64,000 bases of DNA. It comes from Candidatus Latescibacterota bacterium. GTDB taxonomy: Bacteria > Latescibacterota > UBA2968. The stretch covers positions 2,272,001 through 2,336,000 of the forward strand of contig OZ242320.1 of the NCBI GenBank assembly GCA_965208125.1, read 5' to 3'. Every line of letters begins with the position of its first letter. Position 1 is the stretch's first letter. Shown here in pieces: positions 1 through 64,000 of the stretch. The position numbers and the translations under genes are program-made. The notes under the pieces were generated by a model, which made no database searches, was not told the DNA's origin, and saw only the letters and a list, made by a program, of their open reading frames with translations.

Positions 1-4
1 CGAA

Positions 5-3000
5 TTGTCCATAACGGGTATTCCCATTCCTCCTTTGCAGAGTTATGCTGCTGAACTTGTTTTTGATGAGACTCTTTTAGGGGTTACATCAGCTGTAAAT
101 GGCAATGGGGATGATCTTACTGGCTTGGGCACCGTAATTGGTAACCCTAAGTTTTTATCCTGGACAAATAGGGGGGATGTTAATAATCCACCGCCCGCGC
201 CCGCAGTGTTGGCGACGGTTACGTTTACCACAAAAAAAGATATAGCAGCGGATGATATGTTTTCCGTTGGTATTGATCCTGCGAGTATTGTGGCCTCAGG
301 TCTTGATGAGGCTACATTAGCTGTTGTCAGGGCTGGCGTGCCAGGTGCTATCATGTTTAATGAGGCGGTTGATCCGCCAGATCCGCCAGATCCGCCAGAT
401 CCACCAGATCCGCCAGATCCACCAGAGCCACCACCGATTGATATTGGTGATGGGATGGTTTCTCTGACGAGTGGTGGTGCAAGCATAGTGCGCGGTGTTG
501 AAGCAGGGGGGACTGTAGAAGTCGATGTCGCTATTGGTGGAATGACAGGGGCTTATGGTGGTAATATGGTCTTTCGTGTTACGCCTCCTGTGGCGTCGAT
601 CTCAAATGTGGCTCCTGCCGATGGTTTGCTCTTGGTCGAACAATCAGGTATGAGTGTCACGCTTGCGGGGCCACCGATGGACCGCGGCAGTTTTGCCACT
701 GTGACGTTTACGGCAAGTGCTGGTGGCGAGTTTGTCATTAGCCTCGATTCGTTTGATGTGTTTACGACGCCAGATGCGGATAAAGAAGCTGCGAATGTTT
801 CTCTTGCGCGTTTGGCGGTCAACAGGCCGCTTCCCACGCTGATGGGACCAGATAGCGATGTGATGATTATGCCTGGTGGCTCGGCAACGGCGATGGTGAC
901 TGCGGATGGATTTGTTGGTCCTGTTACCTTTGATGGCGCCGAAGCGGATGGTTCTGTGACGGCGAGTGCGCCTGGTGAAGTGATGGTGACAGCTACCGAT
1001 GGTATAGATCCACACGCACCTTCTGTGACGATTAATTTTGTGTGGGGTCCGCTTACGCTGACGGCGAGTGATCCCGATCCAGTGAAGCCTGGTGGTAGTA
1101 GTTCGTCGATGTTGACAGTTGAAGGTCAGGCCGATGGCGCAACGGTTGTGATTACCTCGAGCAACGACGCTGTGACGATCAGTGATGATGGTACGATGGC
1201 GAGCGCGAGTGGTCCTGCTGAGGCGACGTTGACGGCCACAGTTGGCGATGCACCGCCAGCGACTGCTGATGTTGCGTTTGTGTGGGGTCCGCTTACGCTG
1301 AGTGCGAGTGATCCCGATCCAGTGAAGCCTGGTGGTAGTAGTTCGTCGATGTTGACAGTTGAAGGTCAGGCCGATGGCGCAACGGTTGTGATTACCTCGA
1401 GCAACGACGCTGTGACGATCAGTGATGATGGTACGATGGCGAGCGCGAGTGGTCCTGCTGAGGCGACGTTGACGGCCACAGTTGGCGATGCACCGCCAGC
1501 GACTGCTGATGTTGCGTTTGTGTGGGGTCCGCTTACGCTGAGTGCGAGTGATCCCGATCCAGTGAAGCCTGGTGGTAGTAGTTCGTCGATGTTGACAGTT
1601 GAAGGTCAGGCCGATGGCGCAACGGTTGTGATTACCTCGAGCAACGACGCTGTGACGATCAGTGATGATGGTACGATGGCGAGCGCGAGTGGTCCTGCTG
1701 AGGCGACGTTGACGGCCACAGTTGGCGATGCACCCCCAGCGACTGCTGATGTTGCGTTTGTGTGGGGTGAGCTTACGCTGGAGGGACCCGCAGAGGTCAT
1801 CATTGGTCCTGATGGTGGAATGGCGACTGTGACGGTGACTGGTCAGGCCGATGGCGTAGATGCCGTGGTTACCTCAGACAACGATGCTGTGATGGTGGAT
1901 GGTTATACGGTATCGGCGAGTGTTGCTGCTTCGGCGACGTTGACGGCCACAGTTGGTGATGCGCCACCATCCAATTCTATTTCGATTAAGTTTAATCCGT
2001 CTCTGCAGACAGATATGGCAGAGATGACGATTCCTCGCGGTGAATCGGCTATGGCGATGATTACGACTGCCGGTTTTCCCGCAGGTGCGGACGTTAAATT
2101 TACTGTTACTGCCGATACTGATGTTCAGTCTTCAGATGATGGTTCAACCTTGACGCTGACATCTAACGTTGCCGGTGATGTGACAGTGGTAGCTACCGAT
2201 GGAACAGATACTACTGCTCCGCTCACGATTACATTTTTGCCAACACCTCCTGAATTGGTTTCAAATGTCGCTGATAATATGGCTTCAATTCCAGTAGGTG
2301 GCAGTGCTGCGGTGGTTGTGACGGCATTGGATTTTGGTGAAGGGATTTCCTTTGAGACAGAAGTAAATAGCCGATCAGGTACGGAAGGTGTCGCTACGGT
2401 TGACACGAAGCGAGATGGTGCCAATCTGGAATTGACGGCAAGTGGTATCGGTGGTGCTATTGTAACTGTGACAGCCAATGATGGCACGAATACGGCCAGT
2501 ATAGATATCGAGTTTGTGCCAGAAGATCTTACACTTGCGGCGGGTAAGAGTGAAGTTATGGTTCCCGTTGATGGCACTGGTTCTACGACGGTGACGGTGA
2601 GTGGTCAAGCCAATGACGACGATGTCGTGTTTACAGATGCCGACGGTAATGAGTTGGGCACAGGTTCGACGTTGACGTTGACGAGGGATGGTGCAGCCAC
2701 GGTGACCGTGACGGCAACAGTTAATGGCGTTTCATCCGAGCCCATCACTGTTGTATTTACGGATGGACAACTCGCACTTGTGATAGATAACGAAGAAGTT
2801 ACAGTTGCTCCCGGTGGTACTGGGATGGCGACTGCGTCGTTGATGAATCTTGCCGAGGGCGACGAGGCTTCCTTTACCGTAGAAACAACCGAAGGGGTTA
2901 CAGCAGAGGTAGGTGACACTGCTGTGACGTTGTCATCAAGTGGTGAAGGCTCGGCGACTGTGACAGCAATGGTTAATGGTCTTACGACTGGTTCTGTTTC

Positions 3001-6000
3001 TGTTGCGTTTGCACTGGGCGATCTTACGGTGGCACTGGCAGAAGGTTCTGAAGCTGCGAATACCGTGCTTCCCGGTGGCAGTGCATCTGCGTCGGTGATG
3101 GCGAGTGGTCAGGCCGAAGGCGCCGAGGTCGTGTTTGCCCTTGATGAAGGTTCAGAAGGTGCGACGATAGACGGTGCGACGGTATCTGCGGAAGGCGCAG
3201 GCACAGCGATTGTGTCGGCGTGGGTTGGTGATATTGGCTCCGCTAATACTGTTACGATCGAGTTTGCACAAGGTGCGCTTACGCTGGCTGGAGATACTGA
3301 GGCCTATATTCCTTATGGCGGCAGTGGTTCTGCGATGTTGACAGCGAGTGGTCAAGCCGAGGGTGCCGAGGTCATGTTTGCCGTAGAAGGCGAAGGCGTG
3401 ATGTCTGAGTCTGACGGTGCGACCGTGACGGTGTCCGCAAGTGCGCCTGCCACGGCGATGGTGACGGCATCAGTTGGCGATGTTATGTCCAATACTGTTG
3501 AAGTTGCCTTTATGGATGCGCCGCCTGAACTGCGCACAGAGACGCCTACAGTGACATTTGCCGATTTTGGTGAAACAGGTGTAGCGACAGTAACGGCTGT
3601 CGGTTTTCCCGAAGATGCCACGATCATGTTCAGGATTACAGGTGGTGCCGGGTTTGCAACGTCAGATGGTGCTGCATCCTGGACGGTATCGACGGATAAG
3701 GCCGGTGTTGTGACGTTGGAGGCCACCGACGGTACGAGTACGACACCTGAGTTGACGATTACATTTTTGAATCCAGATCCTTATCTGACCGCAGATCCGG
3801 AGGGTGCTGATGTTATTATTCCGGATGGTGGAGAGGTGATGGTTGCAGTTACAGCGACTGGTCTGGGTGACGGTATTAGTTGGACTGCCAGTGAAGTAAC
3901 CGGTACAGCTACGGTTAATATTGATACTGATGGTGCGACTGCGATGTTGACCGCGGTGGATTCTGATGATATATCTCAGACCTCTACGGTGACGTTGATC
4001 GCCTCTGATGGTACGCTGATGACTGCTCCGCTTACTGTTACTTTCAGGAAGATGCCCGAGCTTGCACCAGAGATGGTGGATGTCACGGTTCCTCAGACTG
4101 TGGTTGGCAGTAATTCGCAAATGGTAGTGGCCAATGGCTTTCCTCCCGGTACTGAGATTACGTTTAATGTCGAGGTGACGAGTGGTTTGGAAAGTTATCT
4201 CTCTCAGTCGGCAGACGGCAATGTGCTGACGCTGACGGCTACTGGTACGGTAACAGTGTCGGTGACGGCTACTGGCGCGGGCGTTACGACGGCTGCGGTT
4301 GAGGTGTCGTTTATGCAGGCACTGCCCGATGCTCCTTCCAGTGTGGTTGTGCAGGATAATCCTGGGGATAACGGCCATTATGTGATGGTGAGTTTTGCCA
4401 ATTCGGCAAATCACGCTGATGTGAGTCAGTATCGCGTTTATCGCGAGATGATGACGAATACCACGCTGGATGCCGACGGCAATGTGGTGACGACAGATAC
4501 GCCAGTTGCGACGTGGGTCCCCTGGGCTGTTATTGACGCGATGGACAATGATGATGAAGAAGGTATGACGCGAGCCGTTGTTCCGGTGACAGATAATAAT
4601 GCGACGCGCTGGGGCGTTGCTGCCGAGAAGGGTATGGCTTCGGCAGAGATTACGCCTTCTGGCAAGCGCGTGTTCTCCAAGGAGAGCGTGCAGGCGATCG
4701 TTCAGCTTCTGGGTGTCGATCCCAATCTGGTTGTGACCGAGAATGAGCTTGCCGAGATGTTGATGCCTTCTGCCGATTATATCCAGTCGATTATTGGTGA
4801 TCGGAAGAATGTGGTGTTTGCGGCACTGGATCCCGATTTGAGTGTTCTCATCGGCGATGTGACCGTTCCGCAGAATATCCGCACAGATGGACATCTTGGT
4901 CCCATTGTTTCGTCTGAAATTACGCCTACGGATGGTATGGTGGCTGCAGTAGATGATACAGCGCCTGCTGCTGTGAGCGATGTTACTGGCGATCCAGATA
5001 CCGGGCTTATTACCTGGACGGTGTCCGCCGATGATGGCGGCATGGATGCTGTGATGTATCGCGGCCATGCGATTATGATTCCGCATTTGGTGGGTTATAA
5101 GGTTATGGCTGGTATCACCCCAGATGAGATGACGATTGATGTCACGCAACTGGTTCTTCCCGAAACAGGGGTTCTTCCCCCTGGTACGGGTAGTTTGCAA
5201 GTTCCCCGAGTATTGATCGAGGGGCTGATTAATCAGGGTTTGCCCGCGGTGTTTGTGACCGTGGTTGCGATGGACGGTACGAATATGACGCCGAGTGTGC
5301 CGCTGATGGTTGAGCTTGCACCGAAGCGCAAGGCGTTTGTGGATGCCGATGGCAATCCGGTTTATATTATCAAACTCGACGGGGATTTGATGGTCGGCTT
5401 AGACGACTTTATAGCCTTTGTGATGGCGTATAATACCAGCGAGGCTACCTCGTCGCGCGAGGACTGGAGAGTCTTTATTCAGTCTGACCTGAATGACGAT
5501 ACGGTGGTTGATTTCGCCGACTTTATCCTGTTCTTTGGCACGTATGGCAAAACAGCAGTCGGTCCTTCTGGCAAGTCTCTGATTCCGCCTCCCGGCGTGA
5601 ATGAGAATGCCGAATTCTTGTTGCGTTTGGGCAGTGATCGCGTGGTGTCTGGCGAGACGATGTTTGTGGATGTGTCTCTGGCCAATGTGCAAGCTCTGAT
5701 GGGTTATGGGTTTGTGCTGCACTACGATGCCGAGATTTTTGAGTTTGTAGAAGCGATGCCAGCTGCTGAGGATCTGCTGATGTCTTCAGGTGGCGAGACG
5801 CCGCTGTTCAATAGCTTGTCGCCTGAGGCCGGGCAGGTTCACGTTATGAATGCGATTGTGAACGGCTCGGAGGTTTCCGGCGGTGGCGATATTGTTCGGT
5901 TGGTGTTCCGCGTGTTGCGCAATTTTGAAGATAATGCGCGGTTTGAGATTGCCGACGGTCTGGTTTTCGACCCGAGTCAACTCGCCAATCCACTGGCTGG

Positions 6001-6310
6001 CGGTGTGCTGGATATCCAGACGACGCCTACAGAGTTTGCACTGCTCCAGAATTTCCCCAATCCATTTAACCCCGAGACGACGATCAGTTATGAATTGGCC
6101 GAGTCTGCCGATGTGACGCTCCAGATTTACAATGTGGTGGGTCAGGTGGTTCGGACGCTTATAGCTGCTGAATCGCATTCGGTCGGTCGTTATCAAGTCC
6201 GTTGGGACGGTATGGACGATCGCGGGATGCCGGTTTCGAGTGGGATTTATTTCTACCAGATTTCGGCAGGGAAGTTCCAGGATGTGCGGAAGCTGATGCT
6301 GCTCAAGTAA
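5..6310 (+). CDS. Large secreted surface protein (5' end truncated by the window): cohesin-like and Ig-like repeats, dockerin-like EF-hand pair, cohesin, C-terminal FlgD-Ig/T9SS-type sorting domain
   Basis: The frame is open from the window edge. C-terminus FALLQNFPNPFNPETTISY...SGIYFYQI...RKLMLLK. Paired EF-hand-like motifs KLDGDLMVGLDDF and DLNDDTVVDFADF. Cohesin-like GETMFVDVSLANVQALMGYGFVLHYDAEIFEFV. Thr/Ala/Val/Asp-rich beta repeats. Confidence 0.85.
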   Translation: MSITGIPIPPLQSYAAELVFDETLLGVTSAVNGNGDDLTGLGTVIGNPKFLSWTNRGDVNNPPPAPAVLATVTFTTKKDIAADDMFSVGIDPASIVASGLDEATLAVVRAGVPGAIMFNEAVDPPDPPDPPDPPDPPDPPEPPPIDIGDGMVSLTSGGASIVRGVEAGGTVEVDVAIGGMTGAYGGNMVFRVTPPVASISNVAPADGLLLVEQSGMSVTLAGPPMDRGSFATVTFTASAGGEFVISLDSFDVFTTPDADKEAANVSLARLAVNRPLPTLMGPDSDVMIMPGGSATAMVTADGFVGPVTFDGAEADGSVTASAPGEVMVTATDGIDPHAPSVTINFVWGPLTLTASDPDPVKPGGSSSSMLTVEGQADGATVVITSSNDAVTISDDGTMASASGPAEATLTATVGDAPPATADVAFVWGPLTLSASDPDPVKPGGSSSSMLTVEGQADGATVVITSSNDAVTISDDGTMASASGPAEATLTATVGDAPPATADVAFVWGPLTLSASDPDPVKPGGSSSSMLTVEGQADGATVVITSSNDAVTISDDGTMASASGPAEATLTATVGDAPPATADVAFVWGELTLEGPAEVIIGPDGGMATVTVTGQADGVDAVVTSDNDAVMVDGYTVSASVAASATLTATVGDAPPSNSISIKFNPSLQTDMAEMTIPRGESAMAMITTAGFPAGADVKFTVTADTDVQSSDDGSTLTLTSNVAGDVTVVATDGTDTTAPLTITFLPTPPELVSNVADNMASIPVGGSAAVVVTALDFGEGISFETEVNSRSGTEGVATVDTKRDGANLELTASGIGGAIVTVTANDGTNTASIDIEFVPEDLTLAAGKSEVMVPVDGTGSTTVTVSGQANDDDVVFTDADGNELGTGSTLTLTRDGAATVTVTATVNGVSSEPITVVFTDGQLALVIDNEEVTVAPGGTGMATASLMNLAEGDEASFTVETTEGVTAEVGDTAVTLSSSGEGSATVTAMVNGLTTGSVSVAFALGDLTVALAEGSEAANTVLPGGSASASVMASGQAEGAEVVFALDEGSEGATIDGATVSAEGAGTAIVSAWVGDIGSANTVTIEFAQGALTLAGDTEAYIPYGGSGSAMLTASGQAEGAEVMFAVEGEGVMSESDGATVTVSASAPATAMVTASVGDVMSNTVEVAFMDAPPELRTETPTVTFADFGETGVATVTAVGFPEDATIMFRITGGAGFATSDGAASWTVSTDKAGVVTLEATDGTSTTPELTITFLNPDPYLTADPEGADVIIPDGGEVMVAVTATGLGDGISWTASEVTGTATVNIDTDGATAMLTAVDSDDISQTSTVTLIASDGTLMTAPLTVTFRKMPELAPEMVDVTVPQTVVGSNSQMVVANGFPPGTEITFNVEVTSGLESYLSQSADGNVLTLTATGTVTVSVTATGAGVTTAAVEVSFMQALPDAPSSVVVQDNPGDNGHYVMVSFANSANHADVSQYRVYREMMTNTTLDADGNVVTTDTPVATWVPWAVIDAMDNDDEEGMTRAVVPVTDNNATRWGVAAEKGMASAEITPSGKRVFSKESVQAIVQLLGVDPNLVVTENELAEMLMPSADYIQSIIGDRKNVVFAALDPDLSVLIGDVTVPQNIRTDGHLGPIVSSEITPTDGMVAAVDDTAPAAVSDVTGDPDTGLITWTVSADDGGMDAVMYRGHAIMIPHLVGYKVMAGITPDEMTIDVTQLVLPETGVLPPGTGSLQVPRVLIEGLINQGLPAVFVTVVAMDGTNMTPSVPLMVELAPKRKAFVDADGNPVYIIKLDGDLMVGLDDFIAFVMAYNTSEATSSREDWRVFIQSDLNDDTVVDFADFILFFGTYGKTAVGPSGKSLIPPPGVNENAEFLLRLGSDRVVSGETMFVDVSLANVQALMGYGFVLHYDAEIFEFVEAMPAAEDLLMSSGGETPLFNSLSPEAGQVHVMNAIVNGSEVSGGGDIVRLVFRVLRNFEDNARFEIADGLVFDPSQLANPLAGGVLDIQTTPTEFALLQNFPNPFNPETTISYELAESADVTLQIYNVVGQVVRTLIAAESHSVGRYQVRWDGMDDRGMPVSSGIYFYQISAGKFQDVRKLMLLK
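371..433 (+). repeat. 9-bp tandem repeat GATCC(G/A)CCA x7 encoding a (DPP)n linker
   Basis: Direct reading of the sequence; protein DPPDPPDPPDPPDPPDPPEPP. Confidence 0.95.
1037..1780 (+). repeat. Three near-identical 240-bp tandem repeats (80-aa Ig-like module) inside the CDS
   Basis: TTTGTGTGGGGT...GCTTACGCTG recurs at 1037, 1277, 1517 and 1757; only a few substitutions between copies. Confidence 0.95.
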
Positions 6311-6318
6311 TTCGTTTT

Positions 6319-6346
6319 GTAGGGGCGAGGCCTGCCTCGCCCCTAC
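6319..6346. repeat. GTAG-tagged REP-like palindrome
   Basis: GTAGGGGCGAGGC-CT-GCCTCGCCCCTAC, a perfect hairpin between the two surface-protein genes. Confidence 0.85.
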
Positions 6347-6402
6347 TTGATTTTTCCCCTTAGAACTTACAAGGAGTAGTTTTCAGCGAAGGAGTTTTGC
6401 AA

Positions 6403-8478
6403 ATGTTCTTGAAAAAAGAATTGTTATTTTTTACTGCCCTTGCATTTCTGGCATTTGCGGGTCAAGCTTCTGCTGGTCCCAATGCAAATGCGACGGTATC
6501 GATTGATTTGATTACCGATGGCGGGGCAGGCAATCAGATGGATGAAGGCGTTCATGCAGGCAATGTCTCTGGAGAGGGCACGAAAATTGCCGTTGAGGTT
6601 TTCGCTCAGGGTGTGACTACGACGCTGGTCGGCGTGCAGATCATATTTGAATTTGATGATACTGTTTTGAAGTTTGACAAAGTCGAGAACAGTGCATTTG
6701 GCTTAATTATTCCAGGGACGGCTAACATGGGTGCTCTTGCGCCTGTTACGTTACCCGAGTCTGGTTTTCTGGCACGTGCCGAGTTTTCTACTGTGGTGGA
6801 TGTTACGGGTAAGGAATTTTCCCTCGGTATTAAGTCGGTGACGCTGGCTGCAACCGCAGACCAGGCGGATCAGGACACAATCACGCCAGAGATGATGGCG
6901 ATGATGAGTACGATTAATTTTAATGTCGCGCCCAAGCTGCAGACAGCTACGCCTGTTGTCCCGGTGCCGCCAGGTGGCACGGGGATGGCGACGGTGATGG
7001 CAGTGAATTTCCCCGCGGATGCGACGATTACCTTTGATGTGCAGGGCATGATGCTCGATAATATTATGCATGCTCAGGAAGGTGCCACGCTGACGCTGAC
7101 GGCGAGTGGTCCGGCACAGGCGGTTGTGACGGCGAGTGATGGCATGGCCACAACCGAGCCGCTTACGATTGTGTTTGTCGAGGTGCGGCTTCCCGCATTG
7201 GATGCCGTTGTGGGCATGGACATGAATATGATGGATGATGGCAATACATCGGCTGGTGCTGGTGCCAACGAAGAGATCGCTATTGAGGTGTTTGTAGGTG
7301 ATGTAGAAGGTGATGTTCTCTTTGGTGGTGCGAGTATGACGTTCGTTGTTGATCCGGCTGCTGCTGCGATGGTCACGGGTTTTGAGCCTGCTGATGGTTT
7401 GACGTTGTTGGGCATGTCAAATGATAATCTTCAGGTCGATGTTGGTTCTGAAGAGGGCGTGATGCTGGCCAATGGTGGCTATGTGGGTACACTGAAGCTG
7501 ATGACTGGTGCCGAGGAAATGTCTTTTTCAGTTGGCGTTGCGTCGATGGATGTGCTTCTCGGTTCTGGTGAGACCATGATGCTGCCTTATATTCCCGCAC
7601 CGGTGATGTACAATTTCGGTCCGCGGCTGGAGGTGTCGGCATCAATTGCGACGATTCCGCGCGGTGGTGAAGCGACGATTAAAATTACGGCGCTGGGTTT
7701 TGCCGATGGTGCGAAGATTACTTTTTCGCATACTGTAGAAGGCGCAGCTATGGTCGATGGTCACCCGGAAATGGATATGCAGAATGTCTATACGTTGACT
7801 GCGACCGGTCTGGGTTCCGCTGTTGTGACGGTGACGGCTTCCGATGGCATGGCTGCTGTTGAGGTGACGGTTCAGTTTGACGAGCAGGTGCCGATTGAGT
7901 TGTCGTCGTTTGTCGGATCTGTGGTCGAAGACCGCGTGGTGCTCAATTGGGCGACGGCTTCGCAGACCAATAATGCGGGTTTCCGCGTGCTTCGCAGTAC
8001 GGATGGAGAGACCTACGAGGTGGTCAGCGAGCTCATAGCCGGTGCCGGTACGACCGATCAGTTGATGGATTATATGTTTGAGGATACGAGCCTTCCGGCT
8101 GCTGAGATCGTTTATTATGTTCTCGAGCAGGTTGACCTGGATGGGACGATTAACCGTTCGAATCCGATTGAGGTGCTGTTGGGCGCGCGCTTTACGCTGC
8201 CCACAGAGTTTGCTTCGGCTGTGTATCCCAATCCGTTTAACCCACGGACGACGATTTCCTACGATTTGCCCGCTGAAGCAGATGTGTCTATCGTGATTTA
8301 CGATGCGATTGGGCAGGAGATTCGTCACCTCGTGAGTCGGCATTATACAGCGGGTCGCTATAGTGTCCAGTGGGATGCTAAGGACTTTATGGGCCGCAGT
8401 GTTGGTAGTGGCGTTTATATCGCCAAGATCAAAGCGGGTCCAAATACCGCGATCCAGAAAATGTTGCTGTTGAAGTAG
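6403..8478 (+). CDS. Secreted protein with cohesin-like domains and C-terminal FlgD-Ig/T9SS-type sorting domain; Met-rich
   Basis: GGAG at 6391 then ATG at 6403 (TTG at 6397 is an alternative start). Signal peptide ending AGQASA. PIELSSF...LNWATASQTNNAGF and YPNPFNP...QKMLLLK motifs. Confidence 0.85.
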   Translation: MFLKKELLFFTALAFLAFAGQASAGPNANATVSIDLITDGGAGNQMDEGVHAGNVSGEGTKIAVEVFAQGVTTTLVGVQIIFEFDDTVLKFDKVENSAFGLIIPGTANMGALAPVTLPESGFLARAEFSTVVDVTGKEFSLGIKSVTLAATADQADQDTITPEMMAMMSTINFNVAPKLQTATPVVPVPPGGTGMATVMAVNFPADATITFDVQGMMLDNIMHAQEGATLTLTASGPAQAVVTASDGMATTEPLTIVFVEVRLPALDAVVGMDMNMMDDGNTSAGAGANEEIAIEVFVGDVEGDVLFGGASMTFVVDPAAAAMVTGFEPADGLTLLGMSNDNLQVDVGSEEGVMLANGGYVGTLKLMTGAEEMSFSVGVASMDVLLGSGETMMLPYIPAPVMYNFGPRLEVSASIATIPRGGEATIKITALGFADGAKITFSHTVEGAAMVDGHPEMDMQNVYTLTATGLGSAVVTVTASDGMAAVEVTVQFDEQVPIELSSFVGSVVEDRVVLNWATASQTNNAGFRVLRSTDGETYEVVSELIAGAGTTDQLMDYMFEDTSLPAAEIVYYVLEQVDLDGTINRSNPIEVLLGARFTLPTEFASAVYPNPFNPRTTISYDLPAEADVSIVIYDAIGQEIRHLVSRHYTAGRYSVQWDAKDFMGRSVGSGVYIAKIKAGPNTAIQKMLLLK

Positions 8479-8547
8479 GGTCGGGTTTCCAACCCGCCCT
8501 CCCTTGTGGTTGCCCGATTGTAGAGGCGGGTTTAAAACCCGCCTGTA
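8475..8547. repeat. GTAG REP cluster; the first GTAG contains the stop codon of the upstream gene
   Basis: GTAGGGTCGGGTTTCCAACCCGCC and GTAGAGGCGGGTTTAAAACCCGCCTGTA. Confidence 0.75.
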
Positions 8548-8581
8548 AGGATGGCGCCGATTCCTGGGACGGTGCCGATTC

Positions 8582-8621
8582 AAAAAGGCCATTGGACATT
8601 TTGTCCAGTGGCCTTTTTTTT
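8582..8621 (+). terminator. Intrinsic terminator (potentially bidirectional)
   Basis: AAAAAGGCCATTGGACA-TTT-TGTCCAGTGGCCTTTTTTTT. Confidence 0.85.
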
Positions 8622-8706
8622 ATTATTGCGATATTATATATGTGAAACTATATTCGAGCACGAAACGTCGGTTAAATAAATAGCTGAATAAATAAAGGAG
8701 TTTTGA

Positions 8707-9720
8707 ATGGAGAAGGTGCGAATGGGCTTGATCGGGTGTGGTGGCAATATGGGCGGTCATCTCGGGCGGTTGATGAAGATGCAGGATGTGGAGGTTGTGG
8801 CGCTGGCAGATCCGAGTGAAGCGAGTTTTGCGCGGTTGTTTGCGCGCGTGCCAGAGGCAGAACAGTTGCCGAGGTTTGCAGATCACAGGGAGATGCTTGC
8901 CAGTGTGGAGATGGATGCGACAGAGATTTCTACGCCGCATACGTTGCATTTTGAACAGATTATGGATAGTCTGGATAAGGGTTTGCATGTGCTGACAGAG
9001 AAGCCGATGGTGTGTACGGTTGATCACGCGTTTCAAGTGATGGATAAGGCAGAGGAGGTGGATCGCGTTTTGATGGTGTCCTATCAACGGCACCTGTCAC
9101 CGACGTTTCGGTTTATGCGGAATCAGATTCAGGCGGGGGAGATCGGAGAGGTTCAGTTTATTCAGGCGATGCAAGATCAGCACTGGTATGAGAATCAACA
9201 GGGGAAGTGGCGACAGGTTCACGCGCTGTCGGGCGGGGGTCAATTGAATGATTCAGGGAGCCATTTGCTGGATATTGTGCTGTGGATGGTGGATCAGGCA
9301 CCCACACGCGTGTCGGCGTTTATGGATTATTTGGATACAGAGGTGGATATCAATTCGGCGCTGTCGATTGTGTTTGAGAATGGTGCGTTGGCGAATTTTT
9401 CTATTGTGGGTACAGGTCCCGGTCCCGGGATGTGGGAGGATATTACGATTTGGGGCACAAAGGGGGCGATTTATTCTCGCAATGGGAAGGTGACGTGCAA
9501 ATACGGTGGCAGCGCACCGGTAGAGGTGGATGCGAATCGTTTGCCTTCGCGGTTTGTGAGTCCAGATCAAAATTTTGTGGATGCGATTTTGGGGCGCGAT
9601 GAAGTTCAGGTTCCGCCAGTGTGCGGTTTGCGCGTGATCCAGTTGACCGAAGCGGCATGGGAGTCGGCAGAAAAAGGCGGTCGCCCGGTGCGCGTGAAGC
9701 GCACGCGAAGTAGGAAGTAG
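8707..9720 (+). CDS. Gfo/Idh/MocA family oxidoreductase
   Basis: GLIGCGG Rossmann motif, TPHTLH, EKPM, GGGQLNDSGSHLLD; SD AAGGAG. Confidence 0.92.
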   Translation: MEKVRMGLIGCGGNMGGHLGRLMKMQDVEVVALADPSEASFARLFARVPEAEQLPRFADHREMLASVEMDATEISTPHTLHFEQIMDSLDKGLHVLTEKPMVCTVDHAFQVMDKAEEVDRVLMVSYQRHLSPTFRFMRNQIQAGEIGEVQFIQAMQDQHWYENQQGKWRQVHALSGGGQLNDSGSHLLDIVLWMVDQAPTRVSAFMDYLDTEVDINSALSIVFENGALANFSIVGTGPGPGMWEDITIWGTKGAIYSRNGKVTCKYGGSAPVEVDANRLPSRFVSPDQNFVDAILGRDEVQVPPVCGLRVIQLTEAAWESAEKGGRPVRVKRTRSRK

Positions 9721-9752
9721 GAAGTGAGAAGTGAGAAGTGAGAAGTGAGAAG
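9707..9752 (+). repeat. Heptamer tandem array GAAGTAG/GAAGTGA x6, overlapping the stop codon
   Basis: Direct reading; followed by a GTAG palindrome at 9773-9798. Confidence 0.9.
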
Positions 9753-9821
9753 AGGGAGGGCCTCACACAAACGTAGGAGACGGTCCCCGTGCCGTCCCGT
9801 TGCGATCCAGGAGGTTTTCTT

Positions 9822-10826
9822 ATGTGGAAATTAACTGTTGTTCTCGGTTTGTTCGTCAGTGCTGTCGCGAATTGTTGGGCACAGCCCGTGATGTTAAAAC
9901 TCGACAATCCAGAGGGACGTGCGCTACAATACAAACATACATATAGAATGTTTTATTTTAGCAATCAGGCTGAGATTTTATTTGGCGTACAGGAGATGGG
10001 GACCAATGTTGATGACGAGGGAATTGTTACTTTTACGTCGGATTTTTCCAGAGGTGCAACATTTGAAATGGATCTGAGCGGAGAGTGGGAAAGCCGCGAG
10101 GAGGTGGTGGGTTTGGCAAAAGATCATCCCGATTCATTGGCGGATGTGACCCGGATAAAGGCGACAATTCTGAAAGCCGATAGCCGCGCTATTTTGGCGG
10201 GTAAGCGTTTGACGTTTGAACAGTATCCAGATAATTTTGAAAAGTTCAAGGGTCGAGAGTTTTCATGGTTTGTCAATTCAAAAGGGGAGATTTCCAATTT
10301 TGAACCCGAGTTTTATGCGTACCGACTCGGTCGTGAGGATCTGGTTACAGATCTCTTTCTCGCATGGGTTCCCGAATACAGCTTGACTTTGCCAGATAAA
10401 CCCGTTTCCGAAGGCGATATATGGGCGGGAGAAGGTGCTTTCAAACGGCGAATTGAGTACAGGCGTTTGCGCAATCAGGATGTGTTTCTGAACTATAAAA
10501 GTTCGTATCGGGTCAAAAAGATTAAAACGAGTAAGGGAAGAATTGAAGTGGAGATTGAGGAAGAGCGGGAGGTTTCTTATAAGGGCTGGATTGATATTGG
10601 GAATGCGTCATTTGTCGTGGATGGCAAAGGGACAGGAACTGGGAAATGGGTGATTGATACTACGCGTGGGCTGGTTTTGGAACATAAAACCACGCTTGAT
10701 ATCAATCGTCCAAAGGTGATGAAGGGATTTGTAAATTCAGAAGGTAATCTCGCCGAAATTCCCGATATGGTAGCCGAGGTGAAGATCAATTTTGAACGCA
10801 AACTGAGAAAGATAGAAAAAGAATGA
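9822..10826 (+). CDS. Hypothetical secreted beta-rich protein
   Basis: GGAGG SD then ATG at 9822; signal peptide MWKLTVVLGLFVSAVANCWA; LPDKPVSEGDIW motif; the extension from 9789 is REP-derived. Confidence 0.75.
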   Translation: MWKLTVVLGLFVSAVANCWAQPVMLKLDNPEGRALQYKHTYRMFYFSNQAEILFGVQEMGTNVDDEGIVTFTSDFSRGATFEMDLSGEWESREEVVGLAKDHPDSLADVTRIKATILKADSRAILAGKRLTFEQYPDNFEKFKGREFSWFVNSKGEISNFEPEFYAYRLGREDLVTDLFLAWVPEYSLTLPDKPVSEGDIWAGEGAFKRRIEYRRLRNQDVFLNYKSSYRVKKIKTSKGRIEVEIEEEREVSYKGWIDIGNASFVVDGKGTGTGKWVIDTTRGLVLEHKTTLDINRPKVMKGFVNSEGNLAEIPDMVAEVKINFERKLRKIEKE

Positions 10827-10847
10827 GATGCGTTGTTCCGCACGCGC

Positions 10848-10876
10848 TTGACACGGGTTTTTAGATGTGGTATTCT
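10848..10876 (+). promoter_or_regulatory. Sigma70-type promoter of the proteasome operon
   Basis: TTGACA-17 nt-TATTCT with extended -10 TG. Confidence 0.7.
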
Positions 10877-10899
10877 TGACGTGAGACGTTAAAGGTACC

Positions 10900-10932
10900 C
10901 GTCATCGCGGCATGGTGTAAGCCGCGATCCAG
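10900..10932. repeat. CGTC-tagged palindromic repeat
   Basis: CGTCATCGCGGC-ATGGTGTAA-GCCGCGATCCAG; related copies near 20089, 39625 and 63671. Confidence 0.8.
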
Positions 10933-11058
10933 AGGTTTTGCTTTTGCCTTTATCCTGTTCATCCTTAAATCCTGCACATCCTGATCCGGAGGTGAGCCAT
11001 CAATACCAGCGATTCTGATCGTCAGAGAAAGTCACCTGAAGATTTTCTTCAGGACTAT

Positions 11059-12705
11059 GTGGATATGCAGCATACGTTTCAGTCATTGTCGATTATCGAT
11101 CAGATTTTGATGACGATGGATGAGACAGATCGACGGCGGCCCCTGTTGTACCAATTGCGTCGGCAGCTTCAGGAGGATGAGATTACGTTTGAGGAGGCGA
11201 GGCGCACGATTGTGGAGTTAGAGGGCGCGCTGGAGAAGGTGACGGCACCGGCCAATCGGGTGGGGACGCTGTTGGCACCGCCAGAGAATGGTGTCGCGTA
11301 TCTTACGGTGGGCGGGGCGGAGTATTATGCGAATGTGGATTCGCGGTTGGATGACCGCAGGTTGAAGGTGGGGACGCGGGTGCTGGTGAATGAGGCGTTT
11401 GCCGTGGTGGGCGATATGGGCGAGTCTCCGTCGGGTACTGTGGGTAAAATTGTCGATGTGCTGGACGATGGGCGTTTGCAGGTGGGGCAAGAACACGGTT
11501 CGCAGACGCATGTTCTGCTGCGAGGGGCAGATCTGGAGGCCGAGGCTTTGAAGGCGGGCGAGGAGGTGCGTATTGATCCGCATTTTCGCGTGGCGCTGGA
11601 GAAGATGCCGCATTCCGAGGTTAAGGATTTTTATCTGGAGGAAGTGCCCGATTTGCCGTGGGAGAAGATCGGGGGACAAAAAGATGCGATTCAGGCGATT
11701 AAAGATACGATTGAGATGCCGGTGTTGCATCCGGAGTTGTTTAAGCGGTTTCAGTACAGTACGCCCAAGGGGTTTTTGCTGTACGGTCCGCCGGGGTGTG
11801 GCAAGACGCTGATTGGGAAGGCGACGGCGTACAATCTGGAGAAGCAGGTGCAGGATGACGGACTGAATCTCAAGGCGTGTTTTATGCATATTAAGGGTCC
11901 CGAGATTTTGAATATGTGGTTGGGAGAGTCCGAGCGCAAGGTGCGCGAGATTTTTTCTCAGGCGCGGGAGAAGCGGCGCGAGGGGTTTTTGCCGGTGGTG
12001 TTTATCGATGAGGCAGAGTCGGTTCTGGGAACGCGACGGGCGATTCGGTCACACAATATTTCAAATACGGTTGTGCCGATGTTCTGTTCCGAGATGGATG
12101 GGATCGATTCCCTGCAAGATGTGGTGATTATTTTGACGTCCAATCGCCCAGATTTGATCGATCCGGCGATTTTGCGTCCCGGGCGAATTGATCGCAAAAT
12201 TAAGGTTATTCGACCGGATGAGGATGCCGCGCGCGAGATTTTGGGTATTTATTTGACGGCTGATTTGCCGCTGTCAGAGGCTGCGTTAAACGCGCAGGAT
12301 GGCAATGCGCGGGCAGCTGTTGACGATCTGGTGGCGCGTGCGGTTGCAGAGATATATGCCAAACGCGATGATACGCGCTTTTTGGAGGTGACGCTTAGAA
12401 GCGGTCGGAAGGAAGTGTTGAGTCGCGGCGATCTGTGTAGTGGGGCAATTCTCGAGTCTATTGCACAGCGCGCGAAGGAGCTTGCGATTAAGCGGTGTAT
12501 TGCGTTGGGTATAGATGATGGGATTGGGTTTGACGATTTGCTCGTGGGGATTGAGACCGAGTATGGGGAGAATGAGATTTTCCCGCCGACGGATAATACA
12601 GAGGATTGGTTGAAGTTGCTGGATTACGATCCGGAAAATGTGGTGCGCGCAGCGCCGATTCGCCCCAGGCGAGAACGCCGCGCCCACGGGCATGGTGTGG
12701 TGTGA
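11059..12705 (+). CDS. arc: Proteasome-associated AAA ATPase (ARC/Mpa family); the start may be at 10999
   Basis: N-terminal coiled coil, tandem OB domains, Walker A GPPGCGKT, IKGPEILNMWLGESER, Walker B VFIDE, SNRPDLIDPAILRPGRID. Confidence 0.93.
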   Translation: MDMQHTFQSLSIIDQILMTMDETDRRRPLLYQLRRQLQEDEITFEEARRTIVELEGALEKVTAPANRVGTLLAPPENGVAYLTVGGAEYYANVDSRLDDRRLKVGTRVLVNEAFAVVGDMGESPSGTVGKIVDVLDDGRLQVGQEHGSQTHVLLRGADLEAEALKAGEEVRIDPHFRVALEKMPHSEVKDFYLEEVPDLPWEKIGGQKDAIQAIKDTIEMPVLHPELFKRFQYSTPKGFLLYGPPGCGKTLIGKATAYNLEKQVQDDGLNLKACFMHIKGPEILNMWLGESERKVREIFSQAREKRREGFLPVVFIDEAESVLGTRRAIRSHNISNTVVPMFCSEMDGIDSLQDVVIILTSNRPDLIDPAILRPGRIDRKIKVIRPDEDAAREILGIYLTADLPLSEAALNAQDGNARAAVDDLVARAVAEIYAKRDDTRFLEVTLRSGRKEVLSRGDLCSGAILESIAQRAKELAIKRCIALGIDDGIGFDDLLVGIETEYGENEIFPPTDNTEDWLKLLDYDPENVVRAAPIRPRRERRAHGHGVV

Positions 12706-12706
12706 T

Positions 12707-14236
12707 ATGAACCGTTTATTCGGTATAGAAACAGAATACGGGATCACGATTGACGGGGTGGATAAGGTCGATGTGGTAGAGGAGTCAATGCAGTTGATTC
12801 GATGCTATCAGCAAGGGGCTTTTGTCCCATTGTGGGATTATGGGCTGGAGAATCCCCGTCGGGATGAGCGGGGGTTTGAGGTTAAGAATCTGCTGAATGA
12901 TGTCGATGAAAAGGTGCATTTGCAACAGGATCGCAAGCGCAAAATTCCGTTTAAAGAATTGAAGAGCGATTTGATTATTTACAATGGGTCCCGGTTTTAC
13001 AACGATCATACGCATCCGGAGTATTCGACGGGTGAGTGTACGAGTTTGTTCGAGCTTGTGGCACAGGATAAGGCCGGGGAGCGCATTGTGGATATTTGCG
13101 CGCAGCGGCGCACGGAGATGCTGGATCAGGGCACTGTGCGAATGTATAAGAACAATACGGATTTTGAAGGGCATAGCTATGGGTGTCACGAGAATTATTT
13201 GATGGATCGCTCAGTGCCTTTCGAGCGTATATTGCAGGGGTTGTTGCTGTTTTTCCCCACGCGGCAAATTTTTTGCGGGGCTGGCAAGGTGGGGGTTGAG
13301 CGAGAGGATCGCGCACCGATTTATCAGTTGTCACAGCGCGCGGAGTTTTTTGAGGTGATCGCGAGTGTGGATACGATGCACAAGCGCCCGATTGTGAATA
13401 CGCGCGATGAACCCCACGCAGATGCGGCACAATATCGCCGGTTGCATGTGATTGTGGGCGATGCCAATATGTCGGAGTATATTACGGCGCTTAAGGTGGG
13501 GACAACGGCACTGGTGATCGATTTGATTGAGGCGGATTGTTTGCCGGATTATCGGTTGAAGGATCCGATTGCGGCGATGAAGAATATCGCCCGGGATCAG
13601 TCGTATGCGTGGTTGGTCGAGGTGGAGGGTCCCGGCCATCGCCTCGTTCCCGCAGTTGAGATTCAGGATGCGTTTTTGAATTTGGCACGGCGCGAGTTTG
13701 CCGGGCGGGATCGAGAGACGGATTGGGTGTTGTCGGCGTGGGCCGATGTGTTGGAGAAGTTGCGCTGCGATCCAATGGATCTGGTGGGGGTGTGCGATTG
13801 GGTGACGAAGAAGTGGTTGATCGATAGTTTTTGCGAGGAGGAGAATCTGGCGTGGGATAATCCCGATGATTTGTTCTGGATGCAGAGTCAGGATCTGGAG
13901 TATAGCAATGTGGATCGGGATGCGGGGTTGTATTATTTGCTGGAGTCGCAGGGGCAGATGGTGCGTCTGGTGGGCGATGATGAGGTGGCTGCGGCGATGT
14001 CGGAACCCCCTTCGGGTACGCGGGCGTATTTTCGGGGGCGCAGTTTGGAGAAGTTCGGCGATTATGTGTCGTCGATTAACTGGGATCGCATTGTGTTTAA
14101 GCGCAATGGTCGCCAGCATGCGGTGGATATGAAGTTATTGGTGGATGAAGAGCGAGTAGAGCGTTATAATGAGGTACTTGATCGTTCGGAGACGTTGGAG
14201 AGTTTTTTAGCTGCGTTGGATAAGGTGGATTCGTAA
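12707..14236 (+). CDS. dop: Depupylase/deamidase Dop (PafA2 family)
   Basis: MNRLFGIETEYG, NGSRFYNDHTHPEYST, KNNTDFEGHSYGCHENY, NTRDEPHAD, RRLHVIVGD; position between arc and the modifier gene. Confidence 0.9.
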   Translation: MNRLFGIETEYGITIDGVDKVDVVEESMQLIRCYQQGAFVPLWDYGLENPRRDERGFEVKNLLNDVDEKVHLQQDRKRKIPFKELKSDLIIYNGSRFYNDHTHPEYSTGECTSLFELVAQDKAGERIVDICAQRRTEMLDQGTVRMYKNNTDFEGHSYGCHENYLMDRSVPFERILQGLLLFFPTRQIFCGAGKVGVEREDRAPIYQLSQRAEFFEVIASVDTMHKRPIVNTRDEPHADAAQYRRLHVIVGDANMSEYITALKVGTTALVIDLIEADCLPDYRLKDPIAAMKNIARDQSYAWLVEVEGPGHRLVPAVEIQDAFLNLARREFAGRDRETDWVLSAWADVLEKLRCDPMDLVGVCDWVTKKWLIDSFCEEENLAWDNPDDLFWMQSQDLEYSNVDRDAGLYYLLESQGQMVRLVGDDEVAAAMSEPPSGTRAYFRGRSLEKFGDYVSSINWDRIVFKRNGRQHAVDMKLLVDEERVERYNEVLDRSETLESFLAALDKVDS

Positions 14237-14255
14237 TACCCGCAGGTGGACATCC

Positions 14256-14323
14256 GGGACGGCACAGGGGCCGTCCCCTACGATGGTATTGTGATTTGTA
14301 GGGGCGGGCCCCTGTGCCCGCCC
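14256..14323. repeat. REP doublet (inverted pair of GTAG palindromes)
   Basis: GGGACGGCACAGGGGCCGTCCCCTAC-spacer-GTAGGGGCGGGCCCCTGTGCCCGCCC; the same halves occur at 27130-27199. Confidence 0.85.
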
Positions 14324-14360
14324 GCATATAGGAAAGATATTTTCATAAAGGAGGCCGTAT

Positions 14361-14552
14361 ATGGATAAGGTCTTACAGTTTGAACGACGGACGAAGCCGG
14401 TCGATCCGGGAGGACCTGGTCCGGGCGATGATGGCGATGGCGGTCCTGCGCGCCCGAAGGTGGAGCGGCCAGATACGCGCGATTTGCTGCGGCGCATGCG
14501 GCGCGTTGATCCCAATCAGGCGCGGCGTTATCGCCAGCGTACAGGCGAGTAG
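14361..14552 (+). CDS. ubact: Prokaryotic ubiquitin-like modifier UBact
   Basis: 63 aa, disordered Pro/Gly/Asp N-part, RPDTRDLLRRMRRVDPNQARRYRQRTGE C-terminus (R[ST]G[EQ]); strong SD AAGGAGG; located between dop and prcB. Confidence 0.93.
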   Translation: MDKVLQFERRTKPVDPGGPGPGDDGDGGPARPKVERPDTRDLLRRMRRVDPNQARRYRQRTGE

Positions 14553-14555
14553 CCC

Positions 14556-15359
14556 ATGCAATCGGGTGGGGATTTTGTCGATTTGCTGCGGCAGACGGGC
14601 TACCGGTTCCCGGGTGAGAATTTGGGCGATGTTCAGGCCGAGCGCGATTTGCCTTTTGAGCCGACGGATGCGACGACGATTCTGGCATTTCAATATGCCG
14701 ATGGGGTGCTCGTTGCAGGAGACCGTCGCGCTACAGCGGGCAATATGGTGCTTTACGATCGCGCGGATAAGGTGATTGATCTGGATGCGTATTCGGTGAT
14801 GGCAATTTCGGGGTCGCCTTCTATTGCGTTTGAGATCGCGCGGATTCTGGAGCATGCGTTTCAGTATTATCGCCGCCGTTTGCTTCAGGAGATGAGTTTG
14901 CAGGCGAAGTTGCGCCGGTTGTCGCTGTTGATCAAGGATAATTTGCCGATGGCGATGCAGGGTATTGGCGCTGTGATTCCCATTTTTGCGACGTATGATC
15001 AGGCAGATGCGCGGGGTAAAATTTATTTTTACGATGCGCTGGGGGCGCAGTTCGAGAGTGCCGATTTTACGACGACGGGGTCGGGGTCGCCTGCGATTCG
15101 CGGGGCGATGTATTATTTGAATCGCTGGGGCGGTCGGCGGTTTGTGGAGATGGATCGCGATTCGGCAATCGGGCACGCGCTTCAGCTTCTGGATACGGCG
15201 TCGGAATACGATTCGGCGACGGGGCGATACGAGCGGTCGGCTGATATTTTTCCGTCGGTGAAGACGATTACGGCGTCGGGTCTGGCGGAGATCGAGACCG
15301 AGGAGTTGCGGCAGCTCTATGTTCAATATGTGGATGGGGAGGAGGCGGGACGCGCATGA
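14556..15359 (+). CDS. prcB: 20S proteasome beta subunit
   Basis: Propeptide then TTILAF...GDRRATAG (Thr1, Asp17, Lys33 in register) and GSGS. Confidence 0.92.
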   Translation: MQSGGDFVDLLRQTGYRFPGENLGDVQAERDLPFEPTDATTILAFQYADGVLVAGDRRATAGNMVLYDRADKVIDLDAYSVMAISGSPSIAFEIARILEHAFQYYRRRLLQEMSLQAKLRRLSLLIKDNLPMAMQGIGAVIPIFATYDQADARGKIYFYDALGAQFESADFTTTGSGSPAIRGAMYYLNRWGGRRFVEMDRDSAIGHALQLLDTASEYDSATGRYERSADIFPSVKTITASGLAEIETEELRQLYVQYVDGEEAGRA

Positions 15360-16174
15360 TGTTGTCAGATGAGCCGTATCGCTGGGCAGAGGCGGTTGCG
15401 AATCGGCGCGAGTATATTGAAGATCAGATTCGGACGGGGAGTCCGGTTGTGGGTGTTGGGTACGAGGATGGGATTTTGTTGCTGACGCTGTCGCAGAGTC
15501 AGCAAAAGGTGTTTGAGGTGTACGACTGTATCGGGCTTGCGGCGATTGGACATTCGACGGATATCGAGAAGCTCAGGCAGGCTGCGATTGATATGGCGCA
15601 TTCGATTGGGTTTAATTATTCAGAGGACGATGTGACGTTGCGTCAAATTGTGTATTTTGGTCTGGGTCCTGCGATGAAGGCGGGGTTTGACGATGTGGTG
15701 CGGTCTCCGTTTTTGGCGCGGGTGCTTCTGGCGGAGATAGATGGGCAGGAGGGGGCGCAGATTTTTTATACGGTGGATTACGATGGCGCGTTTTACCGGC
15801 ACGAGAAATGGGCTGCTGTGGGGGGCGTTGTGGAGGCGGATGTGATGATGGTGCGCGAGTTGTCGGGTTTGGATACGGGGGCGTTGTCCTTATCAGATGC
15901 CGCAGGTGTTGCGCTTCGCGCCTGGGCAATCGGGCGATGGATTGGGAAGATGGAAGAGGTGCCTACAGATGCGGACGCGTTGGAGCAGGTGGCCGGGGAA
16001 GTCGATGTGACTGATGTGCTTGAGACGGCGTTGGTGGATATGGAGGTGGAGGCGGTGGTGCTGGGGCGGTCGCAGTTGGGTAAAAACAAGTATCGCAATG
16101 TCGATGCAGAAGAAATTGCGCCCGCGCTGGTAGAGGTAGGTTTCAAACCTGCCCGTACAAAGGAGGCCCCATGA
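15356..16174 (+). CDS. prcA: 20S proteasome alpha subunit
   Basis: EPYRW...RREYI...GSPVVG, KVFEVYD, GHSTDIEKLR; ATGA coupling to prcB and to pafA. Confidence 0.88.
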   Translation: MMLSDEPYRWAEAVANRREYIEDQIRTGSPVVGVGYEDGILLLTLSQSQQKVFEVYDCIGLAAIGHSTDIEKLRQAAIDMAHSIGFNYSEDDVTLRQIVYFGLGPAMKAGFDDVVRSPFLARVLLAEIDGQEGAQIFYTVDYDGAFYRHEKWAAVGGVVEADVMMVRELSGLDTGALSLSDAAGVALRAWAIGRWIGKMEEVPTDADALEQVAGEVDVTDVLETALVDMEVEAVVLGRSQLGKNKYRNVDAEEIAPALVEVGFKPARTKEAP

Positions 16175-17631
16175 GAGATCGCATTTTTGGCATAGAAACC
16201 GAGTATGGGTGTTTGGCGCCCGAGCACGAGGGTTTTGTGAGTCCAGATACGATTTCGGTGAAGGTTAAGGATCACATTTTTCACGTTGACCGAATAGGGA
16301 TTGTGGATATCCACTATCGCGGACGGGATGAACCCCCGGGCAATGGGGGTTTTTTGTTTAATGCGGGGCGGGTTTATATCGATATGGGGCATCTGGAATA
16401 CGCCACGCCGGAGTGTATGGGGTTGTGGGATATTGTGGCTTTTGATCGGGCTGGGGATCTCATTTTGCATCGGGCATTGCACGCGCTGGGGTTGGCTAAG
16501 GAAGCGGCGTTTTTGAAGAATAATATCGATCATTATACGGGTGCGACGTTTGGCTGTCATGAAAATTATCTGGTCAGGCGCAATGTGCCGTTTTCAACGG
16601 TTGTTATTCCCGCGTTGTTGCCGTTTTTGGTGACGCGCCAAATTTTTTGCGGTGCAGGTCGCGTGGGCAGTTATGATGATAGTTTTTATTATTATGGGCA
16701 AAATGTGCGAGATGTCGCCGATCCAGAGGATGCGGTTTCTTTCCAGATTTCTCAGCGTGCCGATCATATTGTGACAGAGATTTATCAGTGGATTCAGTTT
16801 TCTCGCGCGATTATTAATACGCGAGATGAACCGCTGGCCGATCACAGCAAATACCGCCGTTTGCACCTTTTGGTGGGCGATTCGAATATGTCGGAGTATG
16901 CGACGGCTCTGAAGATTGGTACGACTGCGATGGTGCTGAATCTCCTGGAGCGCAAAATTTTTCCTCAGGATGTGGGGCTGGGTGATCCGGTGTGGGCATT
17001 GAAAGAGATTTCGCGGGATCCCACACATAAGTGGATTCTGGACCGGCAGAATGGGCGGTCTATTTCAGCTATTGATATACAGCGCACGTATTTGGATTTG
17101 TCGCAACGCCATTTGAGGGGTTTGGATGCGGAGTCAGATTGGGTGCTGGATGAGTGGGAGCGCACACTTGATGATCTGGAGTCCGATCCGATGCAGTTGA
17201 CAGATCGTCTGGACTGGGTGGCGAAGAAGTGGTTGTTGGATGCGTTTCGCGAGTCGGAGAATTTGAGTTGGAACGATCCGTGGTTGCAGAGTTTGGATTT
17301 GGAGTATCACAATATCGATCCCAATCGCGGGTTGTATTTTGATCTGGTGCAGCAGGGTAAGATGCAGCGGTTGCTGACGGATGAGCGCGTTGAAGAGGCC
17401 TGTGGGACGCCTCCGGCTGATACGCGGGCAAAGGCGCGGGCGGCGATGGTGAGGACGTTGTCGCAAAATCGGGTGCGGTATATTGTGGACTGGGATTCGG
17501 TGTATTTGGAAAATGAATTTCATTTGAGTTTCCGCGATCCGTTTAATACGTACGAAGATGAGGCAGAGGCGTTTTCCGAGGAGGTCGAGATCGCGTCGAA
17601 GATGATGGGGTTGAAAAGAAGTAGGAAGTAG
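16171..17631 (+). CDS. pafA: Pup/UBact-protein ligase PafA
   Basis: RIFGIETEYG, GFLFNAGRVYIDMGHLEYATPEC, TFGCHENY, RAIINTRDEP, RRLHLLVGDSNM, PPADTRA. Confidence 0.92.
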   Translation: MRDRIFGIETEYGCLAPEHEGFVSPDTISVKVKDHIFHVDRIGIVDIHYRGRDEPPGNGGFLFNAGRVYIDMGHLEYATPECMGLWDIVAFDRAGDLILHRALHALGLAKEAAFLKNNIDHYTGATFGCHENYLVRRNVPFSTVVIPALLPFLVTRQIFCGAGRVGSYDDSFYYYGQNVRDVADPEDAVSFQISQRADHIVTEIYQWIQFSRAIINTRDEPLADHSKYRRLHLLVGDSNMSEYATALKIGTTAMVLNLLERKIFPQDVGLGDPVWALKEISRDPTHKWILDRQNGRSISAIDIQRTYLDLSQRHLRGLDAESDWVLDEWERTLDDLESDPMQLTDRLDWVAKKWLLDAFRESENLSWNDPWLQSLDLEYHNIDPNRGLYFDLVQQGKMQRLLTDERVEEACGTPPADTRAKARAAMVRTLSQNRVRYIVDWDSVYLENEFHLSFRDPFNTYEDEAEAFSEEVEIASKMMGLKRSRK

Positions 17632-17681
17632 GAAGTAGGAAGTAGGAAGTGAGATGTAGGGGCGACCCTTGTGGTCGCCCG
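17618..17681 (+). repeat. Heptamer array GAAGTAG x4 plus variants (contains the pafA stop) followed by a GTAG REP
   Basis: Direct reading; GTAGGGGCGACCCTTGTGGTCGCCC at 17656. Confidence 0.9.
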
Positions 17682-17699
17682 TTTTTTTTTTGCGTATGT

Positions 17700-18242
17700 T
17701 TACCGCCTGCTCCTGCCGCCGCGGCGCCCGGAGTAGTGGCGAGAGCTCATGGGCAGGTACGCGCGGGCGATTTTTTGGCTGGCGCGGTCGAGTTTGGTAT
17801 AGTCGAGGATTTTGTAGCGTTTGCGCGTTATGGCGTCGGTGAATACGATTTCGGGAAATGCGTTGAGGTTGAGGTTCTGGTCGCCGCGGATTGTGAAGCT
17901 CATAGGACCCGCATTGGTGTCGATGTCCCAGTCTGTGCCGCCTTCTTTGCTGCTTTCGATGTTGAGTATGGTCTGGATTTTTGGGATGTCGTAGCGGTCT
18001 TTGAGGTGTTCTTCAACGCGTGTCCGGGATTGTGGGTTTAATCCGTCGAGTGTGGGCAAGAGGCCGAGTTCGGTTCCTTCCCGGTCGCGGAGGCTGATCC
18101 ACTGGTCGGGCGTGGAAAAGGGGAAACACCGCACGATGTGATGGATGTGCAGTTCTTCTCCGTCGGCAAAGAGGCACAGGCTGTCGCCGTTTTGACGTAT
18201 GTCAATGGTTTCGGGGATGAGTTGTTGTGTGATGATGTCCAT
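17700..18242 (-). CDS. DUF1854 domain-containing protein
   Basis: VRCFPFSTPDQWISLRDREGTELG, YDIPKI, WDIDTNAG, DRASQK; starts 1 nt after the ABC transporter stop, with GAGG SD. Confidence 0.8.
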   Translation of the reverse strand: MDIITQQLIPETIDIRQNGDSLCLFADGEELHIHHIVRCFPFSTPDQWISLRDREGTELGLLPTLDGLNPQSRTRVEEHLKDRYDIPKIQTILNIESSKEGGTDWDIDTNAGPMSFTIRGDQNLNLNAFPEIVFTDAITRKRYKILDYTKLDRASQKIARAYLPMSSRHYSGRRGGRSRR

Positions 18243-18243
18243 G

Positions 18244-20028
18244 TTACACCTCTTCCAACGCGAATTGCATGTCGCACAGGCGGGCGTATAAGCCGTCGCT
18301 GGCGAGTAGCTGGGCGTGTGTGCCGAATTCGACGATTTTGCCGCGGTCGATGACGTAGAGGCAGTCGGCGCGGCGCACGGTGGATAAGCGGTGGGCGATC
18401 GCAAAGGTGGTGCGGCCTTCCATGAGGCGTTCGAGGGCGTTTTGGATGAGCATTTCGGTTTCGGTATCAACGGAAGATGTGGCTTCGTCCAGGATGAGGA
18501 TGCGCGGGTCGTTGAGGATGGCGCGGGCTATGGAGATGCGCTGTTTTTCGCCGCCGGATAAGCGCACGCCCCGTTCGCCAATGTGGGTATCATAAGCGTC
18601 CGGGAATCCGCAGACGAAGTCGTGGGCGTTGGCCATCATGGCGGCGTTGATGATGTCGGTTTCGGTGGCGTTGAGTTTGCCATAAGCGATGTTTTCGCGG
18701 ATGGTTCCGTTGAAGAGGAATGGTTCTTGTAAGACCATGCCGATTTGGCTGCGCAGGGATGCGCGTTGCATGTTTTTGAGGTCATGACCGTCAACGCACA
18801 CGGTGCCAGAGTCGGGGTCGTAGAAGCGGCAGATGAGGTTGATGATGGTGGTTTTGCCCGCGCCGCTGGGTCCGACGAGGCCGATGAGTTGGCCGGGTTG
18901 TGCGATGAGGGATACGCCATAGAGGACAGGGGGTCCGTGTTCGTAGGCAAAGGTGACGTTTTGAAATTCAACGCGGCCGTTCAGGCGGTCAAAGGGGAGG
19001 GCGTTGGGGGTGTCTTTTATTTCGGGTTGGGTGTCCAGGATTTCAAAGATGCGACGCGCTGAGGCGGCTGCGCGCACGATGGTGTCGTTGATGCGGGTGA
19101 GGCTTTCTACGGGGCCGTAGAAGCGCCAGAGAAAGCTTTGAAAGGCGAAGAGGGTGCCGATGGTGAGGTCGCCCGAGATGATTTGTCGCCCGCCAAAGAG
19201 GAGGACGAGGAGGGGCCCCATGGAGATGATGAATCGGGTGAGGGGAAAGAAGGCGACGCGGGTTTTGATGATGGTGATGCTGATGTTGAGGAAGGCTTTG
19301 CATTTTTGGGTGAAGCGAGAGAGTTCGTGGCCTTCGCGGGCAAAGCATTTGATGACGCGGATGCCCGAGAGGTTGTCTTGCAATAGGGCGCTGATGTCGG
19401 CTATGCGTTCGCGCGCCATGGTGTAATAGGGGCGTATGGTGCGGTTGTAGAAGATGATGAGGATGCTGTATATGGGCATGGGCAACAGGGTGATGAGGGC
19501 GAGTTCAAAGCTGAGGCCAAAGAGGATGCTGCCGTAGATGACGATGGTTGCGATATTGACGAGTACGCGTTCCAGGGTGTCTGTGACGGTGTATTGGAGG
19601 GATTCGACGTCGGCGGTTACGCGCGACATGAGTTCGCCAGTGCTGCGGTCGTTGTAAAAGCGCAGCCCCAGGTGCTGGAGGTGGTCATAGACCTGGACGC
19701 GGAGGCTGAAGAGGATGTCCTGACCCGTTCGGTTGAGTAAGTAGCGGTTGATGAAGCTGAAGATGGTGTGGAGGATATAGACGCCGAGGAGGAGCAGGGC
19801 GTAGAATTGGAGGCGGTCGAAGTCGGCTGCGATTTTTGTGTCGGAGAAGTCGCTGCCAATATAATTCCCTTCTGAGAAGTAGGGGGTTAATATGTTGTCG
19901 ATGACTTCGCGCATGAGCAGGGGTTGCGCGGCATCCAGGCCGATCATGACGAGGGTGGCGCCGATGCCGATGCACACGCGGCCCAGGTAAGGGCGAACAT
20001 AGGTGACGAGGCGGAGGAAGACGTTCAT
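18244..20028 (-). CDS. ABC exporter, fused permease/ATP-binding protein
   Basis: TM domain, GPSGAGKT, LSGGEKQR, ILILDEATS, IAHRLST; real start MNVFLRLV (upstream extension is repeat-derived). Confidence 0.93.
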   Translation of the reverse strand: MNVFLRLVTYVRPYLGRVCIGIGATLVMIGLDAAQPLLMREVIDNILTPYFSEGNYIGSDFSDTKIAADFDRLQFYALLLLGVYILHTIFSFINRYLLNRTGQDILFSLRVQVYDHLQHLGLRFYNDRSTGELMSRVTADVESLQYTVTDTLERVLVNIATIVIYGSILFGLSFELALITLLPMPIYSILIIFYNRTIRPYYTMARERIADISALLQDNLSGIRVIKCFAREGHELSRFTQKCKAFLNISITIIKTRVAFFPLTRFIISMGPLLVLLFGGRQIISGDLTIGTLFAFQSFLWRFYGPVESLTRINDTIVRAAASARRIFEILDTQPEIKDTPNALPFDRLNGRVEFQNVTFAYEHGPPVLYGVSLIAQPGQLIGLVGPSGAGKTTIINLICRFYDPDSGTVCVDGHDLKNMQRASLRSQIGMVLQEPFLFNGTIRENIAYGKLNATETDIINAAMMANAHDFVCGFPDAYDTHIGERGVRLSGGEKQRISIARAILNDPRILILDEATSSVDTETEMLIQNALERLMEGRTTFAIAHRLSTVRRADCLYVIDRGKIVEFGTHAQLLASDGLYARLCDMQFALEEV

Positions 20029-20030
20029 GG

Positions 20031-20188
20031 GAAGGTTGAAGGTTGAAGTGTGAAGGTTGAAGTGTGTAGGGGCGAGGCATGCCTCGCCCGTCATCGCGGC
20101 AGGGTGTAAGCCGCGATCCAGTATGTTGTAGGGGCGACCGTGAACTGGTCTGGACTGCGACCAGTTGTACACCGCCCGTGGTCGCCCG
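20031..20188. repeat. Composite repeat cluster: GAAGGTT/GAAGTGT heptamers, GTAG REP, CGTC palindrome, and a GTAG REP with a nested element
   Basis: Direct reading of each hairpin. Confidence 0.85.
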
Positions 20189-20192
20189 TTTG

Positions 20193-20816
20193 TTACGCGT
20201 TGACAATTTCATCCGTTGATACGATTTCAACGCCCTGTTGTTGCCATTCGGCTACCATGCGGTCGCCGCGTTCGGGGTCGATGGCTTGTGCGGCGTCCAG
20301 GACGAGCTGTATGGGCGCTGTGTTGCGTTTTAAGAAGCCGTTGATTGCATAAGCGTTGCAGACGTCGAGGGCTACGCCGTAAAGGACGATGCGGTCGGGT
20401 TTGACGGCGTTGAGTACGGGTTCGACGTTGGGGTTGGTGAAGACGTCAAAGCGCTGTTTGCGAAAGATGATTTCACCGCTGTGTTTTTGTACCTGGCTGA
20501 TGAGGTCGCCCGGGGCGTCCGGGTCGATCCAGAGGGGGTTTTGCGGTTGGGTTTCAGGTACTTTTTTTTGTCCAGAGGTTCCAGCTATGCAGTGGGGGGG
20601 AAAGGTTTCTCGATAGTCCGGGTTGTCGGAGATTTCAGGGTCGGCCATCTGGTGGTTGTCAACCGATCCGAATATGGGGATGCCCCGTTGTCTGGCATAG
20701 TCTGTGAGTTTTTTGAGGTTTGGCAAGCGTTTTTCCGATGCGGTGACGTAGAGTTTTCCGTCGGGCATGATGAAGTCGTATTGGGTATCGACATCCCAGA
20801 ATATGACGCCGGGCAT
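20193..20816 (-). CDS. Nicotinamidase/isochorismatase-family cysteine hydrolase
   Basis: DVDTQYDF, D-x-H, FPPHC, KQRFDVF, GVALDVC. Confidence 0.88.
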   Translation of the reverse strand: MPGVIFWDVDTQYDFIMPDGKLYVTASEKRLPNLKKLTDYARQRGIPIFGSVDNHQMADPEISDNPDYRETFPPHCIAGTSGQKKVPETQPQNPLWIDPDAPGDLISQVQKHSGEIIFRKQRFDVFTNPNVEPVLNAVKPDRIVLYGVALDVCNAYAINGFLKRNTAPIQLVLDAAQAIDPERGDRMVAEWQQQGVEIVSTDEIVNA

Positions 20817-20829
20817 GGAGTACTCCTTT

Positions 20830-22032
20830 TTAATACAAAAAGTATTTTTCCCTCACAGTAGCGAATTTCTCCAGTCCCACCTCCCACTGCTCCCATATTT
20901 CCCGCGCGCCTTCGCCTTTTAAGAGGGCTTTGCGTACGGTGCTGGTTCCCATGGCCTGGTCAAAGCGTTTATACCGGTCTTTTGGGATTTTGAATTCGGG
21001 ATATGTTGCCACGAGATGGGCGAGTATAGATATTTCTGTGCGCGTTGGGCGAAAGGCGATGGGGTCTGTTATGTGCAGGAATATAGCCTGTACTTTTTTG
21101 TTTCGAAAGAGCCATGTGTCGGGTTCAAATATTATGGGTTGAAATTCTATGCCGGGCAGTTGCAGGGCGTTCAGGTCGCGGGCTGTTTTTTCCGCGTTTA
21201 TCCACGGCGCACCGACGATTTGAAAGGGCATGTCGGTTCCTATGCCGATGTGCAAGGTTCCCAATGTGCCAATGGTTCCGGTTGCGGCAAAGGTTATGGC
21301 AGATTCGGGCGATGGGATATTGGGCGATGGCTCGATCCAGTCGCGTCCGATGTCCGGCCAGCGCGTGTTGCGCTGGTAGCCTTCCAGGGGGACGACGGTG
21401 AGGGAGCAGGCGAGCAGGTGTTCGCGGTTGAGGTATCGGGCGAGTTCGCCTGCGGTGAGTCCATACGCGCGGGGTACTGGATATAGGCCCGCGACTAAGG
21501 ATAGCCATTTTTTTTCGCTTATGGGTCCATCTACGGTTAGTCCGCCGAGGGGATTGGGACGGTCGAGGACGATGACGCGTTTGTTGTGTTCGCCCGCGGC
21601 TTTTATGATTTTGGTCAGGCTCCAGATGTAGGTGTAGGCTCTGCTGCCCACGTCCTGCATGTCGTAGATCACAACGTCGATTTTGTCCAGTGCGGATTGC
21701 AGGGAGCGGCCGCTTCCGTAGAGGGAATATACGGGCAGGCTGTCCATTTGCGTGTCGCGCACGTGTTCGCCAGCTTTTTCTTGTCCTTTGATTCCGTGTT
21801 CAAATGCAAATAGGGCGACGAGATTTACGTCGGGATGCTGCTGAAGGGCGGCGATTGTTGAGATGCCTGTTTTTGTGCGTCCCGTGCGGTTGGTGATCAG
21901 TCCGACCCGTGCATCTACTACCAGATGGATGTGGTTTTCCAGGAATACATCTACGCCCATTTGTACTTGTGTTGCTGGAACAGATGTTGCGAAGGATAAA
22001 AGAAAGAGTATGGAGGTACACAATCTACCCAT
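20830..22032 (-). CDS. namZ: Exo-beta-N-acetylmuramidase NamZ (DUF1343) family
   Basis: VGLITNRTG, LFAFEHG, YDMQDVGSRAYTY, LDRPNPLGG, PSPNIP, GTDMPF; signal peptide from Met at 22032 (ATG at 22083 is an alternative start). Confidence 0.85.
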   Translation of the reverse strand: MGRLCTSILFLLSFATSVPATQVQMGVDVFLENHIHLVVDARVGLITNRTGRTKTGISTIAALQQHPDVNLVALFAFEHGIKGQEKAGEHVRDTQMDSLPVYSLYGSGRSLQSALDKIDVVIYDMQDVGSRAYTYIWSLTKIIKAAGEHNKRVIVLDRPNPLGGLTVDGPISEKKWLSLVAGLYPVPRAYGLTAGELARYLNREHLLACSLTVVPLEGYQRNTRWPDIGRDWIEPSPNIPSPESAITFAATGTIGTLGTLHIGIGTDMPFQIVGAPWINAEKTARDLNALQLPGIEFQPIIFEPDTWLFRNKKVQAIFLHITDPIAFRPTRTEISILAHLVATYPEFKIPKDRYKRFDQAMGTSTVRKALLKGEGAREIWEQWEVGLEKFATVREKYFLY

Positions 22033-22112
22033 TTTTACGCTTTCAGATAAAAAATGGGCAGTTGCACACATGCGACTGCCCATCTTGTTATATCAATCCG
22101 TTTTTGCTTTTT

Positions 22113-22328
22113 TTAATGCTCGGTTTCAACAGTTTGTGCCAGTTTTTTCCATTTGCCAAAGGCTTTCCAGTTGATGGTTTCGCGTTCGCCATTGCAATTT
22201 AAGATGCCTGCTTGCAAATATTCTCTGATTCGTCTTTTAACCTGTTGGGGAGAAATGTTCAGTTGTGTCGCAGCAACGTCTTCGCCAATCCCAGCCGCCA
22301 GCAGTTTTAACAGTGCCGCGTCGTCCAT
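22113..22328 (-). CDS. Small HTH-domain protein
   Basis: LLKLLAAG...VAATQLNISPQQVKRRI resembles a LuxR/winged HTH; AAGGA SD upstream. Confidence 0.65.
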   Translation of the reverse strand: MDDAALLKLLAAGIGEDVAATQLNISPQQVKRRIREYLQAGILNCNGERETINWKAFGKWKKLAQTVETEH

Positions 22329-22360
22329 GGCAGGGTTCCTTTTGAGAATTAAAAATTAGG

Positions 22361-22391
22361 GAGCGGGGTACAACTGGTCCAGGCCAGTTCA
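22361..22391 (-). repeat. AACTGG-hairpin mini-element lying within a TTRARAA heptamer array
   Basis: Reverse complement TGAACTGGCCTGGACCAGTTGTACCCCGCTC; homologous to 20141-20175 and 39508-39544. Confidence 0.75.
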
Positions 22392-22455
22392 TTAAGAATT
22401 AAGGACAAGTGCAATATAGCCATTCTTCACTTATATGCAAGGCAAATTGTAAAGG

Positions 22456-22551
22456 AGCTATCAGCTATCAGCTTTCAATCCCCCGCCCGACCACCCAAAG
22501 GCAAATACCTCGCTTGTTTTGCTGACTGCTGATCGCTGACCGCTGATCGCT
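22456..22551. repeat. Inverted heptamer arrays (AGCTATC x3 ... GCTGA(C/T)(C/T) x4) abutting the sulfatase stop
   Basis: Direct reading; the two arms are roughly complementary. Confidence 0.8.
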
Positions 22552-23981
22552 CATATTCCCGGCAAGGGCGCGTGGTCGTTTGTTTCGTGTTGCCACAGGC
22601 GAATGCGGGCTGCGATTTCCCGCGCCCGGTCGCGGTGCGCAGGGTCGTCATAGAGGTTGGTTTCTTCATAGGGGTCGTTGTTCAGGTCGAATAGTTCGCA
22701 CTGGTCGCCAGCACATAAGTTGAGTTTCCACCGGTCTCCAGTTACGGCACAGCGCCAGGGCAAGGTGGCCATGAGGTTGATTTTTGGGTTGCCCAGGTTG
22801 CGGTCGCCAATGCCGTTCCATTCCATGAATGCGGTGTGGTCGCGCAGGTCGGCTTCGCCGTTTAAGACGTCGGCACACGGGCGGCCCGGGAGGGTTTCTA
22901 ATAGTGGCTGGTTGGCGAGTTCCACAAGGGTGGCGATGAGGTCCGCGTGTCCAAAGACGCCGTCGATGCGCTTTTGCGATTGGGTGAGCCACGGGACGCT
23001 TAAGATCATGGGGACGCGCGCAGATTCTTCGTAGAATGCGCGTTTTTCGAACATGGCGTGGTCGCCCGCCATTTCGCCGTGGTCGCTGGTGACGGCAAAG
23101 ATGGTGTTTTCCATTTGTCCGGTTTCTTCCAGTGCCTGTACCATGCGGCCTATGGCGTCGTCGATGATTTTTACGTTGCCGTAGTATTGCGCCCGCAGTT
23201 TTCGCCAGGAATGTTCCTGTCGCATGTCCTGGCCTTCAACCCTGTTGCTGAGGTAGTGTTCTGCACGCGCGCGGTTGAACAGGGCGTGTCCTTCTGGTTT
23301 TTTGATGAAGGTGGGACCTACGGGTAGGGCATCGGGGTCGTACATGCCGTCGTAGGGTCCGGTCATTGGGGGGTGTGGCTCAAATGTGCTGAATACGAGG
23401 AGCCAGGGGCGGTCTGTGTTTTCCCGGATGAATCGCTCGGAGTGGTTGGCGATGAAGGTGCCCATCTGGTATTCTGCGGGGAGTTGAGATCGCTGGCGCG
23501 GTGAGAAGATGATTTCTCCGGTGGCGCTGTTGTTTTGGGGTTCTATGCCCTGTTCTTTCATCCAGTAGTAATAGCTGCTGAAGGGCAGGCCGGGGCGGGA
23601 GTATTTGTTGCGGTGGTCGTCTTCTGTGCTGATCCATTCGTCAAAGCCGTGCTGTCTCACGGAGTCGTCACCGAGGTGCCATTTGCCGAACATGGCTTTT
23701 CGGTAGGTGTCGGGTAGCATTTCTGCGATGGATGGGATTTCGTCGCGCAAGATGTCCCGGTTGACCATGCATTCGTGGTTGTGCGGGTAGAGGCCCGTCA
23801 TTAAGGAGCCGCGCGCAGGGGTGCATACGGGCTGTGTGACGTAGGTGTTTTCAAAGACGAAGCTGCGTTCTGCCAATGCGTCTTGATGCGGCGATTGTAT
23901 CCAGTCGTTGCCGTAACATTTCAAGGTGTCTGTCCGCTGTTGGTCGCTGATGAAGAGCAGGATGTTCGGTTGTTCTGGCAT
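22551..23981 (-). CDS. Sulfatase (Cys-type, formylglycine-dependent)
   Basis: PNILLFISDQ, CTPARGSLMTG, GKWHLG, SDHGEM. Confidence 0.93.
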   Translation of the reverse strand: MPEQPNILLFISDQQRTDTLKCYGNDWIQSPHQDALAERSFVFENTYVTQPVCTPARGSLMTGLYPHNHECMVNRDILRDEIPSIAEMLPDTYRKAMFGKWHLGDDSVRQHGFDEWISTEDDHRNKYSRPGLPFSSYYYWMKEQGIEPQNNSATGEIIFSPRQRSQLPAEYQMGTFIANHSERFIRENTDRPWLLVFSTFEPHPPMTGPYDGMYDPDALPVGPTFIKKPEGHALFNRARAEHYLSNRVEGQDMRQEHSWRKLRAQYYGNVKIIDDAIGRMVQALEETGQMENTIFAVTSDHGEMAGDHAMFEKRAFYEESARVPMILSVPWLTQSQKRIDGVFGHADLIATLVELANQPLLETLPGRPCADVLNGEADLRDHTAFMEWNGIGDRNLGNPKINLMATLPWRCAVTGDRWKLNLCAGDQCELFDLNNDPYEETNLYDDPAHRDRAREIAARIRLWQHETNDHAPLPGI

Positions 23982-23985
23982 GCGG

Positions 23986-25140
23986 TTACTCCTTTTTGTG
24001 GGTGAGGTAATTCGACCAGTTGCAAATGCGAATATTGCTGTAATCGGGTAGTGATTCTCCCTGATAGATCAGTGTCGCTGTGTCGGCCTGAGAAGCGAGT
24101 GTGTTGAGTGTTTTTATCAGGCGAGGTCGGAAGGTCGCGGTTTTTTTTATTTCGACAAAATGACGGGTTTGTCCCGTGTCAATAACGAGATCGATTTCTA
24201 CCCCATGACTGGTTCGGTAAAAATAAAGTTCGGCACGTTGGTTGGTGTGTTTGTGGTGCTTGAGTATTTGAGATAGGATGTAATTTTCAAAGAGCGCACC
24301 AGCCATCGGTCCGCGGTCATACATTTCTTCAGTCCGGATGCCCGTAAGGGCGGACACCAATCCCGTGTCGTAAAAATATATTTTTGGGCGTTTGATAACC
24401 CGTTTGCCGAAGTTCCGAAAATAAGGGGGTAAGAGAAAGATGACATAAGACATTTCTAATATGGAAATCCACCGTTTGATCGTGGGCATTGTTACGCCGA
24501 GGTCACTGGCGAGGCGAGACATATTGAGAAACTGGGCCGTATTTGCCGCGAGTAACTGGATCAAGTTCCGAAAATCGCGCAGATTGCCAATTTGTGCCAC
24601 GTCCCGCACATCGCGTGCAAGGTAGGTTTCGATATAGGAGGCATACCAGTCGTCGGCATTGCGATAATGGCGCGTGACCAGTTCGGGATAACAGCCTCGC
24701 CATATCGCTGTTTCACAAAGTGCTTTGGGCAATTCCCGATGATCAAAGGGGAGAAGTGATAATAGACCAATGCGCCCTGCCAAACTGTCCGCTACATTTT
24801 GCATGAGCAAAAATTGGCTGGATCCGGTGAGCACAAATTTGCCATAGGTGTTGCGGTCTCGATCAACGGCGAGCTTGATGTGGTTGAATAGTTCGGGGGC
24901 TTTTTGAACTTCGTCAAATATAACGCGGTGGTGATACATTTGCATAAATTTTTCGGGGTCGTCTTCAAATAACGCCAGTTGTCTTATGTCGTCAAAGGTG
25001 ACGTATGTGTAAGCATCGCGCAGTACCTGCTGGAGGAGCGTGGATTTTCCAGATTGCCGAGGTCCTGTGATGCCGACCACAGGGAATGCATTGAGATAGT
25101 CGGACAGGACGGGTTCAATTTGTCGAGGACGATAATTCAT
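23986..25140 (-). CDS. AAA+ ATPase (AAA_14) with DUF4143 and a C-terminal PD-(D/E)xK-like domain
   Basis: GPRQSGKST, IFDEVQ, LTGSS, SLAGR, KRPKIYFYDTGL, GALFEN, EIDLVI...EIK. Confidence 0.9.
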   Translation of the reverse strand: MNYRPRQIEPVLSDYLNAFPVVGITGPRQSGKSTLLQQVLRDAYTYVTFDDIRQLALFEDDPEKFMQMYHHRVIFDEVQKAPELFNHIKLAVDRDRNTYGKFVLTGSSQFLLMQNVADSLAGRIGLLSLLPFDHRELPKALCETAIWRGCYPELVTRHYRNADDWYASYIETYLARDVRDVAQIGNLRDFRNLIQLLAANTAQFLNMSRLASDLGVTMPTIKRWISILEMSYVIFLLPPYFRNFGKRVIKRPKIYFYDTGLVSALTGIRTEEMYDRGPMAGALFENYILSQILKHHKHTNQRAELYFYRTSHGVEIDLVIDTGQTRHFVEIKKTATFRPRLIKTLNTLASQADTATLIYQGESLPDYSNIRICNWSNYLTHKKE

Positions 25141-25147
25141 AAGCGCG

Positions 25148-25192
25148 TTTTTTGTGTAAATTTAAAATGCCAAATTAAATTTACACAAAAAA
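25148..25192. promoter_or_regulatory. Perfect 18-bp inverted repeat (candidate operator) immediately upstream of the AAA ATPase gene
   Basis: TTTTTTGTGTAAATTTAA-9 nt-TTAAATTTACACAAAAAA. Confidence 0.6.
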
Positions 25193-25277
25193 TGATTCCA
25201 TATCAAGGGTCATGTTTTGTCGCCTGCTATGCGGATTATTGTTTATATTGTGTAGTCCATTTTTTCAGGAGAACATT

Positions 25278-25802
25278 TTGCAGGTTTTAAGAATATATAT
25301 CCGATTTGTCGATGGTTTAAATGAGCGCGTTGGGCGTGTTGTCTCGTGGCTTACCGCTGTGCTGGTGGCGGTGGTGTGTTACGATGTTTTTACCCGCTAT
25401 TTGTTGAAGAATAGCCTGGTGGCTGTTCAGGAGTTGGAATGGCATTTGTTCGGGCTTATTTTTCTTTTGGGTGCGGCGTATTCGCTCAAGCACGATCAAC
25501 ACGTGCGCGTGGATGTGTTCTATAGCCGGTTTTCCGCTCGTAAGAAGGCGTGGGTGAATCTGGTTGGTAGCGTTCTGTTTTTGATTCCTTTTTGCATTAT
25601 TGTGATTGTGAGTTCACAGTATTTTGTGGTTAGTGCTTTTCACATTGGGGAGACATCACCCAATCCGGGGGGGCTGCCCGCTCGATGGGTGCTCAAGGCG
25701 GCTATTCCTTTCGGTTTTGTTCTGCTTTTGCTACAGGGACTAAGTCTGGCGTGTCGGTCTTTGCTCTCCGTCCTGGGGCACAATGAGGAGGTGGATGGAT
25801 GA
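25278..25802 (+). CDS. dctQ: TRAP transporter small permease
   Basis: ELEWHLFG, HVRVDVFY, ETSPNPGGLP; TTG start after GGAG. Confidence 0.88.
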   Translation: MQVLRIYIRFVDGLNERVGRVVSWLTAVLVAVVCYDVFTRYLLKNSLVAVQELEWHLFGLIFLLGAAYSLKHDQHVRVDVFYSRFSARKKAWVNLVGSVLFLIPFCIIVIVSSQYFVVSAFHIGETSPNPGGLPARWVLKAAIPFGFVLLLLQGLSLACRSLLSVLGHNEEVDG

Positions 25803-27118
25803 TTGAGGCGATGCCCTTGATTCTGTTTGGCGTTCTTTTTCTTTTGCTTTTGCTCGGTTTTCCGGTTGCGTTTACGCTCGGTGGTGTTTCTTTTATTTTA
25901 GGCTATTTTACGTTTGGTCCCGCTTTTTTCAATCTTTTGCCTCTGCGTATCTGGGGTGTGATGACGAATTATGTGCTGATTGCCGTGCCTTTGTTTGTGT
26001 TTATGGGGGTGATGCTGGAGAAGTCCGGTTTGGCTGAGAATTTGTTGGAGACAATGGCGTTGCTTTTTGGTCATTTGCGCGGGGGGCTGGCGATTTCTGT
26101 GGTTGCTGTGGGGGCGCTGTTCGGGGCTTCTACGGGTATTGTGGGCGCGACTGTGGTTACGATGGGGTTGCTGAGTTTGCCAACGATGCTGAAGCGGGGA
26201 TACCGTGCGGAGGTGGCGACGGGGACGATTTCGGCGTCGGGTACTTTGGGGCAGATTATTCCGCCGAGTATTGTGCTGGTGCTGTTGGGTAGTGTGCTGA
26301 ATGTTTCGATTTGGGATATGTTTGTGGGTGCTGTGGTGCCGGGTTTTGTTCTGGTATTGCTCTATGCGGTTTATCTTGTTTTGATCGCGATTTTTAAGTC
26401 CGAATGGGCACCGGCGATGCCAGAGGAAGAACTCGCGCAGTTTTACGGCAGGGCGATGGTGAAGCGCGTTTTTCAGGCGTTTGTTCTGCCGGCTGTTCTC
26501 TTTGTTGCGGTGCTGGGTTCTATTTTTGCGGGGATTGCTTCACCTACCGAGGCGGCGGCCGTGGGTGCGTTTGGCGCGACGCTTTTGACGGTGTTGCAAA
26601 AGAAGTTTTCTTTTGCGACGCTGAAGTCGGTGATGGTGGAGACGACCCATCTGACGTGTATGGTTTTTATTATTCTGGTGGGTGCTACGGCGTTTGGTCT
26701 GGTGTTTCGCGGTATGCACGGGGATGCGTATTTGACGAATTTGATTCTTTCGACGAATATGAGTCCGGGCGCGTTTCTCGCGCTTGTGATGGTTATGATT
26801 TTTGTGGCGGGGTTTTTTATCGATTTTATCGAGATTACGTTTATTATTGTTCCGGTTGTGGCGCCTATTTTTGTGGCGTTGGGGGTGGATCTTCTGTGGT
26901 TGGGTATTCTGATTGCGATGAATTTGCAGACGTCTTTTTTGACCCCGCCTTTTGGTTTTTCACTTTTTTATCTGAAGGGGGTCGCCCCGCCCGAGGTCCG
27001 CACGGGCCATATTTATCGGGGGATTATTCCGTTTATTATTATTCAGCTTATTGGGCTGACGCTCGTGATTACGTTTCCCGAGATGGCGACGTCTCTGCCC
27101 AGGTATTTGGGGGGATGA
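25799..27118 (+). CDS. dctM: TRAP transporter large permease
   Basis: LIAVPLFVFMG, GTLGQIIPPS, SPTEAAAVGA, NLQTSFLTPPFG. Confidence 0.93.
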   Translation: MIEAMPLILFGVLFLLLLLGFPVAFTLGGVSFILGYFTFGPAFFNLLPLRIWGVMTNYVLIAVPLFVFMGVMLEKSGLAENLLETMALLFGHLRGGLAISVVAVGALFGASTGIVGATVVTMGLLSLPTMLKRGYRAEVATGTISASGTLGQIIPPSIVLVLLGSVLNVSIWDMFVGAVVPGFVLVLLYAVYLVLIAIFKSEWAPAMPEEELAQFYGRAMVKRVFQAFVLPAVLFVAVLGSIFAGIASPTEAAAVGAFGATLLTVLQKKFSFATLKSVMVETTHLTCMVFIILVGATAFGLVFRGMHGDAYLTNLILSTNMSPGAFLALVMVMIFVAGFFIDFIEITFIIVPVVAPIFVALGVDLLWLGILIAMNLQTSFLTPPFGFSLFYLKGVAPPEVRTGHIYRGIIPFIIIQLIGLTLVITFPEMATSLPRYLGG

Positions 27119-27129
27119 AACAAATTTTC

Positions 27130-27199
27130 GGGACGGCACAGGGGCCGTCCCCTACGTTGATATTTTTAATCCTGTAGGGGCGGGCCCCTGTGCCCGCCC
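27130..27199. repeat. REP doublet between convergent dctM and dctP
   Basis: Same two GTAG palindromes as 14256-14323, with a different spacer. Confidence 0.85.
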
Positions 27200-27221
27200 G
27201 TGTTTATTTTGGTTGGTGTGA

Positions 27222-28331
27222 TCATGCACTCAAGTTCTCGTAATAGATTTTTTCCGATATCGCCGCCCAGCCGTTCATTTGTTTGCGAAATGCTTCAAAT
27301 GATTCATATACTTTTTTGCTCATGGCATCGGCTGCGACGAGTTCATCTACGACTTCTCCGGCGTATTTTTGAAGTGTGTTGAGGACTTCGTCGGGGAATC
27401 TTTTTAGTATGACGTTGTGGTCTTTTGTGAGGGTTTGCAGATGCGCATTGTTTTTGGCTTCAAATTCCGATAGTGCCCAGGCATTTGCGCGGGCGGCTGC
27501 GGTTCGCACAATGTCTTGCAGGTTTTTGGGCAGGGTCTGATATGCGGATTTGTTGATGATGAGTTCTATGACAGTGCCGGGTTCGTGCCAGCCGGGATAG
27601 TAATAGTATTTGGCGGCTTTGTAAAAGCCCATGAGTGTGTCGTGGTAGGGTCCGATCCATTCGGTTGCGTCGATGACGCCGCGTTCGAGGTTGGTGAAGA
27701 TTTCTGCTCCGGCTGATAATATTGCGGATCCGCCAGCTTTGGAGATGACTTTGCCGCCGAGGCCCGGGATGCGCATTTTGAGGCCCTGTAAGTCGCTTAC
27801 GGCGTTGATTTCGCGGTTGAACCAGCCGCCCATTTGTACGCCGCTGTTGCCTGCGGGGATGGGGATGAGGTTAAAGGGGGCGTAGAGTTCTTCCCATAAG
27901 GCGAGGCCTCCGCCGCTGGTGATCCAGGCGTTCATTTGTTGGGCGTTCATGCCAAAGGGGACAGAGGCAAAGAATTGGGTTGCCTGCGCTTTTCCCGCCC
28001 AGTAATACGCGGCGCCGTGACACATTTCCGCGGTTCCCGCACTTACTGCGTCAAAGCCTTCGAGGGGGGGGATGAGTTCGCCGCCGCCATAGACCTGTAT
28101 TTTGAGCTGGCCTTCGGACATTTCTTCTGCCCATTTGGCGATGTGTTCAGCGGATTCTCCCAGGATGGGGAAGTGCGGCGGCCAGGTTGTGACCATTTTC
28201 CATTCGTATTTTTTGCGCGTTTGTACAGCAGGTGCCCCGGTTTCCTGTGGGGATACACAGCCCGCCAGTAGTGCAGCACCACCGGCAAGGCCAGCTTTTT
28301 TCATGAAGTCGCGACGTTTTACTCGGTCCAT
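27222..28331 (-). CDS. dctP: TRAP transporter substrate-binding protein (TakP-like), Tat lipoprotein
   Basis: KRRDFMK Tat motif, LLAGC lipobox, WKMVTTWP, QMGGWF, LKMRIPG, YYPGWHEPG. Confidence 0.92.
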   Translation of the reverse strand: MDRVKRRDFMKKAGLAGGAALLAGCVSPQETGAPAVQTRKKYEWKMVTTWPPHFPILGESAEHIAKWAEEMSEGQLKIQVYGGGELIPPLEGFDAVSAGTAEMCHGAAYYWAGKAQATQFFASVPFGMNAQQMNAWITSGGGLALWEELYAPFNLIPIPAGNSGVQMGGWFNREINAVSDLQGLKMRIPGLGGKVISKAGGSAILSAGAEIFTNLERGVIDATEWIGPYHDTLMGFYKAAKYYYYPGWHEPGTVIELIINKSAYQTLPKNLQDIVRTAAARANAWALSEFEAKNNAHLQTLTKDHNVILKRFPDEVLNTLQKYAGEVVDELVAADAMSKKVYESFEAFRKQMNGWAAISEKIYYENLSA

Positions 28332-28420
28332 TGTGCCTCCGGTTTAATTGAGGGGTTTGTATAGATCAAAACAACGATGAGAAAAGTAAGTCGGCGAGGG
28401 CATGAAAAGCAAGAAAAATA

Positions 28421-28462
28421 AAAAAATCGGGCTTACCTGTTATGTTGGTAAGCCCGATTTTT
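28421..28462 (-). terminator. Intrinsic terminator downstream of the HicA-like gene
   Basis: AAAAAATCGGGCTTACC-loop-GGTAAGCCCGATTTTT. Confidence 0.8.
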
Positions 28463-28481
28463 GTGTTCCGCACTACACAGG

Positions 28482-28757
28482 TTATATAATTCCATTATTG
28501 AGCAGATGGTTGTAATAATCGGTTTTCGACATGTTGCATGATGCAATTTCCGTGTATTGTTTTGTTGAGATGTGCAGTTCACCGCAGAATAACCTTCTGA
28601 GAGTAGGTCCAATATCGCGATTATTGCGACTCACACGCGTTGTTACCTGTGGCTTTCCTTCATCATCCATAAGTATCCATCTTTCATGTTTCGTTCCGCC
28701 TTTTTTAACAAATCCGAGCTTTCCAAGCACCTTTCTTCGATGCTCTTGCAAGTTCAT
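28482..28757 (-). CDS. HicA-like toxin (putative)
   Basis: LGKLGF...GGTKHERWIL...TTRVSR...DIG pattern of a dsRBD-like HicA with a conserved His; ATGA overlap with the upstream gene; low GC. Confidence 0.6.
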   Translation of the reverse strand: MNLQEHRRKVLGKLGFVKKGGTKHERWILMDDEGKPQVTTRVSRNNRDIGPTLRRLFCGELHISTKQYTEIASCNMSKTDYYNHLLNNGII

Positions 28758-29176
28758 GTTTTGAAAACCTTTTTCAAGAATTTATGTCGTTTTTTCAGGT
28801 ACAAAGAGACGTTGTTTTTGTATTCTTCCATGATTTGAAAATCGTCAAGCACAACCTCTGCTAAATTGTCCAAAGCATCTTCCATATTACCACCATCGCT
28901 ATCCGCAATAATACTCGGAAAATCCTTAAAGTACACCACCCATCCATCTACAAACTCTTCAAAAACAAGAGGCCATTGTCCAGTAATTAATGGCAAATCA
29001 ATTTGGAATGTATTGACCGGCTGTTCAGTGTTTTTTAATACTTTTTCACTCATTCCTTCTGTAATACCAGGAAAGCTAAACGCTTTATGTTTTTCGTCAA
29101 ATCGACCCCTCCAACAATGATAAAGCAATCGAGAAGCAGCTTCTTTCTCTGGTAGCTTCACCGCAGTTGCAGACAT
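28754..29176 (-). CDS. HicB-like antitoxin (putative)
   Basis: LVFEEFVDGWVVYFKDFPSIIADSDGGNMEDALDNLAEVV resembles the HicB partial RNase H fold; GAGGAG SD; low GC. Confidence 0.55.
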   Translation of the reverse strand: MSATAVKLPEKEAASRLLYHCWRGRFDEKHKAFSFPGITEGMSEKVLKNTEQPVNTFQIDLPLITGQWPLVFEEFVDGWVVYFKDFPSIIADSDGGNMEDALDNLAEVVLDDFQIMEEYKNNVSLYLKKRHKFLKKVFKT

Positions 29177-29360
29177 GTTAATCTCCTCTTGTGGCGGATA
29201 AAAAATTTAGAGGATTTCTTGCTCTGAGTGCTCAAATGGGCCAGTTACCGCTATTCTCCTTTGAAAGAATATCTCTTTTAGTCAAGTAAGGCAACCCATT
29301 TTTTACGCTGAATAATGCTTAGGGTGTATTATATGTAATTCCCAAATTTTTTGCCCGCTC

Positions 29361-29390
29361 TTGACAAATGTAACCTTTTATGGTTACACT
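29361..29390 (+). promoter_or_regulatory. Sigma70 promoter with an overlapping palindromic operator
   Basis: TTGACA-18 nt-TACACT; TGTAACC-N6-GGTTACA at 29369-29388. Confidence 0.7.
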
Positions 29391-29433
29391 TGAGAATAAA
29401 ATATATATGAGAATTGCAAGATAGAGGTGCGTT

Positions 29434-29904
29434 TTGAAAATTAGAAGAGTTGTGCCGAATAATCGGAAGAAGGTTTTTGAGGTTTACACGTATAATAATA
29501 CCTATGTGTTTCCCTATGCGGTTGTGCGACCAATACCGCAAAAAGGATGCTGGGTTGTCAATGTTTATGTCGATCCGGAGTTGGACAATGAGGGGTTTGT
29601 CTATGTGCTCGCTTCCGGGGATGAGGGGACCGTTCATATCGATCATGTGCTCGAATACAATCGCGATCCCGGCTATATGGCAGATTTGTTGCTCTATGAG
29701 TTGACGTGTCGGGTTCGGGAGGCTGTCGAGAGGTCGCCGTTGAGTACCCGTGAGATTATTCGTCGGCTGGGCACTTCGCCCGCGCAGTACTACCGTCTTC
29801 TGGATCAGACCAATTATCGAAAATCTGTTCGGCAAATGTTCGCGTTATTTCATATTGTGAACTGTAAGGTCGAGTTTGTCGTAGAAGCTGATGTTACGCA
29901 TTGA
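29434..29904 (+). CDS. Antitoxin-like regulator with C-terminal HTH
   Basis: GAGGTG SD and TTG start; LSTREIIRRLGTSPAQYYRLLD HTH; N-terminal beta domain. Confidence 0.7.
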   Translation: MKIRRVVPNNRKKVFEVYTYNNTYVFPYAVVRPIPQKGCWVVNVYVDPELDNEGFVYVLASGDEGTVHIDHVLEYNRDPGYMADLLLYELTCRVREAVERSPLSTREIIRRLGTSPAQYYRLLDQTNYRKSVRQMFALFHIVNCKVEFVVEADVTH

Positions 29905-29976
29905 AAAAATAAAAAAGTTTGAACCTTTTGACACAACAGGTGTATGCAATAGTTAGAGACGCGCAGTAAATCACGC

Positions 29977-30579
29977 ATGGTTTGGTTTTTTATGTTCCTG
30001 ATAAAATACCACACGCTTTCCGATGAAAAGCTCATGGCCCGCATTCAGCGGGGCGATGCGGCCGCTTTTGACGAACTCTATGCCCGATATAGCAAGCGCC
30101 TGCTTTACTATTTTTTTCGCATGCTGGGAGGGGACGAGGAGAAGGCGCAGGATTTTCTTCAGGATTTGTTTTTGAAGATTGTCGAGAAGCCCACCCGTTT
30201 TAAGCGGGGGAATGCGTTTGCGTCCTGGCTTTATACGGTTGCACACAATATGTGCAAGAATGAGTATCGCAAGCAGAGTGTGCGGAAGGTTGTGGTTAAT
30301 GATCCCGATATCGATATGCATTGTGGCTGGGTTGATGGTGCTTATGCCATAGAAAAGGCGTGCGATGAACGGGCTTTTCTAAGTGCGCTGATGGATGAGC
30401 TGGATAAGCTCAGTGTGGATCATCGCACGACGTTTTTGTTGCGGCATCAGGAGTGTCGCAGTATTCGAGAGATTAGCGAGATTCTCGCGTGTCCGGAGGG
30501 GACGGTGAAATCGAGGCTGCACCATGTTACGCAGAAGCTGGCAGAGAGACTTCAGGGACGAAATTCCCTGTGTGGATGA
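29977..30579 (+). CDS. ECF RNA polymerase sigma factor
   Basis: SDEKLM, AFDELY, AQDFLQDLF, FASWLYTVAHN, EISEIL...GTVKSRLH; exact start uncertain. Confidence 0.92.
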   Translation: MVWFFMFLIKYHTLSDEKLMARIQRGDAAAFDELYARYSKRLLYYFFRMLGGDEEKAQDFLQDLFLKIVEKPTRFKRGNAFASWLYTVAHNMCKNEYRKQSVRKVVVNDPDIDMHCGWVDGAYAIEKACDERAFLSALMDELDKLSVDHRTTFLLRHQECRSIREISEILACPEGTVKSRLHHVTQKLAERLQGRNSLCG

Positions 30580-30589
30580 GGAGATGGAT

Positions 30590-31000
30590 ATGAAGCGGGT
30601 TATTCCGTTTAAAAAGAAAGAGAATGTGGATGGGATGTTGAGTCAGGCGCTTGCGGTTCCCAGGTCCGGCGGTCTTGAACCCGATCCGGCGATTCGCAAT
30701 GCTGTTGTTGCCCGGATGTCTGCGCGAGATCGCGGTGGGTTCAATGTGTTGCGTTCTTTCAGGTTCTCGGTGCGCTGGCCCGTTTATCAGATGGCTTTTG
30801 CGATGGGGATTGTTCTGTTTGCTGTTTTGGGTATCCGCAATTCGCAGCCCGATCCTGTGACGGCACAACCTTCCACGTCCCCAGGTGCTGTTATGGATAC
30901 GAGCCGGACCGATTCTCCCCGGGTTTCGTTTTCAGATACGCTCTCACAACGCGCTATTACCACTATTTTTTCCGCTTCGAGTCCTGTGGATAGTCTTTGA
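30590..31000 (+). CDS. Putative single-TM anti-sigma factor
   Basis: Directly follows the ECF gene with GAGGAG SD; one TM segment (MAFAMGIVLFAVLGI) and a Ser/Thr/Pro-rich tail. Confidence 0.65.
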   Translation: MKRVIPFKKKENVDGMLSQALAVPRSGGLEPDPAIRNAVVARMSARDRGGFNVLRSFRFSVRWPVYQMAFAMGIVLFAVLGIRNSQPDPVTAQPSTSPGAVMDTSRTDSPRVSFSDTLSQRAITTIFSASSPVDSL

Positions 31001-31001
31001 T

Positions 31002-32099
31002 TTAGAAGACGATCAGGCCTCGCGCGACTTCTCCAGCGGCCAGGGCGTCAAATGCTTCGTTTGCGCCTTCGAGGTCGAATCGCCGGGTTACGAGTTCGTC
31101 GATTTTTAGTTTTCCAGCGAGGTAGAGTTCTACCATGCGCGGAAAGTCGTCATAGATTCTCGCACTTCCATACCTACAGCCGCGCAGGATGCGTTCGTTG
31201 GACTGGAGGCTGCCGGTGTCAAATGTGACGGTGGAACCGGTGGGAGGCAGGCCGATGAGCAAGCACTGGCCCCTGGATGCGAGACAGTCCCAGGCTTGAT
31301 TGATGACTTGCGCGTTGCCGACTGCGACAAATGAATAATCCGCGCCGCGTCCGGTGAGGTCTTTTATGGCTTCGACCGGATTTTCTTTGCTGGCGTCTAT
31401 GGTGTGTGTCGCGCCAAAGGATTTCGCGTATTCCAGTTTGGCGGGGTTGATATCGACTGCTATGATGGGGTGTGCCTGTACCAGGGTTCCGCCCTGTATG
31501 ACGTTGAGGCCAATTCCCCCGGTGCCGAATACGGCCATGCTCGCTCCGGGCGTTACGGCTGCTGTGTTGATGACGGAGCCTACGCCGGTCATGACCGAGC
31601 AGCCGATTAAGGCGGCTACTTCGAGGGGCATGTCTTCCCGGATGGGGACGGCACAGGAGGCGGGCATGACGGAGTATGAGGCGTAGCTACACGCGGGTCC
31701 GTAATGGTACACGGTTTGGCCTTTTATTTTCATTCTGGATGTGCCGTCCATTAATACGCCTTTGCCCGGTGGGATGCGTTCACACAGGTGCGATAGTCCG
31801 GTTGCGCAGTAGTGACAGCGCCCGCATGTCGATGCCCAGGATAGGATGACGTGGTCGCCGGGTTTTACGTGTCGAACGCCGGGTCCCACTTCTTCGACGA
31901 TTCCAGCCCCTTCATCGCCCAATACCATTGGCATGGGAAATCCGGTCCAGCTGCCATCTACGACGTGCAAACAACTGTGACATACGCCAGTGGCGGTCAT
32001 GCGTACCATGACTTCGTCTTCTTTCGGTCCTTCCAGGTCCAGGTCCGCTACTTCCAGCGGCCTTCCCGGTTCATAGAGTAGTGATGCTTGCATTTTCAT
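31002..32099 (-). CDS. Zn-dependent alcohol dehydrogenase (class III-like)
   Basis: GVCHS, LGDEGAG, CGRCHYC...C, GCSVMTG, GTGGIG; AGGAG SD before MKMQA. Confidence 0.92.
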   Translation of the reverse strand: MKMQASLLYEPGRPLEVADLDLEGPKEDEVMVRMTATGVCHSCLHVVDGSWTGFPMPMVLGDEGAGIVEEVGPGVRHVKPGDHVILSWASTCGRCHYCATGLSHLCERIPPGKGVLMDGTSRMKIKGQTVYHYGPACSYASYSVMPASCAVPIREDMPLEVAALIGCSVMTGVGSVINTAAVTPGASMAVFGTGGIGLNVIQGGTLVQAHPIIAVDINPAKLEYAKSFGATHTIDASKENPVEAIKDLTGRGADYSFVAVGNAQVINQAWDCLASRGQCLLIGLPPTGSTVTFDTGSLQSNERILRGCRYGSARIYDDFPRMVELYLAGKLKIDELVTRRFDLEGANEAFDALAAGEVARGLIVF

Positions 32100-32115
32100 G
32101 GGGTGTCTCCTTTTT

Positions 32116-32262
32116 GTAGGGGCGACCCCCTGTGGTCGCCCGGTGACTGTCGGCACGGCACGGGGGCCGTCTCCTACAATTACACACGATCATTACCTGT
32201 AGGGACAACCCCCTGTGGTTGTCCGGCGTTCTTACGGGACGGCACGGGGGCCGGTCCCCTAC
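32116..32262. repeat. Cluster of four GTAG REPs (two inverted pairs); the last one supplies the sulfatase stop codon
   Basis: Direct reading. Confidence 0.85.
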
Positions 32263-33590
32263 ACCATAACCTCCGGTTCCTCATTCGGCGAGCGTCCGTC
32301 GGAATTGTTGACCTGAGAGCCACCCGGTGCGGCGATGTACCCATCTGGCAAGAGGGGGTCATTCGTTTCTTCCATCCATGCGTGCAATCGATGGCTCAGG
32401 TCCTTCCGCACAGGTGCCATGTCTTCCCGGTCGATGATGTTGTGCGTTTCATCGGGGTCGAATATGAGGTCGTACAACATTTCCTGGTCGCGCGGCAATT
32501 TTTCCCAGTTTTGTTCGAGTAAGAACGCTTTTGTGGGTGTGTCATCGACGTTGGGCAATACGAGTTTGTCGCGGTTGTCGTATCGCCGAATATATTTGTA
32601 TCGCGCCGTGCGGATGCTGCGCATGGGTTCGTACGCGGCGTGATACGTGACTTCTGAAAAGATTTCTTCCCGATGGCGGTCTTCATTTATCAGGGGGTGT
32701 AGCGGTTTTCCCTGTACGTGGTCGGGTATTTCAATGCCGGAAGCGCGATATGCAGTGGGTAATAGGTCCATTAAGCTGACCATCGCGTTTATGACTTTTC
32801 CGCCTTCAAATCCGCCCGGTCCGCGTATGATGAGGTACACGCCGATGCCGTGGTCTGTCAGGTTGCACATGTTGCGCGGAAATTGCAGGCCGTGGTCGGC
32901 AAAGCAGAATACGAGGGTGTTGTCGGATAGGCCGGTTTCTTCGAGTGCTGCGAGTACGTTGCCGTAGTGGTTGTCCATGATGCGCGCAGAGGCTTTGTAG
33001 TCGGCTGTGTCTGACCGGGTTTCCGGTGTGTCGGGCAGGGGACGAGGTGGGGTGCAGTATTGTTCGCGTTCTGCGGGGTATTTGTCGGGTTCGGCACTGT
33101 GAAATGGTCGGTGTGTTTCGTTTAGGCCGAGGTTGAGGAAGAAGGGTTGTTGGGGTGCGTTTTTTATGAAATCTACGACGGCATCGGCGGGTTCGATCCA
33201 TTTGGGCTGTCCGGGGTAATTTGTGTCCAGTCCGGAGAGGATTTCGTCATATCCAATTGTGTCCAGGTCCGGCGCGGTGTGTTCTACGCCAGCGGTTGCG
33301 GTGAAGTAGCCATTTGTTTTAAAGATGCGGGCGGCATGCCAGTCGTAATTCGTCATGGCAAAGCCGCGGTGTGCAAGTCCTGTCATGCCACATGTATGGG
33401 GGTACATGCCGGTTAAGAAGCTGGCTCTGCTGGGCGAACAGGTGGGGGCTGTGGCATACGCCCGCCGAAATAGTACGCCTTGTTCTGCCAATCGCTGTAG
33501 ATGCGGCGTTGGTACGGCGTGTCCATAGGGTTCAATATAGGTTCCCGTGTTGTGCGAGTGCATAAATAAGATGTTTGGTCGTTCTGTCAT
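32259..33590 (-). CDS. Sulfatase (Cys-type; sulfamidase-like)
   Basis: PNILFMH, CSPSRASFLTG, HRPF, ADHG. Confidence 0.92.
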   Translation of the reverse strand: MTERPNILFMHSHNTGTYIEPYGHAVPTPHLQRLAEQGVLFRRAYATAPTCSPSRASFLTGMYPHTCGMTGLAHRGFAMTNYDWHAARIFKTNGYFTATAGVEHTAPDLDTIGYDEILSGLDTNYPGQPKWIEPADAVVDFIKNAPQQPFFLNLGLNETHRPFHSAEPDKYPAEREQYCTPPRPLPDTPETRSDTADYKASARIMDNHYGNVLAALEETGLSDNTLVFCFADHGLQFPRNMCNLTDHGIGVYLIIRGPGGFEGGKVINAMVSLMDLLPTAYRASGIEIPDHVQGKPLHPLINEDRHREEIFSEVTYHAAYEPMRSIRTARYKYIRRYDNRDKLVLPNVDDTPTKAFLLEQNWEKLPRDQEMLYDLIFDPDETHNIIDREDMAPVRKDLSHRLHAWMEETNDPLLPDGYIAAPGGSQVNNSDGRSPNEEPEVMV

Positions 33591-33682
33591 AAAACCTTCC
33601 TTGTCGCGGGTCTTGTTTGTTTATATCTTAATCCGCCCATTGTAATGGATTTCTCACGAGATTGAAATAGTTTTTTTTTGTT

Positions 33683-34168
33683 ATGGATATCCACCCTCTT
33701 GTTGCACATTTTCCCATTGCATTGCTGATCGTTGGCGTTGTTTGCGATGCGATTGGCATATTGCGTCATCGCGATTTTTTTGTGAGAGTGGGGTTTTTGC
33801 TCTTTTCGCTCGGTGCTTTGACCGCGATTCCAGTCGCGCTTACCGGGGATAGTGCTGCGGAGGTTGCACAACATATCAATGGTATTGCCGCAGATTTAGA
33901 GGATCACGATACGCTGGGTACGGTTACGACGTTTATAGCTGTTGCTCTGGTGCTGGTGCGCACGCATTTTGTTTTGAGAAAGAAATTTGTCGGGTTTGTT
34001 CGCTATGTGTATCTCGTTTTCGGTCTTGTTACCGCGGGTCTGGTGTGCGCGGCGGGATATACGGGTGGGCATCTGGTTTTTTTTTACGGCGCTGGAACAA
34101 AGTCCGTCACGTCGCAGATTGAGTTGGAAAAGCGCGTGCCGCGAGTCGATAAATTTGAGAGCAAATAG
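33683..34168 (+). CDS. DUF2231-like membrane protein
   Basis: HPLVAHFPIALL, ALTG, GYTGGHLV...G motifs. Confidence 0.8.
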   Translation: MDIHPLVAHFPIALLIVGVVCDAIGILRHRDFFVRVGFLLFSLGALTAIPVALTGDSAAEVAQHINGIAADLEDHDTLGTVTTFIAVALVLVRTHFVLRKKFVGFVRYVYLVFGLVTAGLVCAAGYTGGHLVFFYGAGTKSVTSQIELEKRVPRVDKFESK

Positions 34169-34175
34169 AGACAAT

Positions 34176-34886
34176 ATGCCGATTTATCTCAAAAATCCGC
34201 ACAGTATTCTGGCTGTGCTGAAAAAGCGTCCGCAGGATGTTTTCGAGATTCGATTGCCTGCCAAACAGGGCGGTGGCGCGTGGGAAACTGTGCGGGAGCG
34301 GGCAGAGGAGGTCGGTGTGCGCGTGTTTTTTGGGCGGGGAGAACAGGGGGCTGCGCGGCAGGGTCGGTCTCGTGGAGGAGACGCTGAAGCTGCGGTTAAA
34401 GAACATCCGGGTTGTAATCTCGCGGATCTGTTTGCCGATAATGCGGGTCTTTTTTTGGCGCTGGATACGGTGCAGGATCCGCAAAATCTGGGGGCGATTT
34501 TTCGCTCTGCGGCTTTTTTTGGGGTGCGCGGTGTTTTGCTTACCCGAGATCGTTCCGCTTCGATGACGGGCGCGGTGTACGATGTTGCTTCGGGGGGTGT
34601 CGAGTATGTTCCGTTTTCTGTTCAGACGAATCTGAGCCGGGCGTTGGATGTGGCGAAGGATGCGGGGTTGTGGGTTTTGGGGACTTCTGAGCATGCGGAG
34701 AAGGATTTGAGCGCGTTTTCGGCAGATCGTTCCTGGCTTCTGGTGCTGGGGAATGAGGAGAGCGGTATGAGACGCCTTACGCGCGATAAGTGCGATGAGT
34801 TATGCCGCATTGTCCCTCGCGGTGCAATCGGGTCTCTGAATGTGTCTGCCGCCGCCGCGATTTGTATGTATCATTTTCAGAAGTGA
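34176..34886 (+). CDS. TrmH/SpoU (RlmB-like) RNA 2'-O-methyltransferase
   Basis: LDTVQDPQNLGAIFRSA, LVLGNEESG, SLNVSAA. Confidence 0.9.
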   Translation: MPIYLKNPHSILAVLKKRPQDVFEIRLPAKQGGGAWETVRERAEEVGVRVFFGRGEQGAARQGRSRGGDAEAAVKEHPGCNLADLFADNAGLFLALDTVQDPQNLGAIFRSAAFFGVRGVLLTRDRSASMTGAVYDVASGGVEYVPFSVQTNLSRALDVAKDAGLWVLGTSEHAEKDLSAFSADRSWLLVLGNEESGMRRLTRDKCDELCRIVPRGAIGSLNVSAAAAICMYHFQK

Positions 34887-34901
34887 TAAAAGGAGATTGC
34901 G

Positions 34902-36470
34902 ATGCCGGATGACAAACCCAAAATGCCATTGTTTATTGGCTTTGGGTTTTTGTTTTTCGCAATACTCGTCGAAATGATCGCAATATTGCGACTCAATAAT
35001 GGTTTTTTTGTCTATACGCTCGATGATCCGTACATTCACATGGCTCTGGCAGAACAGATAAAAGAGGGACATTATGGCGTTAATTCAGGCGAATTTTCTG
35101 CGCCATCATCCAGCATTTTATGGCCGTTTCTTATCGCTCCTTTTGCTTCTTTCGAGTGTTTTCCCCTGCTGGTCAATAGTGCTTCTGCGATGCTGACGGT
35201 GTTTGTTTTTTTTCAAATTTTGAATTTGTCATTCAGGATCAGCGACGAGCGCATCAAAGCGATTTTTATATCTTTGTTGTTAATATTACTTATCCTGGGG
35301 ACAAATACAATCGGGCTGATTTTTACGGGCATGGAACACTCACTGCAACTCTTGCTCGTTACAGCAGTGGCTTTGGGGTTGATTGTTGAAGGCAAAAAAA
35401 ACAAAGTAGAACCGTGGTTTTTGGTTGCATTAGCGGCTGCACCTCTGATTCGTTATGAAAATACAGCGATTGCACTCGCAGCGCTCAGTTATCTCTTTGT
35501 GTGCAAATATTACAAAAGAGCAACGTCTGTTTTGTTGTTTATTGTCGTCCTCGTCGGTGGGTTTTCGATTTTTCTCACCCAATTGGGTCTGAGTCCATTG
35601 CCTGCGTCAGTTGTGCTCAAATCATCCGTTGTGGCGAGTGGCGGAAAGCTCTATTCGTTTGTCGGTCATTTAAAGTACAGTCTCACTGAGATAAAAGGCG
35701 TTTTGCTGTCTCTGGGGGGATTGGGGCTTTTGTGTTATGTTTTGTTTTGTAAGGAAAAGAATAAAACACACTTATTAGCGGTTGTCACTCTGTTTGCACT
35801 GGTTATACATTTACTCGCGGGACGCTATGGCTGGTATAACAGGTACGAAGTTTATATATGGTCATTTTCGTTGTTAATATTTTTTTATTTGCTGGGCAAT
35901 CTTCTGACAAAACTTTTGGAGGGAGACAGCAGGCATAGTCATTTGATTAAGGTGATCATCGTAGCTATCGGTTTTGTGATTGTCACCAGCCCGCGCTATA
36001 TTAGCGATTTATTTTTTTTGCCAATTGCTGCCAATAATATATATGAGCAGCACTATCAGATGCACCGTTTTGCCGTTCATTACCACAAGAAGCCGGTGGC
36101 TGTGAATGATTTGGGGTATGTGTCTTATAAGAACGACAATTATGTGCTGGATTTGTGGGGTCTGGCATCTCGAGAGGCACTTGTACACAGAAAGAGCAAT
36201 CGAGGTTCAGAATGGCTGAATGCGTTGGCAAAATCAAGGGATGTTGAGTTGGCTATGATTTATGAACCGTGGTTTAACACTCTGCCCGATGATTGGATCA
36301 AAATAGGAGAGTTGCATTTGGGAAAGAGGCCGATAACCCCCGCTTCTGGTACGGTCTCATTTTATGCAATGAACCGGAGTGCCTATATTGAAATTGTGGC
36401 AAAGTTACAGGCTTTTGTAAAAACATTACCCCCTCGTGTTGAATTCGCTTTTGCAGATCATATCAATTGA
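34902..36470 (+). CDS. Polytopic membrane protein, GT-C-like glycosyltransferase candidate
   Basis: YTLDDPYIH in the first loop, SSILWP, GMEH, many TM segments, DLGY...DLWGL; lower GC than neighbours. Confidence 0.6.
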   Translation: MPDDKPKMPLFIGFGFLFFAILVEMIAILRLNNGFFVYTLDDPYIHMALAEQIKEGHYGVNSGEFSAPSSSILWPFLIAPFASFECFPLLVNSASAMLTVFVFFQILNLSFRISDERIKAIFISLLLILLILGTNTIGLIFTGMEHSLQLLLVTAVALGLIVEGKKNKVEPWFLVALAAAPLIRYENTAIALAALSYLFVCKYYKRATSVLLFIVVLVGGFSIFLTQLGLSPLPASVVLKSSVVASGGKLYSFVGHLKYSLTEIKGVLLSLGGLGLLCYVLFCKEKNKTHLLAVVTLFALVIHLLAGRYGWYNRYEVYIWSFSLLIFFYLLGNLLTKLLEGDSRHSHLIKVIIVAIGFVIVTSPRYISDLFFLPIAANNIYEQHYQMHRFAVHYHKKPVAVNDLGYVSYKNDNYVLDLWGLASREALVHRKSNRGSEWLNALAKSRDVELAMIYEPWFNTLPDDWIKIGELHLGKRPITPASGTVSFYAMNRSAYIEIVAKLQAFVKTLPPRVEFAFADHIN

Positions 36471-36498
36471 CAACGTGTTTCACTATAAGGAGATTACA

Positions 36499-37929
36499 AT
36501 GCCGGATAAGAGACCCAATATTTTACTTATTATGACGGATCAGCAGCGCGGCGATTGCCTGGGGATTGAGGGCCATCCCGTGTTGCAGACGCCGAATCTG
36601 GACTATATGGCTGCGTCGGGGGTGCGTTTTCGCCACGCTTATTCGGCTTGTCCGGTGTGTGTGCCGGCGCGTCGTACGGTGATTACGGGGCGCAAGCCGA
36701 GCAATCACGGTGCGCTTCAAAATGCCCAGGCACCGCTGCCGTGGCCGACTTTGCCCGGGGTCTTGCGCGATGCGGGGTATCGCACCCATCTTTCGGGCAA
36801 GGCTCACTGGGGTCCGCCTGCGAGGGAACTCGGGTTTGATTCCGCAGAATGGGCGGATAGTCCGATTTCGGGGGTTGATAATGATTATCAGAAGTATGTG
36901 CGCGAGAATGGTGCAGCGTGGCACCGGGCTTCCGATGCGCATGGGATGTATAGCAATGGTTTTCCAGGGCGTCCGTGGCATTTGGATGAGCATTTGCATT
37001 TTACCAATTGGTGTACGCAAAAGGGGCTGGAGTTTATCGATTCGCAAAGGGGGGATCAGCCGTGGTTTTTGGCGGTTAATTTTATTCATCCGCACCAGCC
37101 GGTTACGCCGCCCGCACATTATTTTGATAAGTATATGGCGATGGATTTGCCAGAGCCGTATGTGGGGGATTGGGCGCGGGTTTTCGATGGTCCCGTGCGC
37201 GGGTTGCAGCCGGAGTGCTGGCGGTTGTGTCTGGATCCTCCGGTTATGAAGGCGACGCGCGCGGGTTATTACGGGTGTGTCGAACATATTGACCACCAGA
37301 TTGCGCGTCTGGTGAGTGGTCGCGTGTTGCCGGACAATACGATTGTGGTGTTTGCTTCTGATCACGGGGAGATGCTCGGCGATCATCAGTGGCTGCGAAA
37401 GCGCAATCCTTTTGAGCCGTCTGCGCGCGTTCCGTTGTTGATGAATTTTCCCAATAGTTTGGGGTTGCCGCAAGAGCAGGTGATCGAGCGTCCGGTTGAG
37501 TTGATGGATATTATGCCGACGTTGCTCGATGCGGTGGGGGTTCCGATTCCGGATACGGTGGATGGGGAGAGTGTTTTGCCGATTATTCGCGATTCACAAG
37601 CGGCGTGGCGAGATTATGTACACGGCGAGTGCGCGAGTGTGCCTACGTCGAATAGCGGGATGCAATATGTGACGGATGGGAAGCGCAAGTTCGCGTATTT
37701 GCCAGGGCAGGGGCGGGAGCTGTTTTTCGATGTGGAAAATGATCCGTGCGAGATGACCAATCTGGCGGATGATCCAGGATGGGCGGATGAGATCGCGATG
37801 TGGCGGTCCCGTCTTATTGGGGAGCTGGTCGGTCGCCCGGAAGGTTTTACAGATGGCGAACAGCTTCTGGTGAAAGATGGTTCAACTGCTGGGACGATTC
37901 CGGTATGGGAGGAATATGAAGGTGGTTAA
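36499..37929 (+). CDS. Sulfatase (Cys-type)
   Basis: PNILLIMTDQQR, CVPARR, GKAH, SDHGEMLGDH; AAGGAG SD. Confidence 0.92.
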   Translation: MPDKRPNILLIMTDQQRGDCLGIEGHPVLQTPNLDYMAASGVRFRHAYSACPVCVPARRTVITGRKPSNHGALQNAQAPLPWPTLPGVLRDAGYRTHLSGKAHWGPPARELGFDSAEWADSPISGVDNDYQKYVRENGAAWHRASDAHGMYSNGFPGRPWHLDEHLHFTNWCTQKGLEFIDSQRGDQPWFLAVNFIHPHQPVTPPAHYFDKYMAMDLPEPYVGDWARVFDGPVRGLQPECWRLCLDPPVMKATRAGYYGCVEHIDHQIARLVSGRVLPDNTIVVFASDHGEMLGDHQWLRKRNPFEPSARVPLLMNFPNSLGLPQEQVIERPVELMDIMPTLLDAVGVPIPDTVDGESVLPIIRDSQAAWRDYVHGECASVPTSNSGMQYVTDGKRKFAYLPGQGRELFFDVENDPCEMTNLADDPGWADEIAMWRSRLIGELVGRPEGFTDGEQLLVKDGSTAGTIPVWEEYEGG

Positions 37930-37933
37930 TCGG

Positions 37934-39493
37934 TTATTTTCGTAGATCACTTCCAGTCATTTCATCGGGTTTTGACAGGTTGAGGAGGGAGAGCAGGGTG
38001 GGGGCGACGTCGCGCAAGGTGCCGCCAGCGCGGAGTTTTCCCCTGTAGGTGGGGTCAACGAGTACGAAGGGTACGGGGTTGGTGGTGTGTGCGGTGTGGG
38101 GTTCGCCGGTGTCGTAGTGGATCATTTGTTCGGCGTTGCCGTGGTCGGCGGTGACGATGGCTGCGCCGTTTGCGTTTTCTATGGCTTTGAGGACGCGGTC
38201 CAGGCATGTGTCAACGGTGGTGACGGCCTGTATGGCGGCTTCGAGGATGCCGGTGTGGCCGACCATGTCGGGGTTGGCGAAGTTGCATATTGCGGCGTCG
38301 TATTGGTCGGATGCGATGGCTTCTGTGAATCGGTCTGCGATTTCAGGTGCGCTCATTTCGGGTTTGTGGTCGTAGGTGGGGACGTCTTTGGGCGATGGTA
38401 CGAGGATGCGTTCTTCTCCGTCAAAGGGGGTTTCCCGTTGGCCGTTGAAGAAGAAGGTGACGTGGGCGTATTTTTCTGTTTCTGCGATGCGTAGTTGTCG
38501 TTTGTTTGCCCGGGCGATGACCGATCCGCAGATGTTGGGCATGTTTTGCGAGAGGGTTTCAGGGGGGTAGGCGATGCCGGTGACGGGTACGTCGGCTTCG
38601 TATCGGGTGAGGGTGGTGAAGTGGGTGTTGGGCCAGGTGTGGCGTTGAAAGCCGTCGAAGTTTTTGAGTGTAAAGGCGCGGGTGAGTTGCCGTGGTCTGT
38701 CGCCGCGAAAGTTGAAGAAGATGACGCTGTCCCCGTCTTTTATGGTGGGGTTGCTGGCGATGGCGATGGGTTTGATGAATTCGTCGGTTTCGCCGCGGTT
38801 GTAGGCGTTTTGTATGGCTGTGATGGGGTCGGTTTCTGTGATGCCTTTGCCCTGTGTGAGGAGGTCGTAGGCTATTTGGGTGCGTTCCCAGCGGTGGTCG
38901 CGGTCCATGGCGTAATACCGCCCGGATATGGATGCGACGCGGCCAATGCCATGGGTTTTGAACATGGCGAGGAGTTCGCGCATGCGGTGGATTGCGCTTT
39001 GGGGCGGTGTGTCGCGTCCGTCTGTGAAGGCGTGGATGAAGAGGCGATCTGAGGGGAGGCCCCGCTCGGCTGCCATTTTGATGAGGCCCTCGTAATGACT
39101 GGGCCAGGAGTGTACGCCGCCGTCAGAGACGAGGCCGATGAGGTGGAGGTTGCGGTTGTGATTTTTGATGCGGTCTATGGCGGCAATTAAGGCTTCGTTT
39201 TTGTACAGGCTGCCGTCTCGCACGCGGTCGTCGATCTGGGTCATGGCTTGCATGACGGTGCGTCCCGCACCGAGGTTGAGGTGGCCGACTTCGGAGTTGC
39301 CCATGAGTCCGTCGGGTAGTCCGACCGCGCGTCCAGAGGTGTCGAGGGTGGTGTGAGCACAATTGGCCCAGATGCGATCCATTGTCGGGGTGCTGGCAAG
39401 GGCTACGGCGTTGTGGTCCCGGCGCGGGTTTAAACCCCAGCCGTCGAGGATGATGAGTGCGACAAAGCGTTGGTTGGTCATGGTCGTTATCAT
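37934..39493 (-). CDS. gpmI: 2,3-bisphosphoglycerate-independent phosphoglycerate mutase
   Basis: ILDGWG, GNSEVGH, DGRD, GRYYAMDRD, ETEKYAHVT, NPDMVGHTG, ADHGN; start at 39493 or 39481. Confidence 0.96.
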   Translation of the reverse strand: MITTMTNQRFVALIILDGWGLNPRRDHNAVALASTPTMDRIWANCAHTTLDTSGRAVGLPDGLMGNSEVGHLNLGAGRTVMQAMTQIDDRVRDGSLYKNEALIAAIDRIKNHNRNLHLIGLVSDGGVHSWPSHYEGLIKMAAERGLPSDRLFIHAFTDGRDTPPQSAIHRMRELLAMFKTHGIGRVASISGRYYAMDRDHRWERTQIAYDLLTQGKGITETDPITAIQNAYNRGETDEFIKPIAIASNPTIKDGDSVIFFNFRGDRPRQLTRAFTLKNFDGFQRHTWPNTHFTTLTRYEADVPVTGIAYPPETLSQNMPNICGSVIARANKRQLRIAETEKYAHVTFFFNGQRETPFDGEERILVPSPKDVPTYDHKPEMSAPEIADRFTEAIASDQYDAAICNFANPDMVGHTGILEAAIQAVTTVDTCLDRVLKAIENANGAAIVTADHGNAEQMIHYDTGEPHTAHTTNPVPFVLVDPTYRGKLRAGGTLRDVAPTLLSLLNLSKPDEMTGSDLRK

Positions 39494-39495
39494 TT

Positions 39496-39694
39496 GTAGG
39501 GGCGGGTTGAACTGGCCTGAGAGACAGCCAGTTGTACCCCGCTCGCAACCCGCCCATCTGTCATGGCGGCATGATTATTGTAGGGGCAACCCTTGTGGTT
39601 GCCCGATTGTAGGGGCGAGGCATGCGTCATCGCGGCATGATGTTAGCCGCGATCCAGTGTTTGTAAATGTAGGGGACGGCCCCTGTGCCGTCCC
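39496..39694. repeat. Composite cluster: four GTAG REPs, CGTC palindromes and a nested AACTGG element
   Basis: Direct reading; lies in the divergent gpmI/acnA intergenic region. Confidence 0.85.
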
Positions 39695-39838
39695 AGCGAT
39701 CAGCGAAAGAAAATATATATTCTTCCCAATCCAATCAAGTGCGAAGCGTACAAAAAGGGTTTGAAAATATGGGTTGTTGTGGTATTTTTTATGCTCGCAC
39801 AAAAAGTAAATGAATAACATCAAAAGAGGAATCAGTTT

Positions 39839-42520
39839 ATGAGTCAAACGCATAATCCTTTGAATTCGCGCGATACACTTTCTACTATGGCGGGTGATCT
39901 CGCGATTTTTCGGCTGGATCGGTTGGAATCAGATGGCATTGGGGCGGTGTCGAGTTTGCCGTTTTCCGTGCGGGTGCTGCTCGAGGCGGCGCTGCGAAAT
40001 TTGGATGGGTACCAGGTTCGGGAGGAGGATGTGGGGGCGCTGGCGAATTGGAATGCTGCCAATCCCAATCCGATAGAGATACCGTTTAAGCCCGCGCGGG
40101 TTGTGTTGCAAGATTTTACAGGTGTGCCTTCGCTGGTGGATCTGGCGGCGTTGCGTTCGGCTATGGGGCGCATGGGGGGCGATGCAAGTCGGGTTGAGCC
40201 GTTGATTCCGGTGGATCTGGTTGTGGATCATTCGGTGCAGGTGGATAGTTTTGCAAATTCGGATGCGTTGCGGAGAAATGCAGAGATTGAATTTGATCGC
40301 AATCGGGAGCGGTATGAGTTTTTGCGCTGGGGTGCCAATGCGTTTGAGAGTTTCAGGGTGGTGCCGCCGCTGACGGGTATTGTGCATCAGGTCAATCTCG
40401 AGTATCTGGCGAAGGGGGTTATTGCCCGCGATGGCGTGGCTTTTCCCGATAGTCTGGTGGGGGCAGATTCACATACGACGATGATTAATGCCCTGGGTGT
40501 GGTGGGCTGGGGTGTGGGGGGTATAGAGGCGGAGGCGGTGATGCTGGGGCAGCCGATTTATATGCTGACGCCAGAAGTTGTCGGGTTCAAGTTGTACGGG
40601 CGGTTGCCCGAGGGTACGACGGCGACGGATTTGACGTTGACGGTGGTTCAGATGTTGCGCGAGAAAGGCGTGGTAGATAAGTTTGTCGAGTTTTACGGCA
40701 CGGGGTTGACGGGTATTGGGCTGGCGGATCGCGCGACGGTTGCCAATATGGCGCCGGAATACGGGGCGACGATGGGGTTTTTCCCGGTGGATGATGAGAC
40801 GTTGCGCTATTTGGCGCGCACGGGTCGCACGGCGGAAGAGGTGGATGTGGTTGAGCGGTACGCGAAGGAGCAGGGTTTGTTCCGAACAGATGATACGCCG
40901 GAGCCGCGGTTTACGGATACGCTTGAACTGGATTTGAGTACGGTGGAGCCGAGTTTGGCGGGTCCAAAACGGCCACAGGATCGCATTGCACTGGGGCAGA
41001 TGAAGGATGCGTTTGAAGGGGCGTTGCGCGCACCGGTGGGCAATAGTGGTTTTGGGCTGGATGATGATGAGGTTCAAAAGCGGATGAATGGGAAGCTCGG
41101 ACACGGGGCGGTGGTGATTGCGGCGATTACGAGTTGTACCAATACGAGCAATCCTTCCGTGATGGTGGCTGCTGGTTTGTTGGCGAAGAAGGCGGTGGAG
41201 AAGGGGTTGAAGGTTCACGCACATGTCAAGACGAGTCTGGCGCCGGGTTCGCGCGTGGTGTCGGATTATCTCGATCAGGCGGGTTTGACGCCGTATTTGG
41301 AGCAGTTGGGTTTTCATACGGTGGGTTATGGTTGTACGACGTGTATCGGAAATAGCGGGCCGTTGCCCGATCCGGTGGTTGCCGCGATTCACGAGGGGGA
41401 TCTGGTGGCGGCGGCGGTGTTGAGTGGCAATCGCAATTTTGAAGGTCGCGTGCATCCGCATGTGAAGGCGAATTATCTGGCGTCGCCGCCGCTGGTTGTG
41501 GCGTATGCTCTGGCGGGACGGGTGGATCTGGATTTGACTGCGGAGCCGATAGGGCTGGATGGGGATGGCAATGCGGTGTTTTTGCGCGATGTCTGGCCCG
41601 GTCAGGATGAGATTGGCGATACGATTGCACGGACGCTCAAGCCAGATATGTTTGAGGCGCGCTATGGCAATGTGTTTGAGGGCAATGAGATGTGGAATGC
41701 GGTTGGCGGGCAAGAGGGGGATCTCTATGGGTGGCAGGTGGAGAGTACTTATGTGCAGGAGCCGCCGTTTTTTGTGGATTTGTCGTCGGAGTTAGACGCG
41801 ATTTCGGATATTACGGGTGCGCGGGTGCTGGCGCGATTGGGCGATTCGGTGACGACGGATCACATTTCTCCGGCGGGTTCGATTGCGGTGGATAGTCCGG
41901 CGGGGCAGTTTTTGATTGCTCGAGGGGTTGAGCCAAAGGATTTCAATTCTTATGGTTCGCGGCGGGGCAATCACGAGGTGATGATGCGGGGTACGTTTGC
42001 GAATATTCGCATTCGCAATTCGCTGGCGCCAGGTACAGAGGGCGGTGTGACGGTGCATCTGCCTTCGGATAAGCAGATGAGTATTTACGATGCGGCGATG
42101 CGGTATGTGGATGAGGGCGTGCCGTCGATTGTGATCGCGGGGGCGGAGTACGGTTCGGGGTCGTCGCGCGATTGGGCGGCTAAGGGTCCGTTACTTTTGG
42201 GCGTGCGCGCGGTGCTTGTGGAGAGTTTTGAACGCATTCACCGCAGCAATCTGGTGGGTATGGGGGTGTTGCCGCTGGAGTTTGTGGATGGCGAGAATGC
42301 CGAGTCGCTGGGGCTTACGGGGCGAGAGGTGTACGATATTACGGGTCTGAGCGATGATTTGCAGCCTTTGCAAGATGTAACGGTGACGGCGAGGGATGAG
42401 GATGGGAATGTGAAGTCGTTTTCTGCGACGGTGCGTATCGATACGCCGGTGGAGATCGATTATTATCGCAATGGGGGGATTTTGCATACGGTGTTGCGGG
42501 GTTTTTTGAAGGGTGAGTAG
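39839..42520 (+). CDS. acnA: Aconitate hydratase A
   Basis: [52 protein letters not shown]. Confidence 0.97.
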
Positions 42521-42531
42521 ATGGGGTAATA

Positions 42532-42575
42532 CAAAAGAACCGGGTACATCTGTGTGATGTGCCCGGTTCTTTTTG
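42532..42575. terminator. Bidirectional intrinsic terminator between acnA and the autotransporter
   Basis: CAAAAGAACCGGGTACATC-loop-GATGTGCCCGGTTCTTTTTG. Confidence 0.8.
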
Positions 42576-42584
42576 TTGCAGAGT

Positions 42585-45500
42585 TTACCAGTATATCTGC
42601 CCTTGTAATATAATACGAGAGTCAGAAGGCCCAACAGCCTGTTTGCGATGCTCGGCTTCGATGTTCAGGTGTACCGTCCGATCCAGTTCCAGACGGCTGC
42701 CCAGCCGGTAGTGCATTGTGCTGGCACCGGATGTGCGCAACCCACCATAAGAGGCGAGCACCCCGTTTTTGCCGTGTGTGGGCAGGTCATAGCCGATTTC
42801 GATGTCAAATTGCTGCGGGCGCACATCGCCTACAGGGCGTTGGCTGCTATGGGCTGTGTCGAGCAGGTGGGTGGGATCCCACAGGGCATTTGTGCGGCTG
42901 ACGGGGTTGCCCCATACGGGCGATATGGCCAGGCGCAGACCGCGATCTCTGATCCCCGGATCGAATCGCAGACTTATTCTGGCACTCCAATCTTTGAAGT
43001 CGGCCTGCTGGTGCGCTATGAGATAGTGCCCGCGTGCTTCTATACCCCACCCGCTGGGGGTATGCACATATCCCAGGCCACCGCCTATTTCTGCACCTAT
43101 TCCCGTTTCTGCTTTGCCCCCATCCCACCGGCCACCAAGCTCAAGGCGCGGGGTCAGCGATGAGGTCTCCGACTGGTGGTTGGACTCACCTTGTAGCGCG
43201 AACCGAACCCGTTGCACGTCTGCTTGGGCGACTGGCAGGTTTTCCCGTTCATCCGAGTTTATGCTGACGACAAAGGCGTCGCTTTTCAGAGACAGATCGA
43301 TACCGCCCGCTTTTGCGAGCGCGTTGCGCATGCCCACCGCCGCCATGATCATTGCGATATCGGTCTGCGCTTCGCTGTATTGATCCGTTATTTGCACATT
43401 GCCCCGGCCGGTGCCTCCCAGGCCCCATATATCCAGGCCCGTGCCTGCTGAATAGTGCATGTAGGGTATGACGCTGAGGAGGTTCAGGTCCATTACACCT
43501 GCATCACTGCCGGTGTAATCGATCTCTCCGGTGCTGTGAGACAGGGCCAGGCCGAGCGTCAAGGGGTTGAAACGATAGTCAATTCCGAGGTATCCAGAAA
43601 AGACGCGTCCGTCCAGTGCAAGGTTATCCTCCGTGCGACTCGAGAACCCGCTCGTGCTGCCGTGTCCCCACAAGGACCAGGGCGATATCTTCTCTGCGTT
43701 TTCTTGCCCCATCCGGAGGCCGAAGCGGCTCTGAGAGAGAATGTCGCGGGCAGAGCGGGAGTGGAACTGAATCGGCTTATAGTCGAATGGGTTGTGCATG
43801 CGGGATGCTGCTCCGAACTGTCCCAACGGCAGGTTGATGTTGAGCCCCATCGATCTCGCCAGGCTTTGCAACAGCCCGATGACGCCGTGGTCTGCACGCA
43901 GAGTCAATGGTTGTCCGCCCAGTGTCGCATAAGATGCCTCTAACCTGGGCGTTGTGAAGCGGTCTTCTATTGCATTTACTGCGTTAGAAGCCACGGTTCG
44001 TCCAAAGGTGCCCAGGGCCAATGTCAGTACGTGTGGATTCAGGTCTGGCACGACCACCGAAAGTGTGAAGGTCATGCTGGCGGACATTGACGGTATGCCG
44101 TTATCTGTCGCTGTCACCGCAATGCTATGCACCCCCACGTCGTTGCGAGCGGGCGTGCCGCTAAATGCGCGATTGGCCGCATCGAAGCGCAGCCATGTCG
44201 GCAGGGGCGCGCCGCCTTCCAGTGCCGCCGTATAGGTCACGGTCTGGCTGGGATCCGGGTCGTTCACTTCGGGGAACGCATATTGGAAGGCCGTGCCCAC
44301 TGTCGCAGTCTGGTTCTCCAGGAGCGGCGCGGCGGGTGCGCCGTTCTCCTGGCGCGTGACTGTCAAGGTGTAGATCGCGCTCGCCAGAATGACCTCAATT
44401 GTGTTTGCACCGATTGCCAATGCAATGGGTTGGCTCGGCGTGCCACTTTTTATTGGCGTGCCGTTGACGACAATGGTCGCGGCTGTGTCGCTCGCCGTGG
44501 GTGTCACTGTGAGGCTCTCGACGGCGTTTCCGATCATGGCTTCATAAGTCGTTGTTTCGCTGGCAAATGTCGGCGTCAACGTGCCTTTCGAGAGCGTCAG
44601 GTCAGTCAGGGTTATGTCGTCGAGGTTGGTCGTCGTCAGGGTTATGTCGTCGAGGTTGGTCAATAAGATCTCTTTGGGGTCTATATTTTTATACTTGAGA
44701 TCGGCGCTTGCGACTGGTGATATGGTGACGGTGTAAGGCTGATCGCCATCGTTGAGGTCATCGGGCAGGCCTGCCACGGTTATCACCTGCGGCGTGTTCC
44801 AGCTCTCGGTGTTGGGCATAAAGGTGAGAGATTGAGGTGTCCCTATGCCTTCGGTGATATCCGAACTGCTGATCGAGAGGTTCACCGGTTCTGTGGGCTG
44901 GCTGTCCAGCACCACCTTGAAACTGGCGACGTGACCTCTTTCGGTGGTGGCCAACCGCGAATCGGGGCTAATCGCAGTGGCGGTTGTTTTGGTGAGTGAT
45001 ACGATTCCCGATTGGTTTACGATCAATCCCAAAATTGGGGTCACCGTGATACCCGCTACATCATCGTCGCGGTTGGTTACCAGCACTTCGGGAAGGTTTA
45101 TCCCATTGTAATCGGGCTGATCACTCGTTGCCGCCAGCACAATTTTATAGTCTTGATCGCCATCGTCGATGTTGTCGTCCACACCGGTGATGGTGACGGT
45201 CTGCGGAATATTCCAGTTTGTGGCTGTGAAGGTGAGGGATTGGGGTGCCACTGTGCCTTCGGTGATATCCGAACTGCTGATCGAGAGGTTCACCGCTGCT
45301 GTGGGCCAGATATTTAGCACCACTGTGAAAGTGGCTGTGCCCCCCGTTTCGGTGGTTGTGAGTCCCAATTCTCCGGCTGTGAGTCCCGATGCTCCCGTGG
45401 GTCCTGTGATGGTCACGGAGGGAGGCGTCAGGTTTGCCTCCACTGAGACTTGCTCTTCTGCTGCATTGTTGCCATTGCCTGCACCATCAGTGGCGATGTT

Positions 45501-48500
45501 TTCGTCGATATTTACGGTCACGGTTCCAGTGGCTGTTGGCGTGATCGTGACTGTGTAGGTTGTGCCTGAGCCGGAGAATGCAGTGACGGTTCCATTGCCG
45601 ACTGTTATATCATCCTGCCCGAACCCTGTGACGTCCTCCGAGAAGGTGATGGTTATGTCAAATGGATCCTTCTGAACATCCGTGGGCCTCGTGATGGTGA
45701 CGGTTGGTGCATTGAAGTCTGCCGTCACTGAGACTTGGCTGGTTGCTGCACTGTTGCCATTGCCCGCGCTATCAGTGGCGACGTCTGCTGCCACATCTAC
45801 GGTCACGGTTCCAGTGGCTGTTGGCGTGATCGTGGCTGTGTAGGTTGTGCCTGAGCCGGAGAATGCAGTGACAGTTCCATTGCCGACTGTTATATCACCC
45901 TGCTCGAATCCTGTGACGGATTCTGAGAAGGTGATGGTTATGTCAAACGCACTGTTCTGGGCATCCGTGGGTCCTGTGATGCTGATCGTTGGCGCGTCCA
46001 TGTCTGCTGTCACTGAGAACTGGCTGGCAGCACTGTTGCCATTGCCTGCGCTATCAGTGGCGACGTCTGCTGCCACATCTACGGTCACGGTTCCGGTAGC
46101 CGCTGGTGTGATGGTAGCGGTGTAGGTGTTGCCTGAACCGGAGAATGTAGTAACAGTTCCATTGCCGACTGTTATATCACCCTGCTCGAATCCTGTGACG
46201 GATTCTGAGAAGGTGATGGTTATGTCAAACGCACTGTTCTGGGCATCCATGGGGCCTGTGATGGTCACGGTGGGACGAGTCAGGTTTGCCTCTACCGAGA
46301 CTTGCCCTGCTGCTGCCGTGTTGCCATTGCCCGCGCTATCAGTGGCGATGTTTTCGGCAATATCTATGGTCACGGTTCCAGTAGCTGCTGGGGTGATGGT
46401 AGCGGTGTAGGTGTTGCCTGAACCGGAGAATGTAGTAACAGTTCCATTGCCGACTGTTATATCATCCTGCCCGAATTCTGTGACGTCCTCCGAGAAGGTG
46501 ATGGTTATGTCAAATGGACCGTTCTGCGTATCCGTCGGTCCGGTGATGGTCACGGTGGGAGGCGTCAGGTTTGCCTCTACTGAGACTTGCCCTGCTGCTG
46601 CCGTGTTGCCATTGCCCGCGCTATCAGTGGCGACGTCTGCTGGCACATCTATGGTCACAGTTCCATTGTCTGCTGGCTCAATGGTGGCTGTGTAGCTTGC
46701 TCCCGAACCAGAGAATGCTGTGATGGAGCCATTGCCGACTGTTATATCACCCTGCTCGAATCCTGTGACAGATTCTGAGAAGGTGATGGTTATGTCAAAT
46801 GCACTGTTCTGAGGATCCGTCGGTCCGGTGATGCTGACGGTGGGAGCATCTATGTCTGTGGTCACAGAGAATTGGCTCGCCGCCGTGTTGCCATTGCCTG
46901 CGCTATCAGTGGCGACGTCTGCTGAGACATCTACGGTCACGGTTCCACTGGCCGCTGGGGTGATGGTGGCGGTGTAGCTGCTGCCCGAACCAGAGAATGC
47001 TGTGATGGAGCCGTTGCCGATTGTTACATCACTCTGCTCGAACCCGGTGACAGATTCTGAGAAGGTGATGGTTACGTCAAACGCACTGTTCTGCGTGTCC
47101 GTCGGTCCGGTGATGACCACCGTTGGACGAGTCAGGTTTGCCTTTACCGAGAATTGGCTGGCTGCTGCCGTGTTGCCATTGCCTGCGCTATCAGTGGCGA
47201 CGTCTGCTGCCACATCTACGGTTATGGTTCCACTGGCTGTCGGCGTGATGGTGGCTGTGTAAGTTGCACCCGAACCAGAGAAGGCTGTCACAGAGCTATT
47301 GCCGACTGTTATATCACTCTGCTCGAATCCTGTGACGGCTTCTGAGAAGGTGATGGTTACGTCAAATGTACTGTTCTGATCATCCGTCGGTCCTGTGATG
47401 GTCACTGTTGGCCGCTCCAGGTCTGCCGTCACGGAGAATTGGCCGGCTGCCGTGTTGCTGTTAGTCGCTGCATCCTCCGCCACGTTTGCCGCCACATCTA
47501 CGGTTATGGTTCCACTGGCTGTCGGCGTGATGGTAGCTGTGTAGGTTGCTCCCGATCCAGAGAAGGCTGTCGCGGTTCCATTGCCGACTGTTATATCACT
47601 CTGCTCGAATCCTGTGACGGATTCCGAGAAGGTGATGGTTACGTCAAATGTACTGTTCTGATCATCCGTCGGTCCTGTGATGGTCACTGTTGGCCGCTCC
47701 AGGTCTGCCGTTACTGAGAATTGGCTGGCTGCCGTGTTGCCGTTAGTCGCTGCATCCTCCGCCACGTTTGCCGCCACATCTACGGTTACTGTTCCATTGG
47801 CCGCTGGGGTGATGGTGACTGTATAGGCTGCTTGTGTACCAGAGAAGGCTGTGACGGCTCCATTGCCGACTGTTATATCACCCTGCTCGAACCCTGTGAC
47901 GGGTGCCGAGAAGGTGATGGTTATGTCAAACGCACTGTTCTGATCATCCGTCGGTCCGGTGATGGTCACGGTTGGCCGCTCCAGGTCTGCCGTTACTGCG
48001 AATTGGCTGGCTGCTGCACTGTTGCCATTGCCTGCGGCATCGTTGGCGACGTTTGCTGGCACATCTACGGTTACTGTTCCATTGGCCGCTGGCGTGATGG
48101 TGACTGTGTAGCTGGCTCCCGAACCGGAGAAGGCTGTCGCGGTTCCATTGCCGACTGTTACCTCACTCTGCTCGAACCCTGTGACAGATTCTGAGAAGGT
48201 GATGGTTATATCAAATGCACTGTTCTGAGGATCCGTCGGTCCGGTGATGGTCACGGTTGGCGCATCGAGGTCTGCTGTCACTGCGAATTGGCTGGCTGCC
48301 TCGTTGCCATTGCCTGCGGCATCGTTGGCGACGTTTGCTGGCACATCTACGGTTACTGTTCCATTGGCCGCTGGCGTGATGGTGACTGTGTAGCTGGCTT
48401 CAGAACCTGAGAAGGCTGTGACGGCTCCATTGCCGACTGTTACCTCACTCTGCTCGAATCCTGTGACGGATTCTGAGAAGGTGATGGTTACGTCAAACGC

Positions 48501-51500
48501 ACTGTTCTGAGCATCCGTCGGTCCGGTGATGACCACCGTTGGACGAGTCAGGTTTGCCTCTACCGAGAATTGGCTGGCTGCTGCCGTGTTGCCATTGCCT
48601 GCACCATCAGTGGCGACGTTCTCAGCGATATCTACTGTTACTGTTCCACTGGCCGCTGGCGTGATGGTGACTGTGTAGCTGTCTTCAGAACCTGAGAAGG
48701 CTGTGACGGCTCCATTGCCGACTGTTACCTCACTCTGCTCGAACCCTGTGACAGATTCTGAGAAGGTGATGGTTACGTCAAATGCACTGTTCTGATCATC
48801 CGTTGGTCCTGTGATGGTCACTGTCGGTGCATCGAGGTCTGCCGTTACTGAGAATTGGCTGGCTGCACTGTTGCCGTTGCCTGCGCTATCAGTGGCGACG
48901 TCTGCTGGGACATCTACGGTCACGGTTCCGCTGGCCACTGGCGCGATGGTAGCTGTGTAGGTTGCTCCTGCACCAGAGAAGGCTGTCACAGTTCCATTGC
49001 CCACCGTCACCTCACTCTGCTCGAATCCTGTGACGGATTCCGAGAAGGTGATGGTTATATCAAATGCACTGTTCTGATCATCCGTCGGTCCTGTGATGGT
49101 CACCGTTGGACGAATCAGGTTTGCCTCTACCGAGAATTGGCTGGCTGCTGCCGTGTTGCCATTGCCTGCACCATCAGTGGCGACGTTTTCCGGCACATCC
49201 ACTGTCACGGTTCCATTGGCTGCTGGCGTGATGGAGACTGTGTAGGTTGCTTCTGTACCAGAGAAGGCTGTGACGGCTCCATTGCCTACTGTGATATCGT
49301 TCTGCTCGAATCCTGTGACAGATTCTGAGAAGGTGATGGTTAGGTCAAATGGACCCTTCTGTGTATCCGTCGGTCCTGTGATGGTCACTGTTGGCCGCTC
49401 CAGGTCTGCCTGCACGGAAAACTGGCTCGCCGCCGTGTTGCCATTGGTGGCGACGTCTGCTGGCACATCTACTGTTACTGTTCCACTGGCCGTCGGTGTG
49501 ATGGTAGCTGTGTAGCTGTCTTCTGAACCAGAGAAGGCTGTCGCGGTTCCATTGCCTACTGTGATGTCGTTCTGCTCGAATCCTGTAACGGCTTCTGAGA
49601 AGGTGATGGTTACGTCAAACGCACTGTTCTGATCATCCGTCGGTCCGGTGATGCTGACCGTCGGTTTATCTACGTCTGGGCTCGGGCTCGTGATGCTGGC
49701 TGTGAATTGGCTGAACGCTGCACCGTTGCCGTTGCCTGCGGCATCAGTGGCGACGTTTGCTGGCACATTTACGGTCACGGTTCCATTGCCCGCTGGGGTA
49801 ATGGTGGCTGTGTAGCTGTCTTCTGAACCAGAGAAGGCTGTGACGGCTCCATTGCCGACTGTTACGTCACTCTGTTCGAATCCTGTGACGGCTTCTGTGA
49901 AGGTGATGGTTATGTCAAACGCACTGTTCTGCGTGTCTGTCGGTCCGGTGATGCTGACTAACGGAGCATCCAGGTCTGCTGTCACGGAGAATTGGCTGGC
50001 TGCCTCGTTGCCGTTGTTCCCCACATCCTTGGCCGCGTTTTCTGGCACATCTACGGTCACGGTTCCGCTGGCCGCTGGCGCGATGGTGGCTGTGTAGGTT
50101 GCTTCTGTACCTGAGAAGGCTGTCACGAAGCCGTTGCCGACTGTTACCTCACTCTGCTCGAACCCTGTGACGTCTTCTGAGAAGGTGATGGTTACGTCAA
50201 ATGTACTGTTCTGAGGATCCGTCGGTCCGGTGATGCTGACCGTCGGTTTATCTACGTCTAATGTTCTCGTACTCTTGAGTTTGACTGCGAATTGGCTGGC
50301 TGCGCTGTTGCTGTTGCCTGCGGCATCAGTGGCGATATCTGCTGGCACATCCACGGTTACGGTTCCACTGCCCTCTGGGGTAATGGTGGCTGTGTAGGTT
50401 GCATCCGAACCTGAGAAGGCTGTGATGGACCCTTTGCCCACCGCAATGTCGTTCTGCTCAAATCCTGTGACGTCCTCCGAGAAGGTGATGGTTACGTCAA
50501 ATGTACTGTTCTGAGGATCCGTCGGTCCGGTGATGCTGACCGTTGGCGCATCGAGGTCTGCGTTCACTGCGAATTGGCTGGCTGCGCTGTTGCTGTTGCC
50601 TGCGACATCGTTGGCGACGTCTGCTGACACATCTACGGTCACGGTTCCGGTAGCCGCTGGTGTGATGGTGGCTGTGTAGCTGTCTTCAGAACCTGAGAAG
50701 GCAGTGACGAAGCCGTTGCCGACTGTTATATCACTCTGCTCGAATCCTGTGACGGATTCTGAGAAGGTGATGGTTACGTCAAACGCACTGTTCTGAGGAT
50801 CCGTCGGTCCGGTGATGCTGACCGTTGGCGCATCGAAGTCTGCCGTTACTGCAAATTGGCTGGCTGCGCTGTTGCCGTTGTCTGCGGCATCGTTGGCGAC
50901 GTTTGCTGGCACATCTACGGTTACTGTTCCATTGGCCGCTGGTGTGATGGTGGCTGTGTAGCTGTCTTCAGAACCTGAGAAGGCAGTGACGGAGCCGTTG
51001 CCGACTGTTACATCACTCTGCTCAAATCCTGTAACGGATTCTGAGAAGGTGATGGTTACGTCAAACACACTGTTCTGATCATCCGTCGGTCCGGTGATGG
51101 TCACTGTTGGCGCATCGAGGTCTGCGTTCACTGAGAATTGGCTGGCTGCCTCGTTGCCCTTTTCTACGACATCAGTGGCGACGTTTTCTGGCACATCTAC
51201 GGTCACGGTTCCGGTAGCCGCTGGTGTGATGGTGGCTGTGTAGGTTGCATTCGAACCTGAGAAGGCTGTGATGGAGCCGTTTCCGACTGTTACATCACTC
51301 TGCTCAAATCCTGTGACGTCCTCTGAAAAGGTGATGGTTACGTCAAATGGTTCTTTCTGTGTATCCGTCGGTCCGGTGATGCTGACCGTTGGCGCATCGA
51401 GGTCTGCCAGCACCGTAAACGTCCTGGATGCCCTGTTGTCATGGCCTGCTTCATCCTTGAACGTCGCTGCGCCGACCTGTACGGTCACGTTGCCGCTTGC

Positions 51501-54500
51501 GGTCGGTGTAATCTGCACGGTGTAGTTCCACCCGTAATCGGTATCGGCCTCGAAAGACGTGACCGTGCCGTTTGTCACCGTGATATCTTCCGCGTCGAAC
51601 CCGACGAGATTACCTTCGGTCGCTGCAAGCCTGACATCGAAGGGTCCGGTTTGAGGTGCCGTCGGTCCGGTGATCCCGGAACTGTACCAGAAGCGCGGCG
51701 GGTCTGCGTCCACCCACACCCGATAGTCTCCCCTCAGAGTGGCAGGGCCGTTCTTGACTCCGAACCATGTCGCTCTCAGGACACATTCGTATGGCCACGA
51801 CCCTTTTCTTTCATCGTTCCTGTAGCTCGGCGTCAATGTCAGGTCAAAGGCTGGCCCTTCCCCGGTGTAGGATATCGTGCTATTCTTCTGCGACGGCTCA
51901 AAACTGTATGCCTCAGGCACTTCCGAGAAGATGACTTTTACCTGGAAAGGGTCCTCGGTCGTGCGCACCGTGGTCGGGCCTTCGAACCGGATTGACCGCG
52001 GCAGATACACTTGCACCGAGAATTGACTGGCTGCCTCGTTGTTATGGCCTACACCATCAGTGGCGGCGTTTGCTGGTACATCCACCGTCACGATTCCACT
52101 TGCCGCCGGGGTGATGGTGGCCGTGTAGCTTGTTCCGGAACCGGAGAATGCAGTGACGGTTCCATTGCCGATTGTTACATCACTCTGCTCGAATCCTGTG
52201 ACGTCCTCCGAGAAGGTGATGGTTACGTCAAAGGCACTGTCCTGATTATCCGTGGGTCCGGTGATGCTAACCGTCGGTGCATCTATGTCTGCGGTCACTG
52301 AGAATTGGCTCGCCGCGGTGTTGCCGTTAGTCGCCACATCCTCCGCCACGTTGGCCGCCACATCTACGGTTACGGTGCCGGTGGCTGTTGGGGTGATGGT
52401 GGCTGTGTAGCTGCTGTCCGAACCGGAGAATGCAGTGACGGTTCCATTGCCAACTGTTACATCCCCCTGCTCGAATCCTGTGACGTCCTCCGAGAAGGTG
52501 ATGGTTACGTCAAATGGTTCCTTCTGCGTGTCCGTCGGCCCCGCGATGCTGACTGTCGGCGCATCGAGGTCTGCCAGCACTGAAAACTGCGGGGATGCCC
52601 TGTTGTCATGGCCTGTGCCGTCCTTGAACGTCGCCGCGCCGACCTTCACCCTCACGTATCCGCTCGCGGCCGGTGTAATCTGCACGGTGTAGCTATCCCC
52701 GTAATCGGAATTGGCCTTGAAAGACGTGACCGAGCCGTTCTCGACCGTGATATCTTCCGCGTCGAAGCCGACGAGATTACCTTCGGTCACTCCAAGACTG
52801 ACATTGAAGGGGCCGTTCTGCGGCACCGTCGGTCCGGAGACCCCTCGGCTCCAGAATCGAGGCGGATCCGGATCCACATCTACCTGATAGGTTGCAACCA
52901 AAGAAGGATGGCCCTCCCTGGGGTCGGACCAATGCAGCCGTATCCTGCACCAGTACGGCCACGACCCGCTTCGTTTTTCCGTGTAACCCGGCGTCACCGT
53001 GAAGGTAACGACTGACTGGCCGGAGTACCAGGTGGTGGAAGCAGTGAGATGCCATCTGTCACTGTATAAGGACCCAGACACAGGCGGTTCCGAGAAGATG
53101 GCTCGTACCTGGAACGAATCCCCGGTCTTGCGTATCGTGGTCGGCCCTTCGAACCGAATCCACCGCGGCAGATACACTTCCACGGAGAATTGGCTCGCCG
53201 CCGTGTTGTTGTTGCCTGCGGCATCCTCCGCCACGTTGGCCGCCACATCTACCGTCGCGGTTCTACTGACTGTCGGCGTGATGGTGGCTGTGTAGCTGCT
53301 GCCCGAACCTGAGAAGGCAGTGACGGAGCCATTGCCGACTGTCACGTCCTCCTTCTCGAACCCTGTGACGTCCTCCGAGAAGGTGATCGTCACGTCAAAT
53401 GCCCCTTCCTGATCATCGGTCGGTCCGGTGATGCTGACTGTCGGCGCATCTATGTCTGCTGCCACTGAGAACTGGCTGGCCGCCTCGTTGCCATTGCCCG
53501 CCGCATCCCTGGCCGCGTTCTCCGCCACATCTACGGTCACGGTTCCAGTGGCCGCTGGCGTGATGGTGGCTGTGTAGCTGGCTCCCGAACCGGAGAAGGC
53601 TGTCACCGACCCGTTGCCGACCGTCACATCCGACTGCTCAAAACTGTTCACATTCGGATCTATCGCCTCCGAAAACTCGATACTCACGCTAAACGCACCG
53701 GTCTGAACGGCCGTCGGTCCGGTGATGGTTACTGTCGGCGCATCCTGGTCTGCCGTCACGGAGAATTGGCTGGCTGCCTCGTTGCCGTTGCCTGAGGCAT
53801 CGGTGGCGACGTTTGCCGCCACATCTACGGTCACGGTTCCACTGGCCGCTGGCGAGATTTCGACTTCATAGCTGGTCCCCGAACCCGAAAAGGATTTCAC
53901 CGACCCGTTGCCGACCGTCACATCCGACTGCTCGAACCCGGTGACGTCCTCCGAGAAGGTGATCGTCACCTTGAACGAATGCTTCCCTATCGTATATGTC
54001 GGTCCGGTGATGGTCACTGTGGGATCCTCCAGGTCCGCCTCGGTCACCGTGATCGTGAAGGTCGCTGTCGAGGGGCTCTCCAGCGAGGTGCCCTCCTCAT
54101 TTGCCTCGATCGTGACCGTGTAATCCTTTTCTGTCGCGTTCGCGGCCACCGTGCCCTGCACCTGGCCGTTCGTGTACGACAGCCCGGAAGGCAGGCCCGA
54201 AACCGTCACGGTCACCGGGTCTTCGTTCGGATCGGTCACCGTGATGTCGAACGCGGTGATCGTCTCTCCCTGCTCATACGTCTTGTTCTCCGGTGCCTTG
54301 ATCACTGGCGGCTGGTTCGACGCCTTCACCCTGATCGTGAAGGTCTTCGTCACTGTGTTCACCCTGTCAGTTACGCTGATCGTGACCGTGTAGTCCTTTG
54401 CCGTTGCATCTGACGCCACTGTGCCCTGCACCTGGCCGTTCGTGTACGACAGTCCCGATGGAAGACCCGTCATCGTCACCGTAATGTTGACGTCGTAGTC

Positions 54501-55583
54501 GTCCGGATCGCTTACCGTGATCCCGAAGGCCGCGATCGCGTCTCCCTGATAGTACGTCCTGCTCGACGGCGGTGTGAACTCCGGCGGCTGGTTCGACGCC
54601 GACAACACCGTGATCGTGAAGGTCGCTTTCACCGCGGAGTTCACCTGGTCATTTACCTCGATCTCCACCTTGTAGTCCTGTGCCGTTGCACCTGACGCCA
54701 CCGTGCCCGTTACCTGCAGGGATTCCGACTCTTCATCCCACGACCAGGTCAGCCCTGACGGTAGATTCAATATCGTCATGCTCAACGCGTCGTCGTCGGC
54801 ATCGCTTACCGGGATCCCGAACGAGGTGATCGTGTCTCCCTGCTTGTACGTCTTGTTGCCCGGGGCTGTGATCACCGGCGCTGCGTTCAGATTTACCTGC
54901 ACGGAGAATTGGCTCGCCGCGGTGTTGTTATTGCCTCCCGCATCCCTGGTTACTTTGGCCGCCACATCTACTGTCACTGTTCCATTGGCCGACGGCGTGA
55001 TGGTGGCTGTGTAGCTGGCCCCCGAACCGGAGAACGCCGTCACCGACCCGTTGCCGACTGTCACGTCATCCTGCTCGAACGCGCCCCCGTGCACACCCAC
55101 CGCCTCTGAAAACTCGATATCCACGTCGAACGCACCGGTCTGAACGGCCGATGGACCGGTGATGCTGACCGATGGAGGATCCATATCTACTGTCCCCGAA
55201 TACTGGCTCGCTGCCCTGTTGCCATGGCCTGCGCCATTGGTGGCGACGTTCTCGGCGATATCTACTGTCACCGTGCCGCTGGCCGACGGCTGGAGATTGA
55301 CCGAATAGCTACTCCCTGAACCGGAGAACTCCGTCACCGATGCGTTGCTGACCGTCACGTCATCCTGCTCGAACCCGGTCACCGACTCAGAGAAGGTGAT
55401 GGTCACACTAAACGGATGGTTCCCTATCGTGTAGGACGGGCCACTGATGCTGACCGTCGGACCATTGGGATCTGCCTGAACCGAAGTTGGGTGAATTAGC
55501 AAAGCGAGTGCCACAAGGCAGAAAGCTGCGATCGCACCTGATAGTCGGATTTGGCTGTTAAAGAACTTGCTCGGAAAACGCAT
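42585..55583 (-). CDS. Giant Ig-repeat autotransporter adhesin (4332 aa)
   Basis: Signal peptide, ~30 Big-like repeats of ~94 aa (TITFSESVTGFEQSDVTVGNG), 3 He_PIG-like domains, Calx/cadherin-like domains, C-terminal beta-barrel ending LQGQIYW; AAAGGA SD. Confidence 0.9.
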   Translation of the reverse strand: MRFPSKFFNSQIRLSGAIAAFCLVALALLIHPTSVQADPNGPTVSISGPSYTIGNHPFSVTITFSESVTGFEQDDVTVSNASVTEFSGSGSSYSVNLQPSASGTVTVDIAENVATNGAGHGNRAASQYSGTVDMDPPSVSITGPSAVQTGAFDVDIEFSEAVGVHGGAFEQDDVTVGNGSVTAFSGSGASYTATITPSANGTVTVDVAAKVTRDAGGNNNTAASQFSVQVNLNAAPVITAPGNKTYKQGDTITSFGIPVSDADDDALSMTILNLPSGLTWSWDEESESLQVTGTVASGATAQDYKVEIEVNDQVNSAVKATFTITVLSASNQPPEFTPPSSRTYYQGDAIAAFGITVSDPDDYDVNITVTMTGLPSGLSYTNGQVQGTVASDATAKDYTVTISVTDRVNTVTKTFTIRVKASNQPPVIKAPENKTYEQGETITAFDITVTDPNEDPVTVTVSGLPSGLSYTNGQVQGTVAANATEKDYTVTIEANEEGTSLESPSTATFTITVTEADLEDPTVTITGPTYTIGKHSFKVTITFSEDVTGFEQSDVTVGNGSVKSFSGSGTSYEVEISPAASGTVTVDVAANVATDASGNGNEAASQFSVTADQDAPTVTITGPTAVQTGAFSVSIEFSEAIDPNVNSFEQSDVTVGNGSVTAFSGSGASYTATITPAATGTVTVDVAENAARDAAGNGNEAASQFSVAADIDAPTVSITGPTDDQEGAFDVTITFSEDVTGFEKEDVTVGNGSVTAFSGSGSSYTATITPTVSRTATVDVAANVAEDAAGNNNTAASQFSVEVYLPRWIRFEGPTTIRKTGDSFQVRAIFSEPPVSGSLYSDRWHLTASTTWYSGQSVVTFTVTPGYTEKRSGSWPYWCRIRLHWSDPREGHPSLVATYQVDVDPDPPRFWSRGVSGPTVPQNGPFNVSLGVTEGNLVGFDAEDITVENGSVTSFKANSDYGDSYTVQITPAASGYVRVKVGAATFKDGTGHDNRASPQFSVLADLDAPTVSIAGPTDTQKEPFDVTITFSEDVTGFEQGDVTVGNGTVTAFSGSDSSYTATITPTATGTVTVDVAANVAEDVATNGNTAASQFSVTADIDAPTVSITGPTDNQDSAFDVTITFSEDVTGFEQSDVTIGNGTVTAFSGSGTSYTATITPAASGIVTVDVPANAATDGVGHNNEAASQFSVQVYLPRSIRFEGPTTVRTTEDPFQVKVIFSEVPEAYSFEPSQKNSTISYTGEGPAFDLTLTPSYRNDERKGSWPYECVLRATWFGVKNGPATLRGDYRVWVDADPPRFWYSSGITGPTAPQTGPFDVRLAATEGNLVGFDAEDITVTNGTVTSFEADTDYGWNYTVQITPTASGNVTVQVGAATFKDEAGHDNRASRTFTVLADLDAPTVSITGPTDTQKEPFDVTITFSEDVTGFEQSDVTVGNGSITAFSGSNATYTATITPAATGTVTVDVPENVATDVVEKGNEAASQFSVNADLDAPTVTITGPTDDQNSVFDVTITFSESVTGFEQSDVTVGNGSVTAFSGSEDSYTATITPAANGTVTVDVPANVANDAADNGNSAASQFAVTADFDAPTVSITGPTDPQNSAFDVTITFSESVTGFEQSDITVGNGFVTAFSGSEDSYTATITPAATGTVTVDVSADVANDVAGNSNSAASQFAVNADLDAPTVSITGPTDPQNSTFDVTITFSEDVTGFEQNDIAVGKGSITAFSGSDATYTATITPEGSGTVTVDVPADIATDAAGNSNSAASQFAVKLKSTRTLDVDKPTVSITGPTDPQNSTFDVTITFSEDVTGFEQSEVTVGNGFVTAFSGTEATYTATIAPAASGTVTVDVPENAAKDVGNNGNEAASQFSVTADLDAPLVSITGPTDTQNSAFDITITFTEAVTGFEQSDVTVGNGAVTAFSGSEDSYTATITPAGNGTVTVNVPANVATDAAGNGNGAAFSQFTASITSPSPDVDKPTVSITGPTDDQNSAFDVTITFSEAVTGFEQNDITVGNGTATAFSGSEDSYTATITPTASGTVTVDVPADVATNGNTAASQFSVQADLERPTVTITGPTDTQKGPFDLTITFSESVTGFEQNDITVGNGAVTAFSGTEATYTVSITPAANGTVTVDVPENVATDGAGNGNTAAASQFSVEANLIRPTVTITGPTDDQNSAFDITITFSESVTGFEQSEVTVGNGTVTAFSGAGATYTATIAPVASGTVTVDVPADVATDSAGNGNSAASQFSVTADLDAPTVTITGPTDDQNSAFDVTITFSESVTGFEQSEVTVGNGAVTAFSGSEDSYTVTITPAASGTVTVDIAENVATDGAGNGNTAAASQFSVEANLTRPTVVITGPTDAQNSAFDVTITFSESVTGFEQSEVTVGNGAVTAFSGSEASYTVTITPAANGTVTVDVPANVANDAAGNGNEAASQFAVTADLDAPTVTITGPTDPQNSAFDITITFSESVTGFEQSEVTVGNGTATAFSGSGASYTVTITPAANGTVTVDVPANVANDAAGNGNSAAASQFAVTADLERPTVTITGPTDDQNSAFDITITFSAPVTGFEQGDITVGNGAVTAFSGTQAAYTVTITPAANGTVTVDVAANVAEDAATNGNTAASQFSVTADLERPTVTITGPTDDQNSTFDVTITFSESVTGFEQSDITVGNGTATAFSGSGATYTATITPTASGTITVDVAANVAEDAATNSNTAAGQFSVTADLERPTVTITGPTDDQNSTFDVTITFSEAVTGFEQSDITVGNSSVTAFSGSGATYTATITPTASGTITVDVAADVATDSAGNGNTAAASQFSVKANLTRPTVVITGPTDTQNSAFDVTITFSESVTGFEQSDVTIGNGSITAFSGSGSSYTATITPAASGTVTVDVSADVATDSAGNGNTAASQFSVTTDIDAPTVSITGPTDPQNSAFDITITFSESVTGFEQGDITVGNGSITAFSGSGASYTATIEPADNGTVTIDVPADVATDSAGNGNTAAAGQVSVEANLTPPTVTITGPTDTQNGPFDITITFSEDVTEFGQDDITVGNGTVTTFSGSGNTYTATITPAATGTVTIDIAENIATDSAGNGNTAAAGQVSVEANLTRPTVTITGPMDAQNSAFDITITFSESVTGFEQGDITVGNGTVTTFSGSGNTYTATITPAATGTVTVDVAADVATDSAGNGNSAASQFSVTADMDAPTISITGPTDAQNSAFDITITFSESVTGFEQGDITVGNGTVTAFSGSGTTYTATITPTATGTVTVDVAADVATDSAGNGNSAATSQVSVTADFNAPTVTITRPTDVQKDPFDITITFSEDVTGFGQDDITVGNGTVTAFSGSGTTYTVTITPTATGTVTVNIDENIATDGAGNGNNAAEEQVSVEANLTPPSVTITGPTGASGLTAGELGLTTTETGGTATFTVVLNIWPTAAVNLSISSSDITEGTVAPQSLTFTATNWNIPQTVTITGVDDNIDDGDQDYKIVLAATSDQPDYNGINLPEVLVTNRDDDVAGITVTPILGLIVNQSGIVSLTKTTATAISPDSRLATTERGHVASFKVVLDSQPTEPVNLSISSSDITEGIGTPQSLTFMPNTESWNTPQVITVAGLPDDLNDGDQPYTVTISPVASADLKYKNIDPKEILLTNLDDITLTTTNLDDITLTDLTLSKGTLTPTFASETTTYEAMIGNAVESLTVTPTASDTAATIVVNGTPIKSGTPSQPIALAIGANTIEVILASAIYTLTVTRQENGAPAAPLLENQTATVGTAFQYAFPEVNDPDPSQTVTYTAALEGGAPLPTWLRFDAANRAFSGTPARNDVGVHSIAVTATDNGIPSMSASMTFTLSVVVPDLNPHVLTLALGTFGRTVASNAVNAIEDRFTTPRLEASYATLGGQPLTLRADHGVIGLLQSLARSMGLNINLPLGQFGAASRMHNPFDYKPIQFHSRSARDILSQSRFGLRMGQENAEKISPWSLWGHGSTSGFSSRTEDNLALDGRVFSGYLGIDYRFNPLTLGLALSHSTGEIDYTGSDAGVMDLNLLSVIPYMHYSAGTGLDIWGLGGTGRGNVQITDQYSEAQTDIAMIMAAVGMRNALAKAGGIDLSLKSDAFVVSINSDERENLPVAQADVQRVRFALQGESNHQSETSSLTPRLELGGRWDGGKAETGIGAEIGGGLGYVHTPSGWGIEARGHYLIAHQQADFKDWSARISLRFDPGIRDRGLRLAISPVWGNPVSRTNALWDPTHLLDTAHSSQRPVGDVRPQQFDIEIGYDLPTHGKNGVLASYGGLRTSGASTMHYRLGSRLELDRTVHLNIEAEHRKQAVGPSDSRIILQGQIYW
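45420..55460 (-). repeat. Tandem array of ~282-285-bp Ig-domain repeats within the autotransporter
   Basis: Recurrent GAGAAGGTGATGGTTA(C/T)GTCAAA on the + strand at ~282-285 bp period. Confidence 0.95.
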
Positions 55584-55631
55584 TTGTTGATTCCTTTCAC
55601 AAAGGTTTGTAGTTGTTTGCGCTTATCCTTG

Positions 55632-55647
55632 TGCAAAAACCGTGCCA
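55632..55647 (-). promoter_or_regulatory. Sigma54 (-24/-12) promoter of the autotransporter
   Basis: Reverse complement TGGCACGGTTTTTGCA, 48 nt upstream of the ATG. Confidence 0.88.
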
Positions 55648-55822
55648 GTGTTCTCAGAAATTTCTTAACCCATTCCGATACAATTACTTAGAGGCACATG
55701 TCCCCAATAGCTAAATCGTCTGCAAATTCGGCAAAATGCAATGGTCGCATGTCGATCTGAGGCCGATTAGAGGAGTCTATATTGTTTTATTTCAAGGGGT
55801 TATGTTGCGATAGGAGGGTGCG

Positions 55823-55858
55823 AGTCGCATTTTGCAATACGAGTCGCATTTTGTAGCG
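55823..55858. promoter_or_regulatory. Candidate enhancer (UAS) pair for the sigma54 activator
   Basis: AGTCGCATTTTGCAATA and AGTCGCATTTTGTAGCG, 19-bp period; IHF-like TTTCAAGGGGTTA at 55790-55802. Confidence 0.7.
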
Positions 55859-55907
55859 ATGTGTAGGAAGTGTGATCCGTAGATGACGCAGATGAACACA
55901 GATAATT

Positions 55908-55968
55908 GTAGGGGCGACCCTTGTGGTCGCCCGTCTTGAACAAGGGCGACCACAAGGGTCGCCCCTAC
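55908..55968. repeat. REP doublet; the right GTAG supplies the activator stop codon
   Basis: GTAGGGGCGACCCTTGTGGTCGCCC-spacer-GGGCGACCACAAGGGTCGCCCCTAC. Confidence 0.9.
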
Positions 55969-57845
55969 TTCAAATTCAGGTCGTATCTCTTCAATTTCCG
56001 GTACAGGGTCGCTCTGTTGATTCCCAGGGCTTGAGCTGCTCTGGTAACGTTGTGATCTGAGGCTTCAAGCGCGTGGGTTATGGCCTCATGCTCGACTTTC
56101 TCAAGGGGCAGGATCGCTGTTGGCTGGTCGCTTTGCGCCGATAGGAGCGGCGATAATTCGGACGGGAAGTTGCTGGCTTGTAACACTTCGGTCGTCTCCA
56201 GCAGAACGGCCCGCTCAATGGCGTTTTCAAGTTCTCGTACGTTGCCAGGCCAATCGTACTGGAGCAGTACGCGCAGTGCCGCGTTGGAAAGGCCGCTGAT
56301 GGATTTGTCCATGCGTGTGGCGCACTTTCCGATAAAATGGTTGGCCAACAGGGGAATATCTTCTCGGCGTTCTCTCAGGGGCGGGATTGAGATGGGGAAA
56401 GCCGATAGGCGATAGAACAGGTCTTCGCGGAAGGTTCCCGCCTGTATCGCATTCTCCAGGTTCTGGTTGGTTGCCGCAATTATCCGCACGTTTACCGGGA
56501 GCGTAGCCGATCCACCGATCCGCGATATTTTGCGTTCTTGCAGCACGCGCAATAGCTTGGCTTGCAGAACAGGTTGCATATCGCCGATTTCGTCGAGAAA
56601 AATTGTTCCGCCCTCGGCGCGCTCAAAAGCTCCGATTCTCTGATCCGTCGCTCCGGTGAAAGCCCCCTTTTCGTGGCCGAACAACTCGCTTTCAATCAGT
56701 GGTTCGGGAAGGGCGGCGCAATTGATAGCCACAAATGGCTCCTTCTTACGCGGACTATTGAAGTGGAAGAGTCTGGCGACCAGTTCCTTACCGGTTCCGC
56801 TTTCGCCGCGAATGAGTACCGTAATATCGCTTTCGGTTGCCTGCTTGATCAGCGCGTACATCTGCTGCATTTTGGGGCTGTCGCCCACGATGCCGTCGAA
56901 CGAATAGGTCGTTTCCAACTCGGAGCGCAGGCGCAGCACTTCGGTTTTCATTTGCTCGACTTCGATTTCTCTGGACACGTCTCGATACACCATCAGGCGA
57001 CCGATAACGGTTTCACAATCATCGCGCACCGGGGCGGTGGATTGGTAGAATAGCCGTTGCTTTGGCAACTGACCCGCACGGGTTTCTTTTTTCGCGTTGT
57101 CTTCAAGGAGGAACTTGCCCTCCAGTTCCGGCAGACCGGGTTCTTGAAACCGCTCTTTGAATCGCGTCATGAGCGCGTCCGGCGAAATTTTCTTGAGTTC
57201 GTTTTCCTTCAGATTGAACAATTTTTCGTAGCCTTGATTCGCAAATACCAGATGCCCGGTGGCATTGTACATGGCCATGGCGTCTCCTGTGGCATTTAGC
57301 ACGGCTTCCAGTCTTTGATGACTAACAGCGAGTTGCTGCTGTTTCTCGGCCAATGCCTGTTCGACGTTCCACTTGCCGACGAGGGAAAGCGCGATCTGCT
57401 GAATCTCCTCGTGTGCAAAAGGCTTTCTGATATAGAGGACTTTGTGCAGCAATTCCATTTCGTGGATGATCTCAGACAGAGGCTTGTCCGTGTACGCGGT
57501 CATGATGACGATCTCGATGTCGCGATCTATTTTTCTGATTCGACGGATCGTTTCAATACCATCGATACCCGGAGGCATTCTGATGTCGATATACGCAATG
57601 GCAAGGGGATGGTTCGATTCCTTTGCCTTATGTACGATTTCGCAGGCTTCCTCTCCGCTCGTTGCGTGCAAAAGTTCAAACTCTGGCAAAAAGGGCTTGT
57701 CTTTTTCGCGGATGAAGGCGGTCGCCAAATCATCTGTTGATCGCGCCAATAGGTTGGGCTTCAACATTTCTTCAAAGTCGTTGTGGATATCTTCCTGATC
57801 ATCAACGACCAGAACGCGATTGTTGTCATAATTATTGAGTTTCAT
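55965..57845 (-). CDS. Sigma54-dependent activator: REC-PAS-AAA+-Fis HTH
   Basis: VVDD...[10 protein letters not shown]...TAY...KP; [51 protein letters not shown]; SD favours ATG at 57845. Confidence 0.94.
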
Positions 57846-57903
57846 AAGCGGTCCTTTCGTCTGTGTCATGTCGAGAGCAGCGATCGCTTACTCTGGTTGT
57901 AGT

Positions 57904-59610
57904 TCAAATGTTCTGGGGCGTAATGGAGGAAAGCCGCAGCAGAATGCGCAGGGTTGTACCTTTGCCGATGCCGTCGCTCAAGGCGTGAATCTGTCCACCC
58001 GATCCAATGACAAAATTGGCGGCTGAATGGAGACCGAGGCCACTCCCCGATTCTTTTGTGGTATAACCTGCGGAAAAGATCTTCTTGAAATTTTCCCGTT
58101 CAATGCCGATGCCGTTATCACGCACATCGAGGTAGAAAAAATTCCCCTCAACGTAGGCTCGGATCTGAATGCGAGGCGTTTCCTCTATTCCGCCCGATGC
58201 TGCAAGGTCGTCAATGGCTTCAATAGAATTTTTAATCAGATTGACCATCATCTGATAAAATTGGCTCTCCTGAATCCGAATCTCTTGTGGTGCGTTTTCG
58301 CAGTCAATCACTGTCTCGATCTCTCTTTTGTCGAGCAGCTCTTGCAAGACCTTGGTGGCAGACGAGACAGCATCCTTCAAGTGGATGTTTTTTTGATCTA
58401 TACTCGGACTGCCGAATACTTTTTGGGTGCGGACAATATCAGCGATGTGATCCGCCCGGTCTTTCACGCGGGCAACCGTCTTTACCAATCTTTCATTTAG
58501 CCCGGTAAAGTCTTCGGCGAGGGCGATAATAAAAGGTATCACTTTTTGGCCTTGCGGGTCGTCGCGGATGTAATCAGCCCAATTATCTCGATGCGCTTTT
58601 ATGGCATCGGCAAGGGCGCAAAGGCGGTGTAAGAACGGATCGTTGATCAGATTCTGGTGAACGGTCTCAATGCCCACTGTTACGCTGTTGATGGCATTGC
58701 CGATGTTGTGGAGAATGGTATCGACGATCTCCAATCGCCCTTGTGCAAATGCCTGCGCCAACGCTTCATCGGCGTTCATTTGCTCGGTGACATCGCGGAA
58801 AGTGATTACGCCGCCTCTGATTTCACCTATCTCGTTGAGGAGTGGTCGCCCACTCACCCGGATATAGACGCCATCTGGTCGCTGGGGATTGCGTATGAAT
58901 ATGTCCTCATCTTCTGTTACTTCACCCTGGTATATGGCGCGCAGGAGCGGCAGATCCTCTGTTTTAATGGGCGTTTTCCGATCGAGATAAAAAGAGCCGT
59001 ATTTTTCACTCCACTGATCTTGTGGTGTGTCGGTCTCGCCCAGGCCGACAATTTTTTCAGCCCCGGGATTTACATATAGAAACTCTCCCGCTTCATTGGA
59101 CACGACTATGCCCTCACTGATGCTGTTAAAAGTGGTCTCTAACAGTTCGTTCTGATTTCGCAGTTCTTCCAGCGTTTGTCTCAACCTGACTTCTGTAGTT
59201 TTGTACTCGGTTTCTCTGTGCTTCTTTTCCCGCTCGTGCATGGAAAGTGCGGTCTGGATGTTCAGATGAAGTTGTCGTTCTTCATAGGGTTTTAGCACAT
59301 AGCCAAATGGCCGGGTCGTCTGTGCCCGTTGCAACAGGTCTTCTTCTACCTCATCCATCAGATAGATCACGGGCATGCGACTGCCAATTTGTTCGGCTAC
59401 GTCAATGCCCGTGATCTCGCCTTTGAGTTCGAGGTCAATCAGGGCCAGGTCGGGACGCATGGTAGCGGCTTTTTCAATGGCTTGTTGCCCGGATGAGAGG
59501 GTGGCGCACACGGTATAGCCCAGGTTTTTCAGGCGTTCTTCGAGGTGGGTGGCAGCAGAATGATCGCTTTGCACAATCAGGATCTTTAAAGGAGATTGCT
59601 GTTCTGTCAT
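57904..59610 (-). CDS. Histidine kinase: degenerate REC-PAS-HisKA-HATPase
   Basis: H-box ILHNIGNAIN, NLIKNS, DNGIGI, GYTTKESGSGLGL. Confidence 0.9.
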   Translation of the reverse strand: MTEQQSPLKILIVQSDHSAATHLEERLKNLGYTVCATLSSGQQAIEKAATMRPDLALIDLELKGEITGIDVAEQIGSRMPVIYLMDEVEEDLLQRAQTTRPFGYVLKPYEERQLHLNIQTALSMHEREKKHRETEYKTTEVRLRQTLEELRNQNELLETTFNSISEGIVVSNEAGEFLYVNPGAEKIVGLGETDTPQDQWSEKYGSFYLDRKTPIKTEDLPLLRAIYQGEVTEDEDIFIRNPQRPDGVYIRVSGRPLLNEIGEIRGGVITFRDVTEQMNADEALAQAFAQGRLEIVDTILHNIGNAINSVTVGIETVHQNLINDPFLHRLCALADAIKAHRDNWADYIRDDPQGQKVIPFIIALAEDFTGLNERLVKTVARVKDRADHIADIVRTQKVFGSPSIDQKNIHLKDAVSSATKVLQELLDKREIETVIDCENAPQEIRIQESQFYQMMVNLIKNSIEAIDDLAASGGIEETPRIQIRAYVEGNFFYLDVRDNGIGIERENFKKIFSAGYTTKESGSGLGLHSAANFVIGSGGQIHALSDGIGKGTTLRILLRLSSITPQNI

Positions 59611-62600
59611 CGCGTTTCATCCTTTTCGCTGATATTATTGGAATCGAAGGAGCGGTCATCCGTACTATTGCGGATTTTGTTACGTGGGATATGGAAGGGA
59701 TAGTTCAGTTTGACCCGAAGGAGTGTCCCCTTGCCAATGCCGTCGCTCAATGCGCGAATCTGTCCGCCAGAACTAAGGACAAAATTGGCTACCGAGTAGA
59801 GACCGAGGCCACTCCCCGATTCTTTTGTGGTATAACCAGAGGCAAATATCCGCCTGATATACTCTTCGCCAAGGTCGATGCCGATGCCGTTATCTTCTAC
59901 TTCGATGGTGAGATCATTCCCCCTGACATAGGTGCGGATATGAATGCGAGGCGGTGCATTGAGACCGCCTGCTGCTGCGAGATCATCGATGGCTTCTATC
60001 GAATTTTTGATCAGGTTGATCATCATCTGATGAAATTTGCTCTCTTGAATCCGAATTTCTTGTGGCGCGGTGTCTTCGCAGTCAATAACTGTCTCGATCC
60101 CTCTTTTATTGAGCGACTCTTGCAAGACCTTGATAGCCATCGCGAACGCGTGCCGAAGGTCGATGTCTTTCAGGTTCATATTGGGTCCGTCTAATGTCTC
60201 CTGGGTGCGGATAATATCGGCGATGTGATCCGCCCGGTCTTTAACGCGATCAACCGTTTTGGTCAGTGCGACATCCTGCCGGCTAAAGTCTTCGGCGAGT
60301 GCGATAACAAACGGCAACACCTGTTGGCCTTGCGGGTCATTTTGGATGTAGTTGTCCCAATCGTCTCTGTGTGCTTTTATCGCCTCGGCAAGGGCGCAGA
60401 GGCGGTGTATGAGTGGGTTTTCCACTAAATGCTGGTGAACGGTCTCAATGCCCACTGTTACGCTGTTGATGGCATTGCCAATGTTGTGGAGGATGGTATC
60501 GAGGATCTCCAGGCGGCCCTGTGCGAATGCCTGCGCCAATGCTTCTTCGTTGACCCACTGTTCGGTGATATCGCGGAAAGTAATTACAGCCCCTCTAACT
60601 ATGTCGTCCTCGTTGTAGAGCGGTCGTCCGTTTACGCGGATATGAACGCCATCCGACTTTTTTTTATTGCGGATGAATATATCCTCATCGTCAATGGACT
60701 CTTTGCGGAACAGGATGCGGAGGAGCGGCTGTTTTCTGAGGTTCATGAGCGTTTTTTGATCGGGATAAAAAATGCCGTGTGTTCTCGGCAATTCAGATAG
60801 CGGTAGAGTTACCCTTTTTATGCCGGTAATTTGTGTGAAACTGGGATTGATGTACAGGGAGCGTTTGGGTAGATCGGCAATGATGATTCCATCGCTGATA
60901 TTATCAAAAGCGGTCTCCATCAGTTCGTTCTGGTTTCGCAATTCACGCGCTGTTTGTTCCAACTCCATCTCTGTTATTTTGCGCTCGGTAATGTCGTGAA
61001 AGACGACCACGCCTCCTCCGTGCTCATCTATATCTTTTTCCAGGGGGCGACCACTGACGCTGATATAAACCCCGTCGGGCTTTTTCTCATTGCGTATAAA
61101 TAACTCCATATCGTCCGTGTTGTGACCTTGTATGGCGCGCACTAGAGGAATCTGGTCGGTTGGTAAGTGCGTTTTCTGGTCGGGTAAAAAGATGCCATAT
61201 TGGTCCGTCCACTGTTCTGGAGGTGTCTCCAGCATACCGATACCCACAATTTGTTCGGCACTCGGATTAAAAATGGTGAATTGCCCCTCTGCATCGGCCA
61301 CGATCACACCGTCGCTGATACTGTTAAAAACGGTTTCCAAAAGTTGGGCCTGACGTTGCTGCTCGCGGTTGGCTTGTTCCAATTTGGCGTCTACCTCTTT
61401 TTTCTGCGTGAGGTCGCGAACAACGACCAATCCGGCTATGATCGTACTTTCGTCATTGCTGAATATGGGGCGGCCACGGGCCGAAATGTACGTCCCTTCC
61501 GGATTTTTTTGATTGCGTACAAACATTTCCATTTCATCTGTTTCCTCGCCATAGAACGCGCGTGTGAGGGGAAGTTGCTCAACGGGGATGGGCGTTTTTA
61601 TATCGGGGTAGTAAACACCAAAAGTTTTAGACCATTCACTCATGTCTGGATTGATGGACCACGAACCGAAAATTCTTTCCACAGTTCTATTGGCGAATAA
61701 TATTTGGCCTATTGGATTGGCGACGATGATGCCGTCATTCATATTGTCACAGATGGCTTCCAGGAACTGGATTTGTTCGCGCAATTCCTCAATGATTTGT
61801 TTCTGTTTCTCTGCTGTCTCTTTGTTCCCGTTGTTGTCAGCGTCAGAGACGGATTCGATGAATGGGACATGATCGTGTGGTTCGCCATCGATTTGTGCCA
61901 ATCTATTTTTCATCTTTTCGTGTTCGGTGAAGTCGCGCAGAATGGTCAGGCCGGCTTTGACCATCGTGCCGTCACTGCTCGGCACGGGTATCCCGCGGAT
62001 GCGGACGTAATTCCCATCCGCATTTTGCTCATTGCGAACAAATAACGTCATTTCTTCTGTTTTCTCACCCTTTACAGCACGCACGAGCGGAAGGTAATCG
62101 GTTGGCACATGCGTTTTTCCATCGGCATAAAAAATGCCATACGTTTCAGACACTTCATTGATGGGTATATGCTGGACCTCTGCATCCATTTCTGTACCCA
62201 AAATTCGTCTCGCACTTTTATTCAAGAACAATGTGCGATTTGTTGCATCGGAGAGGACGACGCCGTTATTTATATTTTCCAGGACAGTTTCCATGAGCTG
62301 GGTCTGATCGCGCAATTCGCTGACTGCCTGTTCCAATTTGGCGTCTGTCTCTTTGTTTTTGCTGATGTCGCGGAAAACGATCACTCCGCCTTTCACCCCG
62401 CTGTTATCGGGTGGTAAAGGTCTGCCGCTGACGTTGATATAAGCACCTTCTGGCAAGTTCGGGTTGCATACAAATATCTCGACGTCGTCTGAGGATTCAC
62501 CGTGGATGGCACGTGTGAGTGGGAGATCAGCACTGGGAAACAACGTGACGCGATCTGGAAAAAAGAGGCCGTATTCTTCAGACCGGCGATTCAGGTCTGT

Positions 62601-63212
62601 GCCTGGGATATAGGATCCGATGATTCGTTTTGCGCTGGAATTAAAAGTCAAGTAGTCTCCGTTTTCAGTGACGGCGATCACGCCGTCACTGAGACTCTCC
62701 AGAATGGTTTCCAGGCGTTGCGCCTGATGTTGTAGTTCATCGATTTTTTGTTCCATCTCGCATTCGGTCTGTTTGTGCTTTCTTTCTCGTTTGTGCATGG
62801 AAAGAGCAGTCTGGATGTTTAGATGAAGTTGCTGTTCTTCATAAGGTTTTAGCACATAGCCAAATGGATGGGTGGCGCGTTGCAACAGGTCGCCCTCGGA
62901 ACCATCTGTGAGAAAGATTACGGGTATATCGGCGCTGAGTTGTTCGGCAACGCCATCGGCATCTCCCGACAGTCCGAGATCGATCAGGGCCAGGTCGGGA
63001 TGCATTTCAGCGGCTTTTTCAATGGCCTCCTGTGCCGAGGAAACCGCGGCGCACACGGTATAGCCCAGGCTTTTCAGGTGCTCTTCGAGGTGGATGGCGG
63101 AATGCGCTTTCATACGAGTATGTGAATGAAAGGCGGTTCCTGTCAGATGTTTTTCGAGGTGTTTAGCAGAAGCATGCTCGTCCTGGACAATCAGGATCTT
63201 TGCATCTGTCAT
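59607..63212 (-). CDS. Histidine kinase: REC-5xPAS-HisKA-HATPase (paralog of the downstream kinase)
   Basis: Five PAS units with YGxFxPD...LPLxRA motif; ILHNIGNAIN, DNGIGI, GSGLGL; AAGGA SD; ATGA coupling. Confidence 0.92.
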   Translation of the reverse strand: MTDAKILIVQDEHASAKHLEKHLTGTAFHSHTRMKAHSAIHLEEHLKSLGYTVCAAVSSAQEAIEKAAEMHPDLALIDLGLSGDADGVAEQLSADIPVIFLTDGSEGDLLQRATHPFGYVLKPYEEQQLHLNIQTALSMHKRERKHKQTECEMEQKIDELQHQAQRLETILESLSDGVIAVTENGDYLTFNSSAKRIIGSYIPGTDLNRRSEEYGLFFPDRVTLFPSADLPLTRAIHGESSDDVEIFVCNPNLPEGAYINVSGRPLPPDNSGVKGGVIVFRDISKNKETDAKLEQAVSELRDQTQLMETVLENINNGVVLSDATNRTLFLNKSARRILGTEMDAEVQHIPINEVSETYGIFYADGKTHVPTDYLPLVRAVKGEKTEEMTLFVRNEQNADGNYVRIRGIPVPSSDGTMVKAGLTILRDFTEHEKMKNRLAQIDGEPHDHVPFIESVSDADNNGNKETAEKQKQIIEELREQIQFLEAICDNMNDGIIVANPIGQILFANRTVERIFGSWSINPDMSEWSKTFGVYYPDIKTPIPVEQLPLTRAFYGEETDEMEMFVRNQKNPEGTYISARGRPIFSNDESTIIAGLVVVRDLTQKKEVDAKLEQANREQQRQAQLLETVFNSISDGVIVADAEGQFTIFNPSAEQIVGIGMLETPPEQWTDQYGIFLPDQKTHLPTDQIPLVRAIQGHNTDDMELFIRNEKKPDGVYISVSGRPLEKDIDEHGGGVVVFHDITERKITEMELEQTARELRNQNELMETAFDNISDGIIIADLPKRSLYINPSFTQITGIKRVTLPLSELPRTHGIFYPDQKTLMNLRKQPLLRILFRKESIDDEDIFIRNKKKSDGVHIRVNGRPLYNEDDIVRGAVITFRDITEQWVNEEALAQAFAQGRLEILDTILHNIGNAINSVTVGIETVHQHLVENPLIHRLCALAEAIKAHRDDWDNYIQNDPQGQQVLPFVIALAEDFSRQDVALTKTVDRVKDRADHIADIIRTQETLDGPNMNLKDIDLRHAFAMAIKVLQESLNKRGIETVIDCEDTAPQEIRIQESKFHQMMINLIKNSIEAIDDLAAAGGLNAPPRIHIRTYVRGNDLTIEVEDNGIGIDLGEEYIRRIFASGYTTKESGSGLGLYSVANFVLSSGGQIRALSDGIGKGTLLRVKLNYPFHIPRNKIRNSTDDRSFDSNNISEKDETR

Positions 63213-63351
63213 GGTATTGACATCCTTTTTTTAGGGAAGGGGAGTATGCAGGAGCGCCGATATGCTGCCTGTTTTTTGCTCAGTATATGCAGGCTCGGCA
63301 TCGGCACTTTGATATATATGCAAATGTGTGCAAAAATCGTATGCAAATGTG

Positions 63352-63367
63352 TGCAAAAATCGTGCCA
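63352..63367 (-). promoter_or_regulatory. Sigma54 (-24/-12) promoter of the kinase/activator operon
   Basis: Reverse complement TGGCACGATTTTTGCA. Confidence 0.88.
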
Positions 63368-63558
63368 GTTTGTAATAAATGATATAATTATTTGTAAATT
63401 AACGAGTTATAGCATGAAAAATGATTCGCAAATTTTTGGACTGTTGCAGAATGCGACCTTGTAAACCGCAGGGAATGCATATTCAGTGAATTAAATATAC
63501 AACAAACGTTTGTTTATAGATAATTTATGGGAAAATTGGAGGTAGGATATAGAGGGTT

Positions 63559-63594
63559 TGTCGCAAATTGAAACAAATGTCGCAATTTGCGACA
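63559..63594. promoter_or_regulatory. Candidate enhancer (UAS) pair
   Basis: TGTCGCAAATTGAAACA and the perfect palindrome TGTCGCA-ATT-TGCGACA, 19-bp period; extra site TGTTGCAGAATGCGACC at 63442-63458. Confidence 0.75.
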
Positions 63595-63613
63595 GATATG
63601 ATGACCGAAGTGA

Positions 63614-63726
63614 CCCCGTATAAGCAATGACTCTATACAGCAAGCATTACGGGGCAGGCTCCCAAGCGGTTGTCATTGCGGCAAGGGGTTAGCCGCCACG
63701 CCGAAGGCACAACGCCAGTAATCCAG
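63614..63726. repeat. Degenerate palindromic repeats (CCCCGT...ACGGGGCAGGCT and an interrupted CGTC-type element)
   Basis: GTCATTGCGGC-AAGGGGTTA-GCCGC[insert]AATCCAG compared with the copy at 10900-10932. Confidence 0.55.
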
Positions 63727-63774
63727 AAGGTGTTGCCTTTGGGTGGATGGGGGACTGAAAGCTGACCGCTTGTT

Positions 63775-63999
63775 TTACAAAAAATACGCGTCCTGTTCTT
63801 TGCGTATTGTCCAGAGGGGGTCGTTGTCTTTGGGTTGTATCGCGCTTGCTGTGATGAAGGTGCCAGCGGGGATGTCCCGGCTGAGGATATTGCCGTTAGC
63901 CATGTGAAAGGGGAGGGGGTTGTTGGGCGCGACAGGTAGCGCGGGGCGCATGAGGTATTCGATGTTTTTGCTGTGGTCGTTGCCGATCTGGTCGCCGGC
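63775..63999 (-). CDS. 3' end of a probable NAD(P)-dependent oxidoreductase with C-terminal SAF domain (partial)
   Basis: Manual translation ...PLPFHMANGNILSRDIPAGTFITASAI...PLWTIRKEQDAYFL*; not in the ORF track. Confidence 0.6.
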   Translation of the reverse strand, partial: AGDQIGNDHSKNIEYLMRPALPVAPNNPLPFHMANGNILSRDIPAGTFITASAIQPKDNDPLWTIRKEQDAYFL

Positions 64000-64000
64000 T

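Follow-up and report, generated by a model that had tools for sequence, protein, structure and literature searches.

A probable sigma-54 gene switch that turns on both itself and a neighbouring 4,332-residue surface protein in an uncultured Latescibacterota bacterium

Genes and features of the locus

Three regulator genes and one very long gene were found in the window, i.e. the whole 64,000-nucleotide stretch analysed, together with the predicted control elements given here. All genes of the circuit are situated on the minus strand.

42585..55583, minus strand: giant surface protein gene, 4,332 aa, from its open reading frame and Pfam domains
55632..55647, minus strand: predicted sigma-54 promoter (-24/-12) for the surface protein gene, TGGCACGGTTTTTGCA, with the ATG 48 nt downstream
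55726..55742, minus strand: putative weak proximal activator site of the surface protein gene, centred ~100 bp upstream of the -12 element and differing from TGTNGCANNNTGCNACA at 4 positions by hand count
55823..55839 and 55842..55858, minus strand: predicted distal pair of activator sites for the surface protein gene, in tandem with a 19-bp period and centred near -197 and -216
55908..55968, minus strand: long hairpin directly past the activator stop codon, -58.8 kcal/mol fold, z-score -11.9
55965..57869, minus strand: activator gene, 634 aa, with REC, PAS, AAA+ sigma-54 interaction and Fis-type HTH_8 domains
57904..59610, minus strand: kinase 2 gene, 568 aa, with REC, PAS and HATPase_c domains and without a membrane segment
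59607..63212, minus strand: kinase 1 gene, 1,201 aa, with REC, several PAS and HATPase_c domains and without a membrane segment
63317..63363, minus strand: exact 23-bp tandem duplication, 2.0 copies, taking in the -12 element and reaching the 5' untranslated region of the operon
63352..63367, minus strand: predicted sigma-54 promoter (-24/-12) for the kinase-kinase-activator operon, TGGCACGATTTTTGCA, with the ATG 139 nt downstream
63442..63458, minus strand: predicted proximal activator site for the operon, centred at -96 and one mismatch away from the consensus
63559..63575 (1 mismatch) and 63578..63594 (perfect palindrome), minus strand: predicted distal pair of activator sites for the operon, in tandem with a 19-bp period and centred at -213 and -232

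Judged by its domains and motifs, the activator qualifies as a complete sigma-54 enhancer-binding protein (bEBP) with every element of that family present. The receiver domain (PF00072, E 9.3e-11, residues 66-159) is followed by PAS, by the AAA+ domain (PF00158, E 8.7e-73, residues 327-493) with Walker A GESGTGKE at 355 and GAFTGA at 402, and by a C-terminal helix-turn-helix (PF02954 HTH_8, E 3.2e-16, residues 589-629), in agreement with an earlier note on this DNA that had referred to NtrC-type activators. The genome also encodes rpoN, as a 497-aa open frame matches PF04552 at 201.3 bits (cut-off 22.8).

The stop codon of kinase 1 overlaps the start of kinase 2 by 4 bp, and the other gap between operon genes is 34 bp. 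Both kinases are predicted to be cytoplasmic because neither has any hydrophobic segment, which bears out the cytoplasmic PAS sensors of the earlier note. In kinase 2, Pfam HisKA was not detected; visual inspection suggested HNIGNAIN as a possible H-box. The hairpin behind the activator gene probably insulates or terminates the regulator operon. Its core, GGGCGACC-N3-7-GGTCGCCC, occurs 50 times in the genome and is thus a repeated element, and its sole Rfam match was below threshold.

The 4,332-aa protein contains 30 Big_12 Ig-like repeats as well as He_PIG and Cadherin-like domains (Pfam). Its only hydrophobic windows start at residues 10-19, in a signal-peptide-like N-terminus consisting of a basic start, an Ala-rich stretch and then VQA-D, as read from the sequence, no dedicated predictor having been used. 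The C-terminal ~380 aa appear to form an outer-membrane beta-barrel. The protein had been described as an autotransporter, but its own C-terminus gave no Pfam (even at E 5), NCBIfam or PDB sequence match, and PF03797 in particular is not recognized there. It was, however, found in 11 of 15 homologous C-terminal domains (best E 3.9e-08), and autotransporter beta-domain clusters made up 29 of the 30 ESM Atlas matches to the C-terminal domain. The AlphaFold model of this domain (pLDDT 75.1) is all-beta, lacks a long helix and has 18 DSSP strand elements; a type V autotransporter barrel is 12-stranded with a linker helix in the pore. Using Foldseek, the model matched the autotransporter barrels EspP, BrkA, Hbp and NalP (TM to target 0.45-0.55), and also 22-stranded TonB-dependent receptors. 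Support for the autotransporter description is hence indirect.

Promoters and predicted activator sites

The two near-identical sigma-54 promoters reported earlier are both present, and TGGCACGRTTTTTGCA matches nowhere else on either strand of the 5,747,750-bp genome. Each fits every specified position of the looser pattern TGGCAC-N5-TTGCW, with GG at -24 and GC at -12, which matches the genome 40 times. Both are kept in the two close relatives L001 and L002, which also align with extra repeat-like copies at the 23-bp duplication.

Paired sites with a 19-bp period lie ~200-230 bp upstream of each promoter, as had been noticed from the letters, and both pairs adjoin a common GATA..GAGGGT sequence. 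The sites of the operon (63559-63594 and 63442-63458) and its promoter (63352-63367) are all upstream of the three regulator genes. Resemblance to TGTCGCA-N3-TGCGACA, also claimed earlier, is uneven: 63578-63594 is the only perfect palindrome among the distal sites of the window and the sole exact genome match to TGTNGCANNNTGCNACA, while in the other three the right half, TGCGAC, is intact and the left half degenerate. Sites with up to one mismatch to TGTNGCANNNTGCNACA number 24 in the genome. The sites of the surface protein gene match worse than those of the operon (one with 2 mismatches, one with more than 3, and the proximal one with 4), and the position of the weak proximal site agrees with proximal sites of other loci. 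The tandem pattern CAAWWTGCGAC-N8-CAAWWTGCGAC occurs exactly twice in the 5.75-Mb genome, both times at the site pairs of the window, and the single 11-mer CAAWWTGCGAC 31 times. As the tandem pattern was built from the window sites themselves, the independent test comes from orthologous loci.

IHF-like sites had also been proposed between each pair and its promoter. This did not hold up, as neither region contains an exact match to the IHF consensus, WATCAANNNNTTR, and three one-mismatch sites were found in all; IHF-assisted promoters are consequently not supported. The operon region is 70% A+T and may bend on its own.

Outside the motifs, the cassettes of the surface protein gene and the operon are only 50% identical, and the motifs are therefore not a recent copy. 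This bears on whether they could be functionless relics of a duplicated promoter block, a reading that gains some plausibility from the fact that the operon cassette was once copied as a block, its 254-bp, 77%-identical counterpart lying 3.05 Mb away. What the two window cassettes have in common, however, is only the motifs at matching distances, and these motifs are found again beside activators of only 54-69% identity, a divergence at which neutral DNA could no longer be aligned. We therefore regard relics as very improbable. In L001 and L002, the conserved block starts ~15-20 bp upstream of the distal sites of the surface protein gene, and the operon cassette is conserved from its sites onward.

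Conservation in orthologous loci

We compared 16 orthologous loci with activators 54-93% identical to that of the window, labelled Latescibacterota, Poribacteria, Gemmatimonadota and Binatia, labels taken over from metagenome bins, in which binning errors could occur. Within 600 nt behind the activator gene, 13 sigma-54-like sites were found in 11 of the 16 loci (expected 0.59, Poisson P 1e-13), compared with 40 over the remaining 645,894 strand-nt. Relaxed palindromes with up to one mismatch were similarly enriched, with 15 in 10 of the 16 loci within 420 bp behind the gene (expected 0.25, Poisson P 6e-22) and 12 in the other 321,027 bp. All eight tandem pairs in 327,747 bp are situated just behind the activator gene or before regulator genes, and a proximal site at -90 to -101 was found in 7 of 17 promoter regions scanned. 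Conservation of the motif in relatives, to which the earlier note had pointed as a check, is thus observed. In 15 of the 16 loci a kinase homologue directly precedes the activator, and in nine the gene downstream is a large repeat-rich surface-type protein. In two loci, L003 and L009, nothing better than weak -24/-12 look-alikes is seen by eye behind the activator. Taken together, these data support a connection, conserved across four labelled phyla, that leads from the activator via its sites and the sigma-54 promoter to the following gene, and likewise support the reading that the window activator (REC-PAS-AAA+-HTH) binds the tandem 17-bp sites.

The half-sites also vary with the activator. 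Recognition helices starting with INR go with TGC(G/A)AC, IAR with TGCTAC (L007), and LGR or LSR with TGAGAC (L011 and L014). With three changes, this is suggestive only of half-site sequence following the helix-start residue.

Only four of 17 loci, namely the window, its close relatives L001 and L002 and, independently, L008, carry an enhancer-promoter cassette ahead of the regulator genes, and feedback is therefore not a family trait. In L008, separate tandem sites and a sigma-54 promoter directly precede the activator gene; behind the gene there is a site, but no recognizable sigma-54 promoter. Of the claim that the activator induces both its own operon and the adhesin, the self-activation is accordingly only partly supported. 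Such rarity would suit an activator that drives the surface protein gene with little or no feedback from the operon cassette, the operon being mainly constitutive from an unrecognized promoter and no switch existing. A pure sigma-54 loop moreover requires basal activator from another promoter, and output may be modulated or damped by the 23-bp leader duplication of the -12 region. Yet the operon cassette holds the best sites of the genome (0 and 1 mismatch) and a perfect -24/-12 element, its conservation in L001 and L002 runs from the sites onward, and L008 provides an independent equivalent. A scan for sigma-70-type promoters returned 7 sites versus 8.8 in shuffled sequences, using a consensus that may not suit this phylum. 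A mainly constitutive operon seems to us fairly improbable, and feedback through the operon cassette remains the preferred reading.

Copies and paralogues elsewhere in the genome

The circuit had been called self-contained, but the distant copy of the operon cassette and a 49%-identical paralogous activator qualify the term. The copy, a third cassette, has half-sites TGCAAC, is unlinked to both the window activator and the paralogue, and precedes a LacI-like reading frame without its DNA-binding domain. The paralogue is encoded at genome positions 5,588,787-5,590,475, followed by tRNA-like genes as judged by eye, and no target or site for it was identified in the 8 kb before or the 4 kb after it. 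Its recognition helix, INRTTLYRKLKKY, is close to that of the window activator, and with such a similar helix-turn-helix it could share or compete for the sites.

The sigma-54 promoters might accordingly be genuine but have their sites read by, or shared with, another enhancer-binding protein, the paralogue being the candidate. The AAA+ region has 26 matches in the genome, and the similar helix, the paralogue's lack of a target or site of its own within the interval searched, and the third cassette, which is unlinked to either activator, would all fit this. On the other hand, activator, sites, promoter and target are syntenic across the 16 loci, the half-site changes go with helix changes of the adjacent activator, and the operon of the window activator is the one flanked by both window cassettes. 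We consider a different or additional reader of the sites quite improbable, and favor the activator encoded between them.

Relation to known systems

In the enteric NtrB/NtrC system at glnAp2, a receiver-AAA+-Fis HTH activator binds paired upstream sites and loops to a -24/-12 promoter, which also feeds the ntr regulator genes and thereby gives positive autoregulation. The window shares the receiver, AAA+ and Fis-type HTH domains of the activator, the paired upstream sites, the -24/-12 promoter and a promoter before regulator genes. Unlike NtrC, its activator has an extra PAS domain between receiver and AAA+; it has two soluble kinases with their own N-terminal receiver domains; its sites are at -197 to -232 with one near -96; and its output is a giant surface protein rather than nitrogen assimilation. 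The NCBIfam ntrC model gave 385.5 bits, below its cut-off of 558.6. The best NCBIfam model is AtoC for the activator (415.8 bits) and AtoS for both kinases, with scores far below the equivalog cut-offs of 714 (AtoC), 646 (AtoS) and 760 (ZraR). ZraR activates its own operon and a neighboring gene, and the window resembles AtoS/AtoC and ZraS/ZraR in being a sigma-54 two-component system; only the AAA+/HTH or kinase core aligns to their models, however, and architecture and targets differ.

The excerpted text of a comparative-genomic study on EBP regulons in Desulfovibrio vulgaris describes EBP genes that adjoin operons with conserved sigma-54 promoters and palindromic upstream sites, one such gene being proposed to be autoregulated (Kazakov et al. 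2015, PMC4641369). As far as that excerpt goes, the logic and pattern are those of the window, which differs in phyla and EBP family; the word "adhesin" is absent from the main text. Sigma-54 regulons concern the cell exterior according to the title of Francke et al. (2011, PMC3162934), a theme that a giant surface protein as output would fit. "Adhesin" and "autotransporter" are absent from its main text, and its excerpts name neither the module nor its phyla. Literature searches returned no description of the module. That the circuit belongs to the NtrC-type sigma-54 two-component kind is well supported, and its link to giant surface proteins crosses phylum labels.

Proposed circuit

We think it likely that the window carries an NtrC-type sigma-54 two-component circuit with the adjacent giant surface protein and its own operon as outputs. 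The elements themselves are seen in the sequence, are unique in the genome and are conserved in orthologous loci; from them we infer binding, phosphotransfer, activation, feedback and surface display as follows. The two soluble hybrid kinases (REC-PAS-kinase) would detect a cytoplasmic signal via their PAS domains and pass phosphate onto the receiver domain of the REC-PAS-AAA+-HTH activator. Activator dimers would then fill two abutting 17-bp sites (consensus ~TGTyGCA-N3-TGCrACA, 19-bp period) ~200-230 bp upstream, and a third near -96/-100. The bound dimers would assemble into an active AAA+ ring that loops to sigma-54 holoenzyme at the -24/-12 promoter and opens the promoter complex through ATP hydrolysis. 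The first output would be the adjacent 4,332-aa Ig-like-repeat protein, probably displayed on the cell surface because of its signal peptide and C-terminal outer-membrane barrel; the second would be the kinase-kinase-activator operon, giving positive autoregulation.

In bacteria that carry the labels of four phyla, the same switch appears to adjoin further giant surface proteins, whose control would thereby become testable.

Genes of the regulatory region and their promoters

The window spans positions 2,272,001-2,336,000 of a genome represented by one contig (5,747,750 bp, G+C 51%), whose closest named relatives are MAGs labelled Candidatus Latescibacterota. In the region studied, a giant surface protein gene and a set of three regulatory genes are each preceded by a putative cassette, consisting of tandem sites, a promoter-proximal site and a -24/-12 promoter.

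Features of the region, in window positions
42585-55583, minus strand: surface protein, 4,332 aa; 30 Big_12 repeats plus He_PIG and Cadherin-like domains
55632-55647: sigma-54 promoter of the surface protein gene
55726-55742: proximal site at the surface protein promoter, weak
55823-55839 and 55842-55858: tandem distal sites of the surface protein promoter
55908-55968: hairpin, 61 nt
55965-57869, minus strand: activator, 634 aa; REC, PAS, Sigma54_activat, AAA_lid_14, HTH_8
57904-59610, minus strand: kinase 2, 568 aa; REC, PAS, HATPase_c
59607-63212, minus strand: kinase 1, 1,201 aa; REC, several PAS, HATPase_c
63352-63367: sigma-54 promoter of the operon
63442-63458: proximal site of the operon, good, 1 mismatch
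63559-63575 and 63578-63594: tandem distal sites of the operon

Since the kinase 1 stop and the kinase 2 start overlap by 4 bp, and the gap from kinase 2 to the activator start is only 34 bp, the three regulatory genes look like a single operon. Both kinases lack a hydrophobic segment (the 19-residue Kyte-Doolittle mean peaks at 0.98 in one and 0.90 in the other), in agreement with their earlier description as cytoplasmic PAS sensors. The activator is a sigma-54 enhancer-binding protein (EBP), whose Walker A and GAFTGA motifs start at residues 355 and 402, respectively. Sigma-54 is itself encoded in the genome, where the AAA+ region of the activator has 26 matches. The best-scoring models were AtoC for the activator and AtoS for the kinases, but as these scores were far below the model cut-offs, the proteins were assigned to no named equivalog.

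Both promoters described in the earlier note were recovered, differing from each other at one of 16 positions. The pattern TGGCACGRTTTTTGCA matches only these two places in the whole genome, while the general TGGCAC-N5-TTGCW has 40 matches. The site pairs were likewise found, each with the 19-bp period, and the GATA..GAGGGT similarity flanks both. A strict tandem pattern occurs exactly twice in the genome, at the two window pairs (the single 11-mer 31 times); having been taken from the sites themselves, it demonstrates their uniqueness and not their significance. The palindrome TGTCGCA-N3-TGCGACA is perfect only at 63578-63594, which is also the sole exact genome match to TGTNGCANNNTGCNACA, while in the other three sites the right half is kept and the left half is degenerate. 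At both promoters an additional proximal site is centered 96-100 bp upstream of the -12 element. The observation of promoters and site pairs is real and far beyond chance. The proposed IHF-like sites, on the other hand, found no support: the IHF consensus WATCAANNNNTTR has no exact match in either region and only three one-mismatch matches. A+T content reaches 70% in the operon promoter region.

Between 55400 and 64000, neither sigma-70-type promoters (7, vs 8.8 in shuffles) nor intrinsic terminators (14 vs 10.9, counted as no excess) were enriched, and one of the terminator calls was the palindromic activator site itself. At 63317-63363, 23 bp that include the operon -12 element are exactly duplicated in tandem, the second copy being without the -24 GG. 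In two close relatives (L001 and L002) the alignment shows further repeat-like copies at the same place, so that leader length differs among close relatives.

Conservation in orthologous loci

A scan of species-representative genomes yielded 80 loci, in 16 of which the activator aligned over its full length, with 54-93% identity.

Orthologous loci with a full-length activator
L001, L002: close relatives of the window, activator 93% identical
L006, L009, L013, L014, L022: other Latescibacterota, activator 61-69% identical
L010, L012: labelled Binatia
L003, L008, L011, L015: labelled Gemmatimonadota or Gemmatimonadetes
L004, L005, L007: labelled Poribacteria

A kinase homolog lies directly upstream of the activator gene in 15 of the 16 loci, the exception being L008. 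The two close relatives retain both promoters and both site pairs; in both of their intergenic alignments a well-aligned block starts within approximately 15-20 bp upstream of the distal sites, beyond which the DNA is hardly alignable. The elements also recur in more distant loci, where neutral DNA can no longer be aligned. With GG and GC fixed and at most two mismatches allowed, 11 of 16 loci have sigma-54-like sites in the 600 nt that follow the activator gene, 13 sites in all; the rest of the sequence, 645,894 strand-nt, holds 40, at which rate 0.59 would be expected behind the gene (Poisson P 1e-13). Similarly, the 420 bp following the activator gene contain 15 matches to the relaxed palindrome TGTNNCANNNTGNNACA with at most one mismatch, spread over 10 of 16 loci, where 0.25 would be expected (P 6e-22); the rest, 321,027 bp, contains 12. 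Of these, six belong to the upstream tandem pairs of L001, L002 and L008, and one more overlaps with the L002 operon promoter.

Eight tandem pairs with a period of 18-20 bp were found in 327,747 bp, every one either just behind the activator gene (L002, L004, L006, L007 and L012) or in front of the regulator genes, where a sigma-54 promoter follows some 230 bp downstream (L001, L002 and L008). In L011 and L014 a gap of 1.2-1.4 kb separates the activator from the promoter, and variant tandem sites precede that promoter by about 200 bp; L003 and L009 have tandem sites, but their -24/-12 look-alikes are weak, as judged by eye; and behind the L008 activator there is a perfect site with no recognisable promoter. 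The proximal site was present at -90 to -101 in 7 of 17 scanned promoter regions; two Poribacteria loci have it at -134 and -157. The earlier note had named a lack of motif conservation in orthologous loci as evidence against its proposal; with promoters and sites recurring in these loci, such a lack is clearly not what we found.

L006 twice contains the same weak sigma-54-like 16-mer with a palindrome-like site about 70 bp later (6865/6939 and 14604/14672), both times within coding sequence. This is probably a repeated coding segment and not regulatory.

Linking the activator to the sites

That this activator reads the sites is suggested mainly by their conserved position. A second, weaker line of comparison concerns the residue opening the recognition helix, which presumably corresponds to a DNA-contacting Asn of Fis. 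Helices starting with INR go with TGC(G/A)AC half-sites, the IAR helix of L007 with TGCTAC in six of six half-sites, and the LGR and LSR helices of L011 and L014, which are sister sequences, with TGAGAC. As only three changes are involved, and L008 (IHR) and L009 (ISR) fit the pattern poorly, this apparent covariation is suggestive only. Taken together, control of the surface protein gene by the activator is well supported by the comparative evidence, with binding at the sites as its prediction.

The genome also encodes a paralog of the activator (G000:C1:5588787-5590475), 49% identical across residues 79-631, which groups with L006 on a long branch; the genes after it look like those of tRNAs. 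Within 8 kb upstream or 4 kb downstream of it there were neither sites nor a good sigma-54 promoter.

Proposed feedback on the activator operon

The operon cassette combines the best sites in the genome with a perfect promoter, and is retained in L001 and L002. In L008, which lacks the upstream kinase gene, the activator gene is directly preceded by its own tandem sites, at 9674 and 9693, and its own promoter, at 9905. In the other 12 loci, an upstream cassette was not found within 10 kb upstream. By sequence, the arrangement for self-activation, a cassette before the regulator genes, is thus seen in 4 of 17 loci and does not characterise the family as a whole; positive autoregulation is plausibly a feature of the window's lineage. 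With this restriction the comparison gives reasonable support to a feedback arm; the bistability proposed earlier is only a possibility that positive feedback would allow.

Directly 3' of the activator stop, between the operon and the surface protein promoter, lies the hairpin at 55908-55968 (-58.8 kcal/mol, z-score -11.9). As it separates the two, the surface protein gene would rely on its own promoter. The hairpin is composed of two inverted copies of GGGCGACC..GGTCGCCC, and with 50 genomic occurrences of its core it resembles a repeated element of the REP kind. A search of 55400-64000 against Rfam gave one chance-level match, to this hairpin (29 bits vs a gathering score of 90).

A third cassette

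A genome-wide scan identified one further place with the full architecture, at G000:C1:5,381,710-5,381,963 on the minus strand (about 15710-15963 in locus L081), with tandem sites, a proximal site, TGGCACGGTTTTTGCT and TGCAAC half-sites. It is 77% identical to the operon cassette over 254 bp (E 5e-50), whereas identity between the operon cassette and that of the surface protein is only 50%. As this similarity begins just before the distal sites and stops at the promoter, the third cassette is, by sequence comparison, a block copy of the operon cassette. It precedes a 301-aa LacI-family frame without a DNA-binding domain, and intact LacI-family paralogs flank it about 0.5 kb upstream and 2.6 kb downstream, an arrangement that looks like a copied promoter block in place of the 5' end of a duplicated gene. 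Either the window activator or its 49%-identical paralog may serve it. The circuit is accordingly not fully self-contained, as the earlier note had described it.

The surface protein and other predicted targets

The N-terminus of the surface protein resembles a signal peptide. Its last approximately 380 residues gave no direct matches in Pfam (E <=5), NCBIfam or PDB sequences (E <=10), but the same C-terminal domain also ends further very long frames in this and five related genomes. Pfam autotransporter beta-domains match 11 of 15 homologous C-terminal domains (best E 3.9e-08), and 29 of 30 ESM Atlas hits with this domain fall in autotransporter clusters. An AlphaFold model from a 15-row alignment is an all-beta barrel with 18 strand elements (pLDDT 75.1; a fold without alignment, pLDDT 28.8, was discarded), which Foldseek matched best to autotransporter barrels and to TonB-dependent receptors. 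From these homologs, clusters, model and structural matches the surface protein is predicted to be anchored by an outer-membrane barrel related to autotransporter domains. The earlier label of autotransporter thus has indirect support, and the barrel may or may not be of the classical 12-stranded type Va kind.

Two such C-terminal barrel domains in the same genome, at G000:C1:1711785-1712852 (L101) and 1762556-1763545 (L102), are 40% and 35% identical to that of the window and end frames of 8,822 and 3,171 codons, respectively. Another very long frame, of more than 2,100 codons and open at the window start, occupies window positions 2-6310, and the surface protein gene faces a convergent aconitase gene (39839-42520) at its 3' end. 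The orthologous frames in L001 and L002 (gene ends in L083 and L084) measure 3,431 and 3,331 codons vs 4,345 in the window, so repeat number differs by about 1,000 residues among close relatives.

A large repeat-rich surface-type protein is the first or second gene behind the promoter in 9 of the 16 loci. Five of these have Big_12-type proteins (L001, L002, L003, L011 and L014). Of the others, the L005 protein (2,462 aa) combines cadherin, LRR and Big_9 domains with a type IX sorting tail, that of L006 is an 874-aa WD40 protein, and that of L009 (1,945 aa) carries Calx-beta and cadherin-like domains; in L004 a single receiver protein comes first, and the open frame after it exceeds 3,293 aa and contains DUF4625 and LTD domains. 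In L007 the first sizeable ORF is a dehydrogenase/thioesterase starting 570 bp behind the promoter, and in L008, L010, L012, L013, L015 and L022 the first sizeable ORF behind the activator had no Pfam match.

Phylogeny and habitat

A quick maximum-likelihood tree was computed for 22 activator sequences: 17 full-length relatives, the paralog and four outgroup rows, the last two categories being on long branches. The 17 relatives and the paralog form one clade (SH-aLRT 100%), within which phylum labels are interleaved, with at least five changes for Latescibacterota on well-supported branches. L011, labelled Gemmatimonadota, is e.g. sister to L014, labelled Latescibacterota (support 100%). Old paralogy could explain the interleaving, as could gene exchange between bacteria with a possibly common habitat, and MAG binning errors could contribute. 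Run X11, recorded as a sponge metagenome, contains contigs about 90-95% identical across most of the operon, e.g. one of 4,374 nt spanning 59206-62997; in run X1 the window stretch is present without differences.

Relation to known systems and implications

The proposed mechanism of the circuit matches that of NtrC-type EBPs, and positive autoregulation is textbook knowledge for NtrBC and ZraSR. Kazakov et al. 2015 (PMC4641369) reasoned along the same lines, from EBP genes adjoining targets that carry a conserved promoter and a palindrome, and also suggested autoregulation for one EBP; the title of Francke et al. 2011 (PMC3162934) states the thesis that sigma-54 controls the exterior of the cell. 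The word adhesin is absent from the main text of both articles. The literature covered, outside subscription journals, gave no account of this module. NtrC-type enhancer and positive autoregulation being textbook, the value of the circuit lies not in a new principle but in the target class and the taxa. More interesting, as far as sequence comparison goes, is that one regulator family and one enhancer geometry stand before differing giant repeat proteins in uncultured bacteria with four phylum labels.

Giant proteins rich in repeats typify the surface of uncultured host-associated bacteria, and we know of nothing reported on when they are produced. Here, their genes are paired with a recognisable regulator, defined candidate DNA sites and, as sigma-54 promoters are silent without an activator, an activator-dependent promoter type. 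What was an imprecise annotation thereby becomes a definite prediction, open to reconstruction in a laboratory host. The regulator family and site geometry are common to loci with four phylum labels. With rather more doubt than confidence, we suggest a portable control cassette, made up of kinase, REC-PAS-activator, tandem enhancer and sigma-54 promoter, that has been exchanged among uncultured sponge-associated lineages with at least four phylum labels. It would have been placed before different giant eukaryote-like repeat proteins (Big_12 barrel-anchored, cadherin/LRR with a type IX sorting tail, WD40 and Calx-beta), allowing the symbiont to display them, as its host-contact proteins, only on an intracellular, PAS-sensed signal, and self-activation and a third, copied output would have been gained in the window's lineage. 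If true, the portable cassette would be the first candidate regulatory handle on the giant repeat proteins of sponge symbionts.
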